From the IMG/VR virus record IMGVR_UViG_3300032030_002018: a stretch of DNA of 64,000 nt; one strand, written 5' to 3'. The position numbers and the translations under genes are program-made. This DNA is from a virus (Duplodnaviria > Caudoviricetes). The notes below the pieces were generated by a model that worked only from the letters and a program-made list of their open reading frames with translations, did not search any database and was not told where the DNA came from. Positions 1-64,000 of the stretch are shown here, piece after piece. The first letter of the stretch is position 1. Each line of letters opens with the position of its first letter.

Positions 1-1
1 A

Positions 2-229
2 TCATCACTTAAGAAATTTGTAAAGGACGTTATATCATACACAAATTCATTCTATAAGGAACTTCATAAAAAAGGCGATGATTATATAGGTATGAGAAGT
101 GATGTAGAATCATTTCTAAGCGATATGCAAAGAAATCTTTATCTTGTGAATTTCACATTGAAAGAATCAAAAGTAAATCGAATAGTCTCACAAGTTATCA
201 AAGAAGAAACAAATAGGATTTTGCATTAA
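2..229 (+). CDS. Partial CDS (5' end outside window); helical, possibly ferritin/Dps-like protein with C-terminal tag-like motif
   Basis: Open frame from base 2 to TAA 227-229: SSLKKFVKDV...YLVNFTLKESKVNRIVSQVIKEETNRILH; followed by a terminator hairpin. Confidence 0.6.
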   Translation, partial: SSLKKFVKDVISYTNSFYKELHKKGDDYIGMRSDVESFLSDMQRNLYLVNFTLKESKVNRIVSQVIKEETNRILH

Positions 230-289
230 TATGATACTCACACAAACTTTATGGTGAGGTGGTAATAACCTCTTATTTTCATTTTAAAA

Positions 290-321
290 AAATGAGCAGT
301 CAGTATAATGGCTGCTCATTT
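290..321. terminator. Bidirectional intrinsic terminator, ATGAGCAG hairpin family
   Basis: aaatgagcagtc-N8-ggctgctcattt between convergent genes. Confidence 0.75.
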
Positions 322-987
322 GAAATTATTATCAATATATCTACTTAAATCATTGCAATTCAATTCTATAAGAACATCTGTAAATGCAATATTATTCCAT
401 TTGTCAGATAAAAGTATATTGTTTCTATTGTCAATATACCATATTTCCTTGAAATAGCAGCTTAAGACACCAATATCAGGTATCATTTGACTATCTCCAC
501 TTATGAACAATATCCTGTTATTATTCAATGTTTTATTAATAAGTCGTGAACTTTTATGAGGATATTTATAAAGTCTATGATAACCAGTTATGTTACTATA
601 ATTATCATTGCTTGATGTTATATCATTAAACGACAAATCTTTAAGTTCTTCTTTATCATTAAAACAAGAAATATTGTACTTATATTCTGTTTTTGGGATT
701 AATACAGGTATTTCAAATCCATCTATTATCCTGGTAGATTTAATGAAATCATTCTCATTATATCCAAAATTCAACAAACTATCAAATAAAGGCAACGAGT
801 ACTTCATATGGTACTCATTTCTGAAATGATTATGGTTCAATTTATACCCATCATACATCATACCTTTTTCAGGTAATGGTAATTTGTTAATCCCTTCAAT
901 CCCATATTCCTTATATACATTATAATTTAGAGGGTATTGAACATATACAGCCTTATTTAAAAGTTCATCTTTTGTCATAATTCCCAA
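316..987 (-). CDS. Hypothetical protein, weak resemblance to SGNH/AlgJ-like domain
   Basis: 223-aa ORF; ILFISGDSQM...FKEIWYIDNR resembles the GDS block of SGNH-type proteins. Confidence 0.5.
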   Translation of the reverse strand: MGIMTKDELLNKAVYVQYPLNYNVYKEYGIEGINKLPLPEKGMMYDGYKLNHNHFRNEYHMKYSLPLFDSLLNFGYNENDFIKSTRIIDGFEIPVLIPKTEYKYNISCFNDKEELKDLSFNDITSSNDNYSNITGYHRLYKYPHKSSRLINKTLNNNRILFISGDSQMIPDIGVLSCYFKEIWYIDNRNNILLSDKWNNIAFTDVLIELNCNDLSRYIDNNFK

Positions 988-1274
988 CCGTTATAACCTG
1001 TCTGTTTCTTTCCTTTATACGCAGCGTCGTAATCCTTTTTAGCAATATCGTACTTTGAATGTGCATCGTTATACTCAGCCTCATCTTCTTTGCTCCAAGT
1101 ACTGTAGTGCCTTCCACCTATGTTCTTATCTGCGTCATCCCTTCTTTTCCTTGCCTTTATAAATTTGTCCATAGGTGTGTTTGCATTTATTGTTTCACCT
1201 TCATACAATGAGCGCAATGCGTTCTCAACCATACGAATTATATGTCCTTCAGTTAATCTTATTCTTCTTTTCAT
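975..1274 (-). CDS. Tag-family small protein (MKRRIRLTEG...)
   Basis: N-terminal MKRRIRLTEGHIIRMVENALRSLYE plus unique cargo. Confidence 0.75.
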   Translation of the reverse strand: MKRRIRLTEGHIIRMVENALRSLYEGETINANTPMDKFIKARKRRDDADKNIGGRHYSTWSKEDEAEYNDAHSKYDIAKKDYDAAYKGKKQTGYNGWEL

Positions 1275-1280
1275 AATATT

Positions 1281-2765
1281 CTAAGCATATTTATTATTTA
1301 AATCGCCAATTATTTTGAAATGCAGCATATCGTGATGTATTATGCTTTGCATACCGTAGTTTATCTTAACATCAACATAATATTTCTGTGGTAACAACAT
1401 ATTTGTGTCAAGAACTGTGAATGTCTCATTCATCGTCTTGTTCATCCTGTCAAAAGGTATTACATCAAGTTCCCTTGTGCCATCTCTGACATACAGCCTC
1501 AATTCTATTGAATCAACAGAAGCAGCCATTGTTTTTGTGTAGTTAACCCTTGTTATAACACCAAGTTTCCTTATATCACCCCTCTTTATTTCCTCGTCAC
1601 TCTTTATTCCGAAAACAGAAGGTGTGAAATCAGGTTCATCCTCAATTGAATTTCCTATGTTGAAATATACAGAAGGTCTCTTCACGGTGAAATCAAGTTC
1701 AACGTCGTCAAGTTTAACCCCACCATATGATATGTTTCCCCAAGTATCAAACAACATAGTATCTGGTTCAAACTCTCCGTGAGGTAGTGTTATGTCTATA
1801 TAATACACACCTCTTGACTGATGTTTAACATCGTACTCTCTCTTAAAACCATAATCATTCCTTACTATACAAGTAGGAACATTGTCCAAATCAGTCAGTT
1901 TATCACCAATTGTACTATATAAGTATAATTTATTATTTTTATCCAATACAAAATTAGACCTGTCATCACTTATATAATCATCATAATATGTTTCTACAAA
2001 CGGTGCGAAGAATGTATTTGTTTTATCAGTAAGAAAACCACAATAATTCTCTATATATGACTCTTTATCGGTTTTATCATACTTAACCCTCTCAAATTGA
2101 GGGGAATATGCTATTCCAATACCATAATTTTCAAGTTCCCCTGTAATAAACTTATTAACGACATTTGTTATATCTAAATTAATATTCTCATTTCCAATAT
2201 CAAAATGCTGTCTTCCAATTATTACAACGCTTCCTTCTTCTGACGAGAAATTATCATATTCCCTTGACAAAGTGTCATTTGAATATATTCCTGGTTCATC
2301 CCAATCATAGCCATTACGCGCCTTATACCAGTTACTTCCGTCTGTTGATACAAGTCTTGAAGCATAATGTTTGCTCTTTGTATCATAGAAATCACGGTTA
2401 AAGGCTGTTCTGGAATAATCAAATCCCTTACCTCTATCCCAAAACTTTGGTATAAGGAAAAATATTATGTCGAATGACGTTGCTCTTCTTTTACGATTTG
2501 AGCCTATGCTACTGAATTCATTACAGTGAAGCTCTGTGAAATCTATTGAACCGGCATTTGTTATCCTCAATGTGTGATGAAGTTTTGACATATCAGGGAA
2601 TATATTGCTATCAACCATTTCCTTTAATTTTGAATGGTCGAAATAGCATATAATCCTAGACACGTTAGCACCGTACACCAACTCAGCTACTGGGTTGATG
2701 CCGGTGTTTAAACTTGAATCCTCAATCAAGGTATTGAACTTATTTATGTATGTTCTATAAATCAT
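1281..2765 (-). CDS. Putative virion structural protein
   Basis: 494-aa beta-rich ORF at the end of the tail-fibre operon; no catalytic motif recognised. Confidence 0.55.
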   Translation of the reverse strand: MIYRTYINKFNTLIEDSSLNTGINPVAELVYGANVSRIICYFDHSKLKEMVDSNIFPDMSKLHHTLRITNAGSIDFTELHCNEFSSIGSNRKRRATSFDIIFFLIPKFWDRGKGFDYSRTAFNRDFYDTKSKHYASRLVSTDGSNWYKARNGYDWDEPGIYSNDTLSREYDNFSSEEGSVVIIGRQHFDIGNENINLDITNVVNKFITGELENYGIGIAYSPQFERVKYDKTDKESYIENYCGFLTDKTNTFFAPFVETYYDDYISDDRSNFVLDKNNKLYLYSTIGDKLTDLDNVPTCIVRNDYGFKREYDVKHQSRGVYYIDITLPHGEFEPDTMLFDTWGNISYGGVKLDDVELDFTVKRPSVYFNIGNSIEDEPDFTPSVFGIKSDEEIKRGDIRKLGVITRVNYTKTMAASVDSIELRLYVRDGTRELDVIPFDRMNKTMNETFTVLDTNMLLPQKYYVDVKINYGMQSIIHHDMLHFKIIGDLNNKYA

Positions 2766-3094
2766 TTGTTCTCAAAACTTGCTTCTAATTCACGGTATTC
2801 ATTTCTCAATGCTCTTCTCTCTCCTTGCCAGTCACCATATTGTGTCATATCCTCGCCATCAATGTATTTTGATGTGAGATAATCCATTTGCTTTAATTCA
2901 TCCTCTATTTCTGACATCCTCTGTCTGATTAAGTCTTCTTCAGTTTCAACATAAGCCTCAGGTTCTGATTCCTTAATCCAACCATTCTCAATAAGCATTT
3001 CATCTGAAGGATTGATGACCTGTGTGTTTCCAACGATTATATAACCATTATACAACACCTTTTCATTGTTAATTATCTTATAGAAATTTTTCAT
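2762..3094 (-). CDS. Putative tail-fibre assembly chaperone
   Basis: 110 aa, directly after fibre genes; ELKQMDYLTSK...W...RRALR pattern typical of fibre chaperones. Confidence 0.55.
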   Translation of the reverse strand: MKNFYKIINNEKVLYNGYIIVGNTQVINPSDEMLIENGWIKESEPEAYVETEEDLIRQRMSEIEDELKQMDYLTSKYIDGEDMTQYGDWQGERRALRNEYRELEASFENK

Positions 3095-3112
3095 TTGAAA
3101 AAATATTTTTTA

Positions 3113-5455
3113 TTAATTATAAACAAAATTCCAATTTATTGTCAATATTGTGGCGTTTGAAGGTGCAGCACTTGTACCGTCAACGTTAAACCATCCAATC
3201 TTGATATATGGTGCTTCTTTCCACATAGCGTTTGTAATCTCAAATGTGTCAGTTGATGATACGTGTATTGTCTTGTTATATTTTCTTACACCACTGTCAT
3301 TACATAAATATAAGCAACATTCATAAGTTGACGATGGGTTATTGAATGTTATTGTTCCTGGAGATAACAGCAACAATGGAAGTGAAGTTGTAACTAACCC
3401 AGAACTACTTGCTCCGTGACACTTATTTTGTTGAACGTCGTGTCCAGCCCAATAAACGCCTCCGTTACCCCACATTGGTAAATTCTGATATGTTATAGTG
3501 TCACCAGCGTGAACACCGCTTGCATACCTAAATGTGCCTCCGTTTTCAGGAACGAAAAACCTCTTCCTTACCTCATCGTATAATCCTGGTGTTGAATCTG
3601 ATTTCCTTATTACTGGATATATTCTAGATACATATATGTTTTCTTTTTTAGGTATTGACTTGTTTATACCGTAAAACTCCAGTTCATATATGTGAAATGT
3701 TGTGTTCGCATTAGAGTTTCCAATATATCTGTTACACAGGATTCTAAACTTATAATCACTATCGTGATAAGCGTCATTATTGGTAGATGTACGCTCGGTT
3801 ACATTGTATGTATATAACAATTGAGTTGCGCTGTTAACACTTATACTAATTCTTTCGTCTGCATAACTGTTTTTAGCGTCGGCTGTCTTACCGCTAAACC
3901 ATCTAATAGTATGTGTTCCTGCTGTGTTACCACTATAAGAAACAAGATAATGTCTGTCACTATCAGCATATGCCGCAATTAACGCATTTTGTCCATTAAC
4001 ACCATAATTATACTCGTTTGAGTAATATATGCTGTATCCACCGATTTCACCGATTGTAATATCAAGGTCAACAGGTCTTTCCTCACGCATAGTGTAAACA
4101 CAAGTAACCCTCTCATATTCTTTCTGCCAATCATATGGTTCTTCCATTATTAGGTCTCGTCTGTAATAAGGTGGAACAAGAAGATTCTTGTATTCGTGAT
4201 ACTTTCTGAAATTATTACCGTAAAACAATCTAAAATCAGACAATGTTCCCTTTGGAACGTACATTGTGTTACCACTTATATTACAAGTAATTGGAACTGG
4301 TTTATGGAAAATAACAGTGTCCAATGTCGAACCGTTAAATGCTCCGTTCTCTATTGTTGATATTGACATAGGTATTGTAACGGCCTTTCTATCTGGTAAT
4401 GAATTAGCTTTCAAAACATTCACAGAATCTGGCATCGTTAAAACAGTATTTGCAAAAATAAGTTCTGTTCCGTTTGAATTCAGCAACCCATTTTTATCTT
4501 CTGTTACAGTAAGTGACTGATGTCCTTCTGCGACCTCAAACTTTGAAGTGATTATCTTTGTCAGATGCGTATTTTGCCAAGTTGAACCTGAGTCTATTAC
4601 TATTTTTTCAACATTAGTACAATCTACTGATATATTAGTACACCCATTAAAAGCCGTAGAATTAACAACCGCGCCATTATCCAATGTTATTGAAGTCAAT
4701 GATGTACAATTGTTAAAACAATAGGCTGGTATTGTCAACCCTGTACAGTACTGTAATTCGTCAAGATGAGTTACAGAAGAGAATGGTGACACATCTCCGC
4801 TACTCAATGCCCTAAGGACAACATCGTCAGTGTACACCTCATCAACAGTTGAGTGAATCCACCCCTCGTTATGCGCCAACTCTATAAGTTCAGGGTTTGT
4901 TTCAGTATCAGCAAGGAACACACCAAATAGTTCTCCTCTTGTTATCGCCCAATCAATATAGTTATCGTCAGAAACTGCTAAATTAACCCTTACTGGGTTT
5001 ACAAATGTTGAGCCAGACTTAACAACACCACAATATTCTGTTCTTGATGTGTGCGTACTTATGTTAAGTTTGAAAGTATCATTCCCATTGTCAAGGATTG
5101 TGAATGTAGGGTTCGTTCTGTTTTTGTCGTCACTGTTCAATGCAGATGGAACAGAACCGTGTATCTTTGGTTTATCCCATACATTAAGTACATTATATCC
5201 CCTAAGTATAACCGTTTTCTCATCCCATACCCCACTCTTAATTACTTTCTCAAAGTATATGTCCATACCACTTTCCTGACAGCTGACATTGGTGTTATAT
5301 GTTAGATATATAACACCGTCAGCCCAGTATCGTTCAGCACCCATATTGTAAAGTTTGAACGGAGTGTTTATAGAATAACAAGAATCGTCTTTAAAGTTTA
5401 TCGGGATAATCGGTTTTTTATATATTTGACCTGGTATCTTATTTGACCTACTCAC
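3113..5455 (-). CDS. Tail-associated/receptor-binding protein with BspA-like LRRs and lectin-like C-terminal region
   Basis: TIPAYCFNNCTSLTSITL, STAFNGCTN, IENGAFNGSTL repeats; PVIRKSD..GLYDEV motif; GTG start. Confidence 0.6.
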   Translation of the reverse strand: MSRSNKIPGQIYKKPIIPINFKDDSCYSINTPFKLYNMGAERYWADGVIYLTYNTNVSCQESGMDIYFEKVIKSGVWDEKTVILRGYNVLNVWDKPKIHGSVPSALNSDDKNRTNPTFTILDNGNDTFKLNISTHTSRTEYCGVVKSGSTFVNPVRVNLAVSDDNYIDWAITRGELFGVFLADTETNPELIELAHNEGWIHSTVDEVYTDDVVLRALSSGDVSPFSSVTHLDELQYCTGLTIPAYCFNNCTSLTSITLDNGAVVNSTAFNGCTNISVDCTNVEKIVIDSGSTWQNTHLTKIITSKFEVAEGHQSLTVTEDKNGLLNSNGTELIFANTVLTMPDSVNVLKANSLPDRKAVTIPMSISTIENGAFNGSTLDTVIFHKPVPITCNISGNTMYVPKGTLSDFRLFYGNNFRKYHEYKNLLVPPYYRRDLIMEEPYDWQKEYERVTCVYTMREERPVDLDITIGEIGGYSIYYSNEYNYGVNGQNALIAAYADSDRHYLVSYSGNTAGTHTIRWFSGKTADAKNSYADERISISVNSATQLLYTYNVTERTSTNNDAYHDSDYKFRILCNRYIGNSNANTTFHIYELEFYGINKSIPKKENIYVSRIYPVIRKSDSTPGLYDEVRKRFFVPENGGTFRYASGVHAGDTITYQNLPMWGNGGVYWAGHDVQQNKCHGASSSGLVTTSLPLLLLSPGTITFNNPSSTYECCLYLCNDSGVRKYNKTIHVSSTDTFEITNAMWKEAPYIKIGWFNVDGTSAAPSNATILTINWNFVYN

Positions 5456-5475
5456 TTTTCAACTACTTTAATATA

Positions 5476-8232
5476 TTATTCATAACGTATCATAACACCA
5501 TAATAATTAGTGCTGCAACGCAATATACTTATCTCATATCTATCTCCAAGTACCAATTGTGGAATTTCCTTCCATTTAATAGTAACACCATTGAATGTTA
5601 TTGACATCGCATTGGCACCACAAGTGAAGAAACACCTGTATTCACCAATATCATAATCGCCAACAATCAGCGTGAAATCAGGATTAGTAACAGTACCACA
5701 CTCAACAATCTCCATTTCTGCAAGGGAAATTGAATTTCCTGTACTAACACGATACTTAACATTGAATGTTTCATCAAGATATTCAGCAATACTTAATGCT
5801 ACAAGCGTATAGTTTCCATTGCTTACCTGATATATAAAACATAAAGCCTCATCGCCAGTACCTTGGGTTATATCTGTATCAGGAGATTCGCCAGAAGCAT
5901 CAGCGTGTGTCAGATAATCATCAACGTGACCGGCATAAGCCCTTACAAGCGAAGCACCAGATGTTGCGAAATTACAGTCATTTGCGAAATCAGACAGTTT
6001 TGTTGGTTTGTCATTCAAATCATCAAATGACAAATTGTTGAAAGCGTTTGATACCGCAGCATTTGATATTGGGTTAGTTGAACCACTATCAAGAACTTGG
6101 TCAACAGGAACATCATTTGTCCAAACCCTTATGCCGCCATTTTTATAATAATAAACTGGATGATATATATCTAATTCAATATAAGTATTATTGTAAGTAG
6201 TAGCAGTTGAAGCAATACCAATTCCCAAATAAATATATATTTTTCCATCTTCTGTACTTGGCAATTGTTGAACGATAGGCGCGTCTACATCTATTATTGC
6301 ACTTCCATCAGGCTGTGGCGCACATTTCAAATATGTTGGTAATTTGACAGTTAAATTAGTTGCTAATGGACCAAATGAAAATCCTGGATTAAATGAATCT
6401 TGCCTCCATATTACTGTTGCTGGCAAATCACTTCCAGATGCAATAGAACTATTTGAGGTAGTATAAACAATAGTTCCAAAAGGATTGATTGGTCGTTGGT
6501 TTGGCGTTCTTGCAGTAGATATATTATTTGATGAATTTACGCTTGCTGGTATCCATTGTGTGTCGTCAGCACTACTAAAATATAATTTATAATATCGTGC
6601 AGTATCTGTAACTGTTCTTAATGTTTTATTTGTCCGTAACTCATAGCCTACTGTATCTGTATTTGAATTGTATCCGTAATAATATATCCAACAACCTCCA
6701 TCAACAAGAGTCGTACTATAAACAAACAAAATAGTGTAATTTATGTTAAATAATGTAGTTACCCTTGATGGGCTACTTCCGGTTCCCATACTTGAATATG
6801 CAGGTTTTGCTCCAAGACCGTTAATGTCTATTGTAAACCCTGTTGTAGACGTAACCTTTCCATTCCTCAGTAATACACAAACACCGTCTTCAAGTCTGTC
6901 AATTCCAGGAACAGTTGCTGTAAAAGCAGTTGCAGTTGAAGATGTATCAACCTGTCCGTATGGTATACCTATTGTACTTATGTTATTACCACTTATAGCG
7001 ATACCAGTACTTGCTGATAATTCATCCTGTTTTGCATTCCAAGCACTTCTTTCACTACTTGTTACGTGTACAGAAGAATCTTCTGTATGAGCAGACAAAT
7101 CATCCGTAACCTCTATTACTCTTGCATCCAAATCAACCAATGCAGAAGCAACAATCTCCTCATTCTCCTCAATAGCAATTGTAATAGCAGAGTTTGCAAC
7201 AGCATTTGGAGAATCAGGGTCAAGGTCAGGGTCAACAACAGCACTTGCTGTACAACTGATTACATTGTCAGTTATATCTATACCTGTACCAGCAGACAAT
7301 TCATCCTGTTTTCCATTCCAAACTGTTTTTTCAGCAGATGTTACGTGTACAGAGGTATCTTCTGTATGAGCAGACAAATCATCGTTAACCCCTATCACTC
7401 TTGAATCCAAATCTGACAATGCAGAAGCGATTGCCTTTTCATCGTCGAAAATCGCCTTTGTAATAGCAGAGTTTGCAACAGCATTTGGAGAATCAGGGTC
7501 AAGGTCAGGGTCAACAACAGCACTTGCTGTACAACTGATTACATTGTCAGTTATATCTATACCTGTGCCTGCCGTTAATTCATCCTGTTTTGCATTCCAC
7601 GCACTCTTTTCGCTGCTTGTCACGTGTACTGTCGTATTTGACGTATGTGCAGACAAATCATCCGTAACCTCTATTACTCTTGAATCCAAATCTGACAATG
7701 AAGAAGCAACAATCTCCTCATTTTCTACTATTATTTCAGATACAATACTCAAAGCACTTGCAACAGAAGAAGCACCGCTTAATAATCTATCACCTGATAA
7801 TGGCTTGTATGTACCGTCAGAATTCAAGTCAACTGACTCAATTATATTATCAACCTTTCCGCTTAATGGTTCAATGTCTTGAGAACCCTCATCCCATCTC
7901 TCCTTATCTTCAGCTGTAACGTGAATGTCTGCGTCAGAAATATGCGTATCAACTTCTCCGCTTAATTCATCAATGTCGCTGTTAAGTTTATTCAATGCAG
8001 CAGCGACAATTTGCTCATTTTCTGTGACTATATTTTCCCAATACTTGTCATTTGAAAATGTAATAATCTCATCATTATTGTTCCTTATTGCCATAGTCTC
8101 ATATCCTTTTGCAAAATTTACAGCAATCTCACCATACTCAATTTGTTCACTGGTTGGTAATTTTGGAGAAGTAGTTCCCCCAGTTGTATTTACAGCACTA
8201 CTCCTGATGTTAAGTAATTTCTTCCTAGCCAT
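5476..8232 (-). CDS. Long tail-fibre protein
   Basis: N-terminus (RSS...P..EQIEYGEIAVN) resembles T4-type long-fibre N-termini; internal 93-aa repeats (HVTSxEKxxWNxKQDxLxAGTGIDI). Confidence 0.75.
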   Translation of the reverse strand: MARKKLLNIRSSAVNTTGGTTSPKLPTSEQIEYGEIAVNFAKGYETMAIRNNNDEIITFSNDKYWENIVTENEQIVAAALNKLNSDIDELSGEVDTHISDADIHVTAEDKERWDEGSQDIEPLSGKVDNIIESVDLNSDGTYKPLSGDRLLSGASSVASALSIVSEIIVENEEIVASSLSDLDSRVIEVTDDLSAHTSNTTVHVTSSEKSAWNAKQDELTAGTGIDITDNVISCTASAVVDPDLDPDSPNAVANSAITKAIFDDEKAIASALSDLDSRVIGVNDDLSAHTEDTSVHVTSAEKTVWNGKQDELSAGTGIDITDNVISCTASAVVDPDLDPDSPNAVANSAITIAIEENEEIVASALVDLDARVIEVTDDLSAHTEDSSVHVTSSERSAWNAKQDELSASTGIAISGNNISTIGIPYGQVDTSSTATAFTATVPGIDRLEDGVCVLLRNGKVTSTTGFTIDINGLGAKPAYSSMGTGSSPSRVTTLFNINYTILFVYSTTLVDGGCWIYYYGYNSNTDTVGYELRTNKTLRTVTDTARYYKLYFSSADDTQWIPASVNSSNNISTARTPNQRPINPFGTIVYTTSNSSIASGSDLPATVIWRQDSFNPGFSFGPLATNLTVKLPTYLKCAPQPDGSAIIDVDAPIVQQLPSTEDGKIYIYLGIGIASTATTYNNTYIELDIYHPVYYYKNGGIRVWTNDVPVDQVLDSGSTNPISNAAVSNAFNNLSFDDLNDKPTKLSDFANDCNFATSGASLVRAYAGHVDDYLTHADASGESPDTDITQGTGDEALCFIYQVSNGNYTLVALSIAEYLDETFNVKYRVSTGNSISLAEMEIVECGTVTNPDFTLIVGDYDIGEYRCFFTCGANAMSITFNGVTIKWKEIPQLVLGDRYEISILRCSTNYYGVMIRYE
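7015..7720. repeat. 279-bp-period tandem repeat in the fibre gene (~2.5 copies)
   Basis: 7179-7287 and 7458-7566 are identical over 109 bp. Confidence 0.9.
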
Positions 8233-8371
8233 TATCTAATGATTTTTTTAATTTAAAATAGTTATTTAACTTTTTTTCAAAAATAATGAAACATATAACA
8301 AATAAATTGCGATATATTTCTCAAAAATAAATAGTATGTAATACAGAAAAATAGCATAAATAGCACAAAAA

Positions 8372-8397
8372 AATGGGTTGATTTTTTTCAACCCATT
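8372..8397 (-). terminator. Intrinsic terminator
   Basis: aatgggttga-T7-tcaacccatt with an adjacent A tract, downstream of 8427..11129. Confidence 0.7.
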
Positions 8398-8426
8398 CTT
8401 CATTATATTAATTGTTTGGAAATCAA

Positions 8427-11129
8427 TTATTCATAGAAGCCACAATCCCAAGTGCTATCCAAATAAAGACCACCGTTTTCACCAGTTGTAATCTGCAATG
8501 CATTACCAGTGGCACTTGCGTATTGAGCAGTAGTTTCTGTTGTATTTGTAACTGTGTCAAGTTTCAACGCAACAGTAATTGTCTTACCAGATGTTTCGTT
8601 GCCTGCACTAGTTTCAACAGTAACACCATTGTTGCCTGTTACACCACTACCAACATAAGTATTGGAAACAGCACTCAACTGAGTATCAAGAGCAACAATC
8701 TCACCCTCAATTGTTGCAGCACCAGAAGTGTAGTGTCCTGTAGATGATGCGTGAGTACCATCAGCGTTCAAACCAACAGCAGTCTCAATAGCGTCTACCT
8801 CTGCTTGTAAACCAGAAGATGCAGCGTCAACCTTATATTCCAACTTACCAATAGCTGAATTAACAGTATCGTCACTTGTAACAGCAGATGAACCACTAGC
8901 CTTCACATAATCGTCAAGATAAATTTGTCCACCATCAGTGTCAATGTTTATCTGAAGTGTACCATCAGCATTAGCAGCAGTTGAGGCACTACCGCCAGTC
9001 ATTGCAACGGTAGTCACAGCCTTACCACTCAAGCCGTACAAAGCAGCGTCAAGTTTATCAACTGAATCAGTTACACTTGTAGCAGCACTTACATAATGGT
9101 CATTTGTATTAGCTGAATAACCACCGTCAGCCTTCAAACCAACACCAGCCTCAATCTTGTCATCCTGTGCTGTTCTTGCTGTTTCTTCAGCCTTCAATGC
9201 TGCATCAAGTTTAACATCAGCATCATTCAAAGATGTGGCACCAGTTATGTAGTTAGAACCAGTATTTGCGGAATATTCATCACCGTTTATTCCATCAACA
9301 GCCTTGCGTGCAGCAATCTCTGCTGTCAATGCGCTTGCAGAAGCAAGGTCACTTGTAGTAACAGTAACAGCAGTTACCTTACCATCAGTCTCAACAACCT
9401 TAACTGTAACGTGTTCGTCTGCTGACTGACCACTTACATCTGCGTCAAGGGTTGAAACCTTATAATCAATTGCATTCTGAATGTTAGATACCTTAACACC
9501 ATTTGCACTTACAGAAAGAACAGCACCAGACGCACTGTCGCCAGTTACAACACTTTCAGATGCAGAATCAACCTTTACTGAAACCTCACCATTGTTAACC
9601 TGTAAACCATCCTTGAATTCGCTCTCTCTCAAGAAGTCACCAAGTGGAATCTCAACAATCATATATTGACCTTGGTTGTTCAGGTATTCAAGAATCAATA
9701 CATCCTGACCTGAGCCATCAGTAATTTCACCAGTTGAAGAATCAACGGTAGCACCACTATGACCAAGTTGACCAGTTACAAATGCGCTGTCCTTTGGAAT
9801 TGTGATAACATCACTTCCAGTGATTGCGTTACCACTTACATCAGTCAAAGTGTAAGTTTCCTTTGTAGTGCCAGTACCTGCGGACTGAACAAGTTTAAGA
9901 CCAGTTGAAAGAACACCAGTTGAACCGTCTTTAACAACGGTAAGACCGTCAATATTTACATCAATATTAGTACCGGTAGCAGCAGTTGTAACAGTAATTG
10001 TTTTAGCTGAAGATGATATTTCGTTAGCCTCAACCTTTGATGCAATTTCCTCTAATGCGGCTTGTACTGTTGTGCCTGTAAATTGAGTACCGGCAGTTAC
10101 GGTTGTAACGTGTGCAGCAGCGATATCGCCAGCAGTAGCACTAACCTTACCATCTTCTTCACTTACTGCTATAATAGCCTGACCTTCACCTGACACAACT
10201 GGCAAATCCATTGCGTTAATCTGACCTTGCAATTTGCCGAGTGCTTCACCAAGTGTATCAGTAGCAGCAACATCTGCATCAGAACCGACTGTATAACCAC
10301 CAATCTTAACAGAAGTGATTGCTGTACTTGTAGCTGTTATAGTACCGTCAGTTTGAACAACATCAATAACAACGTTATTCTCACCACTTACAGAAGGAGC
10401 ATCCATACCGATAATAGCATCATCTAACTTCTTGAATGCACCGTGAATTGTGTCAGTACTTGCAAGAATATTACCAGTACCTGCTGTATAGTCAACAATC
10501 TGTGCGGAGTCAACATTTGCGACTGTTGTTTGAGAACCAGTCTCACCTGTGCCAACTAATTTACCATCCTTCAACTCGATACCAGTGAAATATTGGTTAG
10601 CACCTGCTGTAACATTGCTGTCGAGAGCTGCCATCTTATCATCAATGGCTTTCTCCAACTTTGCGAATGCATCAGCGATAGTGTCGCCAGTTGCAAGAAC
10701 GCCTGTGCCTGAAGTAGTCTTTGAATAATTTGCAAGGGTACCAAGGTCAACACTTGTAATAGAAACGTCAGTCAATTTACCATCTGTTTCTACAACCTGA
10801 ACAGTAACACCATTAGTTGTAGCACTTACGGTAGCATCAAGAGCTTTGATTGCATCTTCAATTCCGTTAATGTTATCAAATACAGTAACCTTCGTTACAT
10901 TACCTTCAGTATGACCGATACCTAATACAGAATAAATCTTACCATCTGTTGCGTAAGTATCACCTTTATACCTTGCCACAATTGGCATACCATCCTTCAA
11001 CACATTAGGGTCAATGTCTGTGCCAGTTAATTTAGCAATTGCAGCGGCTTTATCTGCAAATAAACCAGTTGTTGTAGCCTGATTTCTAAAAAACTGAATA
11101 AATTTACGATTTGCGTTTTCGTTTGCCAT
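8427..11129 (-). CDS. Tail-fibre/fibrous virion protein (Thr/Ala/Gly/Asp-rich)
   Basis: 900 aa; repeated DTxxxAxxKL and VxExDGKxT motifs; ends DCGFYE. Confidence 0.7.
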   Translation of the reverse strand: MANENANRKFIQFFRNQATTTGLFADKAAAIAKLTGTDIDPNVLKDGMPIVARYKGDTYATDGKIYSVLGIGHTEGNVTKVTVFDNINGIEDAIKALDATVSATTNGVTVQVVETDGKLTDVSITSVDLGTLANYSKTTSGTGVLATGDTIADAFAKLEKAIDDKMAALDSNVTAGANQYFTGIELKDGKLVGTGETGSQTTVANVDSAQIVDYTAGTGNILASTDTIHGAFKKLDDAIIGMDAPSVSGENNVVIDVVQTDGTITATSTAITSVKIGGYTVGSDADVAATDTLGEALGKLQGQINAMDLPVVSGEGQAIIAVSEEDGKVSATAGDIAAAHVTTVTAGTQFTGTTVQAALEEIASKVEANEISSSAKTITVTTAATGTNIDVNIDGLTVVKDGSTGVLSTGLKLVQSAGTGTTKETYTLTDVSGNAITGSDVITIPKDSAFVTGQLGHSGATVDSSTGEITDGSGQDVLILEYLNNQGQYMIVEIPLGDFLRESEFKDGLQVNNGEVSVKVDSASESVVTGDSASGAVLSVSANGVKVSNIQNAIDYKVSTLDADVSGQSADEHVTVKVVETDGKVTAVTVTTSDLASASALTAEIAARKAVDGINGDEYSANTGSNYITGATSLNDADVKLDAALKAEETARTAQDDKIEAGVGLKADGGYSANTNDHYVSAATSVTDSVDKLDAALYGLSGKAVTTVAMTGGSASTAANADGTLQINIDTDGGQIYLDDYVKASGSSAVTSDDTVNSAIGKLEYKVDAASSGLQAEVDAIETAVGLNADGTHASSTGHYTSGAATIEGEIVALDTQLSAVSNTYVGSGVTGNNGVTVETSAGNETSGKTITVALKLDTVTNTTETTAQYASATGNALQITTGENGGLYLDSTWDCGFYE

Positions 11130-11174
11130 TTTTTCTAAAAATTATATATAATTTTATTTTAATATTTTTTTCAA

Positions 11175-11203
11175 TCTTGTTGGCTTGCTTGAAGCCAACA
11201 AGA
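11175..11203 (-). terminator. Intergenic hairpin
   Basis: tcttgttggctt-gcttg-aagccaacaaga, perfect 12-bp stem. Confidence 0.55.
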
Positions 11204-11215
11204 CATTATTATTTT

Positions 11216-12673
11216 TTATTCCACTGAATAAACTCCGAAGTCAAAAACTCCGCTTACTTTTGTAGGGTCGAAACCGAGTTTAACAACAGAACCGTCTTTC
11301 TGCACAACAATACCGTTACCAAGTGTTGGGTAAACAGGAATTGTCTCATCGCCTTCAGCGAGTATCACATTTGTAACACCGCTGACACCAATCTCGTCAA
11401 GTTGTTCCTGAAGGTCAATCAAAGCCTCTGCTGTAACTTTCTCATTGTTGTTGACAGCAGCCTCAATCTTTGCGATAGCGTCATTGACGGTATCTGTTGG
11501 GAGAACCTTCAGTTCTTCACCTGTTCCAAGTTCAATTGGTTGGTAATCTGTAAGTTTGATTACATTACCACCCTGTTCGATATTTATCGAAACACCAGAG
11601 CCATCTTCTGCTCTTGTTATAACGCCTTCAGTATCAACATCCTGTGAAGACAATGTTACAGATGTAACAGCCTTTGAGTCAATTGCTTTCTGAATGTTGT
11701 CAACCTTAACACCGTCAAGACTTACAGTAAGTACAGGTACATCCTCTGCGCCTTCTGCAATTGAAACAGCCTCAGATGTAGCGTCAATCTTTACCTTTAC
11801 TACCTTTCCTGTGTGTCCAGGTTCTGAAACGGTCTCAAGACCGTCCTTGAATTCAGACTCTTTGAGATATTCCTCAATATCAATTGCTGTCAAAGTGTAA
11901 TTACCATCGGAAATTTGATAGATGAAACAAAGAGCGGTTTCACCAGAACCCTCTGTAACAGCAGTTGTAGGAGATTCGTGTGTCTCTGGGTCTTCATCAG
12001 TGAGGTAGTCATCAACGTGACCGATATACACCTTTTCAAGAGCTGAGTCCTTATAAATCTTGATTGTTTCACCAAGTTTTGTACCGTCAGTTGCTGTAAG
12101 CTTAAATGCTTCCTTTACATTTTCTGACTGTTCAGCATCCGTATCGTGTTCAATCTTGATGTCAGTATAGATGCCAGTTCCACTGTTAGCAAGAACGGTT
12201 TCACCATCCTGAATTGCAAGACTTACAACAGTTCCTGCTGATGTTTCCTCAACGTCGATTGAACTGTCAAGATTAACAACCTTGTTGTTCTTGATTGTGT
12301 CAATGATATCTTGGAGAACTTCCTCAACAGTTTCGCTACCGTCCTTGATTACGCCTGTCTTACCTGACAGTTCGTCCGCAATGGTGTTAAGTCTCTCGAT
12401 TATTGCTTCAATCTGTTCGTCAGTTCCATCAACGTCGATTATTGTGATGTAACTACTCCCAGAAGCACCTGAGATTTCACCCTGAATTGCTTGAATACCA
12501 AGAAGAGTCTTAATAACGGGATTTCCATCTTTGTCCTCTCCCTCATATCTGGCAAGAATAGGAGTACCGTCAGATGTTAGTGCTGCCTGAGATAGGTATG
12601 TTGTAGCCGCCTCTTTGGTAGCAAAGACCTTGGTATTTCTTAAAAGTTGTAATGATTTTATATTAGTTGCCAT
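11216..12673 (-). CDS. Tail-fibre-related protein, paralog of 8427..11129
   Basis: Shares N-terminal LQxxRN...DGxPIxARY and the YLxESEFKDGL...VKxD module; ends FDFGVY. Confidence 0.7.
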   Translation of the reverse strand: MATNIKSLQLLRNTKVFATKEAATTYLSQAALTSDGTPILARYEGEDKDGNPVIKTLLGIQAIQGEISGASGSSYITIIDVDGTDEQIEAIIERLNTIADELSGKTGVIKDGSETVEEVLQDIIDTIKNNKVVNLDSSIDVEETSAGTVVSLAIQDGETVLANSGTGIYTDIKIEHDTDAEQSENVKEAFKLTATDGTKLGETIKIYKDSALEKVYIGHVDDYLTDEDPETHESPTTAVTEGSGETALCFIYQISDGNYTLTAIDIEEYLKESEFKDGLETVSEPGHTGKVVKVKIDATSEAVSIAEGAEDVPVLTVSLDGVKVDNIQKAIDSKAVTSVTLSSQDVDTEGVITRAEDGSGVSINIEQGGNVIKLTDYQPIELGTGEELKVLPTDTVNDAIAKIEAAVNNNEKVTAEALIDLQEQLDEIGVSGVTNVILAEGDETIPVYPTLGNGIVVQKDGSVVKLGFDPTKVSGVFDFGVYSVE

Positions 12674-12698
12674 TTTTAATTAAGATTTTTCCAATTAT

Positions 12699-13580
12699 TT
12701 ATTCAATGTTAATTACAGGATATCTTGAACCATCACCGTAAGGTACAGTTTGTCCGTAATCATTCCATACATAGAACACCTGTGTGCTTGCATCCTTAGT
12801 TCCACATATGTCTGCGATATTCTCCGGTTTTTCAAGTTTCTTACCACCGACAGTGAAGTTCTTTACATTGATAGTGATTTTCTCTGGTGCGAAAAGGTTG
12901 TTTTCTTCTTCTTTCTCTACGCTTTTTGATGTGTAGTCCTCAAAGATAATCATACCAGCCCAAACTGGGTCTGTATCCCAAGCTGTACACTCACAGTCAA
13001 TGATGTTAACAGTAACACCTGTTGCATTTGTCTTGTTTGAGATTCTTATACAGTTAGAGACCGTTCCAAATTTCACATTCTTGATGTTGATAACAGCGTC
13101 ATTCTGAGTGCCGAATATCAGGATTGCGTTATTTGAGATTGCCTGTTCTGTAAGGTCAACATTGTCGATTGTAACACTCTTTGGAGCGTCAGTACCTGCA
13201 AGTCCAATCTCCAAGCAGTTATAGCCGCCGTTAGTTGATGTAACCTTGAAATTCTCAACAGTAACATCTCCACCGTTAGAGCAGTTCAAACTCATCATAG
13301 CGTTTCCGTTAATACTCTTGTTCCAAACACCAACATTGTTTACTCCCTCAACTGTGATGTTCTTGCCCTTCAATGAGAACGCTGTTGTTTCATTGTTTTC
13401 CAAAGCAACAACGAGGTCCTTAGAAAGGGTCCCGTAATTAGTCTTGTTTCCTGTTGGAACGATACCGCTGCTCTCTCCAAAAGAAACAGAAGCACCATCA
13501 AAGGAAACATTCTTGTAAGTTGTCAGGTCATACTGACCAGCGACACTACTGTCTTTGAAATTTTTTAAGTACTTGTTCAT
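12699..13580 (-). CDS. Putative beta-helix virion protein
   Basis: 293 aa; Asn-rich VxIxNV repeats; in fibre operon. Confidence 0.5.
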   Translation of the reverse strand: MNKYLKNFKDSSVAGQYDLTTYKNVSFDGASVSFGESSGIVPTGNKTNYGTLSKDLVVALENNETTAFSLKGKNITVEGVNNVGVWNKSINGNAMMSLNCSNGGDVTVENFKVTSTNGGYNCLEIGLAGTDAPKSVTIDNVDLTEQAISNNAILIFGTQNDAVINIKNVKFGTVSNCIRISNKTNATGVTVNIIDCECTAWDTDPVWAGMIIFEDYTSKSVEKEEENNLFAPEKITINVKNFTVGGKKLEKPENIADICGTKDASTQVFYVWNDYGQTVPYGDGSRYPVINIE

Positions 13581-13623
13581 AATTTTTATTATAAATTAGT
13601 CATTTATCACTTTTTATTTTTTT

Positions 13624-14385
13624 CTAACCTGTAAATCCATAATCGTCTTCACCTGTTGAACCTGTATAGCCTGTATTTGAATGTGACGCAGAATTTGGCT
13701 GATAAGTTTCGTGTGCAAGTTGTGCAATGAGGTCATTTATGTTCATCATTTCTCCCTCAATATTAAGGTATAAAACACCATCATCGCCTACCTTTACAAT
13801 AGCTTGTCCATCCTTTTTTATTTCTCCGATAATTCCTGGTTCATCACTCTCAACCATAACAAGTTCTGACTTGTCAGCCTTTTCGTTTATCACATTTGAG
13901 AATTCTTCTGTAAGTTTCTCTTGTGATATGCTTCCGTCCTTAACATCTGCTGTAACATTTGTTTCTGTTTCAGATGTTGTTTCATTGAAGTCGATTGTAT
14001 CCGTATCGTTGAACACAATATTCTCACGTATGTCGTCAAGACTGATATCGCAATACTGTCCAGTTTCTTCAGCCTCCTGTTCGTCTGCAATGAAATATAT
14101 TCTGAGGTATTTTTTTTCCTCGCCAGTATCAGGGTCAACAATGGTAACAACCTTTGCGTGGTCAATGACACTTACAGTATCAATCTCACCTACATCGTTT
14201 CCACCCTGAACGATTGTATATTTGTTTTTCTCCCTTTCCTCAACAGATACAGTCTTTCCGCTTATGTCAACGTCCTGACGTTCGTTGTCTTCTTTAACCT
14301 TGCTGATTTCAGCTTGCATTGAAGTTGGGTTGATACCATAGAACTCATATTGTTCCATATATCCATAATATTCCAAGTGTCTCAT
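13624..14385 (-). CDS. Acidic virion/fibre-associated protein
   Basis: 253-aa ORF; N-terminus (LEYYGYxE) resembles the next gene. Confidence 0.55.
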   Translation of the reverse strand: MRHLEYYGYMEQYEFYGINPTSMQAEISKVKEDNERQDVDISGKTVSVEEREKNKYTIVQGGNDVGEIDTVSVIDHAKVVTIVDPDTGEEKKYLRIYFIADEQEAEETGQYCDISLDDIRENIVFNDTDTIDFNETTSETETNVTADVKDGSISQEKLTEEFSNVINEKADKSELVMVESDEPGIIGEIKKDGQAIVKVGDDGVLYLNIEGEMMNINDLIAQLAHETYQPNSASHSNTGYTGSTGEDDYGFTG

Positions 14386-14390
14386 AATAA

Positions 14391-15995
14391 TTATAATCTA
14401 TTTTCTAAATCTTTTATCCTATTCTCAAGGGATACTATATAATTAATCAAACCAGATATTGATGCTTCTCCATACGTATCGCTAACCAATGTATGATATT
14501 CCCTGTGCAAAGCATCCAATATGCCGTTTCCAGTATCATCATATCCAGATATATCACTTCCATTAACGCCTTTCAATTCAGATATGCATCCAATCTTTGT
14601 TGAATTGTCACTTACTGTCTGTGATAATGAAGATACCCTGTTTGATATTTCAGATGTAATATTTTGCAAAGAATCTTCAGCCGCATAGGCTCTATATGAT
14701 TCAGCACTTATGCTTTGTTCCAACAATGAATCCGCTGATGCTCTAGTATTTCTTTCAGCAAGTATTTGTCCTTCAAGGTTTCGCCTTGTTGCTTCCTCCA
14801 AACTTTCAAACATCTGAACAGCGTCTTCAAGTTCAGTCTTAGTTGCGGATTCACTCTTTAATGGGTATCTTGCGTCCCCTTCTTCCTTTGTCAGATAGTC
14901 GTTCTCAATATCTTCCTTCAATGCATCTACAACGCCGCTTATTGAATCTACATCTTCTATACAGTCACTTAAATCTTCCTGAATACCTGAAATAGTATCA
15001 TTTATACCATTAACAAGACCTTCGACAACTTCTGTATCAGCCTTTTCCCCAAGTTCCTCATAAATATCATTAACCAAATGAGAAAGACTTTCAAAATCCT
15101 CGTTGTCAACTTTTTCTGACAGTTTTTCGTCTACATAATTCTTATCAGCCTTGCTTGGCAATTCCTCTATAATGTCAGAAACAGCATATCTCAAAGCGTC
15201 AATCTCCTCAGGCAAACCTTCTATCTCACTCTCAATACCGTCTATTCTCTCATTGATTGCCGTATCAGCGGAAATCCTTTCATTTGTCTCAACAGTAATC
15301 ATATCAACAAGAGCGACGTATCCTGCTTCAGTATCGGCAGACAACTCGATTACCATACCTCTAATCAAATTATCCTCTTCCTCTCTTGTGGATGCCTCAT
15401 CTGAAATCAACGATTGGAGATTATCGTCACCTTCTATTCTTGCCTCGATTTCAGCTGTTATATCACCTGCCATACCTGACACACCACTTATAATTTCTAT
15501 AAGTTCCTCAATGTCAGCCTTATCTGCCTTGTTTTCTTCAAGTAGTTCTACTCTGTGTATTAAATCTTCAATATCATATGAGAATGATTCAACTTCTCCT
15601 GACAAAGACCGTATCTTATCATTAATGCCACCATCTCCATTGATTATATCGTACAAGTCATTTATTCGGCTTGTGGTAATACTTTCAACCTGGCTTATTG
15701 CTGTTGACAATTCGCCTGATACATTCATCAGTTCTGCTTTTGTAACGAAATGCTCAATCCTTTGTCTTATTTCTGTTATGCTGGAATTTATTGAATCTAT
15801 ATCGTCAGACATATCATCAATACTCCCTGACAATATATCAAGTATATCATCTATTTCAGAGACCACTGATTCAACAATCGCTGAAACAACAGATAAATCA
15901 GCCTTTTCCGCAATTTCTGCGTCCTGTCTGTCGTCAACAGCTGTGTTTGGTCTCATTAAATTCTCTTCCCTATATCCGTAAAAATTAAGTGCCAT
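14391..15995 (-). CDS. Coiled-coil fibrous protein
   Basis: 534 aa of heptads with KAD and ExxxRxxxDxxL repeats typical of phage fibres. Confidence 0.65.
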   Translation of the reverse strand: MALNFYGYREENLMRPNTAVDDRQDAEIAEKADLSVVSAIVESVVSEIDDILDILSGSIDDMSDDIDSINSSITEIRQRIEHFVTKAELMNVSGELSTAISQVESITTSRINDLYDIINGDGGINDKIRSLSGEVESFSYDIEDLIHRVELLEENKADKADIEELIEIISGVSGMAGDITAEIEARIEGDDNLQSLISDEASTREEEDNLIRGMVIELSADTEAGYVALVDMITVETNERISADTAINERIDGIESEIEGLPEEIDALRYAVSDIIEELPSKADKNYVDEKLSEKVDNEDFESLSHLVNDIYEELGEKADTEVVEGLVNGINDTISGIQEDLSDCIEDVDSISGVVDALKEDIENDYLTKEEGDARYPLKSESATKTELEDAVQMFESLEEATRRNLEGQILAERNTRASADSLLEQSISAESYRAYAAEDSLQNITSEISNRVSSLSQTVSDNSTKIGCISELKGVNGSDISGYDDTGNGILDALHREYHTLVSDTYGEASISGLINYIVSLENRIKDLENRL

Positions 15996-16091
15996 ACGCT
16001 AAATTAATGCCATTTTTTAATATAAATATTGGCAACATTCACGTTTTAACTATTTATAACAAAATTATTTTCAATTATTTTTTAACTAAAA

Positions 16092-16337
16092 ATGAAACCG
16101 AAATTCAAGAGTGGGGATTATATAAAAAATATATATGGCAGGGCGATGGCAGTTGTGTCAAATATAGATAAAAAGGGATATTATCATTTCAAACATTTTT
16201 ACGGTGTAATGTTTGAAGATTTCAAAGATACAAACACTTTCACATTACAGGTAAATTATGATAAGTTCTATGAATTGATGGATGAAAATGAAATAAATGA
16301 ATTTAATAAAATAATACAAAAAAAAGCGGTCTTATAG
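16092..16337 (+). CDS. Hypothetical protein
   Basis: 81-aa ORF (PKFKSGDYI, SH3/KOW-like start), ending in a shared terminator. Confidence 0.6.
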   Translation: MKPKFKSGDYIKNIYGRAMAVVSNIDKKGYYHFKHFYGVMFEDFKDTNTFTLQVNYDKFYELMDENEINEFNKIIQKKAVL

Positions 16338-16351
16338 TCTAAAACCGCTTT
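16322..16351. terminator. Bidirectional terminator
   Basis: aaaagcggt...accgctttt between convergent genes. Confidence 0.7.
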
Positions 16352-16360
16352 TCTTTTTTC

Positions 16361-16591
16361 TCAATACATTTGACCAAATTGTTCTGGGTCAGCATAATAT
16401 TCTTCCTTTCCCCAATCCGGGTCAATTAAACTGTCTCTCATTGCCTCATCCTCTTCATCGTAATAATCAGAGAATTGTGACATCAAATCGTCGTATTCGT
16501 CGTCATTAAGACCATCGCCGTAAATAGCATCGTCTATTGCATTATCAACTTCCTCTTTGATAATTCTGTTTATTCTAAAATTATTCATCAT
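16361..16591 (-). CDS. Small acidic protein with loose tag (INRIIKEE)
   Basis: 76-aa ORF, translationally coupled to upstream gene. Confidence 0.6.
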   Translation of the reverse strand: MMNNFRINRIIKEEVDNAIDDAIYGDGLNDDEYDDLMSQFSDYYDEEDEAMRDSLIDPDWGKEEYYADPEQFGQMY

Positions 16592-19500
16592 ACTCTTTCA
16601 AAATCTGGCAATTTTATATAACGATATATTTTCCCATTAGCGTCCTTATAATCAACCCTGTCACCGTACAGATTGACTTCTTGACAACCTTTTGGTAAAA
16701 GAACATCTCCATACTTTGTAATTACATTGTATCCTTGTTGGTCTTTCATAACAGCTAGACCATAGTCATTAAATTTACTTTCCAAATCAAACCATACAGG
16801 ATATAGGAGTCTTCCTTTTTCTGTTATTAAATTATATAATCCGTCTTTTCTACGTATAATTTCAGGTTCACTAAAATACTCTGAATAGCCATAGTTTAAG
16901 AAAAGAAACCAATCTTTTGATGCCAGTAGACCTTCCGTATTAATCATATTAGACGAAAATGCGCCTGAATCTGAGTGTACAATAGCCCACCCATAGCAAT
17001 TAAACGCGGTATGCGCTGTAAGCCATTTATTCAAAAGTAATTTTCCATTACGAACCAATAAATACTCACTAGCATTCTTATTATTTTTAACTTCATATTC
17101 TCCGTCTCCGAAGATATAACGTTCCGTGAATGGAACAATATAATCTCCATTTCGATTCATAATGCTAAATCCACGGTTTTGAACGTTTACGACTGCTAAT
17201 CCATAATTATCTATATTCAAAATACTTCTAATCCAGTCATTATTAATTTCATTGAAATTTCTGTCTAAAACCTTCATTAGTCCGTTTTTATACCTTACGA
17301 AGCACCAACCATTTTCATATATAACCTTATGAACACCATAATTGTCTTCAATCATATAATTCCCATTTGTGTCTATGATATTAGACACACCGTTAATTGT
17401 AACCTTGGCGTATCCTTGATAAAATGGATGGGCAATATCAAATGGTTCGCTATTTAATATTCTACCATTTTCGTCAACATAATACCATTTTTTGTCCATT
17501 GCTTGAAAATTGCAGAATCCATCAGAAAACTTGCCAACTTTTATACAAAAATGCTTCAACAAAATATCTCCGTTACTATTCACTATATTTTTCAAATTTT
17601 GATTTACCCGTATTAAACAACAACCATTACCTATTTCTTGTACGTAGTTAATTTTTGAATTCATAGCCATATTGAAATCGTTGTCCAACCACAATATATC
17701 GCCTTCGAAATACTTCCCATATTCATCGTCATCACTATCATAATCATCATTGTATCCACTATAATAATTATAGGTGTATTTGAAAATATACATTTTAGAA
17801 CCGTCTTCGAATGAATACATTTCGTCCATATTGTCGTTAACAATTTTCATTCTTTCTTTAACGTCAGAAGCATTGTATATGTTATCTACCAAATCATATA
17901 TGTTGAGAATATCTGATTTGTTAAATACACTGTCAAAACTCTCACCCATAATCTTACTAATATCAGATTCTTTCAAGGCATAATCAACAGAAGCATTACT
18001 TGGATAATCGACCTGATGATTCCATCTAACGTTGCAAGTTGTCATAATACCTTTTTCATTGACGAAAAACCATACAACACTTAATCCGTAATCATCATAA
18101 GGATTATTGTCATCTATGTAATCCTCTCCATTTAGTTTATCCCAGTCATCTCTTATTAAAACATAAGATTTATTCTTTCCATTTTTATTTATATAATCGT
18201 TATACCAAGTATCCTCATATTGAGTATAACATAACGCTCCGCTTCCATTAAGTCCTGTCTTATCACCAATCTTCCATATGTACGGATTGTGGTAACTATC
18301 GCCTAAACTTATCAGTTGATAACGACTACTGTCTATATCTATATTAGTTAATTGCCCTGACGTGTCACTACAACGTTCTTTTGCAATATTACCAATAATA
18401 CTATATAATTCATTGAAAGATTTACCACTTAAATCATAATTTCCATCTATGAAATTGATGCTGAGTTTATCTTTACCATCACCAATTCCTTGAACATTAT
18501 CATATATTACACCCAACATTGACTTCAATAAACGGAGTCGCGTACTGTTTTCGTAAGACTTACCATCATCCAATAACATAGCCAAATTCAATTCTCCGTA
18601 AGCAATACGAGCTATGGCTGGCTCCAACCTTATTACAGATGAATCATCGATTTTGTTTGATAGCGTTAAGAAAAAATGTTCGTATATATACCTCTCGTAA
18701 AAATCCAACCAAGTAAGGTCTCCTTGTGTTCTGTGTAGTAATCTGCGAGCATCTCCTTGAACATACTCGCCCTCCAAATCCTCATCAGGGAATAAATTCT
18801 TAATCACAATCCTTGTATCCCTCTTTGCCGCGTGAGACTTGCTACTTTCCGTCAAAAAAAAACGTCCACTAAGTTTGTTGTTAAGTTCTAATATCCTATT
18901 TATGTCAGAATTGTATTTCGATTTTGATTCTGAAACATCACTGTATATGTTACCATCAGTGTCTATCTTATACCTTACTCCGTCTAGAATGCCAGTAGCA
19001 TAGTCATCTCTAAACCAATAAAGAATGTCAAACCATCTATCACACAGTATATTACCGTTCTTATTTAAAAAGTTATACTTACCGTCTTGTTTAACAATTG
19101 AAAAATCGTATTCTTCGTCATAAAAAGGGCTTGCATAATCATACCACTGATTAGACAAAAGAGTATTATTATCCGTAACAAAATTATACTTATCGTGCAG
19201 TTTTACTCTTGTCAACCCATCTAAAGCGTCATTAGCACTATCGAATATATGTTCCAATCCATACCCTTGCTGCAACATCATTTCAGCATCATTGAATGTA
19301 ACATACCCTCTTGAATGAAGTTCATCTTCACTATAAGGCTTGAATACACTGCTAAACGGCATTCCAACAGTTTGTGCCAACATAGTTTTCGTGAAAGCGT
19401 GGTCAGTACCTCCAACATATTCACCAGTGTTTCCGTGATTCCATCTACAATTACTCGTTGCTATACTACCATCTGGGGCAATGAAAACAAATATCATACT

Positions 19501-20211
19501 AGTGCCATAAGCGTCATAAGGATTACCCTCAGTTACTACTTCAGGTATATTCTCCCAACCGTGACGCAAACATAAGTAACACTTATTTTGGTCTTCATTT
19601 CCTTTATATCCATCCCAAACTCCTTCATCCTGTGTATAACACAATTTGCTTGAACTACAAGAGAAATCACCATAATATTGGGCAGTATTAAAGTCTTCAA
19701 CAACTATTATATCATAATCACTGTTGCCAACCTCAACATTATCAGCCGATTCAGCATCGGCGTCATCTTCAGCCTTGAATTCATTCCTTAATCTATCATA
19801 CAATTCAGTGTAAGTTGTATCGGGGTTTGATTTAATCTGTTGGAACAAAGCATCATCTTTCTTCATTCTCTGAACTATCCTTCTCAATATACCAACCTCA
19901 GTTCCATTGTCGTTCCTGCGGTCAAAACCAACCTCATTAGAATACGCCAACCTAGCGACGGGTAACAAATACTTCACATCACTGTTACCCATCAACCCAA
20001 ATGTATGCCTCAAATTGAAAAGTATGTATTCCTTCCAGGTTGTATTTGGATTTCCGTTGACATAATAATCAGAACTGCTTACAACACTATTCAAAGGCAA
20101 ATCAGAAAACTTCTCATCAATCAGTCTGTTCACTGCATTGATTCTACTGTCACCTTCTGTCAGTAGTATCTGTTCGTTGATAACTTGCCGTATGATTCTT
20201 CTTATGTTCAT
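16588..20211 (-). CDS. Two-unit protein: [tag + conserved LCYTQ domain + WG-type repeats] x2
   Basis: LCYTQ...NPYDxYGxS...CNxRWNH occurs twice, each followed by F.xG.A.V...KYNFxxxxG repeats; both units start after LTE. Confidence 0.75.
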   Translation of the reverse strand: MNIRRIIRQVINEQILLTEGDSRINAVNRLIDEKFSDLPLNSVVSSSDYYVNGNPNTTWKEYILFNLRHTFGLMGNSDVKYLLPVARLAYSNEVGFDRRNDNGTEVGILRRIVQRMKKDDALFQQIKSNPDTTYTELYDRLRNEFKAEDDADAESADNVEVGNSDYDIIVVEDFNTAQYYGDFSCSSSKLCYTQDEGVWDGYKGNEDQNKCYLCLRHGWENIPEVVTEGNPYDAYGTSMIFVFIAPDGSIATSNCRWNHGNTGEYVGGTDHAFTKTMLAQTVGMPFSSVFKPYSEDELHSRGYVTFNDAEMMLQQGYGLEHIFDSANDALDGLTRVKLHDKYNFVTDNNTLLSNQWYDYASPFYDEEYDFSIVKQDGKYNFLNKNGNILCDRWFDILYWFRDDYATGILDGVRYKIDTDGNIYSDVSESKSKYNSDINRILELNNKLSGRFFLTESSKSHAAKRDTRIVIKNLFPDEDLEGEYVQGDARRLLHRTQGDLTWLDFYERYIYEHFFLTLSNKIDDSSVIRLEPAIARIAYGELNLAMLLDDGKSYENSTRLRLLKSMLGVIYDNVQGIGDGKDKLSINFIDGNYDLSGKSFNELYSIIGNIAKERCSDTSGQLTNIDIDSSRYQLISLGDSYHNPYIWKIGDKTGLNGSGALCYTQYEDTWYNDYINKNGKNKSYVLIRDDWDKLNGEDYIDDNNPYDDYGLSVVWFFVNEKGIMTTCNVRWNHQVDYPSNASVDYALKESDISKIMGESFDSVFNKSDILNIYDLVDNIYNASDVKERMKIVNDNMDEMYSFEDGSKMYIFKYTYNYYSGYNDDYDSDDDEYGKYFEGDILWLDNDFNMAMNSKINYVQEIGNGCCLIRVNQNLKNIVNSNGDILLKHFCIKVGKFSDGFCNFQAMDKKWYYVDENGRILNSEPFDIAHPFYQGYAKVTINGVSNIIDTNGNYMIEDNYGVHKVIYENGWCFVRYKNGLMKVLDRNFNEINNDWIRSILNIDNYGLAVVNVQNRGFSIMNRNGDYIVPFTERYIFGDGEYEVKNNKNASEYLLVRNGKLLLNKWLTAHTAFNCYGWAIVHSDSGAFSSNMINTEGLLASKDWFLFLNYGYSEYFSEPEIIRRKDGLYNLITEKGRLLYPVWFDLESKFNDYGLAVMKDQQGYNVITKYGDVLLPKGCQEVNLYGDRVDYKDANGKIYRYIKLPDFERV

Positions 20212-20367
20212 TTTTTCGTTAAGATGTATTTACCAAATAAATATCGTTAAAAACAAAAAAAGTGTCTAGAAAAAAAATTGGATACTTTTAATATAATATA
20301 AAGGAACTACCTTCTTCTATGTAATGGTATTGAATCTGCTTGTTTAATATATTGTCAACATCTTTTT

Positions 20368-21927
20368 TTAAAGAGGGCGATTATGTAATTCATTACCATT
20401 TTTATCAATGTAAAAATATTTCATTCTTCCATTCTTATCTTTTAAACCAACTATAGCATAACCATTTTCAAAATTACGCACAGCATCATACCAACGATTA
20501 CATAATTCATTACCATTTTCATCAATTAAATTATATTTATAATTTCTATCTTCACCCCTTAAAGCAACTCTAGCATAACCATCATAAAAATCAGCAATCC
20601 AATCATACCAACGATTACATAATTCATTACCATTTTCATCTATGAAATTACATTTATAATTTCCATTCTCATCTTTTAAAGCAACGATAGCATAACCATT
20701 ACTAAAATTAAACGAACCATCGTACCAACGATGGCATAATTCATTACCACTCCTATCTACGAAATTCCATTTTGTATTCCCACTCTCATCAATTAAACAA
20801 ACCCTAGCATAACCATTTTCAAAATCATAAAACGCATCATACCAACGATGACATAACAAACGATTCTCTTTAAAACTAAATAAATTAGATTTACCATTCA
20901 AATAAACGCGAGACAAACCATTTTTCCCCTTTTCAATATAATCAAATATATTACCAGGAGAATAACCACGCTCCAATAAACCATCAACAGCATCAAATCT
21001 AATATAACCCATCAACAATAGCTCATTTTCACTATACGGCTTGAACACACTATTAAACGGTACGCCAACAGTTCTTGCTAACAAAGACTTAGTGAACGCG
21101 TTGTCAACACCACCAATATATTTACCAGTGTTTTTGTGATTCCAACGGCAATTACTGGTAGAGATATTTCCCTCAGGATTAATGAACACAAATATCATAC
21201 TAGTACCATATTCATCATATGGATTACCTTCAGTGGCTACCTCAGGGATATCCTCCCAACCACGACGCAAACATAAGTAACATCTATTCTCGCCTTTCTC
21301 ACCTTTATAATCCCCCCAAGTACGGTCACTTTGCGTATAGCATAGTTTGCTACTACTACAAGAATAGTTACCATAATAATGTGCCGTCTCATAATCTCTA
21401 ACTTCGATGATGTCATAGTCAGAATTGGAAGGGTCAACGCTATTGGCTTGTTCATCATCAGCATCATCCTCCTTCTTGAATTCATCTTTGAACATAACAT
21501 ACAAGTCACTGTATGTTATGTTTTTGTCTGCTTTCACTTTTTGGAAGAGATTATCATCTTGTTTTAGTTTTTGCAGTATTCGTCTGAGTCTTTCAATTTC
21601 CACACCGTTATCGTTGCTTCTGTCGAATCTCACTTCGTTTGAGTATGCGAGTCTTGCAGCTAATGGAAGGTATTTCATCGATTGATTATCCATCAATCCG
21701 AATGTATGCCTTAGGTTGAAAAGTAGATATTCTTTCCAAGTTGTATTTGGATTTCCGTTTACGTAGTGTTCTGGACTGGATACAGTATCATCCAATGGTA
21801 AGTCTTTAAACTTATCTTCGATGATTCTGTATACAGCATTGATTCTACTGTCGCCTTCTGTCAGTAGTATCTGTTCGTTGATAACTTGTCTAATAATCCT
21901 ATCTATATATGTTTGCTCAAAACGCAT
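20368..21927 (-). CDS. Paralog of unit 1 of 16588..20211, with WG-type repeats
   Basis: ATG 21927 (MRFEQ) preferred; IIRQVINEQILLTEGDSRINAV identical; 53-bp DNA match with one mismatch (20135-20187 / 21836-21888). Confidence 0.8.
   Translation of the reverse strand: MRFEQTYIDRIIRQVINEQILLTEGDSRINAVYRIIEDKFKDLPLDDTVSSPEHYVNGNPNTTWKEYLLFNLRHTFGLMDNQSMKYLPLAARLAYSNEVRFDRSNDNGVEIERLRRILQKLKQDDNLFQKVKADKNITYSDLYVMFKDEFKKEDDADDEQANSVDPSNSDYDIIEVRDYETAHYYGNYSCSSSKLCYTQSDRTWGDYKGEKGENRCYLCLRRGWEDIPEVATEGNPYDEYGTSMIFVFINPEGNISTSNCRWNHKNTGKYIGGVDNAFTKSLLARTVGVPFNSVFKPYSENELLLMGYIRFDAVDGLLERGYSPGNIFDYIEKGKNGLSRVYLNGKSNLFSFKENRLLCHRWYDAFYDFENGYARVCLIDESGNTKWNFVDRSGNELCHRWYDGSFNFSNGYAIVALKDENGNYKCNFIDENGNELCNRWYDWIADFYDGYARVALRGEDRNYKYNLIDENGNELCNRWYDAVRNFENGYAIVGLKDKNGRMKYFYIDKNGNELHNRPL
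20385..20860. repeat. 117-bp (39-aa) tandem WG-type repeats, about 4 copies
   Basis: ELCxRWYD...FxxGYAxVxL...NxIDxxGN; ccaacgattacataattcattaccattttcatc at 20491 and 20608. Confidence 0.85.
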
Positions 21928-22020
21928 AATATTAATAAAACATTTTTTATAAATATTAAAAATAGGCAAAAACGCATAAAAAAATGAAGTGAAAAATCAA
22001 TTTCCACTTCATTATACAAT

Positions 22021-24021
22021 TCACAGTTTTATGTCATCAAGACCTTTTATCATTTCATTTATCTCCTCATTTATGATGAAAGCCTTATCAATAATACCAA
22101 CCCTTTCATTCACAGGCTCATTATTTTTTGAAACCTTTTTCAAATATTTGTCCAACATCTCATTTATCAACGGCTTATTGAACCTGTATGACTCCATTGG
22201 TGAACCACCAGCGCCTTCAGGTCCACCTGGCGACTCCATTCCAGGTTCACCCATTTCACCTGTTGGTTCTTCTCCCTCAGCACCAGGAATGTCTCCCATA
22301 TCACCCATACCAGGCGCACCGAGGTCATCAAGTCCGCCTCCGAAGTCTCCTCCACCCATTGGACCACCTCCCATTGGTCCGCCAGGTCCGCCTTCTTCAC
22401 CTTGACCACCGCCTTGACCGTCCTGATATTCAGCACCGGGTTCTCCATATATCCTGTCAACAGTATCGAAGATACCTGTCCTGTTTATAATCTGAGTGGT
22501 CTTCTCCAATTCAGCAGACAATGCCTTTTCAAGCCTAATCTCTTCAAGATTATCCTTAATCTCTTTCTCTGACCATTTCATTATCTCCTTCAACGCCCTT
22601 GTCTGAGACATTATAGGAATACCATTACCTGGGTCTGAAACAGCGTCACGGGCTGTGGAAACTTTCTTCTGTATATTCTCAATCTCAATCTGTTCTGCAA
22701 GAGTTGAAGGATTATTCATTGTCAATGTGAAATTAGTCAGGTCATCAGTGAAACCAAGAATGTATAAGTGTATCGTGGCAATCTTTGTCAGTTCCATCAA
22801 AAATGCCTGTTGTATGCGATTAACAGTCCTTGTAAACCTTATATCCAACAATGACAAATTCTTACCTTCACCTGCTGATTCCTCAAAATTCAAAAATGGT
22901 TTTGGTATTCTCAAAGCAGTCAATACCTTGTTCTGAACATACTTTATATCATCCATAGCCGTCAAATTCTGAGCAGCAGACAACGTGTCAATAGGTGTAG
23001 GAGCATTCGGGTCACGAACAGGAATAAAGATATCATCAGATACTGACAATATATTTTTCCTTAAATCAACCTGTCCTGTCATAGGGTCAATAATCGGTGT
23101 CCTCTTGAAATTGTTTGCGATGTTCTCAACATAAGCCTGCACATCAGCGTCATCTATTGCGCCAACATATATCTTATATACCCTTCTTTCAATAGACCTT
23201 TCAAGCCTGTAAATCAACATCATATCTTCCATCAATGACAGCATTCTCCAGTGACGTCTGGCAGAGTTTAAAGCAGATACTCCATACGGCAAATACATTG
23301 AATTATTAAGAAGCCTGAAGTGTGCTACTTGCCAGTCTCTGAAAGGAACTTGTGAGTTGCTTTCGTCAAGCCATACGAATTTTGTTGTAAGGTCTTCTTG
23401 TCCTACATTATTGACAGCAAGTGACAAACCGCTTCCGTATGGATTTGTTATACCGTTTTCAAGTCTTTCAACATTGAATACCGGTAATTGTTTCCATCCT
23501 TTAACACCAAGTTTATTGTCAATGTCAAGAAGCATAAACTGATTACCATACTTGCACATCGCCCTGATGACCATTTGCGCCATTATCTGCATATTAAGCC
23601 TGTTGACGAAAAGGTCTTCAAGTATGCTTTTTATTCTGTTTGAATCGGAAGCCACATTTACAACCATACCGTTAGAACCAGCAAGAACACTCTCCTCTGA
23701 CAGTATATCCAATGCAGCACCTATCTCAGGGAATGAGTCCATAAGGTCCGCGTCCCTATACATAAGCTTAAGGTTATTAAGACCAGAGAACGCACTTACT
23801 GATAGGTCAACATTTGCCTTTATCCACCTTTCCTTAAGATATTCATTCTGTTGTAGTTCAAGTTTTGTCCTTTCGTAATCTTCCTTGTTTTTCGTCTTGT
23901 ATATCACGTTGGAAGCATTTGACATATCATATGAATTGATATGCGACCTTCCGTCATCAGCGTTCCAATTTCCGCTTAATGCTTTATCAAGACTTTGGAA
24001 AATAGTATATTTCTTAGCCAT
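22021..24021 (-). CDS. Portal protein (T4 gp20-like)
   Basis: LMEDMMLIYRLERSIERRVYKIYVG, DDIFIPVR, DIKYVQNK..TALRIP, DIRFTRTVNRIQ; adjacent to terminase; likely start MAKKY at 24021. Confidence 0.92.
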   Translation of the reverse strand: MAKKYTIFQSLDKALSGNWNADDGRSHINSYDMSNASNVIYKTKNKEDYERTKLELQQNEYLKERWIKANVDLSVSAFSGLNNLKLMYRDADLMDSFPEIGAALDILSEESVLAGSNGMVVNVASDSNRIKSILEDLFVNRLNMQIMAQMVIRAMCKYGNQFMLLDIDNKLGVKGWKQLPVFNVERLENGITNPYGSGLSLAVNNVGQEDLTTKFVWLDESNSQVPFRDWQVAHFRLLNNSMYLPYGVSALNSARRHWRMLSLMEDMMLIYRLERSIERRVYKIYVGAIDDADVQAYVENIANNFKRTPIIDPMTGQVDLRKNILSVSDDIFIPVRDPNAPTPIDTLSAAQNLTAMDDIKYVQNKVLTALRIPKPFLNFEESAGEGKNLSLLDIRFTRTVNRIQQAFLMELTKIATIHLYILGFTDDLTNFTLTMNNPSTLAEQIEIENIQKKVSTARDAVSDPGNGIPIMSQTRALKEIMKWSEKEIKDNLEEIRLEKALSAELEKTTQIINRTGIFDTVDRIYGEPGAEYQDGQGGGQGEEGGPGGPMGGGPMGGGDFGGGLDDLGAPGMGDMGDIPGAEGEEPTGEMGEPGMESPGGPEGAGGSPMESYRFNKPLINEMLDKYLKKVSKNNEPVNERVGIIDKAFIINEEINEMIKGLDDIKL

Positions 24022-24038
24022 TATTAGATGATAGTTTT

Positions 24039-25916
24039 TTATCTTGTATGTCCAAAAAGCCACAAATAGTTTCCTTGGACAGCTTTATTTCCGTATTTGT
24101 TCAACACACTTTCAGTATAAAAAGGAAGACCGTTTGACGGTAATATTCCTGTACTGTTCTTCCTCGTTGACACACTCATCGCCCCAGCCATCAAATATGA
24201 ATTTAGAATTGCCTTGTCTTTCTCTTTGGCTGCAAGTATCTTGTTTACAGAGAACTGCATAACAAACATAGCCATCGCCAATGCGCAAATCAAATCATCC
24301 CAAGCACCGGCTTGATGGTCAATCTTTCCTGTATTTTCCTTGAATATCCAAGTATTCAATTCATTTATAACTCTTGACGAGCGTATTTTAATTTCATTGT
24401 TTCTAACCATATTGGCAAAATTGCTCAATACTGGATATCTATTTCCTTGGAAGTGAAATCCTGGTAAAGAATCTGTCAAATCGCCACTATACTGCTTCGA
24501 AGGGTGCATAAGCATATACGTTTTCTGTACAGCGTCCTCATAGTAGAAATTCTTATATCCAAGACTTATCATTGTCAATATGGCTGCGTCAGCCTGTCCT
24601 CCAGTTGCATCGAATATCACATAAGCCTCATTGTACATTTTTGCATAATTGTACACTATAGCACCAACATCGTCTCCAAGTTTTTTACCATTATATTCAC
24701 AAACCTGTTCAATAATTGGTTTGCCATCTTCGTCAACACCATCAATATCAATTACTTCTATGGCAGTCTTATCGTGAGCAGTTCCACGCGCTGGGTCACA
24801 TCCGATTAGATACCTATGTCCGTCAATTGGCGGCTTCCAAAACCAGGTTTCTTTAACCATTGGGTCAATCAATGTTTCAAGAGGTTCTCTGACATTTAGT
24901 TTTTCCTGCATTTCTATGAACTGTGGTGCGACAACGTTATCAGCAGAACCTTGGAAACTTACATCAAGTTCCTGTGCGATTTTCATTGAGTCGTTGTTGA
25001 AAGACAGACACATTTCCTCATACCATCCTGATGTCGGTATCCATCCATTCCTTTCAAGGCTCTTCCATCTTTCCTCATTGTATTCTACTGATTGGTCTTC
25101 CTCGTTTACAATTTTGTCAGCATCCCAAATCTTATCACCCTTTTCATCAAACTTATACCACCTTAATCCTTTGTTATATCTTGGGTCTTGATACCATCTG
25201 AACTGTACCGCGATAAAGTTATTCTCGTGTGCAACAGCTTGTCTATATGTCTCATAGTAAAGTTCGTCGTGACCATTAGGAGTACTTACCATTATAATCT
25301 TCGCATTTGGATTTGAAGATGTTGTCGCAACGGCTGATGCATATACTGACTTACCGTTCTCAATGAACGCTGCCTCGTCGAATATAAGTATTGATGCTGC
25401 TGATATACCTCTGGCTGCATTTGCGCCTGATGAACGCGCAACTATTCTGCATCCGTTAAACAATTCAAGTTCATTCTTACTGTTCTTTACAAATATATCC
25501 TTTTTGTTCTTCGGGTCTTTTGGGTTTTCAGAGAAATATTCTTCACCCCAATACCATCTTGGAACTTGTAAGAGGAAATCCCTTATCTTGTCCACAAGCT
25601 GCTGTGATATGTCAAGTTTGTTTCCAATACAAAGAATCGTCTCTGGCGAGTCAGGAGACGCAAATACACATTGTCCGCATATCCATCCTGATGATAAAGT
25701 GGTAATACCACACTGTCTTGGCTTGATGCTCACCACATTCTTATTTTCAGACAGTGTTTGAAGAAAAATCTTCTGCCTTGGGAACAATTTAAACTGTACC
25801 TTTTTTCCTGATGTAGCATCAAGTGTGCTTAAGTATTTCTCTATGAAATATATCCTTGATTTATCCTTATATCCAATGGCATATTCTTTTGCCATTTCAT
25901 TATAATCATATATCAT
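24039..25916 (-). CDS. terL: Terminase large subunit (T4 gp17-like)
   Basis: KPRQCGITT Walker A variant, LIFDEAAF Walker B, VSTPNG, GCDPARG and WDDL nuclease aspartates. Confidence 0.93.
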   Translation of the reverse strand: MIYDYNEMAKEYAIGYKDKSRIYFIEKYLSTLDATSGKKVQFKLFPRQKIFLQTLSENKNVVSIKPRQCGITTLSSGWICGQCVFASPDSPETILCIGNKLDISQQLVDKIRDFLLQVPRWYWGEEYFSENPKDPKNKKDIFVKNSKNELELFNGCRIVARSSGANAARGISAASILIFDEAAFIENGKSVYASAVATTSSNPNAKIIMVSTPNGHDELYYETYRQAVAHENNFIAVQFRWYQDPRYNKGLRWYKFDEKGDKIWDADKIVNEEDQSVEYNEERWKSLERNGWIPTSGWYEEMCLSFNNDSMKIAQELDVSFQGSADNVVAPQFIEMQEKLNVREPLETLIDPMVKETWFWKPPIDGHRYLIGCDPARGTAHDKTAIEVIDIDGVDEDGKPIIEQVCEYNGKKLGDDVGAIVYNYAKMYNEAYVIFDATGGQADAAILTMISLGYKNFYYEDAVQKTYMLMHPSKQYSGDLTDSLPGFHFQGNRYPVLSNFANMVRNNEIKIRSSRVINELNTWIFKENTGKIDHQAGAWDDLICALAMAMFVMQFSVNKILAAKEKDKAILNSYLMAGAMSVSTRKNSTGILPSNGLPFYTESVLNKYGNKAVQGNYLWLFGHTR

Positions 25917-27070
25917 CAGACTTTTCTTTTAAAATTTAACGAATTATCGTCATTAATCAAGGAAAGATTCACGTTTTTCTGTTTCATTCTATCCTTGAAC
26001 ATTTGATATTCGTTATTATCCTCGACCTTTTGTATTTCCTTATATATAAATGCTTTTCCCCTTTTTGTCCCAGCAAGCATATTTTGCATTGCATTATTGA
26101 ATTCGTCATATTCCATTGAACACATATCAGAGAAAAGATATGGCAAAACGTTTGTTTTTATCGTATCAACATTTGACATAATCTTTTTCCACATTGGTAT
26201 TCCAATCCTTATATCCCAAGGTTCAGCCATAACAAAATCAGCCTTTTTTATTACATACATTGCGCTTTTATTATCCTTTGGCAATCCGTGTGAAGAGAAT
26301 AATTCAAAGAATCCTCTTAATGTTTCCTGTATGAGATATGGAAACAATATGGCTGACGACTTTATTGTAGTTTTCTGTTCCCCGTGCCCAAGCCTAACTT
26401 CAACAAAACCATTTTGAGGTGCGAAATCATTTGTCATTTTAACCTTTGAGTTGAATAAAAGAAAATCTTCCAATACTGATATCTCACGATATATCTCAAT
26501 CAGTTCCGAACAATCACCAATATTATTTGATAACTCTAATTCTATTGCGTGCCAATATCTTGACAAATCTATTGAAGCACCCATAATAAGGGCATTTATA
26601 ACCCTTCTTTTCTTTACTTCCTTATTTAATGACTTAATCTCATCTATATCGTTGAAATCAAAACCTCCTGATGATATGATATTTTCAGGAGTTATTCTCA
26701 TCATCATATCTTTGTTGATTTTGTCAACTATATGGCATTCCAACAAAACAGTATCAGGTGGAACACCAAGCATTTTGTTGCATATATTGAAGCATATTGT
26801 TTCAAGTCTTTCTGATATAGGGGCTTCAAACTCCTTTGCTCTTAATATCAACTCACTTAATCTATTAAGAGCAAATTCGTTGTTTACTGATGAAGTATAA
26901 TCATATTCGTCCATATGGTCAATCACAGACTTATATCTGTTTTTGATTATTGTATATAAATATCCAAACTCATCATCTGGTGGAAAAGCATCGCAATCAC
27001 CAAGTGATGTGTTATTGTCTTTTATGGCTTGATATATGAATTTAGGTAATATGTACTTCTTGTCTTTCAT
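25916..27070 (-). CDS. Hypothetical head-cluster protein
   Basis: 384-aa helical ORF coupled to terL. Confidence 0.7.
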   Translation of the reverse strand: MKDKKYILPKFIYQAIKDNNTSLGDCDAFPPDDEFGYLYTIIKNRYKSVIDHMDEYDYTSSVNNEFALNRLSELILRAKEFEAPISERLETICFNICNKMLGVPPDTVLLECHIVDKINKDMMMRITPENIISSGGFDFNDIDEIKSLNKEVKKRRVINALIMGASIDLSRYWHAIELELSNNIGDCSELIEIYREISVLEDFLLFNSKVKMTNDFAPQNGFVEVRLGHGEQKTTIKSSAILFPYLIQETLRGFFELFSSHGLPKDNKSAMYVIKKADFVMAEPWDIRIGIPMWKKIMSNVDTIKTNVLPYLFSDMCSMEYDEFNNAMQNMLAGTKRGKAFIYKEIQKVEDNNEYQMFKDRMKQKNVNLSLINDDNSLNFKRKV

Positions 27071-27074
27071 TTAT

Positions 27075-27485
27075 TTACTTCAATGATTTTAAAAACCTGT
27101 CAAATTGTTTCTTTGTGAATATCCTGTTTTCGTTTGTGTTTTCCTTATATCCGTGTATCCTGAGTTTTCCATTCATATATGCCCTTTTGTATGGATTGTT
27201 TCCAGAAGAATTAACTTCATCCTTCACCTTGTCAACCATTTGTTTTGCATTCTGTCCTGTTACGGTCAAATCAAGCTGTCCGTCATTATCGTTTGTGTTA
27301 TTGTTATAGTTCTCAGAATCAGCACCAAAGTTGTGCTTGCCAGGATTCTTTGACATAGCGTTGTTCAAATCACTTTGAAGTGTGTTTAAGTTACCTGATT
27401 TATTATCGCTGCCAACAGTTATTTCAGTACTTGTGTTGTCTTCCATCAACAAGTCAAGTTGTCTTTTCGTGAATACGTATTCCAT
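27075..27485 (-). CDS. Hypothetical protein with FTKxQ motifs at both ends
   Basis: VFTKRQLDLLME at N-terminus and NENRIFTKKQF at C-terminus; TATTTAT upstream. Confidence 0.7.
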   Translation of the reverse strand: MEYVFTKRQLDLLMEDNTSTEITVGSDNKSGNLNTLQSDLNNAMSKNPGKHNFGADSENYNNNTNDNDGQLDLTVTGQNAKQMVDKVKDEVNSSGNNPYKRAYMNGKLRIHGYKENTNENRIFTKKQFDRFLKSLK

Positions 27486-27572
27486 AATATTAATATTGTT
27501 TTACCACAATAAATATTCATAAAAACAAAAAAAAAGAAGGGATTTTGCATTTCCCTTCTTTCTTCTTTCTCT

Positions 27573-28145
27573 TTATCTGTGTGATACGAATGGATTGTCA
27601 ACTGACACACTGTCATTCTCAATATGTTTGTTGTGCCTCTTGGTTCCTCTCTCTTCCCTCGGCTTGTTATTGATTATTGAATCAACAATCTCATTCACAA
27701 CTCTGTTTATATTTCTCCTCCTTGACTCCATTTGAGGCTTTGGCTGATTTGGTTCTTCAGGTGGCATATCACCTTCAGGTTCTTCCATACCACCGTCATC
27801 AGGCATATCCTCATCGTCACCGTCAATCGCAGATTCAATCATACCGTCAATCCAATCCATAAACTCTTCGTCATATTTACCGGATTTATTGTATTTTCTG
27901 ATTTTATCCGTTAATTTGCCAACATCCTTCTGTATCCTGTTCTTTTCAGCATCGCCGTTATCGTTTGGCATATCCATACCCATATCAGGATTTCCCATAT
28001 CATCAGGTTCTCCCATATCAGGTCCTATTCCATCATCAGGTGGAGGCATCATACCAGGGTCTCCCATAGCATCCGGTCCTTCAGGCATACCACCTGGCGC
28101 TGGACCTAAATCATCCATTGGGGATGGTTTTCTTGGTACTTTCAA
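27573..28145 (-). CDS. Pro/Met/Asp/Gly-rich ORF, possibly a frameshift extension of 28150..29652
   Basis: TTG start only; frame opens inside the A10 run ending the upstream gene; C-terminal MESRRRNINRVVNEIV motif. Confidence 0.65.
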   Translation of the reverse strand: MKVPRKPSPMDDLGPAPGGMPEGPDAMGDPGMMPPPDDGIGPDMGEPDDMGNPDMGMDMPNDNGDAEKNRIQKDVGKLTDKIRKYNKSGKYDEEFMDWIDGMIESAIDGDDEDMPDDGGMEEPEGDMPPEEPNQPKPQMESRRRNINRVVNEIVDSIINNKPREERGTKRHNKHIENDSVSVDNPFVSHR

Positions 28146-28149
28146 TACC

Positions 28150-29652
28150 TTATGCTTTTTTTTTTAAGTTCCTGTTGATTGATTCAGCAATAGCATTAAC
28201 GATTGACTCTGGCTCAACTTCAAATGGTGCGCTACTTCCAATGTACTCACCGTAAGGCTTGTTGTTCCTTACGGAATCGTCGTTCATATCATAGTAACCA
28301 TCAAACTCCTCGTGTTCGTGAGAAGGAAGTGTCATAACCTTTTTCTGATATGCAGGATGCTTTCCGAACATATTGAGTGGGTTCATATTACCAGATGGTA
28401 CTCTTCCCTTATCAGAAAATCTCTTCATACCACCCTCTTTAAGCATCATATTGCGATAATTCCTTGATTCATAAACCTCTTCTTCTTCATCGTCGTCAAA
28501 GTCCTCATCATAAAGGTCGTCATCCTCATAGGTGTCATAATCAGCATAATCAGCGTCACCGCCAACAGCTGCAAGAATATCATCAATCTTATCTTCAAGA
28601 GCATCAAGTCTTGAATTTACAGAATCATCATACTCTTCCTCATCGTCTTCGAAATCCTCTAAATCATCGTCAAAGTCTTCTACATCATCATCAAGTCCTT
28701 CAACGTCAGCGTCAATGTCGTCGTCTGTTTCAAGTTCATATTCTGTATCTCCATCGCCTTCCTCGACGTCTTCGCCATCTTCAATATCCTCGATAGATTC
28801 CTTTACCCACTTGATGTTCTTTCCATTCTTGTTTGTTCCTGGTGTTGGAGTATTCTGGTCATCTTCATCGTGCATTGAAACACCTTCTACCATACTTTCC
28901 TTCTGGTTTGAATCAGGGTCGTCGATTGTGAATGGGTCATCCTTTCCAACGTGTGTTCCGTGTGTTGTGTCAAGATAATCCTCATCATCATTCCAACCCA
29001 ATACATCCTCATTTACAGAAAGAGATTTCTTACTTGGTTTCTTGGTGAACACAGAATCCTTAGGTTTTCCGAATGGATGTCCTTCGTCCTTTATATTGGT
29101 CTTCTGTGTGTCTTTTGCTGCCTTATCAACCTTTGTTGTCTTGCATCCTTCGCCAGAACACTCTGAGAAGCCATTTCCACATTCTGCAACACCACACTCG
29201 CTTACGCCTTTCTTCTCCATAATGAGTGAGGCGTTTTTCATAATCTGCCTTTCGCGTTGTATCTCCTTCTTCATTTTGTTAGTTGCCTCAACAGTGAGGA
29301 ACTCCTTTGCGTCAGGATTCCAGGAATCGATGTTAATCTTGTTCCTGCTTGCCTCATTGATTGACATCATCTTAAGGTCGAACTGCTTCTGTGCATTTGC
29401 AAAACTTGAAAACTCATTTCTCTTTCTGTTTGCAAAACCACCGATGTAATCGAAATTCTCAGCCAATTGGGATTTTGTTGTCGGTGAAACCTTTATGTAG
29501 TACTTAGTACCTTCACGGATTATACCATACAACTTTCCATCAGCTGCAACCTTGGAATACTCAACACTGTTGTAAGAACTGTTCTTACCCTCATCAAGAC
29601 CATACTTCATAAGGGATTTCATTCTATTTAACTGGTTTTTTACGTTGCTCAT
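28150..29652 (-). CDS. Acidic scaffold/prohead-core-like protein
   Basis: Long D/E tract, many (I/L/V)xE sites, in head cluster. Confidence 0.6.
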   Translation of the reverse strand: MSNVKNQLNRMKSLMKYGLDEGKNSSYNSVEYSKVAADGKLYGIIREGTKYYIKVSPTTKSQLAENFDYIGGFANRKRNEFSSFANAQKQFDLKMMSINEASRNKINIDSWNPDAKEFLTVEATNKMKKEIQRERQIMKNASLIMEKKGVSECGVAECGNGFSECSGEGCKTTKVDKAAKDTQKTNIKDEGHPFGKPKDSVFTKKPSKKSLSVNEDVLGWNDDEDYLDTTHGTHVGKDDPFTIDDPDSNQKESMVEGVSMHDEDDQNTPTPGTNKNGKNIKWVKESIEDIEDGEDVEEGDGDTEYELETDDDIDADVEGLDDDVEDFDDDLEDFEDDEEEYDDSVNSRLDALEDKIDDILAAVGGDADYADYDTYEDDDLYDEDFDDDEEEEVYESRNYRNMMLKEGGMKRFSDKGRVPSGNMNPLNMFGKHPAYQKKVMTLPSHEHEEFDGYYDMNDDSVRNNKPYGEYIGSSAPFEVEPESIVNAIAESINRNLKKKA

Positions 29653-29800
29653 AATCTAACACTTTGACTTATTATGCAAAATATATTAAATATCAACACA
29701 ATAAAGCCGTTTTTTTAATACATTATTTTTTAATATAAATATAGTTTTAATAAGAAAAAATTTCTTTTTTATAAAAAAAATTATTTTTCTTTGAAAAAAA

Positions 29801-31057
29801 TCAATAACTTGTCTGACTATTATTATCGTGACCACCAGTATCAAACTGTGGTTGGAACATACGTTTGGTGAATTTATCATACGCCCTGATATAAATAGTC
29901 CTTCCTATTTTCTCAGGGTATTGTGAGTATTCAAGACATATACAGTATATATTTCCCATAAGTCTTGTAAGTTCGTTTATCACATAAACCTTGTATGTCT
30001 TTCCGTTCTCCATACTTGTCATAAACTCACCGTAAGTCAATATGAAATTCTTTAATTTTTCTCTTTCTTGTTTCCATCGTTTAGCATATGGATTATGTTT
30101 TGCGTTACCATCGGCAACCACCTCCTCAAAAAGGGGAATATTAATATCATAACCCTCCTCAATAGAGTTAACCTTATCATAAGCATCATTTATCAAATTC
30201 CATACTTTATCGAAATATCCAGACCTTCTTATGACTTTGTATATCACATTCCAAACACCACTTTCACCATACTTCTCCAAAGACTTGGTTCTCTCTTTTT
30301 TAAGTTTATCTATTATACCCTGTGCTGTGTCCATAATCTCCTCTGATATATGACTGTCATCATTTGATTTTAATTCATCAATCATATCGTCAATATCAGT
30401 CATTATGTCAGCAGCTTTCTTTTTGATATAATATTTTGAAAGGGAAATCTCCATCACATCATCAGAATCTGGTTCCTTGACCCATTCATTTTTTTCAAGG
30501 TCATATACACCGTTTGATTGTACTGAATCATTTATGTCCTCAACATAAATCTCAACAGGAAAACCAAATATCTTAAGGTTATCGTGGTCATTATTCCAAT
30601 CGTTTTTCTTTGAATTGTAATACTTCCTTACAAAATCCTCTCGTTCATCAACCTCGCTGAAATCAACAACTATATGCAAATCAATATCAGACTTATCAGA
30701 CCAATTGAAATTGCATATTGAACCAGTTAATAAAACTCCATCCATATCAACCCAATTAGTGTCCGCATATTTCCAAAAATCATCAGCAATATCCAATAAT
30801 TTCAACCTAACCCTTGAATTCAAATCCATACCATCCCAAATCTTGTCAACAAGTCCGCTTTTCTTAGAAAACGATGAAAGACTTATATCAGCAGGACTGA
30901 CTTCAAGTTCGGCATTCTCATTGGTTATGTGCATATAGTCGTTAGCTGAGCCTTCAGTTCCTATCTCATACTCATCAAGCTCAGCGAAACAAGTGTTTTT
31001 GTCCTTAAGTTTACGTACATTCTCCTCGCTAAAAATAACGACCTTCCTATTCATCAA
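29801..31057 (-). CDS. Pol-beta superfamily nucleotidyltransferase
   Basis: LTGSICNFNW...SDIDLHIVVD (GS-x-DxD) and PVEIYVED. Confidence 0.75.
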   Translation of the reverse strand: MMNRKVVIFSEENVRKLKDKNTCFAELDEYEIGTEGSANDYMHITNENAELEVSPADISLSSFSKKSGLVDKIWDGMDLNSRVRLKLLDIADDFWKYADTNWVDMDGVLLTGSICNFNWSDKSDIDLHIVVDFSEVDEREDFVRKYYNSKKNDWNNDHDNLKIFGFPVEIYVEDINDSVQSNGVYDLEKNEWVKEPDSDDVMEISLSKYYIKKKAADIMTDIDDMIDELKSNDDSHISEEIMDTAQGIIDKLKKERTKSLEKYGESGVWNVIYKVIRRSGYFDKVWNLINDAYDKVNSIEEGYDINIPLFEEVVADGNAKHNPYAKRWKQEREKLKNFILTYGEFMTSMENGKTYKVYVINELTRLMGNIYCICLEYSQYPEKIGRTIYIRAYDKFTKRMFQPQFDTGGHDNNSQTSY

Positions 31058-31063
31058 TCTTAA

Positions 31064-31324
31064 TTAGTTTTCAGTTTTCTCACTATTAACATCGTCATCA
31101 TCAATAATATCACCGCTTACCCTTTCCTTATCGCATACAGGAATAAGCAAATCATCAGTCTTAGGATAATCCTCAGATACGAATGATTCAAAAGGATAAT
31201 TAGTGTATGTTATACCAGATTTGGCTGTCTTTTCTCCATCAAACTGTGTGTTGCACTGAATTGCAGTGGATACAAACTGCTCACAAGTATCGTATCCGTA
31301 ACCCTCATAATTAATATCAATCAT
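31064..31324 (-). CDS. Hypothetical protein
   Basis: 86-aa ORF with TATTTAT upstream. Confidence 0.6.
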   Translation of the reverse strand: MIDINYEGYGYDTCEQFVSTAIQCNTQFDGEKTAKSGITYTNYPFESFVSEDYPKTDDLLIPVCDKERVSGDIIDDDDVNSEKTEN

Positions 31325-31391
31325 AATTTTTTAAGTTTTTTTAATATAAATAGTCTATAAATACTATTTATATGAAAACTTTTGAAAAATT

Positions 31392-32090
31392 ATGAAATCA
31401 CGAAAGAAAATATTTATCACAGAAGGTCAATTAAATAAATTACTTCTCATTAAAGAAGGTATTAACAATCAAGATAAATATAGATGGAACTACAATCGTT
31501 GGAGAGTTTCAGGCAGTGGAAATTTTATAACATTAAAGGACAATCGTCAATCAAATGCAACGAATGTGCTTAATGGAAAACCATATGGCTCATTTATGGA
31601 AGCAAAATATGAATTCGAACAAAACGAGAATTCAGAGACCTTCCATAATTATGTATCATCGGCAAAGATATTGTTGAATAGCTGGAAGGGCATAATAAAC
31701 GCTGTAACAGTGAAGGCTGAAGATAGAAAAATCACATCAATACTTGAACCTAGCGCAGAATTTGGATACGCAGACGATTACTTCGGTATGATGTGCAGGT
31801 TTTATTATTGTCCGGAAGTTTTGGAAATGGCGTATTATTACGATGAATTTAAGGCAGAAAAACAGCTAATTGTAAATATGAATGCTGCGATAACACGATG
31901 CACACTAAACCATCCAGAATTCAAAGAATTATATCCAGAAGAACGACCAAAAGTAATGCAAATGATTAGAAACTTAAATTCAGGCGGTGAACCAACAACA
32001 ATACCAACGAAAGCAGAAATAGAAAAAAAACACTTGAATGAAATCCCAAAAAATAACTTGAATAATACTACAGTAGATTTGGATATATAA
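31392..32090 (+). CDS. Hypothetical protein with tag variant (KKIFITEGQLNKL..IKE)
   Basis: 232-aa ORF; TATTTAT at 31365. Confidence 0.7.
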   Translation: MKSRKKIFITEGQLNKLLLIKEGINNQDKYRWNYNRWRVSGSGNFITLKDNRQSNATNVLNGKPYGSFMEAKYEFEQNENSETFHNYVSSAKILLNSWKGIINAVTVKAEDRKITSILEPSAEFGYADDYFGMMCRFYYCPEVLEMAYYYDEFKAEKQLIVNMNAAITRCTLNHPEFKELYPEERPKVMQMIRNLNSGGEPTTIPTKAEIEKKHLNEIPKNNLNNTTVDLDI

Positions 32091-32953
32091 TGATGAGAAG
32101 ACCGCATTTATTAAAGGAAAATACAACAGTACTACCAAATGGTTATACCAAAATTGACAACTTCAGTGAGTTTGCAGATTTCATCAAACCAAACAAACCT
32201 GAGGAAATTTGGTTCGTTCAAATTATGAGGAGAAAAAAAGACCACGAAAACGACCCAAACGATACTTGGAAGTATTATCAAGGATACGCTATAATAGACA
32301 CGAAAATAATACACACAGCAAACGAGCTTGAAATGCTCAAACCCGATATAATCAATGCTTGTGAAAAAAACGGTGCAAGAGCATACATCTTCCTTAATAG
32401 GAGAAACCTTAACACAGCAAACGAATATATCAAGGTCGGAGAATCAAGAGGGTGGTTCGACAAAGGCGGCAGATTCTACCATCATAGAAATCATAAATTA
32501 GCATTCGTTCTAGGACAGAAAAAAGATTTTGCGTCTAGACCAATATGCTTCCTTGACGTTGACAAAAATGACCCAAAGGTGTTCACAATAGTTGACGAAG
32601 TACTCAAATCAGTAGGAATCACACCAATGGTGAAGTATCGAACAGCAAGCCTTGGTATGCACTATATACTGTCAGATAAAGAAGTTGTTATAGCAAAGAA
32701 AATAGCTGATATACTGAACAAAAAACTTGACAAAGGAAGAGATTACGGAAGATGGGCAACATCAGGAATACATTATGACTGTCCAAACATCCTATATCTC
32801 AACCTTATGCCAAATAACTACCAAAGGGAAGAAAGAAAAGTCAAAGAACTTGAACAACTATACGATAGAAGAGAACAAATGATTAAAAACGGACAAAACA
32901 CTAGGTGGATTGATAAACAAATATACGACCAATGCGGAGCCTGGCCGAAATAA
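32090..32953 (+). CDS. Primase-polymerase (AEP)-like protein
   Basis: FLDVD...RTASLGMHY resembles AEP motifs I and II. Confidence 0.45.
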   Translation: MMRRPHLLKENTTVLPNGYTKIDNFSEFADFIKPNKPEEIWFVQIMRRKKDHENDPNDTWKYYQGYAIIDTKIIHTANELEMLKPDIINACEKNGARAYIFLNRRNLNTANEYIKVGESRGWFDKGGRFYHHRNHKLAFVLGQKKDFASRPICFLDVDKNDPKVFTIVDEVLKSVGITPMVKYRTASLGMHYILSDKEVVIAKKIADILNKKLDKGRDYGRWATSGIHYDCPNILYLNLMPNNYQREERKVKELEQLYDRREQMIKNGQNTRWIDKQIYDQCGAWPK

Positions 32954-32955
32954 TA

Positions 32956-33903
32956 TTACATTCCAACGTTTAATTCATATTTAATTGGTTTATCTGGATG
33001 ATAGTCAACGATTTCAAAATCATCATATTTCAAATCGTCAATATCATCCAGTTTTCTTTTAATAAGAAGTTTTGGCTGTATATCACTTCCACTCCTTGAT
33101 AACTGCTCCATTGCACCTTCAATATGATTCTCATATATATGAACATCCCCGCCAACATATAACAATTTGCCAACCTCCATATCACATATATTTGCAATTA
33201 TATACGTTAATATGGCATATTGTGTTATATTATATGGATTTCCGCAGCATATATCATTAGAACGCATATTGAACATACAAGACAACTCCCTCCTACCATT
33301 ATCAAGTTTTCTTGTGTAAAATTGAAACATTGTGTGACAAGGTGGTAAAGCAACATTATCAGCAACATCAGGATTGAAAGCAACACACAGCATTCTCCTG
33401 TTATCAGGGTCTGTCTTTAAAGTGTTTATTATGTTTTTTATCTGGTCAACACCATTTACGCCAAAACTCCTCCAAGACTTACCATATATATCACCCAAAT
33501 CACCAAAAATATATCTTTTGAAAATATTTATCTTCTTATCCTTTACCCAAGTCTGTCTTGATTTCAATACATTATCCAAAAACTCTTCCTTTGACATTGG
33601 AATTTCATCATAGAAAGAACAAAACCAACGATACGCATCATCATCCCATATATGAACATTGTTTTCAACAAGATACTTGATATTAGTATCACCTTTTAAA
33701 AACCATAATAACTCGTGAATTATACCCTTATAATACACACGCTTTGTTGTCAATATTGGCAAACCTTCTGATAAATCAAATTCCATACATACGCCAAATA
33801 TAGACCTAACCTTGCCAGACCTTGCTTCCTTTACATTACCAGTTTCAATAATCTCTCTCAATAACTTATTGTATAAAGCATCATAATTTGTCATAATTAT
33901 CAC
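32956..33903 (-). CDS. thyA: Thymidylate synthase
   Basis: PILTTKRV..ELLWFL.G, DLGDIYG, ALPPCH, RSND...GNPYN, DVHIYENH. Confidence 0.97.
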   Translation of the reverse strand: MIIMTNYDALYNKLLREIIETGNVKEARSGKVRSIFGVCMEFDLSEGLPILTTKRVYYKGIIHELLWFLKGDTNIKYLVENNVHIWDDDAYRWFCSFYDEIPMSKEEFLDNVLKSRQTWVKDKKINIFKRYIFGDLGDIYGKSWRSFGVNGVDQIKNIINTLKTDPDNRRMLCVAFNPDVADNVALPPCHTMFQFYTRKLDNGRRELSCMFNMRSNDICCGNPYNITQYAILTYIIANICDMEVGKLLYVGGDVHIYENHIEGAMEQLSRSGSDIQPKLLIKRKLDDIDDLKYDDFEIVDYHPDKPIKYELNVGM

Positions 33904-34005
33904 ATTTTTTTTGGCTAAATATATATGAAATTATCGTGAAAAACAAATATTTTCGGATATTTTTAGCCAGTTTCTAATATTTAATATTATAGATTGAAAT
34001 AATTA

Positions 34006-34450
34006 ATAAACTAGATATCAAAATAAATATGAAAAGAAGAATTAGACTAACAGAATCTGACCTGCACAGAATCATAAATCGGTCAGTGAAAAGAACGCTT
34101 AACGAGATTAGAGATACCGCTGAGACTTTTGGAGAATTTGCAGATACACCTTATCGAACACTTCACACTGGTTTAAAGAGTAAAAAAGAACAGATGGATT
34201 CTGATTGGGAAGACCTTGATGAATACTATCCATTCGGACACGGTAGATATCCTGCTGATTATGATGCTTCTGAATTGGCTCGTCTAAATTATGAAGATTG
34301 GAATCCTAGCCAACTTGATAACCAACATATACACGACTTTTATTTGGATAGATAATAATTTATAAACTAGATAACAAAATAAATATGAAAAGAAGAATTA
34401 GACTAACAGAATCTGACTTGCACAGAATCGTAAATCGGTCAGTGAAAAGA
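34006..34450 (+). repeat. 89-bp direct repeat (translation-initiation region plus tag coding sequence)
   Basis: 34006-34094 vs 34362-34450, 3 mismatches, ending at the end of the tag. Confidence 0.92.
34029..34355 (+). CDS. Tag-family protein
   Basis: MKRRIRLTESDLHRIINRSVKRTLNE plus unique acidic cargo. Confidence 0.85.
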   Translation: MKRRIRLTESDLHRIINRSVKRTLNEIRDTAETFGEFADTPYRTLHTGLKSKKEQMDSDWEDLDEYYPFGHGRYPADYDASELARLNYEDWNPSQLDNQHIHDFYLDR

Positions 34451-34648
34451 GTGTTAAAAGACAACATATTTGAATCATCAATGAATGATACTTACTCATT
34501 TAGACAGTTTAGAAACTCTATGTGGAATACCATTGATGATGCGTTAAAAAGAACATTTAGAGAATTTGTTCAATATGTAGGAGACGGATGGGAGGTAACT
34601 AACCCAAATAATGAAGAAGAGTTTATTCATATAACTTTCGGAGATTAA
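34385..34648 (+). CDS. Tag-family protein
   Basis: MKRRIRLTESDLHRIVNRSVKRVLK...IFE plus unique cargo. Confidence 0.85.
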   Translation: MKRRIRLTESDLHRIVNRSVKRVLKDNIFESSMNDTYSFRQFRNSMWNTIDDALKRTFREFVQYVGDGWEVTNPNNEEEFIHITFGD

Positions 34649-34726
34649 TGCAATAAATCAAACTATTTTCTCTTTATATTATCCGGAATAATATTATATT
34701 ATATATATAAAATATTATTTAATATT

Positions 34727-35182
34727 ATGTCTAAATTATATAGTTATTATTCTGATAATATTGACAGGGCTTGGTACAAAAGTTCTAATATTCTTTACAG
34801 TGAGTGTATTGACAATGACAATGAATTAAAGACATTGAAGGTTGTTTTCAACAATGGTTCTGAATATCAGTATGATAAAGTTGATGTGAGGGATTATTTA
34901 CTGTTCAGGGAAAGCGATTCACAGGGAAAGACGTTCAACAGACTGATTAAAGAGAAAAAGTATGAGTATTCCAAGATTGGTGATGCTGATTTGGACAAAA
35001 TTAATGAGGAGTATGTGTTTAGAAGTGGAAACGGAGTTACAATCAAATATGACAATGACGGAATACTTGTAACAGACACAAAAGAAAATATCCTTGTAAA
35101 CCAAAGAGTGCCATTCAATGATGAACAAGTGAAAGTAATTGCTGAACTACTTGAAAATATTGGATATAAAGTACGGTGTTAA
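34727..35182 (+). CDS. KTSC-like domain protein
   Basis: SSNI...LKVVFNNGSEYQYDKV...S.GKTFNRLIK. Confidence 0.6.
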   Translation: MSKLYSYYSDNIDRAWYKSSNILYSECIDNDNELKTLKVVFNNGSEYQYDKVDVRDYLLFRESDSQGKTFNRLIKEKKYEYSKIGDADLDKINEEYVFRSGNGVTIKYDNDGILVTDTKENILVNQRVPFNDEQVKVIAELLENIGYKVRC

Positions 35183-35184
35183 AA

Positions 35185-35215
35185 AAATGGATGACTTTTA
35201 TGTGGTCATCCATTT
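35185..35215 (+). terminator. Intrinsic terminator
   Basis: aaatggatgac...gtcatccattt. Confidence 0.65.
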
Positions 35216-35278
35216 ATTGTTTAATAATATATCACCAAAGTTTGACTATTTCAAATAAATAGTTATTTTTTATAAAAA

Positions 35279-37759
35279 ATGAGTTTTAATGATGGAATAT
35301 ACACACCTGAATTCAATAATGTCATAGAGTATATGATTGAGACATTATCAGCAGAATTCCCAACGGATGTCATAACATCTGAATACCTTATCACTTCGAT
35401 ATTGGATAATAAATACTGCCACGCAAATATGATATTATCCAAATGCCTTTCAAATGAAAATGTGCAAAGGCTGAAAGATATATATACAGAATACCTTAGT
35501 AACTATTATGACCCCTCAATCAAGCATAATGGAAATTCAGCCACATTCAGTCAGGAATTAGACTTCATAATGAACAGACTGAATGATGAGAGAGTTAATA
35601 CAAAAAGCACTATCATAGGTACTGAACATATATTACTTACAATACTAAACCCATCGAACAACATAAAAGCATCTGGCGTTTTTCAATCTATGGGATTGTT
35701 ATATGACGACCTTTTAAACAAATGCACAGAAAGAAGACTAAATAAACCTGTTAAATATGTGGGGAATAGAATGAACGGTATAAACAGCCCATCAATGGAA
35801 ATACCAGCAAAGGGTGCTACAAACCAAATGGCAATAACGACAAGCAATGATTTCATAAAGAAATACACAATAAACCTAAATGAAAAATACTCCAAAGGCG
35901 AATATGATGAATTGATTGGGAGGGAAAATGAAAAGGGTCAGATTATCAAGGCTTTGATGAGAAGGAAGAAAAACAACGCGATACTGATTGGTGACAGCGG
36001 TGTTGGAAAAACCGCTATAATCCAAGGTATAGCAGAACTTATCGTTAAGAATGAAGTACCTGACACATTGAAAGACAAACAAATGCTTATGTTGGATATT
36101 ATGACACTCATAAGCGGTACAAACCTGAGGGGTATGTTTGAGGAAAGAGTCAAAGGACTTTTTGATGAAATCAAGTCTTCAAATAAATATATTCTTGTAA
36201 TTGACGATATACATACAATAATCAAAAACGGACAAAAGGAAAAGGATACTGATATATCAGGAATGATAAACGATATATTATCAGGTGGAGAAGTCAGAGT
36301 AATAGCTTCAACTACGTTTAAAGATTACAGAAACAGCATTGAGCCTAATTCCTCAATATCAAAGAAATTCCAAAACGTAATCATAGAACCGCTGAATAAA
36401 TCACAGGCACTTGAAGTCATATTGTCAAACAAATCATATTATGAGGGTTTCCATAACGTCAAATATTCAGAAGAAACCTGCAAGAAGGCTGTTGAACTTG
36501 CTGATAGGTATATAACTGACAGGAAATTGCCTGATTCAGCGTTTGATATCATAGACCTCTCAGGTGCGTATATGTCATATAAGACAAAACCAAAAACAGA
36601 CCCGTCAAAGTTAATAAGAGTTAAAGAACTTGAAGAAGAGGAGCAAATAGCAATGAATCGAGGTGACTTTGAGAAAGTTGAGGAACTATCAAAGGAAAAA
36701 AATACAATCAATAAAGAAATTGCTGATGATAAAAGGAATATATCAGACAATCCATTTGAAATAACAGAAAACGACGTTGCGTATACCGTATCAGAAATGA
36801 CAAATATACCAATGTCAAAACTAACCTCTGACGAAAAAAAGAAAATAGCGAATATTGGAGAAATACTCAAAGAACATATCATAGGACAAGACGAAGCGAT
36901 TGATTCTGTATGCCAAGTGATAAAGAGAAACAAGGTAGGGCTTGGTGACAAGAGCAAGACACAGGGAGTATTCCTTCTTGAAGGAAAGTCTGGTGTTGGA
37001 AAGACATTACTTGCAAAGATGTTGGCAAAGGAGATATACGGTGACGAGAACGCTCTTGTAAGAATTGATATGTCAGAGTATTCTGAAAAGAATTCTGTAA
37101 GCAAACTAAATGGAACAAGTCAAGGATATATCGGATACGAGGACGGAGGAATACTTACAAACGCAATCAAAAAGAAACCATACTGCGTCATATTGTTAGA
37201 TGAGATAGAAAAGGCTAACGACGAAGTATATAACATATTCCTGCAATTATTTGATGAGGGAAGGTTGACGGAAAGTAATGGAAATGTTGTCAATTTCAAA
37301 AACACAATGATACTTATGACATCTAATATCGGCGCAAGAGAAGTATCAGAATTTGGCGGAGGTGTTGGTTTCTCAATAAATAAATCAGCAAACGCAAAAT
37401 CAATTATAGATAAGAACATAAAGAGAAAGTTCAGCCCAGAATTCATAAATAGAATTGATAAAATAGTGCATTTCAATGACTTGAATGAAGAAAACCTCAG
37501 GAAAATCGTTGAAATAGAAATAGGTAAGTTAAGAAAAAGGCTAAATGAAATTGGATATGACCTTGAATGCACAGAATCTGCGTTGAGTTATGTACACAAG
37601 AGGTCGATTGAAGAGAAGGATATGGGAGCAAGACCAATAATAAGACTTGTTCAAACAATTATTGAGGACAAGATTACAGACCTTATCCTTGAAAATGATT
37701 ATGATAAAAATCATAAGTTCATTGTTGATTATATTGATGAGAAAGTATCAATTATATAA
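35279..37759 (+). CDS. clpC: ClpC-like Hsp100 AAA+ ATPase
   Basis: Clp-N repeats (GTEHILL), GDSGVGKT, short UVR-like middle domain, GKSGVGKT, RIDMSEY, GYIGYE, LLDEIEKA, VGF loop, PEFINRID, GARPI. Confidence 0.88.
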   Translation: MSFNDGIYTPEFNNVIEYMIETLSAEFPTDVITSEYLITSILDNKYCHANMILSKCLSNENVQRLKDIYTEYLSNYYDPSIKHNGNSATFSQELDFIMNRLNDERVNTKSTIIGTEHILLTILNPSNNIKASGVFQSMGLLYDDLLNKCTERRLNKPVKYVGNRMNGINSPSMEIPAKGATNQMAITTSNDFIKKYTINLNEKYSKGEYDELIGRENEKGQIIKALMRRKKNNAILIGDSGVGKTAIIQGIAELIVKNEVPDTLKDKQMLMLDIMTLISGTNLRGMFEERVKGLFDEIKSSNKYILVIDDIHTIIKNGQKEKDTDISGMINDILSGGEVRVIASTTFKDYRNSIEPNSSISKKFQNVIIEPLNKSQALEVILSNKSYYEGFHNVKYSEETCKKAVELADRYITDRKLPDSAFDIIDLSGAYMSYKTKPKTDPSKLIRVKELEEEEQIAMNRGDFEKVEELSKEKNTINKEIADDKRNISDNPFEITENDVAYTVSEMTNIPMSKLTSDEKKKIANIGEILKEHIIGQDEAIDSVCQVIKRNKVGLGDKSKTQGVFLLEGKSGVGKTLLAKMLAKEIYGDENALVRIDMSEYSEKNSVSKLNGTSQGYIGYEDGGILTNAIKKKPYCVILLDEIEKANDEVYNIFLQLFDEGRLTESNGNVVNFKNTMILMTSNIGAREVSEFGGGVGFSINKSANAKSIIDKNIKRKFSPEFINRIDKIVHFNDLNEENLRKIVEIEIGKLRKRLNEIGYDLECTESALSYVHKRSIEEKDMGARPIIRLVQTIIEDKITDLILENDYDKNHKFIVDYIDEKVSII

Positions 37760-37774
37760 AAAATGTTAAATAAT

Positions 37775-37806
37775 TTTGGAAAATAATTTTTTAATGTATA
37801 TATTTG
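37775..37806 (+). promoter_or_regulatory. Bacteroidota-type sigma-A promoter
   Basis: TTTG(37775)-N20-TATATTTG(37799); ATG at 37810 suggests a near-leaderless mRNA. Confidence 0.7.
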
Positions 37807-37809
37807 CCG

Positions 37810-38403
37810 ATGAAATTCAAAAACAAACTGATATACAACAATATATCAAAAGAAGAATTGTTGGATAACATACTAATAACAAGCACAACGCCAAATGACA
37901 TACCATATATATTATCAATATTGAAAGACGGTTTCAATATGAATGGATATGGTGAGACATTCAGACAGATTGTTGAATCATCAATGGATTTATTCAATTC
38001 TGTTAAGGCAATTGACAAAAGAGACGGTACAATATATGGATTGCTTATGTTCTCACATTATCCATTAAAATATGGAACACCATTACCGTTGTCAAATGGA
38101 AAACTATCAAGATATCTTGAACAATATGAAGGGATAGACGGTCATTCATTCATTTTGGACGAAAGATTAAGAGGAACAGGCATCGACAATAAAATGCTAC
38201 ATTATAATGATACATACTTCTACGGAAATGATATTGATTATATATGGTGCGGAGTTGGAAAAGAATACAATACAGAACATTATTGGGAAAGAAAAGGATT
38301 TATAAAGATATGCGAAATACCAGATGAGGCATCATTCTATATATACCCATTAAATGAAGATATTGAATTTGATATAACAAGATTTTACGAATTACCAAAA
38401 TAA
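37810..38403 (+). CDS. GNAT-family acetyltransferase
   Basis: ILDERLRGTGI (motif A) and YWERKGF (motif B). Confidence 0.7.
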   Translation: MKFKNKLIYNNISKEELLDNILITSTTPNDIPYILSILKDGFNMNGYGETFRQIVESSMDLFNSVKAIDKRDGTIYGLLMFSHYPLKYGTPLPLSNGKLSRYLEQYEGIDGHSFILDERLRGTGIDNKMLHYNDTYFYGNDIDYIWCGVGKEYNTEHYWERKGFIKICEIPDEASFYIYPLNEDIEFDITRFYELPK

Positions 38404-38405
38404 AA

Positions 38406-38912
38406 ATGAAAAACATAACAATAGAATTAATAAAAGATATAGTAAATGAATCCGTTGATGATGTATTGAAGAGGATTGGTTTAATCAATGAATACGCAAT
38501 TCCTTTAAAAGGATATAGAGCAAGGGTAGATGGGTTGCGATTTCAATTAGTGGAAAATTGGTGTCTTTGCAAATGGTGTCAATTGCTTAATCCTGAATGT
38601 GAGAACTTTGCTCATTGGATGACTGAATTAAAGGCTTGTATTGATAATTTGAAATTCATTGATATTAAAAACGGAATTAACAAAAGAAGAACACTACTGC
38701 GAATGTTAATTAATGATTATGATTACAACAACCCAAATATGATTGAAAGAATAATCAGAGGCAAATTTGTTATTGAGAATATAAATGATAATAATCAAAA
38801 AATTCGTGTTTGCACAGAATTCGCAGATAATATAAATGATTTAATTGATGTTATTTCAATTGATGCAATTGATACTAATGAATATTTAGAAAACACATTT
38901 AGTACAGATTGA
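38406..38912 (+). CDS. Hypothetical protein with loose tag (IKDIVNESVDDVL...INE)
   Basis: 168-aa ORF. Confidence 0.7.
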   Translation: MKNITIELIKDIVNESVDDVLKRIGLINEYAIPLKGYRARVDGLRFQLVENWCLCKWCQLLNPECENFAHWMTELKACIDNLKFIDIKNGINKRRTLLRMLINDYDYNNPNMIERIIRGKFVIENINDNNQKIRVCTEFADNINDLIDVISIDAIDTNEYLENTFSTD

Positions 38913-38958
38913 TAAAAAAAACAAAGTATCTGATATTTATATATAAAAGGACTATTTT

Positions 38959-39318
38959 ATGAAAGTCATATTGACAGAAGAACAAGAAAGAAAATTGGTT
39001 AGACATTTAATCAAAGAATCATATAACTATCCAGATAAGGTGCTGTTGGTCAAGAAGTTCCTTGACCAACACTTTTCTAGGGCAACATATGATTCAGAGG
39101 ATGAGAATGGAAAACCGTCAGAGAAACAAGTTGTTGCTTGGATGAACAGCAGCAATGAGGCTGTTAAGACATATACAGATGTCCAACTGTTCGAAATGCT
39201 TCAAGAGGAATTCAAGACAATATTATCAGATACAAAAGAAAGAGATGAATTCCTTAAAAAAATAATAAAAGCGTGGTATAATAAGAAAATTGATAACAAC
39301 GGAATTATAAAACAATAA
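38959..39318 (+). CDS. Hypothetical protein with tag variant (MKVILTEEQ...LIKE)
   Basis: 119-aa ORF; TATTTAT at 38934. Confidence 0.7.
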   Translation: MKVILTEEQERKLVRHLIKESYNYPDKVLLVKKFLDQHFSRATYDSEDENGKPSEKQVVAWMNSSNEAVKTYTDVQLFEMLQEEFKTILSDTKERDEFLKKIIKAWYNKKIDNNGIIKQ

Positions 39319-39425
39319 ATAATAACCGCGGAACAAATAAACGCCGTAACTCTTAAAACCTCTCATATCAAGGCGTTTATAAGGTATCTATATGATATCT
39401 ACCGCAACTTAAAAACAAAATTAAA

Positions 39426-39887
39426 ATGAGAAGAAAAAATTTTTTTATGGCATTATTGCTATTATTGATGTCGATTATTTCGACAAGTGCGCAAACAATC
39501 AACAAAGACAGTGTTGTCAGTGAGAAATTCAATTGGAATTATGTAATTGACGCAATCGCAAAAGTGGAAAGCGGAGGCAATCCAAAGGCAGTATCAAGTA
39601 ATGGATTATATGTTGGACTATTGCAAATCTCAACAGGATGCGTTAAACAGTGCAATATTATCCTTTCAAGAAAGGGAAGCAAAAAACGCTTCACAAACAA
39701 TGACAGATACAACGCCGAAAAATCAAAGGAAATGTTCGTTATTATGCAAAACGAATATAACCCTGAATGCAATATCGAAAAAGCGATAAGAATGTGGAAC
39801 GGAGGACCAAAATACAAAATCGCATCAACAAATGGGTACTATAGGAAAGTAATGAGACATTATTTGGCAAAAACAGAAAACAAATAA
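39426..39887 (+). CDS. Secreted lytic transglycosylase (lysozyme-like)
   Basis: Signal peptide ending STSA-Q; IAKVESGGNPKAVS..GLLQI; AIRMWNGG. Confidence 0.85.
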   Translation: MRRKNFFMALLLLLMSIISTSAQTINKDSVVSEKFNWNYVIDAIAKVESGGNPKAVSSNGLYVGLLQISTGCVKQCNIILSRKGSKKRFTNNDRYNAEKSKEMFVIMQNEYNPECNIEKAIRMWNGGPKYKIASTNGYYRKVMRHYLAKTENK

Positions 39888-39895
39888 ATATAAAA

Positions 39896-39937
39896 AAATC
39901 CACTGATAAACATTTTTTATTGAATATCAGTGGATTT
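39896..39937. terminator. Terminator hairpin, ATCCACTGA family
   Basis: aaatccactgata...tatcagtggattt between convergent genes; sister hairpin at 44590-44621. Confidence 0.7.
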
Positions 39938-39944
39938 ATTGTTT

Positions 39945-41183
39945 TTATATATCCAAATCTATATCTAAATTATTTAAATCTCCAAAATCAATATTTTCAG
40001 TATCGTTTGATACATCCTCATCATTATCAACCCATTTTGGCTTTTTCTTATCATTATCTTGATTCATATTCTCCAATTCCTGTTTCTTTTGATAATATAT
40101 GTTCATACTGAACTGTCTTAAAGGACATATCATAATATCCTTATCATAAACATTATCATCCTCACCAAGATATATGTAAAACTCTCCGTCTTCCAATTGT
40201 TTTACTATGAAACCAACTCCATCAATGACAACACTTGTCCCTTCAGGAATGAATCTATCAGGAGCGTCATCAAACCATACATTCGTCATTGGAATACCAA
40301 TTACCCTTCCATCAATATATCGCTTATAATCCTTCCTGTATAAGTAATTTTTCTTTCCACCCTTTTCCACCAAAGCGAAATCGCCATAAAAATAAGGCAT
40401 TAGAAAATCATAATAAGCATTTGAATACCCTAATTTCCTATAAGTCTTGACATCATAATCATACTCGACATTAAGTTCCATCCAAATGTCCTCATTGTTA
40501 ATAGCATAGTCAAAATAATGCGCACCAATCTTTATAGGCTTGAAACTTTTACCATAATTAGAACTAACACCTACAGGTAACAGTCTTCTGAAATTCTTTG
40601 GCATTACAACAAAACCATCACCTCGACCGTGATAAATATACCCCTTAATCTTTCTGTTACTAACAGGATAGTTCCTTAACAGAGAAATTAAAGTCTGCAA
40701 CGGAACACGACCACTATGCCACATATCGTGACTATTCACTATCGTATGATATTCCCTACTATGATTAGTCTTTATGTCATTCAAATCCCTTCTGTCCAAC
40801 AAAACCTCAAGCTGGTCCTTTATCCTCCAATTACTACCGTATACATTTCTCGCAATATTAATATCATATATCACAAAATCCTCAAAACCATTTCCCACTA
40901 ACTTGAATTTCAACATTGCGTGACCATATATACCAGCTCTGTGGTTTCTGTCATAATTAGGGTCGTCTACCTCAGAACGTGGGTCTATTGACGGCCAGAA
41001 TGTAGTATATACAACAGGACCGAAAGCAGTACTGTTCTTGTTTAGAAAAAACCTCTCAAAACCAGTTCTCGCCATACTCTCGACAGCATTGACATCAGTC
41101 ATATGATAAAGGTATATTCCACCATTCTCATATCCTTCATTCAATACATTCCTGACAACATTACAAAATAAATCCATACGCAT
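39945..41183 (-). CDS. Putative ADP-ribosyltransferase-fold protein
   Basis: After VVRNVLNE: LYHMT...ES..RTGF...FGPVVYTT, resembling the HxT / GxGxYxT core of H-Y-type ARTs. Confidence 0.55.
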   Translation of the reverse strand: MRMDLFCNVVRNVLNEGYENGGIYLYHMTDVNAVESMARTGFERFFLNKNSTAFGPVVYTTFWPSIDPRSEVDDPNYDRNHRAGIYGHAMLKFKLVGNGFEDFVIYDINIARNVYGSNWRIKDQLEVLLDRRDLNDIKTNHSREYHTIVNSHDMWHSGRVPLQTLISLLRNYPVSNRKIKGYIYHGRGDGFVVMPKNFRRLLPVGVSSNYGKSFKPIKIGAHYFDYAINNEDIWMELNVEYDYDVKTYRKLGYSNAYYDFLMPYFYGDFALVEKGGKKNYLYRKDYKRYIDGRVIGIPMTNVWFDDAPDRFIPEGTSVVIDGVGFIVKQLEDGEFYIYLGEDDNVYDKDIMICPLRQFSMNIYYQKKQELENMNQDNDKKKPKWVDNDEDVSNDTENIDFGDLNNLDIDLDI

Positions 41184-42714
41184 CCCTGTTTCTTATCTCA
41201 ACAAGTTTGTTGTACATCCTCCTGAACGATTCCTGAACATCAGATACTTGCTGATTATTATCCACATTATTCGACGACAACCTACGATGCTCATTTATAG
41301 AGTCAACCATCTTAGCAAATTTGTAAACCTCACCCTTTACAGCATTAAAGGTATCAGGATTACTTAAATTCGGATTATGTATGAACATATTAACCAAATG
41401 ATTCTTGTCAAGTTTCAACATCATCAACGTCGCAAAAACACAAGCATCAAGAGCTTTCTTTGAATTGCCACTCCTATCCCTGTCAATGAAGTCTTGATTC
41501 ATATAATACGACCTTACCATATCATATACATCAGCACCCTTCAAACTACCAAATATTTCAGGTTGCTGAACAGCCAATTCATTAAAAGCATTTGTAACAG
41601 ATTCAACATTCCTCTCATTCACCTCAATCTGATTGGCAAAATCACTCGCATCCTTACCAGAAACAACATCACTGTAAACCTCAGTGTACCCACTCAACAA
41701 TTCCTCAAGCCTCTTGTTCATCAAACTAGTGTCAATGTTACCAAGAACATAATCATTATCAAAGTCCATCTTACTATAACCAGCAGTCGTATCCGTATAA
41801 TCATAATAAGCCTTCATATAAAAATGCTTCTGACCAATAGTCATAAGACCAGCTTTCCAATGGGCTCTGCTAAGAGCAGCCCTATTAAGAGAACTGACCT
41901 CCTGACTGTTATAACCGGTGTTAGCCTCTGCCTGAGAAGCATTAAATGCACCACTTTCAGCAGGAATTGAAAGAAATATAGGTAAAGCATTACCATTTAC
42001 CTTTCTTCCATACATATAATTCCATTGGTCTTCCGTCAATAAATATAAAGGTGCGCCTGACCTACCAGCATTTCGCCATTGCATAATCGCTAACGCCATA
42101 TTGTTAACACTATAAGCACCGAATTTCAACGCTTCCATCATACGCTTGACATCATCAGGAACAGTATCCAATACCTTCATCATATCATCAAGTGCCTTAT
42201 GAGCCTCTTCACCAAACTCAGCCAAAATAGACTTCATATCCCTGAAAAAACCCGCAATGTTCTGATAAGCAATCTGATTCCTTTCAAGACGAGGAAATTG
42301 ATTATCCCTTAAAAAATTGTAACTATCTTCGTCTAACTTATAATCATACTGATGCTCTCCACGAGATATCATACTGAAATAAGAATTGAGGAAAGACGGC
42401 AATTTACTGAAAAAACAATTCTCACCAACTAATAATTTGGAGAACTGAGGTAAAGCAGTGTCAGATTCATTAAACGTCACCATTATTTGTACGTCACCAA
42501 GTTTACCCTTACTAATACATTCAGGATAAGGTCTTAAACTTGAACCATTCTGCATAACACCTAATATATTATTAGCAATCAAATCATCAACGCCACGAGG
42601 CTTGACAATGTTATTCTCCTCATCAAGCCCACCAATCTTTATATGTAAAAAACCATTAGAACCATTGCTACCCTCCTTGAAAGTAACAAAAACAATTCCC
42701 TTAAATACAGCCAT
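41161..42714 (-). CDS. Protein with ArdC-like N-terminal ssDNA-binding domain
   Basis: YSVNNMAL..Q...TEDQW...GRKV....PIFL.IP; start MAVFK at 42714 downstream of TATTTAT. Confidence 0.55.
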   Translation of the reverse strand: MAVFKGIVFVTFKEGSNGSNGFLHIKIGGLDEENNIVKPRGVDDLIANNILGVMQNGSSLRPYPECISKGKLGDVQIMVTFNESDTALPQFSKLLVGENCFFSKLPSFLNSYFSMISRGEHQYDYKLDEDSYNFLRDNQFPRLERNQIAYQNIAGFFRDMKSILAEFGEEAHKALDDMMKVLDTVPDDVKRMMEALKFGAYSVNNMALAIMQWRNAGRSGAPLYLLTEDQWNYMYGRKVNGNALPIFLSIPAESGAFNASQAEANTGYNSQEVSSLNRAALSRAHWKAGLMTIGQKHFYMKAYYDYTDTTAGYSKMDFDNDYVLGNIDTSLMNKRLEELLSGYTEVYSDVVSGKDASDFANQIEVNERNVESVTNAFNELAVQQPEIFGSLKGADVYDMVRSYYMNQDFIDRDRSGNSKKALDACVFATLMMLKLDKNHLVNMFIHNPNLSNPDTFNAVKGEVYKFAKMVDSINEHRRLSSNNVDNNQQVSDVQESFRRMYNKLVEIRNRDAYGFIL

Positions 42715-42805
42715 AATTGCAATTAAAAACTTTTTTATATAAATATCTAATATCCTTAAAAATTGTACTTTTTCAAACATATACTCAATTTTTATCCACA
42801 AAAAT

Positions 42806-42836
42806 TTTGTTTTTATAAATAAAACATATATCTTTG
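42806..42836 (+). promoter_or_regulatory. Bacteroidota-type sigma-A promoter
   Basis: TTTG(42806)-N19-TATCTTTG(42829). Confidence 0.8.
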
Positions 42837-42870
42837 CACTGTTAATTCACTTTTAAAATAATATTAGAAT

Positions 42871-43350
42871 ATGTTTGAGAGACTTTTATTAAATGAACTG
42901 AACAGAATCAACGAAATGCTTGATGAACTTGAAACAATTACAAACATCAACAACGGCATTGAACTGTTCAAAGACGATTTTGACGATTCAAGAGTATTCG
43001 TCTTCGGATTACTCGGAGGAAAAGACTGCAAAACACCACAAAAGGAAGCACCAAAAGCAACACCGCTCAAAAGATGGGAAGTATGCGAGTGCGAACCAAA
43101 GGAAGACCCTAATAAGGTGTTCGGTGTTAACATCAGAGTTGATGAACCAAGACGTGAAGACTATGCATCACGTGTTGAATTCGAAAGAGACCACGAAAAG
43201 TTCGATAATCTTATTGACGCAGCAGCAGAATGCACCTGGGAAAATAAGGACAATGACGCTCCACTACACAAAGTGAACGCCATCAGAAGAAGAATCGAAG
43301 ACGGTCCTCCTATGAATGTCAACCTTGTTGGAGAAACTCATTGGTGGTAA
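42871..43350 (+). CDS. Hypothetical early protein
   Basis: 159-aa ORF behind a host-type promoter. Confidence 0.7.
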   Translation: MFERLLLNELNRINEMLDELETITNINNGIELFKDDFDDSRVFVFGLLGGKDCKTPQKEAPKATPLKRWEVCECEPKEDPNKVFGVNIRVDEPRREDYASRVEFERDHEKFDNLIDAAAECTWENKDNDAPLHKVNAIRRRIEDGPPMNVNLVGETHWW

Positions 43351-43465
43351 ACAAAGGAAATACATCTATCCCGAATACAATTAATAAATTATATATAATT
43401 TATTATCTCTATCTATCTGTTGTGTTCGGGATATTTGTTATTTTAACATTTTTTAAAAGTGAAAA

Positions 43466-43497
43466 TTTGGTATTACAAAATAAATAGTGTACATTTG
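43466..43497 (+). promoter_or_regulatory. Bacteroidota-type sigma-A promoter
   Basis: TTTG(43466)-N20-TACATTTG(43490). Confidence 0.8.
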
Positions 43498-43547
43498 CAT
43501 CGAAAATAAATCACAAAAACAATTTATACAAACTTAATTCAAAAAAA

Positions 43548-44543
43548 ATGGTAAAGAACAGAACAGAACTTCTTGAAATGGCAAACCATTTCGTTAAAGC
43601 AGCAAAGGATGACATCAAGTCAAAAATCAATGAAATCATTGACGAATTTGAAACAAACGAGGATGAAATCGCATACGCCCTCGGTGTCGAAAAATCTGAA
43701 ATCGACAAGGTGATGAGAGGTGACGGAGATATCCTCATAAGCACACTAGCAAAAGTGCTTATCTCAACAGACCACGTTGTTGAAATTAAACCACTTTCAG
43801 CAGTTCCAGAGGAAATTCGAAAGGAACTCGGACTTGGAGAACCAATTCCAACAGAAGAAAGAATCGACGCATTCTCACCAATCGAATTAGAAGGGTCAGA
43901 CGAATTCATTGACGAATTTGAAGAGGAAGACTTCAACGACGATGAGGAAACAGAAGATAACCCATTCGTTGGCGAACCAGTTGGAGAAGGTGTAAGAAAG
44001 GTTGCATTCTCATTTGGCGAAATGTTTATTAACTCAGATGGAAAGCCTTGTGACAAATATGGAAACGTACTTCCTCCACCACCAGGCATTGGTACACTTG
44101 ACCATCCAACAAGTGTAACAGAAGCACCTGTGTTTGAAACCCATACAACAACAGAGGGAGTTACACCAAGGGAAACAAGACGTCCAACTCCAACACGTGA
44201 CTCTCACGGTAGGTTTGTAAGCACAGGAGAGAGACAACTTCCACCAGAGGAATACTATGCAAGACTTGCAACAGAACGCCTCAAGAGAATTATTACACGC
44301 AACCATTGGACAGATGAAATTGACGTTGATAATGCAACAAGAAGAGAACTTATCAACTTCATCTCCGCCAAGGAACGCAGAATGAGCGAAAGCGAAACAG
44401 AATGCGAACATCGTCCAGAAACGCCACGGTGCGAAGCAACACATCATCATTGCGACAAAATTGATGAAATGCTTGAAAACCTCAAAAATGATGAAAATCT
44501 TAAAAAGGCTTTTAAAGGACTACTTTCTGCGCTTCTCGATTAA
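43548..44543 (+). CDS. Early protein with XRE-like HTH
   Basis: EDEIAYALGVEKSEIDKVMRG....ISTLAKV; acidic/Pro-rich linker. Confidence 0.65.
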   Translation: MVKNRTELLEMANHFVKAAKDDIKSKINEIIDEFETNEDEIAYALGVEKSEIDKVMRGDGDILISTLAKVLISTDHVVEIKPLSAVPEEIRKELGLGEPIPTEERIDAFSPIELEGSDEFIDEFEEEDFNDDEETEDNPFVGEPVGEGVRKVAFSFGEMFINSDGKPCDKYGNVLPPPPGIGTLDHPTSVTEAPVFETHTTTEGVTPRETRRPTPTRDSHGRFVSTGERQLPPEEYYARLATERLKRIITRNHWTDEIDVDNATRRELINFISAKERRMSESETECEHRPETPRCEATHHHCDKIDEMLENLKNDENLKKAFKGLLSALLD

Positions 44544-44589
44544 CAAGACTGCATAAGACAAAGTGTCAACCATAATAACTTATGTATGC

Positions 44590-44628
44590 ATCCACTGACA
44601 AAATTATCATTGTCAGTGGATTTTTTTT
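44590..44628 (+). terminator. Intrinsic terminator
   Basis: atccactgacaa-N8-ttgtcagtggat followed by a T tract. Confidence 0.8.
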
Positions 44629-44679
44629 GTACATTATTGATATTTATTATCAAAATAATTTAATATAATAGAACATAAT

Positions 44680-45103
44680 ATGAAAAAAAAAACTCATTAA
44701 ACTTACAGAATCCGACTTGAATAGAATCGTGAACAGGTCGGTGAAAAGAATACTTAGAGAAGATTTGGGGTCAGAATGGGAAAGTGGTTTTCCTCAATTT
44801 TGGGAATTATCAATACCAAACAAAAATATGAATTTAAGATACAAATTAACGCCACAAGATATGGAACTTATAAGCCAACATAGATTTGGTTTATGTAATT
44901 TATGGGAAATCATATGGGAAAACGTTCCAATTAATAAAAGAACAGGAAAGCCTTCAAAATCATTGAATTGGGATGTATATTACAAATATAAAGATAATCC
45001 AGCAAAAATATTCGAATGGTTGGCAAGACAAGGATATGATATATGGACAGAATGCGAAGAAATGGATTGGGAAGGCGTTTACGAAGATGATTATTTCAAA
45101 TAA
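44680..45103 (+). pseudogene. Tag-family gene frameshifted in an A10 tract
   Basis: ATG-A10-CTCATTAA stops at once; with A9 it reads MKKKLIKLTESDLNRIVNRSVKRILRE into ORF 44717..45103. Confidence 0.75.
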
Positions 45104-45123
45104 TAATAAATAAAACAATAAAT

Positions 45124-45723
45124 ATGAATAAGACAATTAATCGTATATTTGATACTTTATCAAAAGCAGATATATCACCCACTTCAAATTATAGCGTACC
45201 AGAATATTGGATGCGTCGTGCAATGAAAGGTGATGAAAAATGTAAAAGGAATCTCTTTAATTGGATTTCAAATATGTTTGGAGTTGATGAACACACATTA
45301 AATTCAATTTTCAATGAGAAATATGGTATTAACGAGAATAGAAAAAAGAAACTCATTAAACTTACAGAATCCGACTTGCAAAGAATCGTGAACAGGTCTG
45401 TTAAGCAAGCACTGAAAGAAGCAAAAGTTGAAGACTGGGATGATGACGACTTCATTACTTGGGATGACTATGCTTATTATTGCAATCATAGTGCTGATTG
45501 GGTAGATAAAAATAGCGAAAAAAGTGACAGATTAGGAATTCCAGATGACGAAAGATGTTACTTTTGTCAAAAACCAGTAAAAAAATATAAAACACTTTAT
45601 GCAAAACCTGGGGAATATCCATATTATGGAAAGCCTGGTCAAGGGCGTACAGATACATTTAAAGTTGGACCAACTTGTGCAAAGGCTGTTGAAAAAGCAC
45701 ATAATGATAAATACGGAAAATAA
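45124..45723 (+). CDS. Two-cargo protein with internal tag
   Basis: INENRKKKLIKLTESDLQRIVNRSVKQALKE in mid-protein; C-terminal CxxC...GPTC zinc-ribbon-like cargo. Confidence 0.8.
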   Translation: MNKTINRIFDTLSKADISPTSNYSVPEYWMRRAMKGDEKCKRNLFNWISNMFGVDEHTLNSIFNEKYGINENRKKKLIKLTESDLQRIVNRSVKQALKEAKVEDWDDDDFITWDDYAYYCNHSADWVDKNSEKSDRLGIPDDERCYFCQKPVKKYKTLYAKPGEYPYYGKPGQGRTDTFKVGPTCAKAVEKAHNDKYGK

Positions 45724-46127
45724 TGAAAAGAAGAATTAGATTAACAGAATCAGACCTTCACAGAATTATTAACAGGTCAGTTAAAAGAGTACTGAAAGAA
45801 TCACAAAGACAGCAGGAGATTTTTACAATATCGGCACTTGACATTGAAAACGAAGAAGATGTAAGTGATATGCAATATTGTGGAAAATCTTATTATGATA
45901 TTGATGAAGCCATTGAAGCAGCAACAGAATTCGCTAAAACACTTTCTGATTATGATAGTGTGATTATTGTTACAGTCTATGGTGGAGAGTATGAAACACA
46001 AAGCGGAGATGTATATGGAGAACCGTTTGATATATACACAATATCTAATAGCGACCAAGAAACAACAGAAATCGCAAGAGAAGAAGCAGGATATTATAGG
46101 TTGGATGTTGATGACTATGCTGTATAA
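45723..46127 (+). CDS. Tag-family protein
   Basis: MKRRIRLTESDLHRIINRSVKRVLKE plus acidic cargo. Confidence 0.85.
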   Translation: MKRRIRLTESDLHRIINRSVKRVLKESQRQQEIFTISALDIENEEDVSDMQYCGKSYYDIDEAIEAATEFAKTLSDYDSVIIVTVYGGEYETQSGDVYGEPFDIYTISNSDQETTEIAREEAGYYRLDVDDYAV

Positions 46128-46157
46128 TAATACAAAAAATTTTGAAACTAATAATTT

Positions 46158-46544
46158 ATGAAAAGAAGAATTAGATTAACAGAATCTGACCTGCATAGAA
46201 TTATTAACAGGTCTGTGAAAAGAATATTGAATGAAGTCAAACTTGATAATCCTCATAATAACTTAGGTTATGTTGATGATATGGTTTCAAATCACAAAGA
46301 CATATATTCAAAGGGTGCAAGAATTGAAGAATGTTTGGCAGAACTAATGGTTGATAACGGATTGACAATTGAAGATGTTGAACAATATGATAACCTTATG
46401 TCCATTATAGACCGCAATAGATTAAATGACGCAATAGAAGAATATAAATCATTTCTTCAAAAACAAGAGGCTTACGATAAAAAACAAGAATATGAAGCCT
46501 GGGCAGAAGACCAAATGTCAGATATGGGTTTAGATTATGAGTAA
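46158..46544 (+). CDS. Tag-family protein
   Basis: MKRRIRLTESDLHRIINRSVKRILNE plus acidic cargo. Confidence 0.85.
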   Translation: MKRRIRLTESDLHRIINRSVKRILNEVKLDNPHNNLGYVDDMVSNHKDIYSKGARIEECLAELMVDNGLTIEDVEQYDNLMSIIDRNRLNDAIEEYKSFLQKQEAYDKKQEYEAWAEDQMSDMGLDYE

Positions 46545-46548
46545 ATAA

Positions 46549-46580
46549 AAAAAGGAAGACTTTTAGTTGTCTTCCTTTTT
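46549..46580. terminator. Bidirectional terminator
   Basis: aaaaggaagac-N9-gtcttcctttt. Confidence 0.75.
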
Positions 46581-47768
46581 CCATATATATTTGAACAAAC
46601 CACAATCCCAAATTCTACCATAACCAATTGCATTTGCCATCTCTAATTCTGTCATTGTCATTGGTAATCCATATTTTTTACTTAATTTATCTTTCTTAAA
46701 TCTCTCCCTTCTAATACGCTCATAAGAATTCATATTGGCATAATAATATCCTGGTGGTGTTGAATATTCCAATTTAAATCCCAACTTTGTATATACATTA
46801 TTATCACTTGAAAGCGTCCATCTCTTGTCAGCAAACGAACGTATTTCAAATGGGTCATATTTCCTAACAAAATACTTGAATAACTTACCACCAATTCCCT
46901 GACATATACATCCATTCAAAGACGCAAATCTTGTTAAATTCCATTTGTTTTCACCCTCATTCAAAAACGACATTACACCAACAATCTCACCATTGTATAA
47001 TGCGCCAAGATGAATTGTAGAGCCAACAAATCCCTGAATGTGATTCTTATCCAAAAACATTTCAGCCTCATCTTTGCTAATCTCAATAATATCACACTTC
47101 CTACCAGGTATCTTCCTTATCATATCATCCTTACCGAAAATATGCTTAATCTTCGATAATACAACTTCAGGTCTATCCCTATATTCATCCTCCAATATCT
47201 GAATATAACGATAACCATTTGAATTGCACGTGAATAACCTATTCTTCAATAAACTCCTGTAATTAAAATGATGTAAATCAACAAGATTCTTGTTCTTATA
47301 TATGTCAATGGCAATATCACCAGCAACTAATCCAACAGTGCAATTGTTGTTTATCTTACGATTTAACTCATATTCAATACCATTCTCATCCAATAAAGAA
47401 ATAATCTTATTCAAAAACGAAATACGTGATACATTTACCTTCTTGATATGACCATTCCATCTATTAGTCTCAACACCATTGGAACTTAATATCTCACTAA
47501 CCTTGTCATACTTTAAATCATATTTCTCACATATTTCACTTATCTTCATATGCTTTGAAACATAATCCTTTATAATGGAAGAAACGGTCTTATTAGATAA
47601 ATCAATCTTATTACCAATACCCTTAACCTTTACACCACAAGACTTTAATAAATCAGTAATACCATTATTAGACTTGTGAAACATCTTGGCAAGAACCTTA
47701 ATACTACCATACTCATTATAAGCAGACTTTAATGCCTCCAAATCAATTTGCTTCGCAATCCTTCCCAT
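46563..47768 (-). CDS. Hef-like homing-endonuclease-associated protein (HTH repeats, degenerate nuclease-like domain, GNAT-like C-terminus)
   Basis: FLDKNHIQG...LTRFAS...GGKLFKYF...SFADKRW...YTKLGF...IWDCG. Confidence 0.6.
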   Translation of the reverse strand: MGRIAKQIDLEALKSAYNEYGSIKVLAKMFHKSNNGITDLLKSCGVKVKGIGNKIDLSNKTVSSIIKDYVSKHMKISEICEKYDLKYDKVSEILSSNGVETNRWNGHIKKVNVSRISFLNKIISLLDENGIEYELNRKINNNCTVGLVAGDIAIDIYKNKNLVDLHHFNYRSLLKNRLFTCNSNGYRYIQILEDEYRDRPEVVLSKIKHIFGKDDMIRKIPGRKCDIIEISKDEAEMFLDKNHIQGFVGSTIHLGALYNGEIVGVMSFLNEGENKWNLTRFASLNGCICQGIGGKLFKYFVRKYDPFEIRSFADKRWTLSSDNNVYTKLGFKLEYSTPPGYYYANMNSYERIRRERFKKDKLSKKYGLPMTMTELEMANAIGYGRIWDCGLFKYIWKKEDN

Positions 47769-48750
47769 ATACTAATAAACTTGTCCAATTATTTCTTTTT
47801 GCAGAATTATAAGCACCACCAAATTTCTTAATCATATCCCTTGCACCTTTGGATTTTCTTGCAGCATCTAACACGTTTTCCAACTTATCCCAATAACCAG
47901 CATCCTTATTCTTGTTTTCGAAAAATTCATCAATCCAACCATTCTTTACAGAAGAACTATAAGCTGGTTGATTACCAACTTTCATAGCATACTTTCCATC
48001 ATATTTCAATGCCTCTTCCTTGCATTTTTCATATGTCCATTTCAATGTTGCACCAAGAGAACCTTTACCAACGCCTGTTCTTGCCTTGTTTAAAGTAACC
48101 CATCCATCTGAAATGTATCTGTTTTTCCAATAATCTTCAAGTTCCTGACTCTTACTTGCAATCACATTCTCTTCTAATATCTTTGGAGAAGGAATCTCAA
48201 TATCATTCTCATTTGCAAATTTCCATACAATATCATATTCTCGTTCACCATCTGAATGACCATAACCTTTCCTATGCTGTCTGTCTCTTCTCTTTATATT
48301 ATTGGTTCTACCAACATAAAACGCCTTTAAATCAACAAATTCATAAACATATACAACATTAATAGGGTCATCATAACGCATATAATGAATTGAATCATCA
48401 TAAAACATTGAAGCAACCTCATCTAACCAATTGTGCTTTCTCAAACTAGTATAGCAAGGACTATTATGTTTCTCTAAATCAAATTTGTTATGATATTTAC
48501 GTGCTTCCTCAATGCAATGTTCTTTATCATTCCAATACCCAACAGGTTTATAAACTATACCATTTCTAACACACACAGGGCATCCTTGTTTCTTATTAAC
48601 CAACCTATAAAAATCCTTATGGAATTCTCCGTGTTCAGGACAAAACAGTGTGATATCAGATTTTGCATTCTTATATTCCCATCCTTCTTCTAATTTGTAC
48701 TTGTTACCGTGGACTTCTCTAATCTTTTCTAACGCTTCTTTAGTTTCCAT
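47743..48750 (-). CDS. GIY-YIG (Seg-like) homing endonuclease
   Basis: CPEHGEF...GCPVC zinc ribbon; VYVY...FYVGRT...RDRQH; WTYEKC.EEA.KY repeats; located next to the capsid gene like T4 segD. Confidence 0.75.
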   Translation of the reverse strand: METKEALEKIREVHGNKYKLEEGWEYKNAKSDITLFCPEHGEFHKDFYRLVNKKQGCPVCVRNGIVYKPVGYWNDKEHCIEEARKYHNKFDLEKHNSPCYTSLRKHNWLDEVASMFYDDSIHYMRYDDPINVVYVYEFVDLKAFYVGRTNNIKRRDRQHRKGYGHSDGEREYDIVWKFANENDIEIPSPKILEENVIASKSQELEDYWKNRYISDGWVTLNKARTGVGKGSLGATLKWTYEKCKEEALKYDGKYAMKVGNQPAYSSSVKNGWIDEFFENKNKDAGYWDKLENVLDAARKSKGARDMIKKFGGAYNSAKRNNWTSLLVYGKDCEAN

Positions 48751-48771
48751 ATATCAAATAATTTTATACTC

Positions 48772-48803
48772 CAAATATATATAAAAAAAGTTAAAAAAAC
48801 AAA
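48772..48803 (-). promoter_or_regulatory. Bacteroidota-type sigma-A promoter for the endonuclease pair
   Basis: Minus strand TTTG-N20-TATATTTG. Confidence 0.7.
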
Positions 48804-48922
48804 TTTATAACAATATATTTTAATAACTTTTTCCTAATAATAAATATAATAAGGCATTAAAAAAGATAACTTTTTCCTAACTATTTTTCATTTCTGAATG
48901 AATATTTGCATTATAAAACGGA

Positions 48923-48954
48923 AAAAGTTACCGAATTTTCACTCGGTAACCTTT
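48923..48954 (-). terminator. Terminator of the capsid gene
   Basis: gttaccga...tcggtaac stem with an adjacent A tract on the + strand. Confidence 0.7.
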
Positions 48955-48980
48955 CTAAATTATTGATTTTCAACAAGTTA

Positions 48981-50987
48981 TTAACGCAACTCACTGATTG
49001 ACCAATGAACAAGTCCGTCCACCCTCACGTGGCCGTAAAAGCGATTGTTGACTACCTTCTTCGCATATCTCGTCATTATACCTTTGACGGGAGCAAAGTT
49101 AAATGGATTATACATAGTAGGTGTTAACTGCATTGGCACGTATGGTGCGTAAATATAACCTGTGTCGAGGAGTGACTTACCCTTGTGACCGATGATAATT
49201 GACCAGTGTGGTGAATATGGGTCACGATAAACTTGGTAGCGTCCTGCGAGTGCGCCAATCTTTTCAATACCCATATTGTACTGGTCGCTTTCTGCGCTTG
49301 CGTCAGAAACGTGGAAGTACTCAAGGTTATCGAAGAGTGCGGATATTTCAGAAGATACTACAATGAAGTTTGCGCCACCACGGAGAGTTGCCTTATGTAT
49401 CTGTGCTGAAATCTGGTTAATCTTTGTGAAGAGTTCCTGGTTCCAGTCCTTCTGAGTGTAGTTAGTAGAGAATGCTGCCATTCTTCTCCAACCGTTGACA
49501 TCCCATCTTGCCTGCCAAGGAGCGGCTTTACGGAGGTCACGAAGAATCTCACGGTCAATTTCTGCTGCGATTTGTTCAGAAAGAATTGCTGTAAGTTCTG
49601 CCTCTGCGTCAATGTTATGGAATGCGCTAACGTCCTGTGCAAGTTCAGGAGACCAAGTTGCACGAAGTTTTCTTTCAGTAACTGATACTGTTACAGAATC
49701 GAGTTTGAAAGAAACCTCACCGATTTCGGTTTCAAGTTCAAGTGAATCGTACTGTGCCCAAGCAATCTTGAAGATTTCTGCTGTTGCATCTACATCAGTT
49801 GGGAATTCTCCAAGTGAATCTGCTGATACACCAACATAACCGTCAATTGTTCCACCTTGCTGCTTAACTGGTTTTGCGAGGTCAAGTTCAAGATAGATAT
49901 TTCCTTCTGCGTCACAAGCGCTGGAGTATTCTACAATACCCTTACCGTACTTTTGAGTAGCAACACGGAAAGGAACAGATTCAAACTGCTTGAAAGAAGA
50001 TGTGGTAACGCCAGATGCGCCTTCAACTTCACCAGCTGCAAGTTCCTTCATTGTGATAACTTTCAAAGAAGCCAAGAAAGCTTCTGTATCCATTTCGTTT
50101 CCGTCAGGACCTGTAAGTTTAGAAGCGTTGAAAGAAGAGAAGCCACCTACTTTAAGGATGACGTTACGAACAGTTCCGTCAAATCCGTTAAGTTGCCAGG
50201 TTACACCACTTGGAGGGGTATCCATACCTCTTGGAGTAAGGAATACAGGTGTTGCTTCACCAACCTTGATAGTAACTTTACCCTTAGAATTGTCATAAAG
50301 GAAGTCGTTATAGAAGAGGTCGTAAAGTGACTTTTGGAAGTACTTTGTTACCTCAGGACCAGCCTGACGATAGTTAGATGCAGGGATTGTTGGGTCAGCC
50401 TTAACTGCCTGTTGAAGTGCGTAACCGCTTTCGTATTCGTCTTCACCTGCTTCGATAGCTGGATTGATTTTTACAAACTTCTTTTCAAGTTCGTTAATTG
50501 TCTCGTCTGGGAGATAGTAGCGTGGTTCAACTTGTCCACCCTTATTGTTATTAACTCTATCGTAACCCATAAGACCTGTATGACGTCCTGTAGTTCCGTC
50601 TACGATATCACCAGGAGTGTACTCTTGGTCTGTTGGAAGTTCCCACTCTCTTTCTGATGTAACAGGAAGGATGAAGAACAACTTACCCACTGGCAAGTTC
50701 ATTGCCTGAACAGAAACGATATCGTTAGCAAGCAATTTGCTGAACACACGGCGAATGATAGGGAACACAACTGTTTCAAAAGAACCGCTGTTATCGGCTG
50801 CTGTTGCTTCTGAAATAAGGTGTTTTGCCTCGTTTTCGTAGAGTGTAGCGATATTTTCCTTAATAGTACCTTCAAGACCTTCGGTAAATCCGAGAGAGTC
50901 CCAACGTTTTTGGATGCTTTCACGAATCCTTCTCTGTTCGTTCAGTTCGATATTACCAACCTGTCCGCTTGATAAAAATTCTCTCAT
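48981..50987 (-). CDS. Major capsid protein (T4 gp23-like)
   Basis: IVSVQAMNLPVG.LF, RKLRATWSPELAQD..AFHNIDAEAELTAILSEQIAAEIDREI, YAPYVP, KGIMTRY; LISE/A maturation-like site. Confidence 0.96.
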   Translation of the reverse strand: MREFLSSGQVGNIELNEQRRIRESIQKRWDSLGFTEGLEGTIKENIATLYENEAKHLISEATAADNSGSFETVVFPIIRRVFSKLLANDIVSVQAMNLPVGKLFFILPVTSEREWELPTDQEYTPGDIVDGTTGRHTGLMGYDRVNNNKGGQVEPRYYLPDETINELEKKFVKINPAIEAGEDEYESGYALQQAVKADPTIPASNYRQAGPEVTKYFQKSLYDLFYNDFLYDNSKGKVTIKVGEATPVFLTPRGMDTPPSGVTWQLNGFDGTVRNVILKVGGFSSFNASKLTGPDGNEMDTEAFLASLKVITMKELAAGEVEGASGVTTSSFKQFESVPFRVATQKYGKGIVEYSSACDAEGNIYLELDLAKPVKQQGGTIDGYVGVSADSLGEFPTDVDATAEIFKIAWAQYDSLELETEIGEVSFKLDSVTVSVTERKLRATWSPELAQDVSAFHNIDAEAELTAILSEQIAAEIDREILRDLRKAAPWQARWDVNGWRRMAAFSTNYTQKDWNQELFTKINQISAQIHKATLRGGANFIVVSSEISALFDNLEYFHVSDASAESDQYNMGIEKIGALAGRYQVYRDPYSPHWSIIIGHKGKSLLDTGYIYAPYVPMQLTPTMYNPFNFAPVKGIMTRYAKKVVNNRFYGHVRVDGLVHWSISELR

Positions 50988-51029
50988 ATTATTAATAAAT
51001 GTTATAATTAATTATTTTCATTTGTTTTA

Positions 51030-52580
51030 TTATTTGCATAATCTATGCATCAAGTCCAATGAACTGAGCAGGTCATCGGATTTATAGATACGAGTCTCAT
51101 TAACTTTTTTATTTTCAGTCAAGAATTCAGGATTGCTGATGTTGATTTTGTTTCTGTTTTGCAACTCCCTTGAAATTGACTCGTATAGATTTCTTGATTC
51201 CTTGACTGTTTTCGCCTCATTTCCAAATCGTGCGATAATCTCCTTCTTTTCGTCAGAGCTGGTTGAGTTTTCAGAGATGAGTTTTATTATTTGTCCAAGA
51301 TTGACATTTGTCACAGCTGCTTCCTTAAGAATGCCTTTGAATTGGTTAAGAGCGCGTTTAAGTTCATTATTCTCACGGAAAATGTTATTTGCCCTTCTTA
51401 CAACTGATTCAGTAGTAACATCGTCTTCTCTATTGGAATATCTTGGGGTTACAGTTCCCTTTATTCTCCTTCCACCCTTGCTTGCGCTTCTTGCGCTTCT
51501 ACCGTTTGAGTTTGGAACGTGTGATTTGGAAGTTGAGTTTTGTTGAACGAAGCCCCCAACGTTTGTTGCCTCTTCAAGTTCCATATCGTCTTCTTCCTCA
51601 ACAGTTTTTCCTTTTCCGGCTGTGAAAGGTTTGTCTGCTGATTTCCTTGGATATCCTGACCAAGGTTTAGCGTCACCCTTTGGAACACCCTTATCCCAAT
51701 CTCTTACATTTTTGCCAGGTTCTGACATACCAGGATTACTCATAACATCATTTTTCTGATAGTTATCAGTATATCCAACGTTGGAATCGTATTCATTCAG
51801 GGCGATTTCAAAAATCATCGATTCATTCATTGTTTTATCATTATTATCTTCGTCTTCTTCGGAATCCTCATCAGTATCATCCTCCAAGACATTATCTTCA
51901 TCATCGTCGATTTCGACCTCGATATCATCGTCATCAGTGTCGTCGTCTTCTGTATCATAAGAAACCTCAATATCAACATCGTCATCAGTATCGTCAATAT
52001 CAACATCTGTATCGTCAAAATCAGTGTCAATATCTGTATCAACGTCTGTATCCGTGTCCATATCAAGAATTATCTCACTATCAGCAGAATCAGCGTCATC
52101 ATCAAGAACGATGATATATTCTGCCCCGGTTTCATTGTCTTTAACGTTGACCTTATTGTCAGTTTTCTTAATTACAACTTGGTCGTCGTTATTGAGCAAT
52201 TTATAAACCTTCACGACTTCATCGTCTTCCGCGTTAGAGAAATCATACTCGTCATCTGATACCTTATACTTATCAAAATCAGACCATTCCTCAGCATCAT
52301 CAGAATCTATATCTGAATCCATATCGCCTGTTTCATTTTCGTCTGAATCATCGGTATCAATTTCAGTATCTTCCACCTCTTCAACATCATAAGCGTCGTC
52401 ATCCTCGTCTTTGTCATCTTCTTCAGATTCGTTCAAGATTTTTGTATAGGTTTCACGAACTGCGTCATTAAGCAAATCCTTAACAGCATTTGTCGTGTTT
52501 TCCTTAAGCAATCCTTCGATATTGCTGAACTCATCAAGAGATTCCTTGACATATTTGCTTCTGATATTTTCTTTTTTCAT
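51030..52580 (-). CDS. Prohead scaffold/core protein (gp22 position)
   Basis: Highly acidic with coiled-coil C-terminus and many LxE sites; directly upstream of the capsid gene. Confidence 0.75.
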   Translation of the reverse strand: MKKENIRSKYVKESLDEFSNIEGLLKENTTNAVKDLLNDAVRETYTKILNESEEDDKDEDDDAYDVEEVEDTEIDTDDSDENETGDMDSDIDSDDAEEWSDFDKYKVSDDEYDFSNAEDDEVVKVYKLLNNDDQVVIKKTDNKVNVKDNETGAEYIIVLDDDADSADSEIILDMDTDTDVDTDIDTDFDDTDVDIDDTDDDVDIEVSYDTEDDDTDDDDIEVEIDDDEDNVLEDDTDEDSEEDEDNNDKTMNESMIFEIALNEYDSNVGYTDNYQKNDVMSNPGMSEPGKNVRDWDKGVPKGDAKPWSGYPRKSADKPFTAGKGKTVEEEDDMELEEATNVGGFVQQNSTSKSHVPNSNGRSARSASKGGRRIKGTVTPRYSNREDDVTTESVVRRANNIFRENNELKRALNQFKGILKEAAVTNVNLGQIIKLISENSTSSDEKKEIIARFGNEAKTVKESRNLYESISRELQNRNKINISNPEFLTENKKVNETRIYKSDDLLSSLDLMHRLCK

Positions 52581-52755
52581 AATTTAAAAATAAATAAAAT
52601 TTAGTTTTCTTACAATTAATTATCAGTAAATTACAAATTTACCGATTTTTAGCATCATTTTTAAAAATAAATATATCATATTATTAAAAAAAATAACTAA
52701 AATATACCTTTAATTGAAAAAAAAATATATTTATATTAAAAAATCTTAAAAAAAG

Positions 52756-53910
52756 ATGAATAAAGGTGTAATAAAAGAGATAAAAAAGGGAGAAACAGGT
52801 AAGGGATTGTTAATTGAATCTGATGGATACATATCAATGAACCTGTCAGAAAACAACAGAAGGATATGCGAGGATTTCAGACAGGATGGATGGAATGTAC
52901 CAAAGCCATTCATCGTTGATGCTGTATTTCAGAAATTTGATACAAAAAATGCAAACGGAAGAATATATCCTGAGAAAATATTAAAGGAACAAGTTGAAAT
53001 ATACCAACAGAAAATCAAAGAAAGAAGAGCATACGGTGAATGCTATAAACCAGATGCACTGATATTAACTGAAACCGGATGGAAAACACTGGAAGAAGTT
53101 AAAGTTGGCGATAATATACTCACGTTAAATGTTGAAACAAATCAAATCGAAATTCAACCTATATATGAAAAGGTTGAATATGATTATGAGGGAGATATGA
53201 TAAGGATATACAATAGGAACATTGATGATATTGTAACGCCAGAACACCAATACATCGTATATGATAATGATACAAAAAAATATCTTAATAGATATACAGC
53301 CACAGAAATTATGTACGGAGATTTCGATGATAAACTATATATTCCAAATATCGGTATAAATGACGGAATTCTTCTAAAAGACGTTAAATCAGAAAAAATC
53401 CCATATAATGGCAAAGTTATGTGTGTAAAAGTTGAAAATCACAACTTCTATGTTATGTGTAACAATAAAACACACTGGACATCAAATTACTGTAACCATC
53501 CGTCGGACACCACAATTGACCTTGGACGAATATCACATAACATCATTGAGTTACATTGGGTTGGAAAAACACTTGTTGGAAAAATGGAACTCAACATATC
53601 TGAAGGTTTCAGGCGTAACGGAATATGTTCGTCATATGGAGATACTGTTGCATTGCTATTGCTTAATGGATATAAGATTGGAGTGTCTTCAAGAGGAGTT
53701 GGAAATGTTGAAATGAAAATGGGAAATTATATCGTTGGAGACGATTTTGAAATAATCTGTTGGGATACCGTTTCTGACCCAAGCACTCCGGGGGCTTTTA
53801 TATCATCAAACGGTCCTGATGAATTACGGCAATATGTAGAAAATTCAGAAAAGGATAAATCAAAACTTATTTCAGAAAAAATAAACAAAATAAAAAACAT
53901 ACTTAAATAA
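52756..53910 (+). CDS. Prohead maturation protease (T4 gp21-like) with mini-intein
   Basis: KNANGRIYP, AYGE...NHP, SHNI, IGVSSRGVG, WDTVSDPSTPGA. Confidence 0.93.
   Translation: MNKGVIKEIKKGETGKGLLIESDGYISMNLSENNRRICEDFRQDGWNVPKPFIVDAVFQKFDTKNANGRIYPEKILKEQVEIYQQKIKERRAYGECYKPDALILTETGWKTLEEVKVGDNILTLNVETNQIEIQPIYEKVEYDYEGDMIRIYNRNIDDIVTPEHQYIVYDNDTKKYLNRYTATEIMYGDFDDKLYIPNIGINDGILLKDVKSEKIPYNGKVMCVKVENHNFYVMCNNKTHWTSNYCNHPSDTTIDLGRISHNIIELHWVGKTLVGKMELNISEGFRRNGICSSYGDTVALLLLNGYKIGVSSRGVGNVEMKMGNYIVGDDFEIICWDTVSDPSTPGAFISSNGPDELRQYVENSEKDKSKLISEKINKIKNILK
53041..53487 (+). mobile_element. Mini-intein (149 aa, no endonuclease)
   Basis: C1 CYKPDALILTETGW; block B VTPEH; block F KVMCVKVENHNFYV; ends WTSN. 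Confidence 0.85.
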
Positions 53911-53949
53911 TAGCAATGATATACTATTTTACCTAAATATCTAAATAAT

Positions 53950-53979
53950 AATGAGCAGCCAAATAAATGACTGCTCATT
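53950..53979. terminator. Bidirectional terminator, ATGAGCAG family
   Basis: aatgagcagcc-N8-gactgctcatt. Confidence 0.75.
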
Positions 53980-54008
53980 CTATTTTTTATACACATATGT
54001 CAAATGCA

Positions 54009-56144
54009 TCAAGATGCTGCATATATTTTATCAGCATAATATTTCCAATTGTCTGCTGATTTATATGAATCAACCATATTTGAAGGGACATATATTTTGA
54101 AATCATTCCCAACCTTGTTAAACGCACCGTATCCAAGAGTTACAACATTGCTTTCATTATCAATCGTAACTGAAGACAAATTAATGCATCCAACAAACGA
54201 TGACGCACCTATATTTGTACAACCTGAAGGTATTACAATTTCAGTCAAGCTCTTACATAATGAGAATGAACAAGTTCCTATTGATGTGATATTTGATAAA
54301 TCAACACCAGTAAGGCCAGTTGCGCCATAAAAAGCAAAACTACCAATTGAAGTAGCACTAGACGGAATCTCAGAAGTGCTACATCCTGCAACTATGCAAT
54401 TTGAAGGAAATATTCTTACAGGAGAAGATGGAGATGCACTCGTATAACTATATATATTCTGTGTAGACATTATAACATTCTTTCCACCATCAGTATAATA
54501 AGTATTTCCAGTATCAACAGTTATGTTTGTCATACCCTGACAATTCTTTAATATACCCTCCCTTATTGTAGTAACACTTGCAGGAATAGTAATTGAAGAC
54601 AATGACTTACAATCAGCAAAGAAATAACTTCCAATTACTTTCAAAGCGTTGGAAACTGGGTCAAAAGAACCAGAAGAAGTATTAAACTCAAATGAACGTA
54701 AATTTACACAACCACTAAAAGTAGCACCATACTTAGCAGTAACATCTGCACCAATACCATCATTACCAGCAGGTTTATCGTCACCTCCCAAAATAGACGA
54801 ATGTAACGTCATACTGACAGAAGTCAAAGCACTGCATCCATAAAAGGCATAATTACCCAATATCTGTAAAGGGGTATTAACGAAATCAGCACTTTCAAGA
54901 TTTATGCACTTCTGAAATGAATATCTTTTAACAGCTTTGACATTCGCATTAACAGATGTAATACCACTGCAATTTACGAAAGATGAATTCTGAATACTCT
55001 TTATTCTTGAATCACCAAAATCTGTTGATTTACAACCTGTAACTAAATTACCAGCATCCGTAGAAGTACCAACAACAACAGCATTAAGAGTATTGCCAGT
55101 ATAATATCTACTATTATTATTTGCTACCTCAATGAAATCACAATTTGATAATTTCTCAGTAACACTAGTAACACCTGACGGTATAGTTACAGAATTAATA
55201 CTCTGACAAAATAACGCAAAACCACCAAAAGACTTGACATTCGAAGGTATAACAGTATTCTTACAACCAACAATCATCTTGTTGTCAGATTTACTGATAA
55301 CAGCGTTACAATTATTTCGACTGTCATAAACAGGATTGTCAGAATCAACCGTAACAGCAGATACATTATAACATTCTGCAAAAGAAGAAGAACCTATACC
55401 AGTTATTCCTGAATGTATGTGTATGGAAGTCAAACCATTACAGCCATAAAAAGCATTGTTATCAATACCAGTGATAGTATCAGGTATAACAGTGTTCTTG
55501 CAACCAACGACAATATGATTATTCGAAACGTCAATTACAGCATTACATTCATTACCATTAGCATCCATTGAAGTGTATTTAACATTCCTTTCATCAACGA
55601 TAATGCTCTCAAGAGAAGTACAACTACGTAAAGCATCACCATTTATATCATTTACATTATAAGGTATCGCCAAATGCTTTAAATTATAAAGATTAGAAAA
55701 ACTTGAATTAATCTTCTTCATATAAGGCGATATAATCAAAGTGGATATATTATGGCAATCAAACAATCTGGTATTACATTCAGGAGAATAAAACTCATAC
55801 GCGAACACGTGCCTTCCAACAGTCTCAAACTGCCATATCAAACCATAAGAATGAGTACTACCAGAATTATTACTCAATATCTTCACACCATCAACATACC
55901 AATCAAACGAATTCGCATCCCTGAAAGAATTAGACGTTACCTCAATCGGCTCATTCAGTAAATCACTGGTAACATCTAATACACCAATTATATAATAACG
56001 CTTGTCATAATGAACCTCACCTAAATCGCCACCTTCAATCAAGTAAGAACTTACATAAGTGTCAGCAGAAGTTATAGTCCCCTCATAATCCCACTGAGTC
56101 TCATTGTCACTAAATAAATGTATATATCTATTATCTAATATCAT
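54009..56144 (-). CDS. BspA/TpLRR leucine-rich-repeat protein
   Basis: Many IGxxAFxGCxxLTSIxIP repeats, SRNNCNAVI...GCKNTVIP units and an IYVP...YK.A.NW cap. Confidence 0.88.
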   Translation of the reverse strand: MILDNRYIHLFSDNETQWDYEGTITSADTYVSSYLIEGGDLGEVHYDKRYYIIGVLDVTSDLLNEPIEVTSNSFRDANSFDWYVDGVKILSNNSGSTHSYGLIWQFETVGRHVFAYEFYSPECNTRLFDCHNISTLIISPYMKKINSSFSNLYNLKHLAIPYNVNDINGDALRSCTSLESIIVDERNVKYTSMDANGNECNAVIDVSNNHIVVGCKNTVIPDTITGIDNNAFYGCNGLTSIHIHSGITGIGSSSFAECYNVSAVTVDSDNPVYDSRNNCNAVISKSDNKMIVGCKNTVIPSNVKSFGGFALFCQSINSVTIPSGVTSVTEKLSNCDFIEVANNNSRYYTGNTLNAVVVGTSTDAGNLVTGCKSTDFGDSRIKSIQNSSFVNCSGITSVNANVKAVKRYSFQKCINLESADFVNTPLQILGNYAFYGCSALTSVSMTLHSSILGGDDKPAGNDGIGADVTAKYGATFSGCVNLRSFEFNTSSGSFDPVSNALKVIGSYFFADCKSLSSITIPASVTTIREGILKNCQGMTNITVDTGNTYYTDGGKNVIMSTQNIYSYTSASPSSPVRIFPSNCIVAGCSTSEIPSSATSIGSFAFYGATGLTGVDLSNITSIGTCSFSLCKSLTEIVIPSGCTNIGASSFVGCINLSSVTIDNESNVVTLGYGAFNKVGNDFKIYVPSNMVDSYKSADNWKYYADKIYAAS

Positions 56145-56180
56145 AAATTAACCTTTTTTTGCTAAATGCAATTATATCTT

Positions 56181-56318
56181 GTGAACTACCCACAAACTAA
56201 AGATTCGTAGGCTTCTGACTTCTCAGCGAATTGCCCTTGAAAGGGTCTTACATCTGCTCCATCAGTGTAATCGACAGTCCCTGCCGATATATTTCTTAAT
56301 ACTTCCGAAAGGATATTA
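56181..56318 (-). mobile_element. Orphan IS200/IS605-type tnpB 3' end / omega-RNA remnant
   Basis: Minus strand encodes NILSEVLRNISAGTVDYTDG...SEAYESLVCG* and ends GGGTAGTTCAC, typical of TnpB termini; the rest of tnpB is absent. Confidence 0.7.
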
Positions 56319-56921
56319 AATACAATTAAATCTTATAAATCTCCTTATAGACTCATTCACAGCACGCCTAATGGAACGATTTATGGATTCTAATTCAACG
56401 TTGAATGTAGCCTTATCATTAGCCATTTGCTCAGCATTGTTTGCATCATCTTTTATTTTCTTTCTGTCTTTCATAGACTGCCTATACATAAACAAATTAG
56501 CACCTGTAAGTTGTTTCCCTATTTTACCAATAATAATACCCCTTACCCTGTCTAATACTGGGTCTGATTTATATTTGGCATTTAAAGTTTTCTTAATTGT
56601 CTGAGCTTTGGTCTTTTTACCGCCTTTGTTATTTAATTTAACAATAGCCTTTGCTAAATCCTGTTGGTATTTGTCATATATATAATAACAACTCTTAAAC
56701 ATTTCAAGGTCATCATCCTTAATATAATTCGTAACCTTATCAGTTGTGTTTGCCCTGAAATTTGCAAAGAAATCATCAGCCAAATGGGAGATATCAATCA
56801 TATCATCAATATAACCCATTATGTCACCAGAACAAGGCAACATAATATTCTCAAAGAAATCTGCCACATCAGTATCAATCAATTCCTTTGTCTGCTCAGG
56901 TGTTAGTTCATAATAATCCAT
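56316..56921 (-). CDS. Hypothetical protein with C-terminal tag-like motif
   Basis: ELESINRSIRRAVNESIRRFI at C-terminus. Confidence 0.7.
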   Translation of the reverse strand: MDYYELTPEQTKELIDTDVADFFENIMLPCSGDIMGYIDDMIDISHLADDFFANFRANTTDKVTNYIKDDDLEMFKSCYYIYDKYQQDLAKAIVKLNNKGGKKTKAQTIKKTLNAKYKSDPVLDRVRGIIIGKIGKQLTGANLFMYRQSMKDRKKIKDDANNAEQMANDKATFNVELESINRSIRRAVNESIRRFIRFNCI

Positions 56922-56924
56922 ATT

Positions 56925-57116
56925 CTATTCAACATCCATATATCCATTATTATCATTATCTCTGTCAGATACAAACTGATTCATCTTGTTCAATATGTCC
57001 AAACATTCCTCATCAGACATTATATCCAACCTGCCAACTGCTTCATTTACAGCCTTTTTCCTTAAAACATTCTTCGTTTCCTCACGAATTATATCCCTTA
57101 ATCTATTTCTTCTCAT
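56925..57116 (-). CDS. Small protein with loose tag (LRDIIREE...VNE)
   Basis: 63-aa coupled ORF. Confidence 0.6.
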   Translation of the reverse strand: MRRNRLRDIIREETKNVLRKKAVNEAVGRLDIMSDEECLDILNKMNQFVSDRDNDNNGYMDVE

Positions 57117-57565
57117 TTTATCTTAACTTTACTAACATTGACATCATTGCGGTCAAAAGCATAAGACATCTCATTACATACCTCAAACGCCATATCACCC
57201 ATAACATCCTTTAAATCATTTAACTTACGAACAATATCACCATTCTGAGTCACATATAAATCAAAAGTGACAAACTTACTACCACCAGGTTTCTGACCAC
57301 ATAAATTTAAATCAAAATCAAATATGTATCTGTTACTAAAAGTATCAGAATGACCATTTACAACACGTTTCACAGCATCACGCACCCGACGGTAAACAAA
57401 GTTCTGAACATCATCAGTGAAATCACCATCATTACTCTTTACCCAAGTCTTGCCACTTATATATACAACAACAGGATTCAACCTGTCAACGCAACCAATC
57501 GATACCCTTACCTTGTCAGAAATATTATCCAATTTGATATCCTTACCCAATCTGCTCTTATTCAT
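57113..57565 (-). CDS. Hypothetical protein
   Basis: 150-aa ORF. Confidence 0.7.
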   Translation of the reverse strand: MNKSRLGKDIKLDNISDKVRVSIGCVDRLNPVVVYISGKTWVKSNDGDFTDDVQNFVYRRVRDAVKRVVNGHSDTFSNRYIFDFDLNLCGQKPGGSKFVTFDLYVTQNGDIVRKLNDLKDVMGDMAFEVCNEMSYAFDRNDVNVSKVKIK

Positions 57566-57612
57566 AATCTAAACCTCTTTTTTATAAAAAATAAAGGTTT
57601 CAATCATAAAAG

Positions 57613-58527
57613 TCAAATGCCGCCATCCATAAGTATATCCCTAATCTCCAATAACTTCGCAATGTCACCAACAATGGTCTCAGAACAATAATCCATACCA
57701 GATATATCACCCTTCAACTCCATTAAACGGCTCTTGTCAGCCTCATCAGCACCATCAATCATCTCATCAATCTTCTTCAAACAATCATCCCTGAAAGAAC
57801 AGAATAAATTCTTCTTACGATTGTCAGCACCAACAGACTTTGCATCAATTATCTGATTCACAAGCTCACGCTCATCCTCATTCAACATATTGTAAGCATT
57901 CTTGGACTTGCACTCATTAACAACATCAACACGCTTATGCTCATCAATATACTTACTTACATTCTTCCTCGATTCCAATAAAGTCGATATGTTTCCCAAC
58001 GATTCAACCTTTAACATAAGTTTCTGACAATCATTGAAAAACCTCTTCCTATCCTCAGATAATAGCGAAGAAGGCTTTATACCATTGCGAACCAATAAAT
58101 CAGATAACTTCCTGTTGGATTCCAATAACCTCTTCCTGTTTATCTTCGAACGTAACAACTTTACAGCACGATTTAAATAAGCATCAGAAGAAACTGATTC
58201 ACTTAACCTGCTGTTATACTCATTCAACGCATTGTAAAAACTAAACTGGGCGGATAAATTGACATCATTCCTAATCATATTCATTATCTCAGACAATAAC
58301 TTCCTGTTACCCTTGAATAAAGACGGAACATTCTCAATAATAATTTCATTCAATATGCCGAAATTATCACAACGGGATTCAGATAACAAAGCATCAGAAC
58401 GACGCATTGAAGATACCTTACCCTCCAATAATTCCTTAGCCCTGTCAAAACCATTATAATCGCCATTGACAATACTGTCATTCATCATACCAATGTATTT
58501 GCCAATAATATTACTTCTTCTAGACAT
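57613..58527 (-). CDS. Helical hypothetical protein (head-associated?)
   Basis: Start MSRRS at 58527 downstream of TATTTAT; several LxE sites. Confidence 0.65.
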   Translation of the reverse strand: MSRRSNIIGKYIGMMNDSIVNGDYNGFDRAKELLEGKVSSMRRSDALLSESRCDNFGILNEIIIENVPSLFKGNRKLLSEIMNMIRNDVNLSAQFSFYNALNEYNSRLSESVSSDAYLNRAVKLLRSKINRKRLLESNRKLSDLLVRNGIKPSSLLSEDRKRFFNDCQKLMLKVESLGNISTLLESRKNVSKYIDEHKRVDVVNECKSKNAYNMLNEDERELVNQIIDAKSVGADNRKKNLFCSFRDDCLKKIDEMIDGADEADKSRLMELKGDISGMDYCSETIVGDIAKLLEIRDILMDGGI

Positions 58528-58659
58528 AAAAAAATATTTTTTTCTTAAATAAATATAACAAATATCCAATATTTTCCGTTTAGTTTAATAATAATTATTA
58601 AACTAATGAAAATATTATGAAAAATAGAATGGCAATTATAGACGAGTTGACACGAAATA

Positions 58660-58693
58660 AAAATGAGCAGCCATTAATTTGACTGCTCATTTT
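58660..58693. terminator. Bidirectional terminator, ATGAGCAG family
   Basis: aaaatgagcagcc-N8-gactgctcatttt. Confidence 0.75.
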
Positions 58694-58705
58694 GTATTTT
58701 ATACA

Positions 58706-59488
58706 TTACCAATACTCTCTTTCATCTGATGTATCCAAATAATCACTACACCTTCGTTCTAATTCATCAGAAATTTCCCGCCTAATGAATTTCCTTAATC
58801 TGATTTTATCAGAATCATTAGGTACATATTCATTTAAAATCTTACCTTCTATTCTATTCAACAATTGTGATATTTCTCCTTTTATGCTCTTTTTCTCATA
58901 ATCATTGCCATAAACTGATATATCAAGTATATGTAGTAGGTCTTGATTTAATTCATCGTCGAAACATTGTTTAATAATACTTCGCCAAGAAGAATTCCCC
59001 TTTTTATATCCGTTCCTATCTACATTGTCTCTATTCAATCCATTCTTGTTGAACCCCTGACGATTAAAACCATCTCTATCAATACCATATCGGTTAAAAC
59101 CTTCTCTATTATATCCTTCACGGTCATAACCTCTATTGTTGAAACCTTCTTTATCAAAGCCACTTCTTCCAAAACCATTCTTATCATAACCTTCTCTATC
59201 ATATCCTTCACGGTCATAACCATTAACATCCCTTTTTGGAATTCTCTTTAACCCTATTTCTGGTTCCCGATTATTTGTTTTAACTAAAGTATCTGTTGTT
59301 ATCCAATCTTTAGGCATTTTACCATTGTATTCACCAAACGTATCATCCAAATATTTCCTGGTACCGTATTTATCATCAAGTTTTGGCTTTACCTCTATTT
59401 CATTTAATATTCTTTTCACAGACTCTGATACTATTCTTCTCAATCCTGATTCTGTTAATCTAACTCTATTTTTTCTCATAATTTTCAT
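58706..59488 (-). CDS. Tag-family protein with G(Y/F)(D/N)xx pentapeptide repeats
   Basis: RVRLTESGLRRIVSESVKRILNE; GYDREGYDREGYDKNGF... about 12 repeats. Confidence 0.85.
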   Translation of the reverse strand: MKIMRKNRVRLTESGLRRIVSESVKRILNEIEVKPKLDDKYGTRKYLDDTFGEYNGKMPKDWITTDTLVKTNNREPEIGLKRIPKRDVNGYDREGYDREGYDKNGFGRSGFDKEGFNNRGYDREGYNREGFNRYGIDRDGFNRQGFNKNGLNRDNVDRNGYKKGNSSWRSIIKQCFDDELNQDLLHILDISVYGNDYEKKSIKGEISQLLNRIEGKILNEYVPNDSDKIRLRKFIRREISDELERRCSDYLDTSDEREYW

Positions 59489-59559
59489 CAGTTTAATAAT
59501 TATTATTAAACTAAACGGAAAAATACTGGATAATTGTTATATTTATATTAAAAAATATA

Positions 59560-60207
59560 ATGGATACAAAGGAAATCAACAAGATTATAAACAAATTATA
59601 TCGCATTGTTCAAAAAAGCGGATATAGCGGAAAACTGTATCGTGACGACGACTGGTCAGGATTATTCTCAATAAGAGAGATTGTCCAACCAGTACTTCCA
59701 CCAGGATTCAGACTGATTATGAACCACGTGTACGGATATACACAAGACGGCAATTCAAAGGAATATCAATTCACAGTCGAACACGAAGAAACCGGAGAGC
59801 AAATAATTGACGGATATATCACAGCTCACGCAGCCGGGAATATGAACGATAAATGGAGCGCATACGATATAACAGCACAATGGGCAAAACATAATAATAC
59901 ATATACAGAATCAAATAAGATGAAAAAGAAACTTGTAAGATTAACAGAATCTGACCTACATAGAATTGTTAATGAGTCAGTAAGAAAAGTATTGAGAGAA
60001 TGGAACAATGATTACGAAGGAAACGACTTAACATACGATTCAATAAAAATGCAAGCAGAACATATCATACCACAAATGGAACAGAATGGAGAACCAATCT
60101 CTTGGAGGAATGTTGCAAAACAAATGGGATTCAGACTTGAAACACTCAACGGAGATGATATGGAACTGCTCAAAGACACAATAGAAGAAGTTATGATGTA
60201 TATGTAA
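59560..60207 (+). CDS. Two-cargo protein with internal tag
   Basis: YTESNKMKKKLVRLTESDLHRIVNESVRKVLRE in mid-protein, retaining its own ATG. Confidence 0.8.
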   Translation: MDTKEINKIINKLYRIVQKSGYSGKLYRDDDWSGLFSIREIVQPVLPPGFRLIMNHVYGYTQDGNSKEYQFTVEHEETGEQIIDGYITAHAAGNMNDKWSAYDITAQWAKHNNTYTESNKMKKKLVRLTESDLHRIVNESVRKVLREWNNDYEGNDLTYDSIKMQAEHIIPQMEQNGEPISWRNVAKQMGFRLETLNGDDMELLKDTIEEVMMYM

Positions 60208-60215
60208 AAATAATA

Positions 60216-60247
60216 AATCCAGCCTGAATTTCAGACTGGATTTTTTT
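60216..60247. terminator. Bidirectional terminator
   Basis: aaatccagcctga-att-tcagactggattt. Confidence 0.7.
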
Positions 60248-60549
60248 TATTCAACATACTCAGAAGTCACATCCTCTTCCTCATTGACTTCTTCCTCCTC
60301 TTTATCTTTTTCCTTCTTCCTAATGCCATATACTTGTTTCTTGGCGTGACCAATCATACCCAAATTGTCCAACGATAAGTTAACACCCAATAAACCACTG
60401 ACAAATAACAACATCTGAGCAGTAAACCATAACACGGTTGAATCAATAATACCCTCAGGCGGTATGAACAACGCAATGAAACCAATAACCAACGCAGTCA
60501 GAAAAGCCAATACAGACAATATCGCCTTCAATTTATAATAATCCCTCAT
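60247..60549 (-). CDS. Putative holin
   Basis: Two TM segments and a highly charged C-terminus; in lysis cluster. Confidence 0.65.
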   Translation of the reverse strand: MRDYYKLKAILSVLAFLTALVIGFIALFIPPEGIIDSTVLWFTAQMLLFVSGLLGVNLSLDNLGMIGHAKKQVYGIRKKEKDKEEEEVNEEEDVTSEYVE

Positions 60550-60935
60550 CTCTTAATCCTCCACACAATTTTAAATATTATATACGCAATGCCAATTACA
60601 CCACATATAATCAAATATAACTGCCATTGCTTAAGCTTATTGACCTCAACAACCTTCGTTATCGTAACAGTCTTTATAATAGGTATTGTATCAATCTGAC
60701 GCAACGTGTCCCTGGATACAATACGCTTCACAACAACCTTCTCCTTGGTGTCATATACAGTGTCACCCTTACGTTCAATATAACGAACAACAGAGTCATT
60801 GACAATAACACTGTCAACCTTTGTAACATACTCAGTCCTTACCCTCTCAACCTCAACAACACGCTCAACAGGCTTGCAAGAGAATAATAATAACGAGAAT
60901 AATACAAATACCAAATAATAATTAACCCTTCTCAT
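60546..60935 (-). CDS. Putative unimolecular spanin
   Basis: Lipoprotein signal (LLLFSC), beta-rich DTV/DSV region and C-terminal TM helix. Confidence 0.7.
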   Translation of the reverse strand: MRRVNYYLVFVLFSLLLFSCKPVERVVEVERVRTEYVTKVDSVIVNDSVVRYIERKGDTVYDTKEKVVVKRIVSRDTLRQIDTIPIIKTVTITKVVEVNKLKQWQLYLIICGVIGIAYIIFKIVWRIKR

Positions 60936-61282
60936 TTCTTATCCAAAACTTTTTTACTAACCCAATTCATATACTCATCCCTGAAATCCATAACAGCGGC
61001 AAACTTACAATATACATTGTCCAACGTAATACCATACTCATCCATCAAACGACTGACCAACTCCAATAAAGCACAACGCTGCTCAACTGTCCTGGTGTCA
61101 CAAACAGTCTTGCCATCAATACCAATACCACCAACATAACATACGCTGATTCTATTACCAATAACATTACTGCAAGAACGAACAACACCATCACGATGTA
61201 TTATGTAATCAAATAAACACCTCTCATTATCCATAATATCATCACCATACGAACAATCAAGGACAATCTCTCTTACATTCAT
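60932..61282 (-). CDS. Degenerate T7-lysozyme-type amidase homolog
   Basis: YII.RDG, ISVCYVGG...DTRTVEQ..AL..LV..L retained; Zn-ligand motifs HC, GH and CP missing. Confidence 0.65.
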   Translation of the reverse strand: MNVREIVLDCSYGDDIMDNERCLFDYIIHRDGVVRSCSNVIGNRISVCYVGGIGIDGKTVCDTRTVEQRCALLELVSRLMDEYGITLDNVYCKFAAVMDFRDEYMNWVSKKVLDKK

Positions 61283-61407
61283 ATTTTTTTTTCACTTTTA
61301 TAAATAAATATACCGAAAAATAAGAATGTAACAAAAATATTTCAACCAAATATCAGTATTTTTAACCATTTTCTAATATTTATTATTATAAACTAAATAT
61401 TACATAT

Positions 61408-62013
61408 ATGAAAAGAAAAATTAGACTAACAGAATCTGACCTTCACAGAATCGTGAATGAGTCAGTGAAGAGCATATTAACCGAACTTGATTGGAGAACA
61501 GTAGTGAGTGCCGCTAATAAGGCACGTGCCAAATTTAAAGATATGGTAGTTGACCGTGCAATGGGACAACTTGACCCTTATGGCAAATATAGTAAATTAA
61601 CTGGACAATACGGACCACATAGTGATTATGTAATTAAAAGAAGTTGGAAAAGTCCTAAAGGTTCAACTCGTTGGGTTAACAAAGATGACGAAATACGAAG
61701 AAAGATGAGGCAAGCAGATAATCTTTCTAAATTTGCCGACGAAGCAATTAAAGATAGATTCGGTAAAGAATCATATTACAACAATTTAAATGGAGTCGGA
61801 GAAGAATTCCCAGTATATAGAAAAACGCGTAATAACAGAGAAATGGATGAACCAGAAGTTTTGGACTACACCCCAAACAATGATTATGTAAATGGAGAAT
61901 ACGGTGATTATGAATTAGACAGTATGCCACAAAAATACCAAGATAATGCCAAGGAAATTAATGATTTCCAAAACGGGAAAACAAAATATCTTAAAGGAAG
62001 AGGATGGAAATAA
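61408..62013 (+). CDS. Tag-family protein
   Basis: MKRKIRLTESDLHRIVNESVKSILTE plus unique cargo. Confidence 0.85.
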   Translation: MKRKIRLTESDLHRIVNESVKSILTELDWRTVVSAANKARAKFKDMVVDRAMGQLDPYGKYSKLTGQYGPHSDYVIKRSWKSPKGSTRWVNKDDEIRRKMRQADNLSKFADEAIKDRFGKESYYNNLNGVGEEFPVYRKTRNNREMDEPEVLDYTPNNDYVNGEYGDYELDSMPQKYQDNAKEINDFQNGKTKYLKGRGWK

Positions 62014-62058
62014 AACATTAATAATGTCAACTATGTACGAGTTGACACGAAATAATTG

Positions 62059-62089
62059 AAAAATGCAGCCATATCTGACTGCATTTTTT
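62059..62089. terminator. Terminator hairpin (ATGAGCAG-family variant)
   Basis: aaaaatgcagcc-atatct-gactgcatttttt. Confidence 0.7.
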
Positions 62090-62117
62090 GTTTTTCCATA
62101 TTAATAGACATTTTGTG

Positions 62118-62148
62118 CAAATATATGTATTTTTTTCTTTTAATCAAA
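62118..62148 (-). promoter_or_regulatory. Bacteroidota-type promoter with no substantial gene downstream
   Basis: Minus strand TTTG-N19-TATATTTG. Confidence 0.55.
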
Positions 62149-62177
62149 CTATTTTTTAACAAACCATATAGATATAC

Positions 62178-62211
62178 AAAAATGAGCAGCCAATAACGGT
62201 TGCTCATTTTT
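62178..62211 (-). terminator. Terminator, ATGAGCAG family, downstream of tnpB
   Basis: aaaaatgagcagcc-aataac-ggttgctcattttt. Confidence 0.75.
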
Positions 62212-62301
62212 TTCTCCTTATAATATATCTGTCATATCCCCTCTTACCATTCAAAGTCAAACGCTTCTTGTCAATAATGTCAAACTGATTCCTGTTCAAT
62301 A

Positions 62302-62450
62302 CCGTATATAAAATTCTAATCAAATCTATGATTCCACTACATTTTATTTCTTGTTTCAACCTATCACTACTCTTTAGGTGGTAAACCACGTTCATCCATA
62401 GGTGGATAGTCCACAAGCGTAAATTCGGTGCTACGGACACCTATTATTCT
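62302..62450 (-). ncRNA. Predicted TnpB omega-RNA scaffold overlapping the tnpB 3' end
   Basis: ggtgtccgtagcacc hairpin and following structured segment, ending ...TATATACGG; boundary inferred. Confidence 0.55.
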
Positions 62451-63572
62451 TTCGCCTTCCATTAGTATATTAATTGCTGCATTCAAATCCCTATCGTGAT
62501 GCTCTCCACATACTGGACAAGTCCACTCTCTGTCATTCAGTGTCAACTCCTTATTCACATAACCACACTTATGACAAGTCTTTGAACTTGGGTAAAACCT
62601 ACCAACAAATACAACTTCCTTGTAGTTGTTCCTTGCCTTGTCTTCAAGTATCTGTTTGAACTTATAGAAGCCAACCTCTTGTATTGCCTTCGCTAACTTA
62701 TGATTCTTAATCATTCCTTGAACATTCAAGTCTTCCATAAACACTGTATCATAATAAGTCAACAACTCGTTTATTACACTGTGTATGTAAGCATCCTTTT
62801 GATTGGTAAGTTTTTCAAACGCCTTTGCTACCTTAACACGTTGTTTGTTCCTGTTATTAGAGTCTTTCTGCTTCTTTGATAGTTGTCTTTGCAACTTTGC
62901 TATTTTATTCTCTTGTGATTTGAAGAAATGTTTGTTTTCAAAAACCTCACCGTCACTTGTAATCACAAAGTCCTTAACTCCAAGGTCAATGCCAACGTGT
63001 TCATTCGTCTGTCCAAATCTTACTATTTCTTCTTGAGGTAACTCTATAAGGATAGATAGGAAATAGTTACCACTCTTGGTTTTCGATAAGGTAGCACTCC
63101 TTATTCCTTCCTTATATGTTTGTAACCTCTTAAAGTATAAGTCAGAACATCTGAATCTAATATCCTTTAAAGGTTGTGTTAATGTTATCTTTCTCTCATT
63201 GAACTTATTACCTTTTGATATTGCTTCCAATGGGAACAATGCTGATTGTTTGTTCTTCTTTGACTTGAACTTTGGAAATCCGTTATGTTGTTTGAAGAAC
63301 TTGTCATAGGCTGAAAGCATCTGCCTTATTGACTGCTTCATTACCTTTGTGTTCTGTTCTTTCAACCATTCGTATTGTTCATCTTTCAGCAATGTTCCGT
63401 GAAAGTATTTTGATAGGTCTGTAAGTCCTAATGATTTCTTATTATCGTTATATTCTTTTTGTTTGAGAGCAAGCATTTGGTTATAGACAAATCGGTAGCA
63501 ACCCAAAACCTTATTGAGTTTCAGTTCTTGTTCCTTGTTTGGATATAACCTTATCTTTATTGCTCTTAACAT
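62367..63572 (-). CDS. tnpB: TnpB RNA-guided endonuclease (no tnpA in window)
   Basis: KIRLYP N-terminus; RuvC GIDLG / MEDL / DRDLNAA intact; CxxC...CPVC zinc finger. Confidence 0.93.
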   Translation of the reverse strand: MLRAIKIRLYPNKEQELKLNKVLGCYRFVYNQMLALKQKEYNDNKKSLGLTDLSKYFHGTLLKDEQYEWLKEQNTKVMKQSIRQMLSAYDKFFKQHNGFPKFKSKKNKQSALFPLEAISKGNKFNERKITLTQPLKDIRFRCSDLYFKRLQTYKEGIRSATLSKTKSGNYFLSILIELPQEEIVRFGQTNEHVGIDLGVKDFVITSDGEVFENKHFFKSQENKIAKLQRQLSKKQKDSNNRNKQRVKVAKAFEKLTNQKDAYIHSVINELLTYYDTVFMEDLNVQGMIKNHKLAKAIQEVGFYKFKQILEDKARNNYKEVVFVGRFYPSSKTCHKCGYVNKELTLNDREWTCPVCGEHHDRDLNAAINILMEGERIIGVRSTEFTLVDYPPMDERGLPPKE

Positions 63573-63574
63573 AT

Positions 63575-63790
63575 TTATTTAAATTTAAAAATAAAACCTT
63601 TTGTTTGTTTAATTTTTTCTAAACAATTCATTGAAATTAATCTAAAATCAACATTTGTTGCTTTGCTTGCTTCTCGTGCATTTTTATATTCACCAATGTA
63701 AATATTGTCAATATTAAAAACGATTATTTCTTTTTCAGAACTTATTTTTTTCCATTTGCATTCTTCAGCAATTTTTTCAAATACATTCAT
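63575..63790 (-). CDS. Stand-alone NUMOD1-like DNA-binding domain
   Basis: IGEYKNAREASKAT...ISMNC...TKGFIFKFK. Confidence 0.6.
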   Translation of the reverse strand: MNVFEKIAEECKWKKISSEKEIIVFNIDNIYIGEYKNAREASKATNVDFRLISMNCLEKIKQTKGFIFKFK

Positions 63791-63805
63791 ATATATATCC
63801 AAAAA

Positions 63806-64000
63806 TCATTTCCTATATTTGTCAGAACCGGCATTCAATAAATAAGAACCACCCAAACGATAAACATTACCATTAATCCTTACATAAGATACCTCAACAA
63901 CAGCATCCGAATTCATCCTCACCTCAGTCTCATCCTTCATACCATAAGAATTCAAATATATCGTCTCAACCCAATCAATACTGTCAGGATGAACATAACC
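63806..64000 (-). CDS. Partial CDS (5' end outside window), hypothetical
   Basis: Open frame GYVHPDSIDWVETIYLN...SDKYRK* ending at TGA 63806. Confidence 0.6.
   Translation of the reverse strand, partial: GYVHPDSIDWVETIYLNSYGMKDETEVRMNSDAVVEVSYVRINGNVYRLGGSYLLNAGSDKYRK

What the first reader, a model, noticed from the sequence alone, without database searches (positions are those of the whole stretch)
975..62013. Portable 26-aa tag on many unrelated cargo proteins: candidate modular capsid-targeting and injection system
Seen: ten genes (975, 34029, 34385, 44680, 45124, 45723, 46158, 58706, 59560, 61408) carry near-identical K/R-rich-(I/V)(R/K)LTESDLHRI(V/I)NxSVKRxLxE followed by unrelated, mostly acidic 60-230-aa cargo. 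Looser copies occur at the N-terminus (16361, 16588, 20368, 31392, 38406, 38959, 39945, 56925) or C-terminus (2-229, 27573, 41161, 56316, portal tail). DNA differences between copies are mainly synonymous, so the peptide is what is selected. Known: T4 internal proteins IPI-III use a short N-terminal capsid-targeting sequence, are cut by gp21 after (I/L)-x-E, and are injected; IPI* inhibits a restriction enzyme. Inference: the tag is a basic amphipathic helix that docks on the very acidic scaffolds (51030, 28150), is removed at its LTE/LxE sites by the gp21-like protease in this window, and delivers an interchangeable set of host-takeover or anti-defence proteins.
Basis: partly seen in the sequence, partly recalled or inferred. 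Interest (0 to 1): 0.92.

Follow-up and report, generated by a model that had tools for sequence, protein, structure and literature searches.

The report
Shared 26-residue tag on phage proteins
A giant T4-like phage of Bacteroidota puts the same 26-residue basic helix, bounded by two protease-type Leu-x-Glu sites, on about 30 otherwise unrelated small proteins; it is most likely a head-loading propeptide like the T4 capsid targeting sequence, on a much larger scale, but this is not shown.

Summary
Ten genes in the window, and 30 in the 334,687-bp phage genome, carry the tag MKRRIRLTESDLHRIVN(R/E)SVKRxLxE. It is followed by sequences with no detectable similarity to each other. Selection acts on the peptide (pS 0.62, pN 0.22).

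A profile of the tag finds 4,611 protein clusters in public metagenomes. It matches no Pfam or PHROG family, no cultured phage and no paper. Other first-stage notes saw the tag elsewhere in this genome, but not on other DNA.

The tag is not strictly a leader. It also occurs internally, at C-termini and 2-4 times per protein.

The two best-conserved residues are E9 and E26. Each closes an L-x-E motif, and conservation ends at E26.

The phage has a T4-type head module: gp23-like capsid protein with a conserved L(I/L)xE|A site, a scaffold, and an S77 protease. In relatives, tagged genes lie between protease and portal, where T4 has gp67 and gp68.

No tagged gene has the host-type Bacteroidota promoter. 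Twelve share a second promoter class with the protease and head and tail genes.

Best reading (about 0.5): a prohead-targeting propeptide cut by the protease. Injection and anti-defence roles are unsupported. The "looser copies" are not significant.

The parts
975..1274 (-). Tagged gene (99 aa). Diverged tag at 1197-1274 (MKRRIRLTEGHIIRMVENALRSLYEG).
   Evidence: i-E 6e-16 with the window-built profile; 2e-6 with the broad profile
34029..34355 (+). Tagged gene (108 aa). Tag at 34029-34106. ATATTTAA motif 52 nt upstream.
34385..34648 (+). Tagged gene (87 aa). Tag at 34385-34462, ending LKD instead of LxE.
44680..45103 (+). Tagged gene. Its ATG (44680) is followed by an A10 run that puts it out of frame with the tag (44684-44761). 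ATATTTAT lies at 44640-44647. It is the first of a four-gene tagged array.
45124..45723 (+). Tagged gene (199 aa) with an INTERNAL tag at 45343-45420 (residue 74 on). The tag DNA is closest to the 44684 copy.
45723..46127 (+). Tagged gene (134 aa). Tag at 45723-45800. The cargo folds as a confident small alpha/beta domain. All 12 homologues found keep a tag.
46158..46544 (+). Tagged gene (128 aa). Tag at 46158-46235.
58706..59488 (-). Tagged gene (260 aa). Tag at 59399-59476 (RKNRVRLTESGLRRIV...). About 50 nt of upstream DNA is shared with three copies elsewhere in the genome.
59560..60207 (+). Tagged gene (215 aa) with an INTERNAL tag at 59923-60000, preceded by an in-frame ATG at 59920.
61408..62013 (+). 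Tagged gene (201 aa, basic cargo). Tag at 61408-61485. AF2 puts a helix at residues 9-25, then a break at 26-28.
52756..53910 (+). Prohead protease (Peptidase_S77, T4 gp21 type), interrupted by an intein. The N-terminus has a conserved G(L/I)L(I/V)E motif. ATATTTAT lies 29 nt upstream.
51030..52580 (-). 516-aa hyperacidic protein (pI 4.09) in the position of the T4 gp22 scaffold, conserved in all relatives. Its N-terminal helix ends in a conserved L-x-E and weakly resembles the tag.
48981..50987 (-). Major capsid protein (gp23 type, 668 aa, with a clade-wide insertion). Conserved L(I/L)xE|A near residue 60.
22021..24063 (-). Portal protein.
16588..21927 (-). Two large proteins (1207 and 519 aa) beside the portal. 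They share an N-terminal helix ending ILLTEGD. They are possible further propeptide-bearing head proteins, not tag family members.

Best explanation
The 26-residue module has a basic N-terminal stretch, an L-T-E site, and an amphipathic helix that ends in L-x-E. It is most likely a prohead (capsid-core) targeting propeptide of a clade of uncultivated jumbo T4-like phages of Bacteroidota.

Inferred mechanism:
1. The helix lets any attached domain co-assemble into the scaffolding core while the head is built.
2. The S77 (gp21-type) prohead protease then cuts after the two Glu residues (E9 and E26).
3. This frees each attached domain inside the head and cuts multi-unit proteins into their units.

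New tagged genes arise by cassette-like duplication and recombination. The promoter plus tag forms the 5' homology arm.

Shown: the module, its copy number, selection on the peptide, its position-independent and multi-copy architecture, the T4-type head module, and the promoter class.

Inferred: targeting, cleavage and the fate of the cargo. My odds for the cargo are about one third ejected effectors, one third expendable gp67/gp68-like core proteins, and the rest unknown.
For: 1. Scale and selection. There are 30 copies in the genome with unrelated cargoes. pS is 0.62 against pN 0.22. The profile finds 4,611 cluster representatives at E<=1e-3 among 1.84 billion proteins.

2. Logo of 233 unique tags. 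E9 (97%) and E26 (92%) are among the most conserved positions. Each is preceded by L-x (L7 88%, L24 85%). P1' after E9 is S or G in 89%. Information falls from 3.7 to 0.5 bits right after E26. This matches the L/I-x-E rule of T4 gp21 (PMC9026906).

3. Head module. The phage has a gp23-type capsid protein, a portal, a TerL, an S77 protease and a scaffold in the gp22 position. The capsid protein keeps L(I/L)xE|A across 15 relatives, matching T4 gp23 FLTE|A. The protease N-terminus keeps G(L/I)L(I/V)E, like T4 gp21 LIE-9.

4. Occurrence. All 30 large tag-bearing IMG/VR contigs carry 2-17 tags. Five of the six that are at least 90% complete have S77. The 15 neighbourhoods with a capsid-protein match have capsid proteins 55-84% identical to this one.

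5. Synteny. In 8 of 16 relatives, 1-4 strongly tagged small genes lie within about 2 kb of the protease. In 3 more the match is weak. About 3.4 would be expected from tag density. Where both genes are in the fetched stretch, the tagged genes lie between protease and portal. T4 has the core proteins gp67 and gp68 there. T4 gp67 is likewise a helix with LIE sites followed by a polyacidic tail.

6. Architecture. Tags are N-terminal (138), internal (76) or C-terminal (6) in the top 150 hits, and 66 of these proteins have 2-4 tags spaced about 80-140 aa apart. P0252 is a fusion of two tag-cargo units. This fits processing into units. It also parallels T4 Alt, which has propeptides at both ends, and the redundant cleavage sites of phiKZ propeptides (PMC9026906).

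7. Expression class. None of the 30 tags lies behind the bipartite Bacteroidota-type promoter (TTTG-N17-21-TAnnTTTG, 98 sites genome-wide). Twelve lie 28-52 nt downstream of ATATTTAW. That motif also precedes the protease, the 500-aa acidic protein in the portal/terminase block (28150-29652), the portal-adjacent large proteins and a weak baseplate-hub-like gene at 14391-15995.

8. Structure. AF2 puts the tag in a helix from residue 9 to 25-28. pLDDT dips at the junction to a separately folded cargo domain.
Against: - There is no direct evidence that any tagged protein is in a virion or is cleaved.
- No cultured phage carries the tag, so no virion proteome exists.
- The tag has no sequence similarity to the T4 head proteins tested: gp20, gp21, gp22, gp23, gp24, gp67, gp68, Alt and Inh.
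- It is longer and far more basic than the 10-19-residue T4 propeptides.
- Many cargoes are strongly acidic, unlike the basic DNA-binding internal proteins of T4.
- L-x-E is a short motif. T8-x-x-D11 could simply be a helix N-cap.
- The ATATTTAW promoter class also precedes a helicase gene, so it is not proven to be 'late'.
- In this genome the nearest strong tag is 5.5 kb from the protease.
- One 95%-complete tag-bearing contig shows no S77 match and only fragmentary capsid-protein matches.
- Synteny in related phages is not independent evidence.
Confidence: 0.5

Rival explanations
1. The helix is a docking or oligomerisation module for a hub unrelated to the capsid. The hub could be a phage replication or transcription complex, a host target, or the tagged proteins themselves forming mixed helical bundles. 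The L-x-E motifs would be structural (N-cap, salt bridges), not cleavage sites.
For: The tag works at N-terminal, internal and C-terminal positions and in several copies, as expected of a generic binding helix. It has no similarity to T4 head proteins. The promoter class is shared with a helicase gene. Tagged genes are spread over the whole genome.
Against: This does not explain why the two Glu closing L-x-E are the best-conserved residues of a basic helix, or why conservation ends exactly at E26. It does not explain the conserved position beside the prohead protease in relatives, or the restriction seen so far to phages with a T4-type head module.
Confidence: 0.2
2. The tag is a basic nucleic-acid-binding arm. 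It tethers the attached domains to phage DNA (a histone-like or co-packaging role) or to RNA. Proteolysis plays no part.
For: The tag has pI 9.7-12, with 7-9 Lys/Arg in 26 residues. T4 internal proteins are basic and contact DNA (PMC3012670, PMC9026906).
Against: Most cargoes are strongly acidic (net charge down to -36), which would oppose DNA binding. The invariant acidic residues E9, D11 and E26 are unexpected in a DNA-binding helix. No DNA-binding family matches.
Confidence: 0.12
3. The conservation is a by-product of a DNA-level cassette: promoter, start region and terminator that duplicate and recombine (like the PeSL regulatory cassettes of T4-type phages). The peptide has no function of its own.
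For: Two tandem tagged genes at genome 98.7-100.4 kb share 149 bp at 89% identity (from -70 to codon 26) and 155 bp at 83% downstream of the stop. The coding payload between them is unrelated. Several copies share up to 50 nt of upstream DNA. PeSL cassettes are described in PMC2839356 and PMC4122927.
Against: pS is near saturation (0.62) while pN is 0.22, and Ser switches between codon families. Internal and C-terminal tags have no promoter or start codon: only 12 of 82 non-N-terminal tags begin with Met. The peptide is conserved across 4,611 divergent clusters. Cassette shuffling explains how tags spread, not why they are kept.
Confidence: 0.05

Closest known systems
T4 capsid targeting sequence (CTS) of internal proteins IPI-III (and Alt), removed by gp21
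   Same: A short shared propeptide sits on otherwise unrelated, fast-evolving proteins. It ends in L/I-x-E. The phage has a gp21-type protease, a scaffold core and a gp23-type shell. The number and identity of cargoes vary between relatives (PMC3012670, PMC9026906).
   Different: The tag is 26 residues against 10-19, and highly basic. It has no sequence similarity to the T4 head proteins tested. It has two cleavage-type sites. There are about 30 cargoes per genome against 3-4. It also occurs internally, at C-termini and in tandem units, and many cargoes are acidic. Packaging, cleavage and ejection are unproven here.
T4 prohead core proteins gp67 and gp68
   Same: They are small proteins encoded between portal and protease. 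gp67 is an amphipathic helix with LIE sites followed by a polyacidic tail. Tagged small acidic proteins occupy the same position in relatives.
   Different: No detectable homology. Several cargoes here are folded domains rather than acidic tails. Most tagged genes are dispersed through the genome.
Propeptide-bearing inner-body and ejection proteins of phiKZ, 201phi2-1 and SPN3US
   Same: These are jumbo phages whose distant gp21 homologues cut many head-internal proteins after Glu. Their propeptides contain redundant cleavage sites (PMC9026906, PMC5694885).
   Different: Those propeptides are long, not a single shared short tag. Their motif is S/A/G-x-E, and the head module belongs to another lineage.
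P1 DarB N-terminal packaging signal; encapsulin cargo-loading peptides
   Same: A short terminal peptide is sufficient to load a protein into an HK97-fold shell (PMC9024508; encapsulins from general knowledge).
   Different: They are unrelated in sequence, and P1 has a single known cargo with such a signal. Encapsulin peptides bind the shell directly and are not cleaved.
PeSL mobile regulatory cassettes of T4-type phages
   Same: Conserved promoter- and terminator-bearing ends flank swapped payload genes (PMC2839356, PMC4122927).
   Different: Here the 5' arm runs 26 codons into the coding sequence and is under selection at the peptide level.

Membership tests
T4-type CTS / internal-protein system | A shared short propeptide on otherwise unrelated proteins | tested here: met
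   30 tags with unrelated cargoes. However, the tag is 26 aa and not always N-terminal.
T4-type CTS / internal-protein system | The propeptide ends in an L/I-x-E gp21 cleavage motif | tested here: met
   [LIV]-x-E at positions 24-26 in about 202 of 220 tags. LTE at positions 7-9 in 173 of 220. This is sequence evidence only.
T4-type CTS / internal-protein system | The phage encodes a gp21-type protease, a scaffold core and a gp23-type capsid protein processed at L/I-x-E | tested here: met
   Peptidase_S77 at 3e-15. Major capsid protein matches phrog_138. A scaffold lies in the gp22 position. L(I/L)xE|A is conserved in the capsid protein.
T4-type CTS / internal-protein system | Sequence homology of the tag to T4 propeptides | tested here: inconclusive
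   No hit of the tag profile to T4 gp20, gp21, gp22, gp23, gp24, gp67, gp68, Alt or Inh. IPI-III themselves were not fetched.
T4-type CTS / internal-protein system | Tagged proteins are present in proheads, the tag is removed, and the cargo is ejected into the host | not testable with these tools
   No cultured relative.
T4 gp67/gp68 prohead core proteins | A small gene between portal and protease | tested here: met
   Met in relatives: 8 of 16 strongly, 3 more weakly. Not met in this genome, where the module is split.
T4 gp67/gp68 prohead core proteins | Sequence homology | tested here: not met
   No PHROG hit for ten protease-adjacent tagged proteins. The tag profile does not hit gp67 or gp68.
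Any curated protein family (Pfam, PHROGs) | The tag or cargo matches a model | tested here: not met
   No family over its cut-off for the tagged proteins of the window and genome, or for the 150 best database hits.
PeSL-like regulatory cassette | Conserved promoter-side and terminator-side flanks with a swapped payload | tested here: met
   One tandem pair: 149 bp at 89% and 155 bp at 83% flank unrelated coding sequences. Homology to PeSL itself was not tested.

The most novel reading that the evidence does not exclude
A position-independent, cleavable capsid-loading tag lets this clade of Bacteroidota jumbo phages pack dozens of different proteins. These include multi-unit polyproteins that the prohead protease cuts apart inside the head. 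The phage then delivers them with its DNA as a rapidly exchangeable arsenal of effectors. The promoter-plus-tag cassette acts as the recombination handle for swapping payloads between phages.
Probability: 0.25. Interest if true: 0.85.

Novelty: new variant of a known kind. Interest (0 to 1): 0.62.

Why it matters
If the tag is a head-loading signal, this would be by far the largest known repertoire of capsid-targeted proteins: about 30 per genome and thousands of clusters. It occurs in an abundant, uncultivated group of gut and rumen phages of Bacteroidota.

It would mark hundreds of orphan proteins as candidate virion-internal or injected factors, giving a ready list to screen against Bacteroidota defence systems.

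It would extend the T4 CTS principle to polyprotein-like, multi-tag architectures.

It would also offer a short portable peptide for loading foreign proteins into phage heads aimed at Bacteroidota.

Even if the targeting reading is wrong, the motif is one of the most widespread undescribed short modules in phage proteins and deserves a family definition.

Tried and rejected
- Co-fold of the tag alignment with the 516-aa scaffold alignment (complex prediction): no verdict, score 0.00, controls not run. This is no evidence either way.
- Pfam on window tagged proteins, on the 150 best database hits and on nine further genome copies; PHROGs on ten protease-adjacent tagged proteins. Nothing passed a cut-off.
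- tblastn of a tagged protein and of the tag alone against 50,697 phage records. Only chance hits appeared, at E about 4.
- Full-text search for the motif strings: no paper.
- ESM Atlas look-alikes of the 45723 protein: only unnamed clusters.
- Fold search with the confident AF2 model of the 45723 cargo (pLDDT 83.8). Foldseek against PDB found nothing at E<=1e-3. VIA-align wide gave a best Z of 5.1 to T4 Dmd, then AcrIF9 and a phage SAM lyase at Z 3.8-3.9. All are below the noise level stated by the tool, so no function is claimed.
- AF2 of the 61408 family was low-confidence (pLDDT 62) and was not searched.
- Loose tag copies: profile and hhalign are not significant.
- hhalign of the tag against the scaffold N-terminal helix: P 8.7e-4 but only 23% probability. 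This is a hint, not a finding.
- LTE[SG] outside tags: 10 observed against 3.7 expected, three of them near N-termini. Suggestive only.
- ATATTTAW as a strictly late promoter: rejected, because it also precedes a helicase gene.
- The first homologous-protein run failed because the query was too short.

Full report
**What is there**

The window is positions 169184-233183 of a single 334,687-bp viral contig with 34% G+C. A motif scan and translation confirm the tag at all ten listed genes. The consensus is MKRRIRLTESDLHRIVN(R/E)SVKRxLxE.

A profile built from the ten copies finds 30 copies with E<1e-3 in the whole genome. The sequences after the tag give no BLASTP hit to each other at E<=1e-3. 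Tags have pI 9.7-12. Most cargoes are acidic, with net charge down to -36, though several are basic.

Across 24 tags pS is 0.62 and pN is 0.22, and Ser alternates between TCN and AGT codons. The peptide is therefore under purifying selection.

Three details differ from the finding:
- Two window copies are internal (45343 and 59923).
- The 44680 start is out of frame because of an A10 run.
- The "looser copies" do not reach significance with a profile of 233 unique tags or by hhalign.

**How widespread it is**

The tag profile finds 4,611 representatives at E<=1e-3 and 150 at E<=1e-10 among 1.84 billion cluster representatives. Among the 150 best hits, 66 proteins carry 2-4 tags. Tag positions are N-terminal (138), internal (76) and C-terminal (6). 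Tags within one protein are mostly 80-140 residues apart. Only 12 of 82 non-N-terminal tags begin with Met.

A word-based search among longer proteins gave 926 hits, almost all without any Pfam domain. There is no Pfam or PHROG match for tags or cargoes, no cultured phage with the tag and no paper containing the motif.

In IMG/VR the tag occurs on many contigs of up to 412 kb. Thirty large contigs all have 2-17 tags.

Orthologues of one cargo always keep a tag, with variable linkers. One of them (P0252) is a fusion of two tag-cargo units.

**What kind of phage this is**

The head module is of the T4 type:
- a gp23-type major capsid protein (phrog_138; best cultured relatives about 40% identical);
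- a portal and a large terminase;
- a Peptidase_S77 (gp21-type) prohead protease at 52756-53910, interrupted by an intein;
- a 516-aa hyperacidic protein between protease and capsid gene, in the place of gp22.

Fifteen of the 16 fetched protease neighbourhoods of tag-bearing contigs encode capsid proteins 55-84% identical to this one. S77 is found in 17 of 30 contigs and in 5 of the 6 that are at least 90% complete. The sixth has only fragmentary capsid matches.

The host is very probably a member of Bacteroidota. The genome holds 98 copies of the bipartite TTTG-N17-21-TAnnTTTG promoter typical of that phylum (established knowledge: Bayley et al. 2000). They are concentrated before small genes at 238-260 kb.

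**Evidence bearing on mechanism**

1. *Tag logo.* The best-conserved residues include E9 (97%) and E26 (92%). Each closes an L-x-E motif, the residue after E9 is small, and information content collapses right after E26. T4 gp21 cuts after Glu in L/I-x-E (PMC9026906).

2. *Other candidate cleavage sites.* The capsid proteins of the clade keep L(I/L)xE|A near residue 60 with a variable x, matching FLTE|A of T4 gp23. The protease N-terminus keeps G(L/I)L(I/V)E, like LIE-9 of gp21. The scaffold N-terminal helix ends in a conserved L-x-E before its acidic region.

3. *Synteny.* In relatives where the fetched stretch includes the portal, the order is capsid - scaffold - protease - one to four tagged small genes - portal. 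T4 has the core proteins gp67 and gp68 in that position. Eight of 16 neighbourhoods have a strong tag within about 2 kb of the protease, and three more have a weak one. About 3.4 would be expected from tag density. These phages are related, so this counts as conserved synteny, not as independent trials. T4 gp67 has the same architecture as many tagged proteins: a helix with LIE sites followed by a polyacidic tail.

4. *Promoters.* No tag lies behind the host-type promoter. Twelve lie 28-52 nt behind ATATTTAW. Four more (34385, 45343, 45723, 46158) lie close downstream of such a gene on the same strand and may be co-transcribed. The same motif precedes the protease, the 500-aa acidic protein in the portal/terminase block (28150-29652), the portal-adjacent large proteins and a weak baseplate-hub-like gene. 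It also precedes a helicase gene, so it marks a phage-specific class, not proven late genes.

5. *Structure.* AF2 models place the tag in a helix from residue 9 to 25-28. Confidence dips at the junction to a separately folded cargo domain.

6. *Spread.* Two tandem tagged genes share 149 bp (from -70 to codon 26, 89% identity) and 155 bp downstream of the stop (83% identity), with unrelated payloads in between. This shows cassette-like exchange.

**Interpretation**

These data fit a CTS-like propeptide. The helix would take the attached domain into the scaffolding core, and the S77 protease would remove it at E9 and E26. The two sites provide redundancy, as in phiKZ propeptides. C-terminal and internal copies parallel the two-ended processing of T4 Alt and the fragmentation of core proteins (PMC9026906).

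None of these steps is shown. What happens to the cargo is open. Folded acidic domains could be ejected effectors. Helix-plus-acidic-tail proteins could be expendable core components like gp67.

The main rival is a docking helix for some non-capsid hub. It explains position independence, but not the conserved Glu pattern, the sharp boundary at E26 or the synteny with the protease. A purely DNA-level cassette is excluded as the sole cause.

**Comparison with what is known, and novelty**

The concept of a shared targeting sequence on diverse internal proteins of T-even phages is established (PMC3012670, PMC9026906). An N-terminal packaging signal is also known in P1 (PMC9024508).

This tag differs in several ways. 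Its sequence, length and charge are different. Its copy number is about ten times higher. It is position-independent and occurs in multi-unit proteins. It is coupled to a promoter cassette.

It is undescribed in Pfam, PHROGs and the searchable literature. I class it as a new variant of a known kind, conditional on the targeting reading, with interest 0.62.

Noticed in passing
window 52756-53910 (+): The prohead protease gene carries an intein (Intein_splicing/Hint match at residues about 96-187) between the two halves of the S77 domain. Most relatives have an uninterrupted protein of 231-251 aa. Two others have larger insertions (397 and 607 aa).
   Followed up: partly
window 44683-44692: An A10 homopolymer directly after the ATG of the first gene of the four-gene tagged array shifts the frame. 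A9 would give MKKKLIKLTE, as in the paralogous copy at 45343. It could be an assembly error, a natural frameshift or slippage-dependent expression.
   Followed up: partly
window 46563-48750 (-) and 48981-50987 (-): Two HNH/homing-endonuclease-like genes lie directly downstream of the capsid gene. The capsid protein (668 aa) has an insertion relative to cultured T4-like phages: tblastn matches come in two pieces covering about 49%. The insertion is present in all relatives, so it is a clade-wide domain, not an intron.
   Followed up: partly
genome 238-260 kb (outside the window); also upstream of window 47743-48750 and 51030-52580: There are 98 copies of a bipartite Bacteroidota-type promoter (TTTG-N17-21-TAnnTTTG). 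Many have a long near-identical consensus (..TTTGG..AAATAAATTGNTTACATTTGCAATGTAA..) before small genes. This points to a Bacteroidota host and marks the presumptive early genes.
   Followed up: partly
window 62367-63572 (-): A TnpB / IS605 OrfB-like gene (HTH_OrfB_IS605, OrfB_IS605 and Cas12f1-like TNB domains).
   Followed up: no
window 54009-56144 (-): A 711-aa BspA-type leucine-rich-repeat protein lies next to the protease. A related LRR protein at genome 138127-139347 is preceded by the ATATTTAT motif.
   Followed up: no
genome 98700-100360 (outside the window): A tandem pair of tagged genes has conserved 5' (promoter plus tag) and 3' flanks and unrelated payloads. This suggests cassette-type exchange.
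   Followed up: yes
window 16588-21927 (-): Two large proteins (1207 and 519 aa) beside the portal share a 45-residue N-terminus (..RIIRQVINEQILLTEGDSRINAV..). Both are preceded by ATATTTAT. They are candidate head-internal proteins with a propeptide of their own.
   Followed up: partly
IMG/VR contig behind L018 (G006, 317 kb): This tag-bearing, 95%-complete contig has no S77 match. Its capsid-protein matches are only short fragments in small open frames, as if its head genes were split or very divergent.
   Followed up: partly

What the first reader, a model, noticed from the sequence alone, without database searches (positions are those of the whole stretch)
58549..58693. Empty cassette: promoter and tag start joined directly to the 3' module
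Seen: 58549-58627 copies the upstream region and first codons of tag gene 58706..59488 (ATGAAAAATAGA vs ATGAGAAAAAATAGA). It then runs straight into atggcaattatagACGAGTTGACACGAAATAA plus a hairpin, homologous to the sequence after tag gene 61408 (19-bp exact match 58642-58660 = 62037-62055). Only a 21-codon mini-ORF (58617-58682) remains. Inference: cassettes have conserved 5' and 3' modules and the cargo between them is gained or lost as a unit. This is the most direct sign that the tag family is an exchangeable cassette system.
Basis: partly seen in the sequence, partly recalled or inferred. Interest (0 to 1): 0.8.

Follow-up and report, generated by a model that had tools for sequence, protein, structure and literature searches.

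The report
Tag gene cut by transposon end
The "empty cassette" is the promoter and first five codons of a phage gene cut off by one leftover end of an IS1595-type jumping gene, so it is a transposon scar and not an empty slot of a cassette-exchange system.

Summary
58540-58630 is an inverted, 86-91% identical copy of the promoter and start of tag gene 58706..59488. It runs straight into a motif that recurs at 62026.

The interpretation needs replacing. The "3' module" (58631-58655) is the 25-bp terminal inverted repeat of a cargo-carrying IS1595-family insertion sequence (a transporter IS, tIS). The hairpin after it is the terminator that 23 of 26 related elements carry just inside their transposase-distal end. 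A complete copy lies 7.4 kb to the right, just beyond the window. Relatives with up to 97% identical transposase sit in rumen Prevotella/Bacteroidales chromosomes, and 22 of 26 have perfect 8-bp target duplications.

The tag-gene copy stops in codon 5 (MKNRI), exactly at the first base of the repeat. The locus is therefore a tag gene truncated by a tIS end whose transposase side is gone.

Only one of about 28 tag genes has this motif downstream in the same orientation, so it is not a general 3' module.

This scan had already noted tIS carrying tag genes in other jumbo phages. Filled alleles could not be tested.

The parts
58540..58630 (+). P': a copy of the bidirectional promoter module of the MKIMRKNR subfamily of tag genes. 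It includes the 27-nt palindrome, ATG at 58617 and the first 4 2/3 codons (MKNRI). Its outer half faces gene 57613..58527.
   Evidence: Inverted repeat with 59465-59555. blastn 89% over 91 nt, E = 5e-25, and 76-90% to four other copies in the genome. Six-way alignment. Pairwise identities.
58631..58655 (+). Solo 25-bp terminal inverted repeat (transposase-distal type) of an IS1595-family transporter IS.
   Evidence: 24/25 identical to each end of the complete IS at genome 235253-237914. 25/25 identical to the repeat of the elements in L005 and L006, whose transposase is 97% identical. A position-weight matrix built from 52 ends scores it 25 bits, and no hit reached 14 bits in 10 shuffled genomes.
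58660..58693 (.). Subterminal hairpin. It is a bidirectional intrinsic terminator and also closes tag gene 58706..59488.
   Evidence: Terminator scan. Folds with z = -5.7 and -7.7. The same type of hairpin lies just inside the distal repeat in 23 of 26 complete relatives. 91% identical to the hairpin of the element in L018.
58617..58682 (+). 21-codon ORF that runs from the tag-gene start through the IS repeat into the hairpin. Judged a by-product.
   Evidence: The other repeat copies show no conserved frame or start codon.
57613..58527 (-). Conserved head-module gene (304 aa) transcribed divergently from P'. In related phages its homolog directly follows the portal gene.
   Evidence: tblastn 32-37% identity, syntenic with the protease and major head protein in 12 relatives. 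The portal of this phage lies at window 22021-24063.
58706..59488 (-). Tag gene (260 aa, MKIMRKNRVRLTESGL...). It reads towards the hairpin and the IS repeat, as the distal cargo gene of a tIS does.
   Evidence: The same layout occurs at genome 162655..163033 and in the bona fide tIS of L024 and L040.
59465..59555 (-). P: the intact promoter module and start of the 260-aa tag gene. It is the other arm of the inverted repeat and also faces gene 59560..60207.
59560..60207 (+). 215-aa gene with an internal tag at residue 127, the N-domain + tag + C architecture common in tIS passengers. With the tag left out, its N-domain has no detectable homolog among the sampled IS cargo.
61408..62013 (+). Tag gene (201 aa). 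Its stop codon lies 12 nt before a second, decayed solo IS end.
62026..62050 (+). Decayed solo distal repeat, 21/25 identical to the repeat at 58631-58655. All four mismatches lie in the outer 11 nt.
62058..62089 (.). Subterminal hairpin of the second solo end, of the GCAGCC...GACTGC type found in many relatives.
53912..53979 (+). Third, more decayed solo distal end, from a different repeat subtype, with its hairpin (53950-53979). It starts 1 nt after the stop of the prohead protease gene.
   Evidence: blastn 80% over 76 nt to the distal end of the element in L039. Sequence read directly.

Best explanation
The locus is a scar left by a cargo-carrying IS1595-family insertion sequence (tIS).

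Starting state. A tag gene, here called Z, once started at 58617. It was driven by one of six paralogous bidirectional promoter modules. Z was convergent with tag gene 58706..59488, or otherwise lay next to it.

Insertion. A tIS end landed in codon 5 of Z. The gene now stops after ATG AAA AAT AGA AT, and the next base is the first base of the 25-bp terminal repeat. The repeat is followed by the terminator hairpin that these elements carry just inside their transposase-distal end.

Loss. The transposase side of that element and the rest of Z are gone. One route is recombination between IS copies. Another is recombination between the IS hairpin and one of the many near-identical phage terminators. 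Alternatively, 58631-60207 is the surviving cargo half of the element.

What remains:
- The outer half of the promoter module probably still drives the conserved head-module gene 57613..58527.
- A short, probably meaningless transcript or 21-codon ORF ends at the hairpin.
- The hairpin terminates the 260-aa tag gene.

Shown: the identity of the repeat and hairpin, the exact junction, the family and activity of the IS in relatives, and the link between tIS and tag genes.

Inferred: the order of events and how the other half was lost.
For: (1) IS identity. The repeat 58631-58655 is 24/25 identical to both ends of a 2,662-bp element at genome 235253-237914. That element's 325-aa ORF hits Pfam DDE_Tnp_IS1595 (5.5e-44) and Zn_ribbon_IS1595. 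It also hits NCBIfam transpos_IS1595 with 199 bits against a cut-off of 75.

(2) Active relatives. 48 loci hold transposases 63-97% identical, in rumen Prevotella/Bacteroidales MAGs and four viral contigs. In them 26 complete elements of 1.5-3.0 kb could be delimited. 22 have perfect 8-bp AT-rich target duplications. 23 have a strong hairpin right inside the distal repeat.

(3) Junction. The six-way alignment shows the tag-gene module continuing to ...AATAGAAT and then switching, at the first base of the repeat, to sequence shared with the IS end.

(4) A second case. The outside flank of the complete IS carries the same promoter module, cut 31 nt earlier, again exactly at the first base of the repeat.

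(5) More remnants. Further solo distal ends lie at 62026, at 53912 and at genome 163033(-), each followed by a hairpin and then the stop of a convergent gene. Also present are a MITE-like pair of ends and two transposase C-terminal fragments beside tag genes.

(6) Cargo layout. About 24 of 26 relatives carry a tag-bearing passenger gene. The elements in L024 and L040 have the layout tag gene, hairpin, distal repeat, as at 58631-59555.

(7) Age of the repeat arms. P' is no closer to its inverted neighbour (86%) than to a paralog 90 kb away (83%). The inverted repeat is therefore two old paralogs, not a maintained switch.
Against: - The complete IS in the phage has no target duplication (TAATTATT against AAAAAAAT).
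- No sequence continuing gene Z was found next to any IS end, so the insertion event cannot be reconstructed.
- No close relative with an uninterrupted site was found.
- The hairpin at 58660-58693 is of a different subtype from that of the resident complete IS. It resembles ordinary terminators elsewhere in the phage. It may belong natively to the 260-aa gene rather than to the IS.
- Two of five distal ends abut the same rare promoter module. That is more than a random insertion model predicts and is only loosely explained by AT-rich target choice.
Confidence: 0.8

Rival explanations
1. Nested or accreting transposon. The ends at 58631, 62026 and 53912 are usable alternative distal ends that face the single transposase-proximal end at genome 237914. 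Units of 6.7 to 15 kb could then move together, carrying tag genes, the lysis cassette and TnpB. The truncated tag gene would mark where such a large unit landed.
For: - All four nearby distal ends point the same way, towards the one proximal end, within 15 kb of a 335-kb genome.
- In L030, a Prevotellaceae chromosome, the inner pair of ends has no target duplication. The outer pair, 3,962 bp apart and enclosing an internal distal end, has a perfect 8-bp duplication. An outer nested end has therefore been used in nature.
Against: - None of the phage's left flanks matches the right flank AAAAAAAT; the best is 6/8 in A-rich sequence.
- The DNA after the proximal end does not continue a tag gene.
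- The ends at 62026 and 53912 are decayed (4 or more mismatches).
- The stretch enclosed from 53912 contains conserved head-module genes that are syntenic in relatives.
Confidence: 0.1
2. Invertible segment. The roughly 90-nt inverted promoter arms (58540-58628 and 59465-59555) are recombination sites. Flipping 58629-59464 would switch which promoter copy drives the 260-aa tag gene.
For: - Inverted repeats at 86-91% identity bracket one gene.
- Both arms carry an inward ATG and an outward promoter-like motif.
- One serine recombinase is encoded in the genome.
Against: - Inversion would give a mirror-image arrangement with no obvious change in expression.
- The arms are no more alike than distant paralogs.
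- The only recombinase lies 75 kb away.
- The structure is fully explained by two paralogous promoters plus an IS end.
- Read-level evidence could not be obtained.
Confidence: 0.06
3. This is an empty acceptor of a dedicated cassette system in which tag genes have conserved 5' and 3' modules and cargo is swapped between them.
For: - The 5' module (promoter plus tag, about 100-170 nt) is conserved at DNA level across paralogs whose cargo is unrelated.
- Stand-alone and in-frame fused tags share the same upstream sequence, so the tag region probably serves as a homology patch for recombination.
Against: - The 3' module is an IS end and is absent from the great majority of tag genes.
- There is no integrase.
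- The 5' module is cut inside codon 5, not at a module boundary.
Confidence: 0.03
4. Functional small gene or small RNA. The retained promoter expresses the 21-residue peptide, or an RNA of about 80 nt containing the IS repeat, and this product has a role of its own.
For: An intact promoter-like module, an ATG and a terminator are all present.
Against: - The peptide is encoded by IS repeat and hairpin DNA that is non-coding in every relative.
- The other copies lack a matching frame or start codon.
Confidence: 0.01

Closest known systems
Transporter IS (tIS) of the IS1595 family: insertion sequences with passenger genes inside the inverted repeats. Defined in the TnCentral preprint, doi 10.1101/2021.05.26.445724. 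The family description by Siguier, Gagnevin and Chandler 2009 is cited from my own knowledge.
   Same: - DDE transposase with an N-terminal zinc ribbon.
- Terminal inverted repeats of about 25 bp.
- 8-bp AT-rich target duplications in relatives.
- One to three passenger genes between the transposase and the distal end.
   Different: At 58631 only the distal repeat and hairpin remain. There is no transposase, no second end and no target duplication. The passenger set of this clade, genes sharing a roughly 25-residue RLTESDLHRIV tag, has no annotation in Pfam, PHROGs, PADLOC or NCBIfam.
Solo IS ends, IS remnants and MITEs left by deletion or recombination between IS copies
   Same: One intact terminal repeat abuts a truncated host gene. 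Several decayed copies and a MITE-like pair of ends occur in the same genome.
   Different: Here the remnants keep a working terminator hairpin and sit between convergent genes, so they may have been co-opted as terminators. The host is a jumbo phage rather than a bacterium.
   Same: A family of small genes with variable cargo and a recurring short motif near some 3' ends.
   Different: There is no integrase in the genome, no attC-like site at most family members, and no common attI. The recurring motif is an IS end.
Invertible promoter or gene segments (shufflons, Bacteroides invertons)
   Same: Inverted repeats bracket a gene and its promoter.
   Different: No adjacent invertase. The repeats are only 86-91% identical and no more alike than dispersed paralogs. 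Inversion would give an equivalent arrangement.

Membership tests
IS1595 family (complete copy at genome 235253-237914, the source lineage of the repeat) | DDE transposase of the IS1595/ISXO2 type with an N-terminal zinc ribbon | tested here: met
   Pfam PF12762 5.5e-44 and PF12760 3.8e-07. NCBIfam NF033547 199 bits against a cut-off of 75. It is the only such gene in the genome.
IS1595 family (complete copy) | Terminal inverted repeats at both ends | tested here: met
   The two 25-nt ends differ at 2 positions.
IS1595 family (complete copy) | 8-bp direct target duplication | tested here: not met
   The phage copy has flanks TAATTATT and AAAAAAAT. The feature is met in 22 of 26 relatives in Bacteroidales MAGs and viral contigs, so the lineage makes 8-bp duplications. 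The phage copy has probably been rearranged.
Solo tIS distal end (the feature at 58631-58693) | Sequence identity to a bona fide terminal repeat, beginning exactly where flanking homology ends | tested here: met
   25/25 to the repeat in L005 and L006, and 24/25 to both ends of the resident IS. The junction is shown in the alignment.
Solo tIS distal end | Subterminal terminator hairpin typical of the transposase-distal end | tested here: met
   Present at 58660-58693. Present in 23 of 26 relatives.
Solo tIS distal end | Transposase gene and second repeat belonging to the same element | tested here: not met
   No transposase remnant lies between 58694 and 62025. The only proximal end is 10.1 kb away.
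Integron-like cassette system | Tyrosine recombinase (integrase) and a recombination site shared by the cassettes | tested here: not met
   No PF00589 match in the genome, while the control genomes all matched. The motif lies beside only 3 of about 28 tag genes.
Invertible segment | Both orientations present in the population, with a dedicated invertase | not testable with these tools
One serine recombinase lies 75 kb away.

The most novel reading that the evidence does not exclude
The tIS and the tag-gene 5' cassette may together form a cargo-turnover system in jumbo phages and their Bacteroidales hosts.

- The elements would insert preferentially into the AT-rich, palindrome-bearing promoter or start of resident tag genes. 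Two of five distal ends in this genome do so.
- The shared tag sequence would then give the homology needed to swap cargo between IS and phage.
- Nested distal ends, used at least once in nature (L030), would let the transposase pick up and move successive cargo modules. In this phage such modules hold a lysis cassette and a TnpB element.
Probability: 0.15. Interest if true: 0.65.

Novelty: new member of a known kind. Interest (0 to 1): 0.35.

Why it matters
On its own the locus is an ordinary IS scar. Recognising it removes a false lead, the idea of an integron-like "tag cassette" system.

It does add to a picture this scan has met on other DNA. A clade of IS1595 transporter elements shuttles genes marked by one short uncharacterised tag between rumen Bacteroidales chromosomes and giant phages, and then decays in place.

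This genome shows the later stages of that process:
- solo ends reused as terminators;
- resident tag genes destroyed by new insertions;
- a mosaic IS whose transposase and cargo halves have different closest relatives;
- a break in head-gene synteny exactly at the scar.

This helps explain how a phage comes to hold about 28 paralogs with a common 5' end and unrelated cargo.

Tried and rejected
Searches for related or filled alleles that gave nothing:
- Relatives of the flanking 304-aa protein: none in viral contigs or metagenome contigs.
- The repeat as an exact pattern in viral contigs: no hit.
- The genome search does not draw relatives for a virus record.

Annotation of tag proteins and IS cargo:
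- Pfam, PHROGs, PADLOC and NCBIfam gave no match above cut-off.
- The ESM Atlas gave only unnamed clusters.
- No paper in the library contains LTESDL.

Test of whether 59560..60207 is IS-derived cargo:
- With the tag masked, its N-domain has no hit among the sampled IS passengers, so this stays open.

Search for a target duplication or the missing half of the cut gene:
- None found next to any IS end.

Search for further nested-end cases:
- The three other relatives without a duplication showed none.

Ideas considered and rejected:
- The 33-nt motif as a conserved C-terminal peptide (IIDELTRN, MYELTRNN, IIDDLTRI). The sequence is the non-coding IS repeat in every complete element.
- A recent local inverted duplication of the promoter. 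The two arms are no closer to each other than to distant paralogs.

Full report
**Context.** The window is bases 169184-233183 of a 334,687-bp virus record that is 96% complete by CheckV. It is a jumbo phage with about 34% GC. A T4-like head module lies in the window: major head protein at 48981..50987 and maturation protease at 52756..53910. The genome holds about 28 genes that share a tag of about 25 residues, (M)KRRIRLTESDLHRIVNxSVKRVL. The tag is usually N-terminal and sometimes internal.

**Observation.** It is confirmed.
- 58540-58628 on the plus strand is an inverted copy of 59465-59555, the promoter and start of tag gene 58706..59488(-). The repeat finder gives 53 nt at 91% and 36 nt at 86%. 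Genome-wide blastn gives 89% over 91 nt, E = 5e-25.
- The same module stands upstream of three more tag genes, at genome 132031, 137324 and 162655. A sixth, truncated copy lies at window-extended 65993-66069.
- In the six-way alignment the copy follows its paralogs through ATG AAA AAT AGA AT, which reads MKNRI, inside codon 5. It then diverges.
- The next 33 nt recur at 62023-62055 at 88%, with a 19-nt exact core. That core is found twice in the genome against 0.03 expected.
- The hairpin 58660-58693 is a strong bidirectional terminator.

**What the "3' module" is.**
- The 25 nt at 58631-58655 (GGCAATTATAGACGAGTTGACACGA) are 24/25 identical to each end of a 2,662-bp element. That element lies at genome 235253-237914, or window-extended 66070-68731.
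- Its 325-aa ORF is an IS1595-family transposase. It hits Pfam DDE_Tnp_IS1595 at 5.5e-44 together with the family's zinc ribbon, and NCBIfam transpos_IS1595 with 199 bits against a cut-off of 75. It is the only one in the genome.
- The transposase has relatives at 63-97% identity in 44 loci of rumen or gut Prevotella and Bacteroidales MAGs and in four viral contigs.
- In those loci I could delimit 26 complete elements of 1.5-3.0 kb by their repeats. 22 have perfect 8-bp AT-rich target duplications, so the clade is or recently was active.
- The repeat at 58631 is 25/25 identical to that of the 97% relatives L005 and L006.
- 23 of the 26 elements have a strong hairpin within about 15 nt inside the transposase-distal repeat. 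These hairpins are of the same two sequence types as those at 58660-58693 and 62058-62089.

This is a transporter IS in the TnCentral terminology.

**Other remnants in the phage.**
- Solo distal ends, each followed by a hairpin and then the stop codon of a convergent gene, occur at three further places. One is at 62026, with 4 mismatches. One is at genome 163033(-), with 3 mismatches. One is at 53912, of another repeat subtype, 1 nt after the protease stop.
- A MITE-like pair of ends about 226 nt apart lies at genome 250820-251045.
- Transposase C-terminal fragments lie just downstream of tag genes at genome 98969..99472 and 99747..100229.
- Related jumbo phages also carry such ends.

**Link to the tag family.**
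- About 24 of the 26 complete relatives carry, convergent with the transposase, a passenger gene containing the same tag. The tag is at the N-terminus or follows an N-domain of 150-250 residues.
- The passengers of the phage's own IS are homologous to those of the element in L009 (57% and 52% protein identity).
- Its transposase half is 93% identical in DNA to the elements in L005 and L006, and its cargo half about 70% identical to L009. The element is a mosaic.
- The elements in L024 and L040 have a tag gene reading into the hairpin and the distal repeat. This is the layout seen at 58631-59555 and at genome 162655-163033.
It exists because tag genes are tIS cargo.
- As a general 3' module the motif fails. 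Only 61408..62013 has it downstream in the same orientation.

**Most likely history (inferred).**
- A resident tag gene that started at 58617 was hit in codon 5 by a tIS end.
- The rest of that gene and the transposase side of the element were later lost.
- The complete IS has no target duplication (TAATTATT against AAAAAAAT), which is a sign of recombination between IS copies.
- Its outer flank is a second copy of the same promoter module, cut 31 nt earlier and again exactly at the first base of the repeat. This points to a second, independent hit or to an IS-adjacent deletion.
- The six promoter modules make up about 0.2% of the genome. Two of five distal ends abutting them is unlikely under uniform insertion, roughly 3e-5 by my own estimate. 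AT-rich target choice and the dispensability of tag genes would both raise that figure.
- The promoter copy probably survives because its outer half faces the conserved 304-aa head-module gene 57613..58527.
- In twelve related phages the homolog of that gene directly follows the portal. In this phage the portal is at 22021-24063. Head-gene synteny therefore breaks exactly at this scar.

**Rivals.**
- An invertible switch is unlikely. The two arms are no more similar to each other (86%) than to a paralog 90 kb away (83-88%). Inversion would give a mirror image. The only recombinase is a serine recombinase 75 kb away. Reads could not be examined.
- A nested transposon that uses the solo ends as alternative distal ends is not excluded. 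In L030 the outer of two nested distal ends, not the inner, carries the perfect 8-bp duplication. All nearby phage ends face the single proximal end. However, no duplication matches, two ends are decayed, and the stretch enclosed from 53912 contains conserved head-module genes.
- The 21-codon ORF is made of IS repeat and hairpin DNA and has no conserved counterpart.

**Limits.**
- The function of the tag is unknown. No library annotates it and no paper in the library contains the motif.
- Its third-codon-position variation between copies (family D2) suggests selection on the peptide.

**Verdict.** This is a known kind of feature, and the tIS-tag link had already been noted by this scan on other genomes (e1-5761273, e1-5633990, e1-5482586). 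The context is moderately interesting.

Noticed in passing
L030:3520-7481 (Prevotellaceae MAG RUG755): The tIS has two nested distal ends. The inner pair of repeats (3520/6128) has no target duplication. The outer pair (3520/7481) has a perfect 8-bp one (TATTTTTA). A 3.96-kb unit with an internal solo end and two extra genes therefore transposed as a whole.
   Followed up: partly
genome 235253-237914 (window-extended 66070-68731; L003:2254-4915): The complete IS1595 tIS is a mosaic. The transposase half is 93% identical in DNA to the elements in L005 and L006. The cargo half (119-aa gene and the N-domain of the 362-aa gene) is about 70% identical to the element in L009. It has no target duplication.
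   Followed up: partly
genome 250820-251045 (L135:821-1046): MITE-like element of about 226 nt. It is bounded by inverted repeats of the same IS family and has a GC-rich interior. Its flanks are TTTTTTTA and TTTTTTAA. It lies about 0.7 kb from a tag gene and near a tRNA-like sequence.
   Followed up: no
genome 98865-98944 and 99644-99697 (L134): Fragments of the IS1595 transposase C-terminus (86-95% DNA identity to IS copies) lie just downstream of two tandem tag genes. These genes probably arrived as IS cargo and the transposase was later deleted.
   Followed up: partly
window 58578-58604; also L136:13338, L137:901, L138:5607: The promoter module contains a perfect 27-nt palindrome (TTAGTTTAATAAT-A-ATTATTAAACTAA). 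The same palindrome occurs in an intergenic region that does not precede a tag gene in three other 215-380-kb phage contigs. It may be an operator site.
   Followed up: no
window 57613-58527 compared with 22021-24063: In 12 related jumbo phages the homolog of the 304-aa gene directly follows the portal gene. Here the two are 34 kb apart. The head block 46563-58527 is flanked on both sides by tag genes.
   Followed up: partly
window 44690-44710 (genome about 213870-213890): One tag gene has its ATG followed by a run of ten A, and the tag is one base out of frame. This is either a slippery homopolymer or a sequencing error.
   Followed up: no
window 59560-60207; genome 235738-236826, 105098-106504, 135963-136703 and 214307-214906: In several genes the tag is internal and is preceded in frame by an unrelated N-domain. 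The codons just before the internal Met are the same sequence that forms the untranslated leader of stand-alone tag genes. This suggests fusion or fission by recombination at the tag.
   Followed up: no
L065:5535 and L065:15777: A related phage has two inward-facing repeats of the same subtype 10.2 kb apart. They enclose its major head protein gene.
   Followed up: no
genome 304437-304826 (L139): The only serine recombinase (Resolvase domain, 3.6e-19) in the genome. No tyrosine recombinase was found.
   Followed up: no
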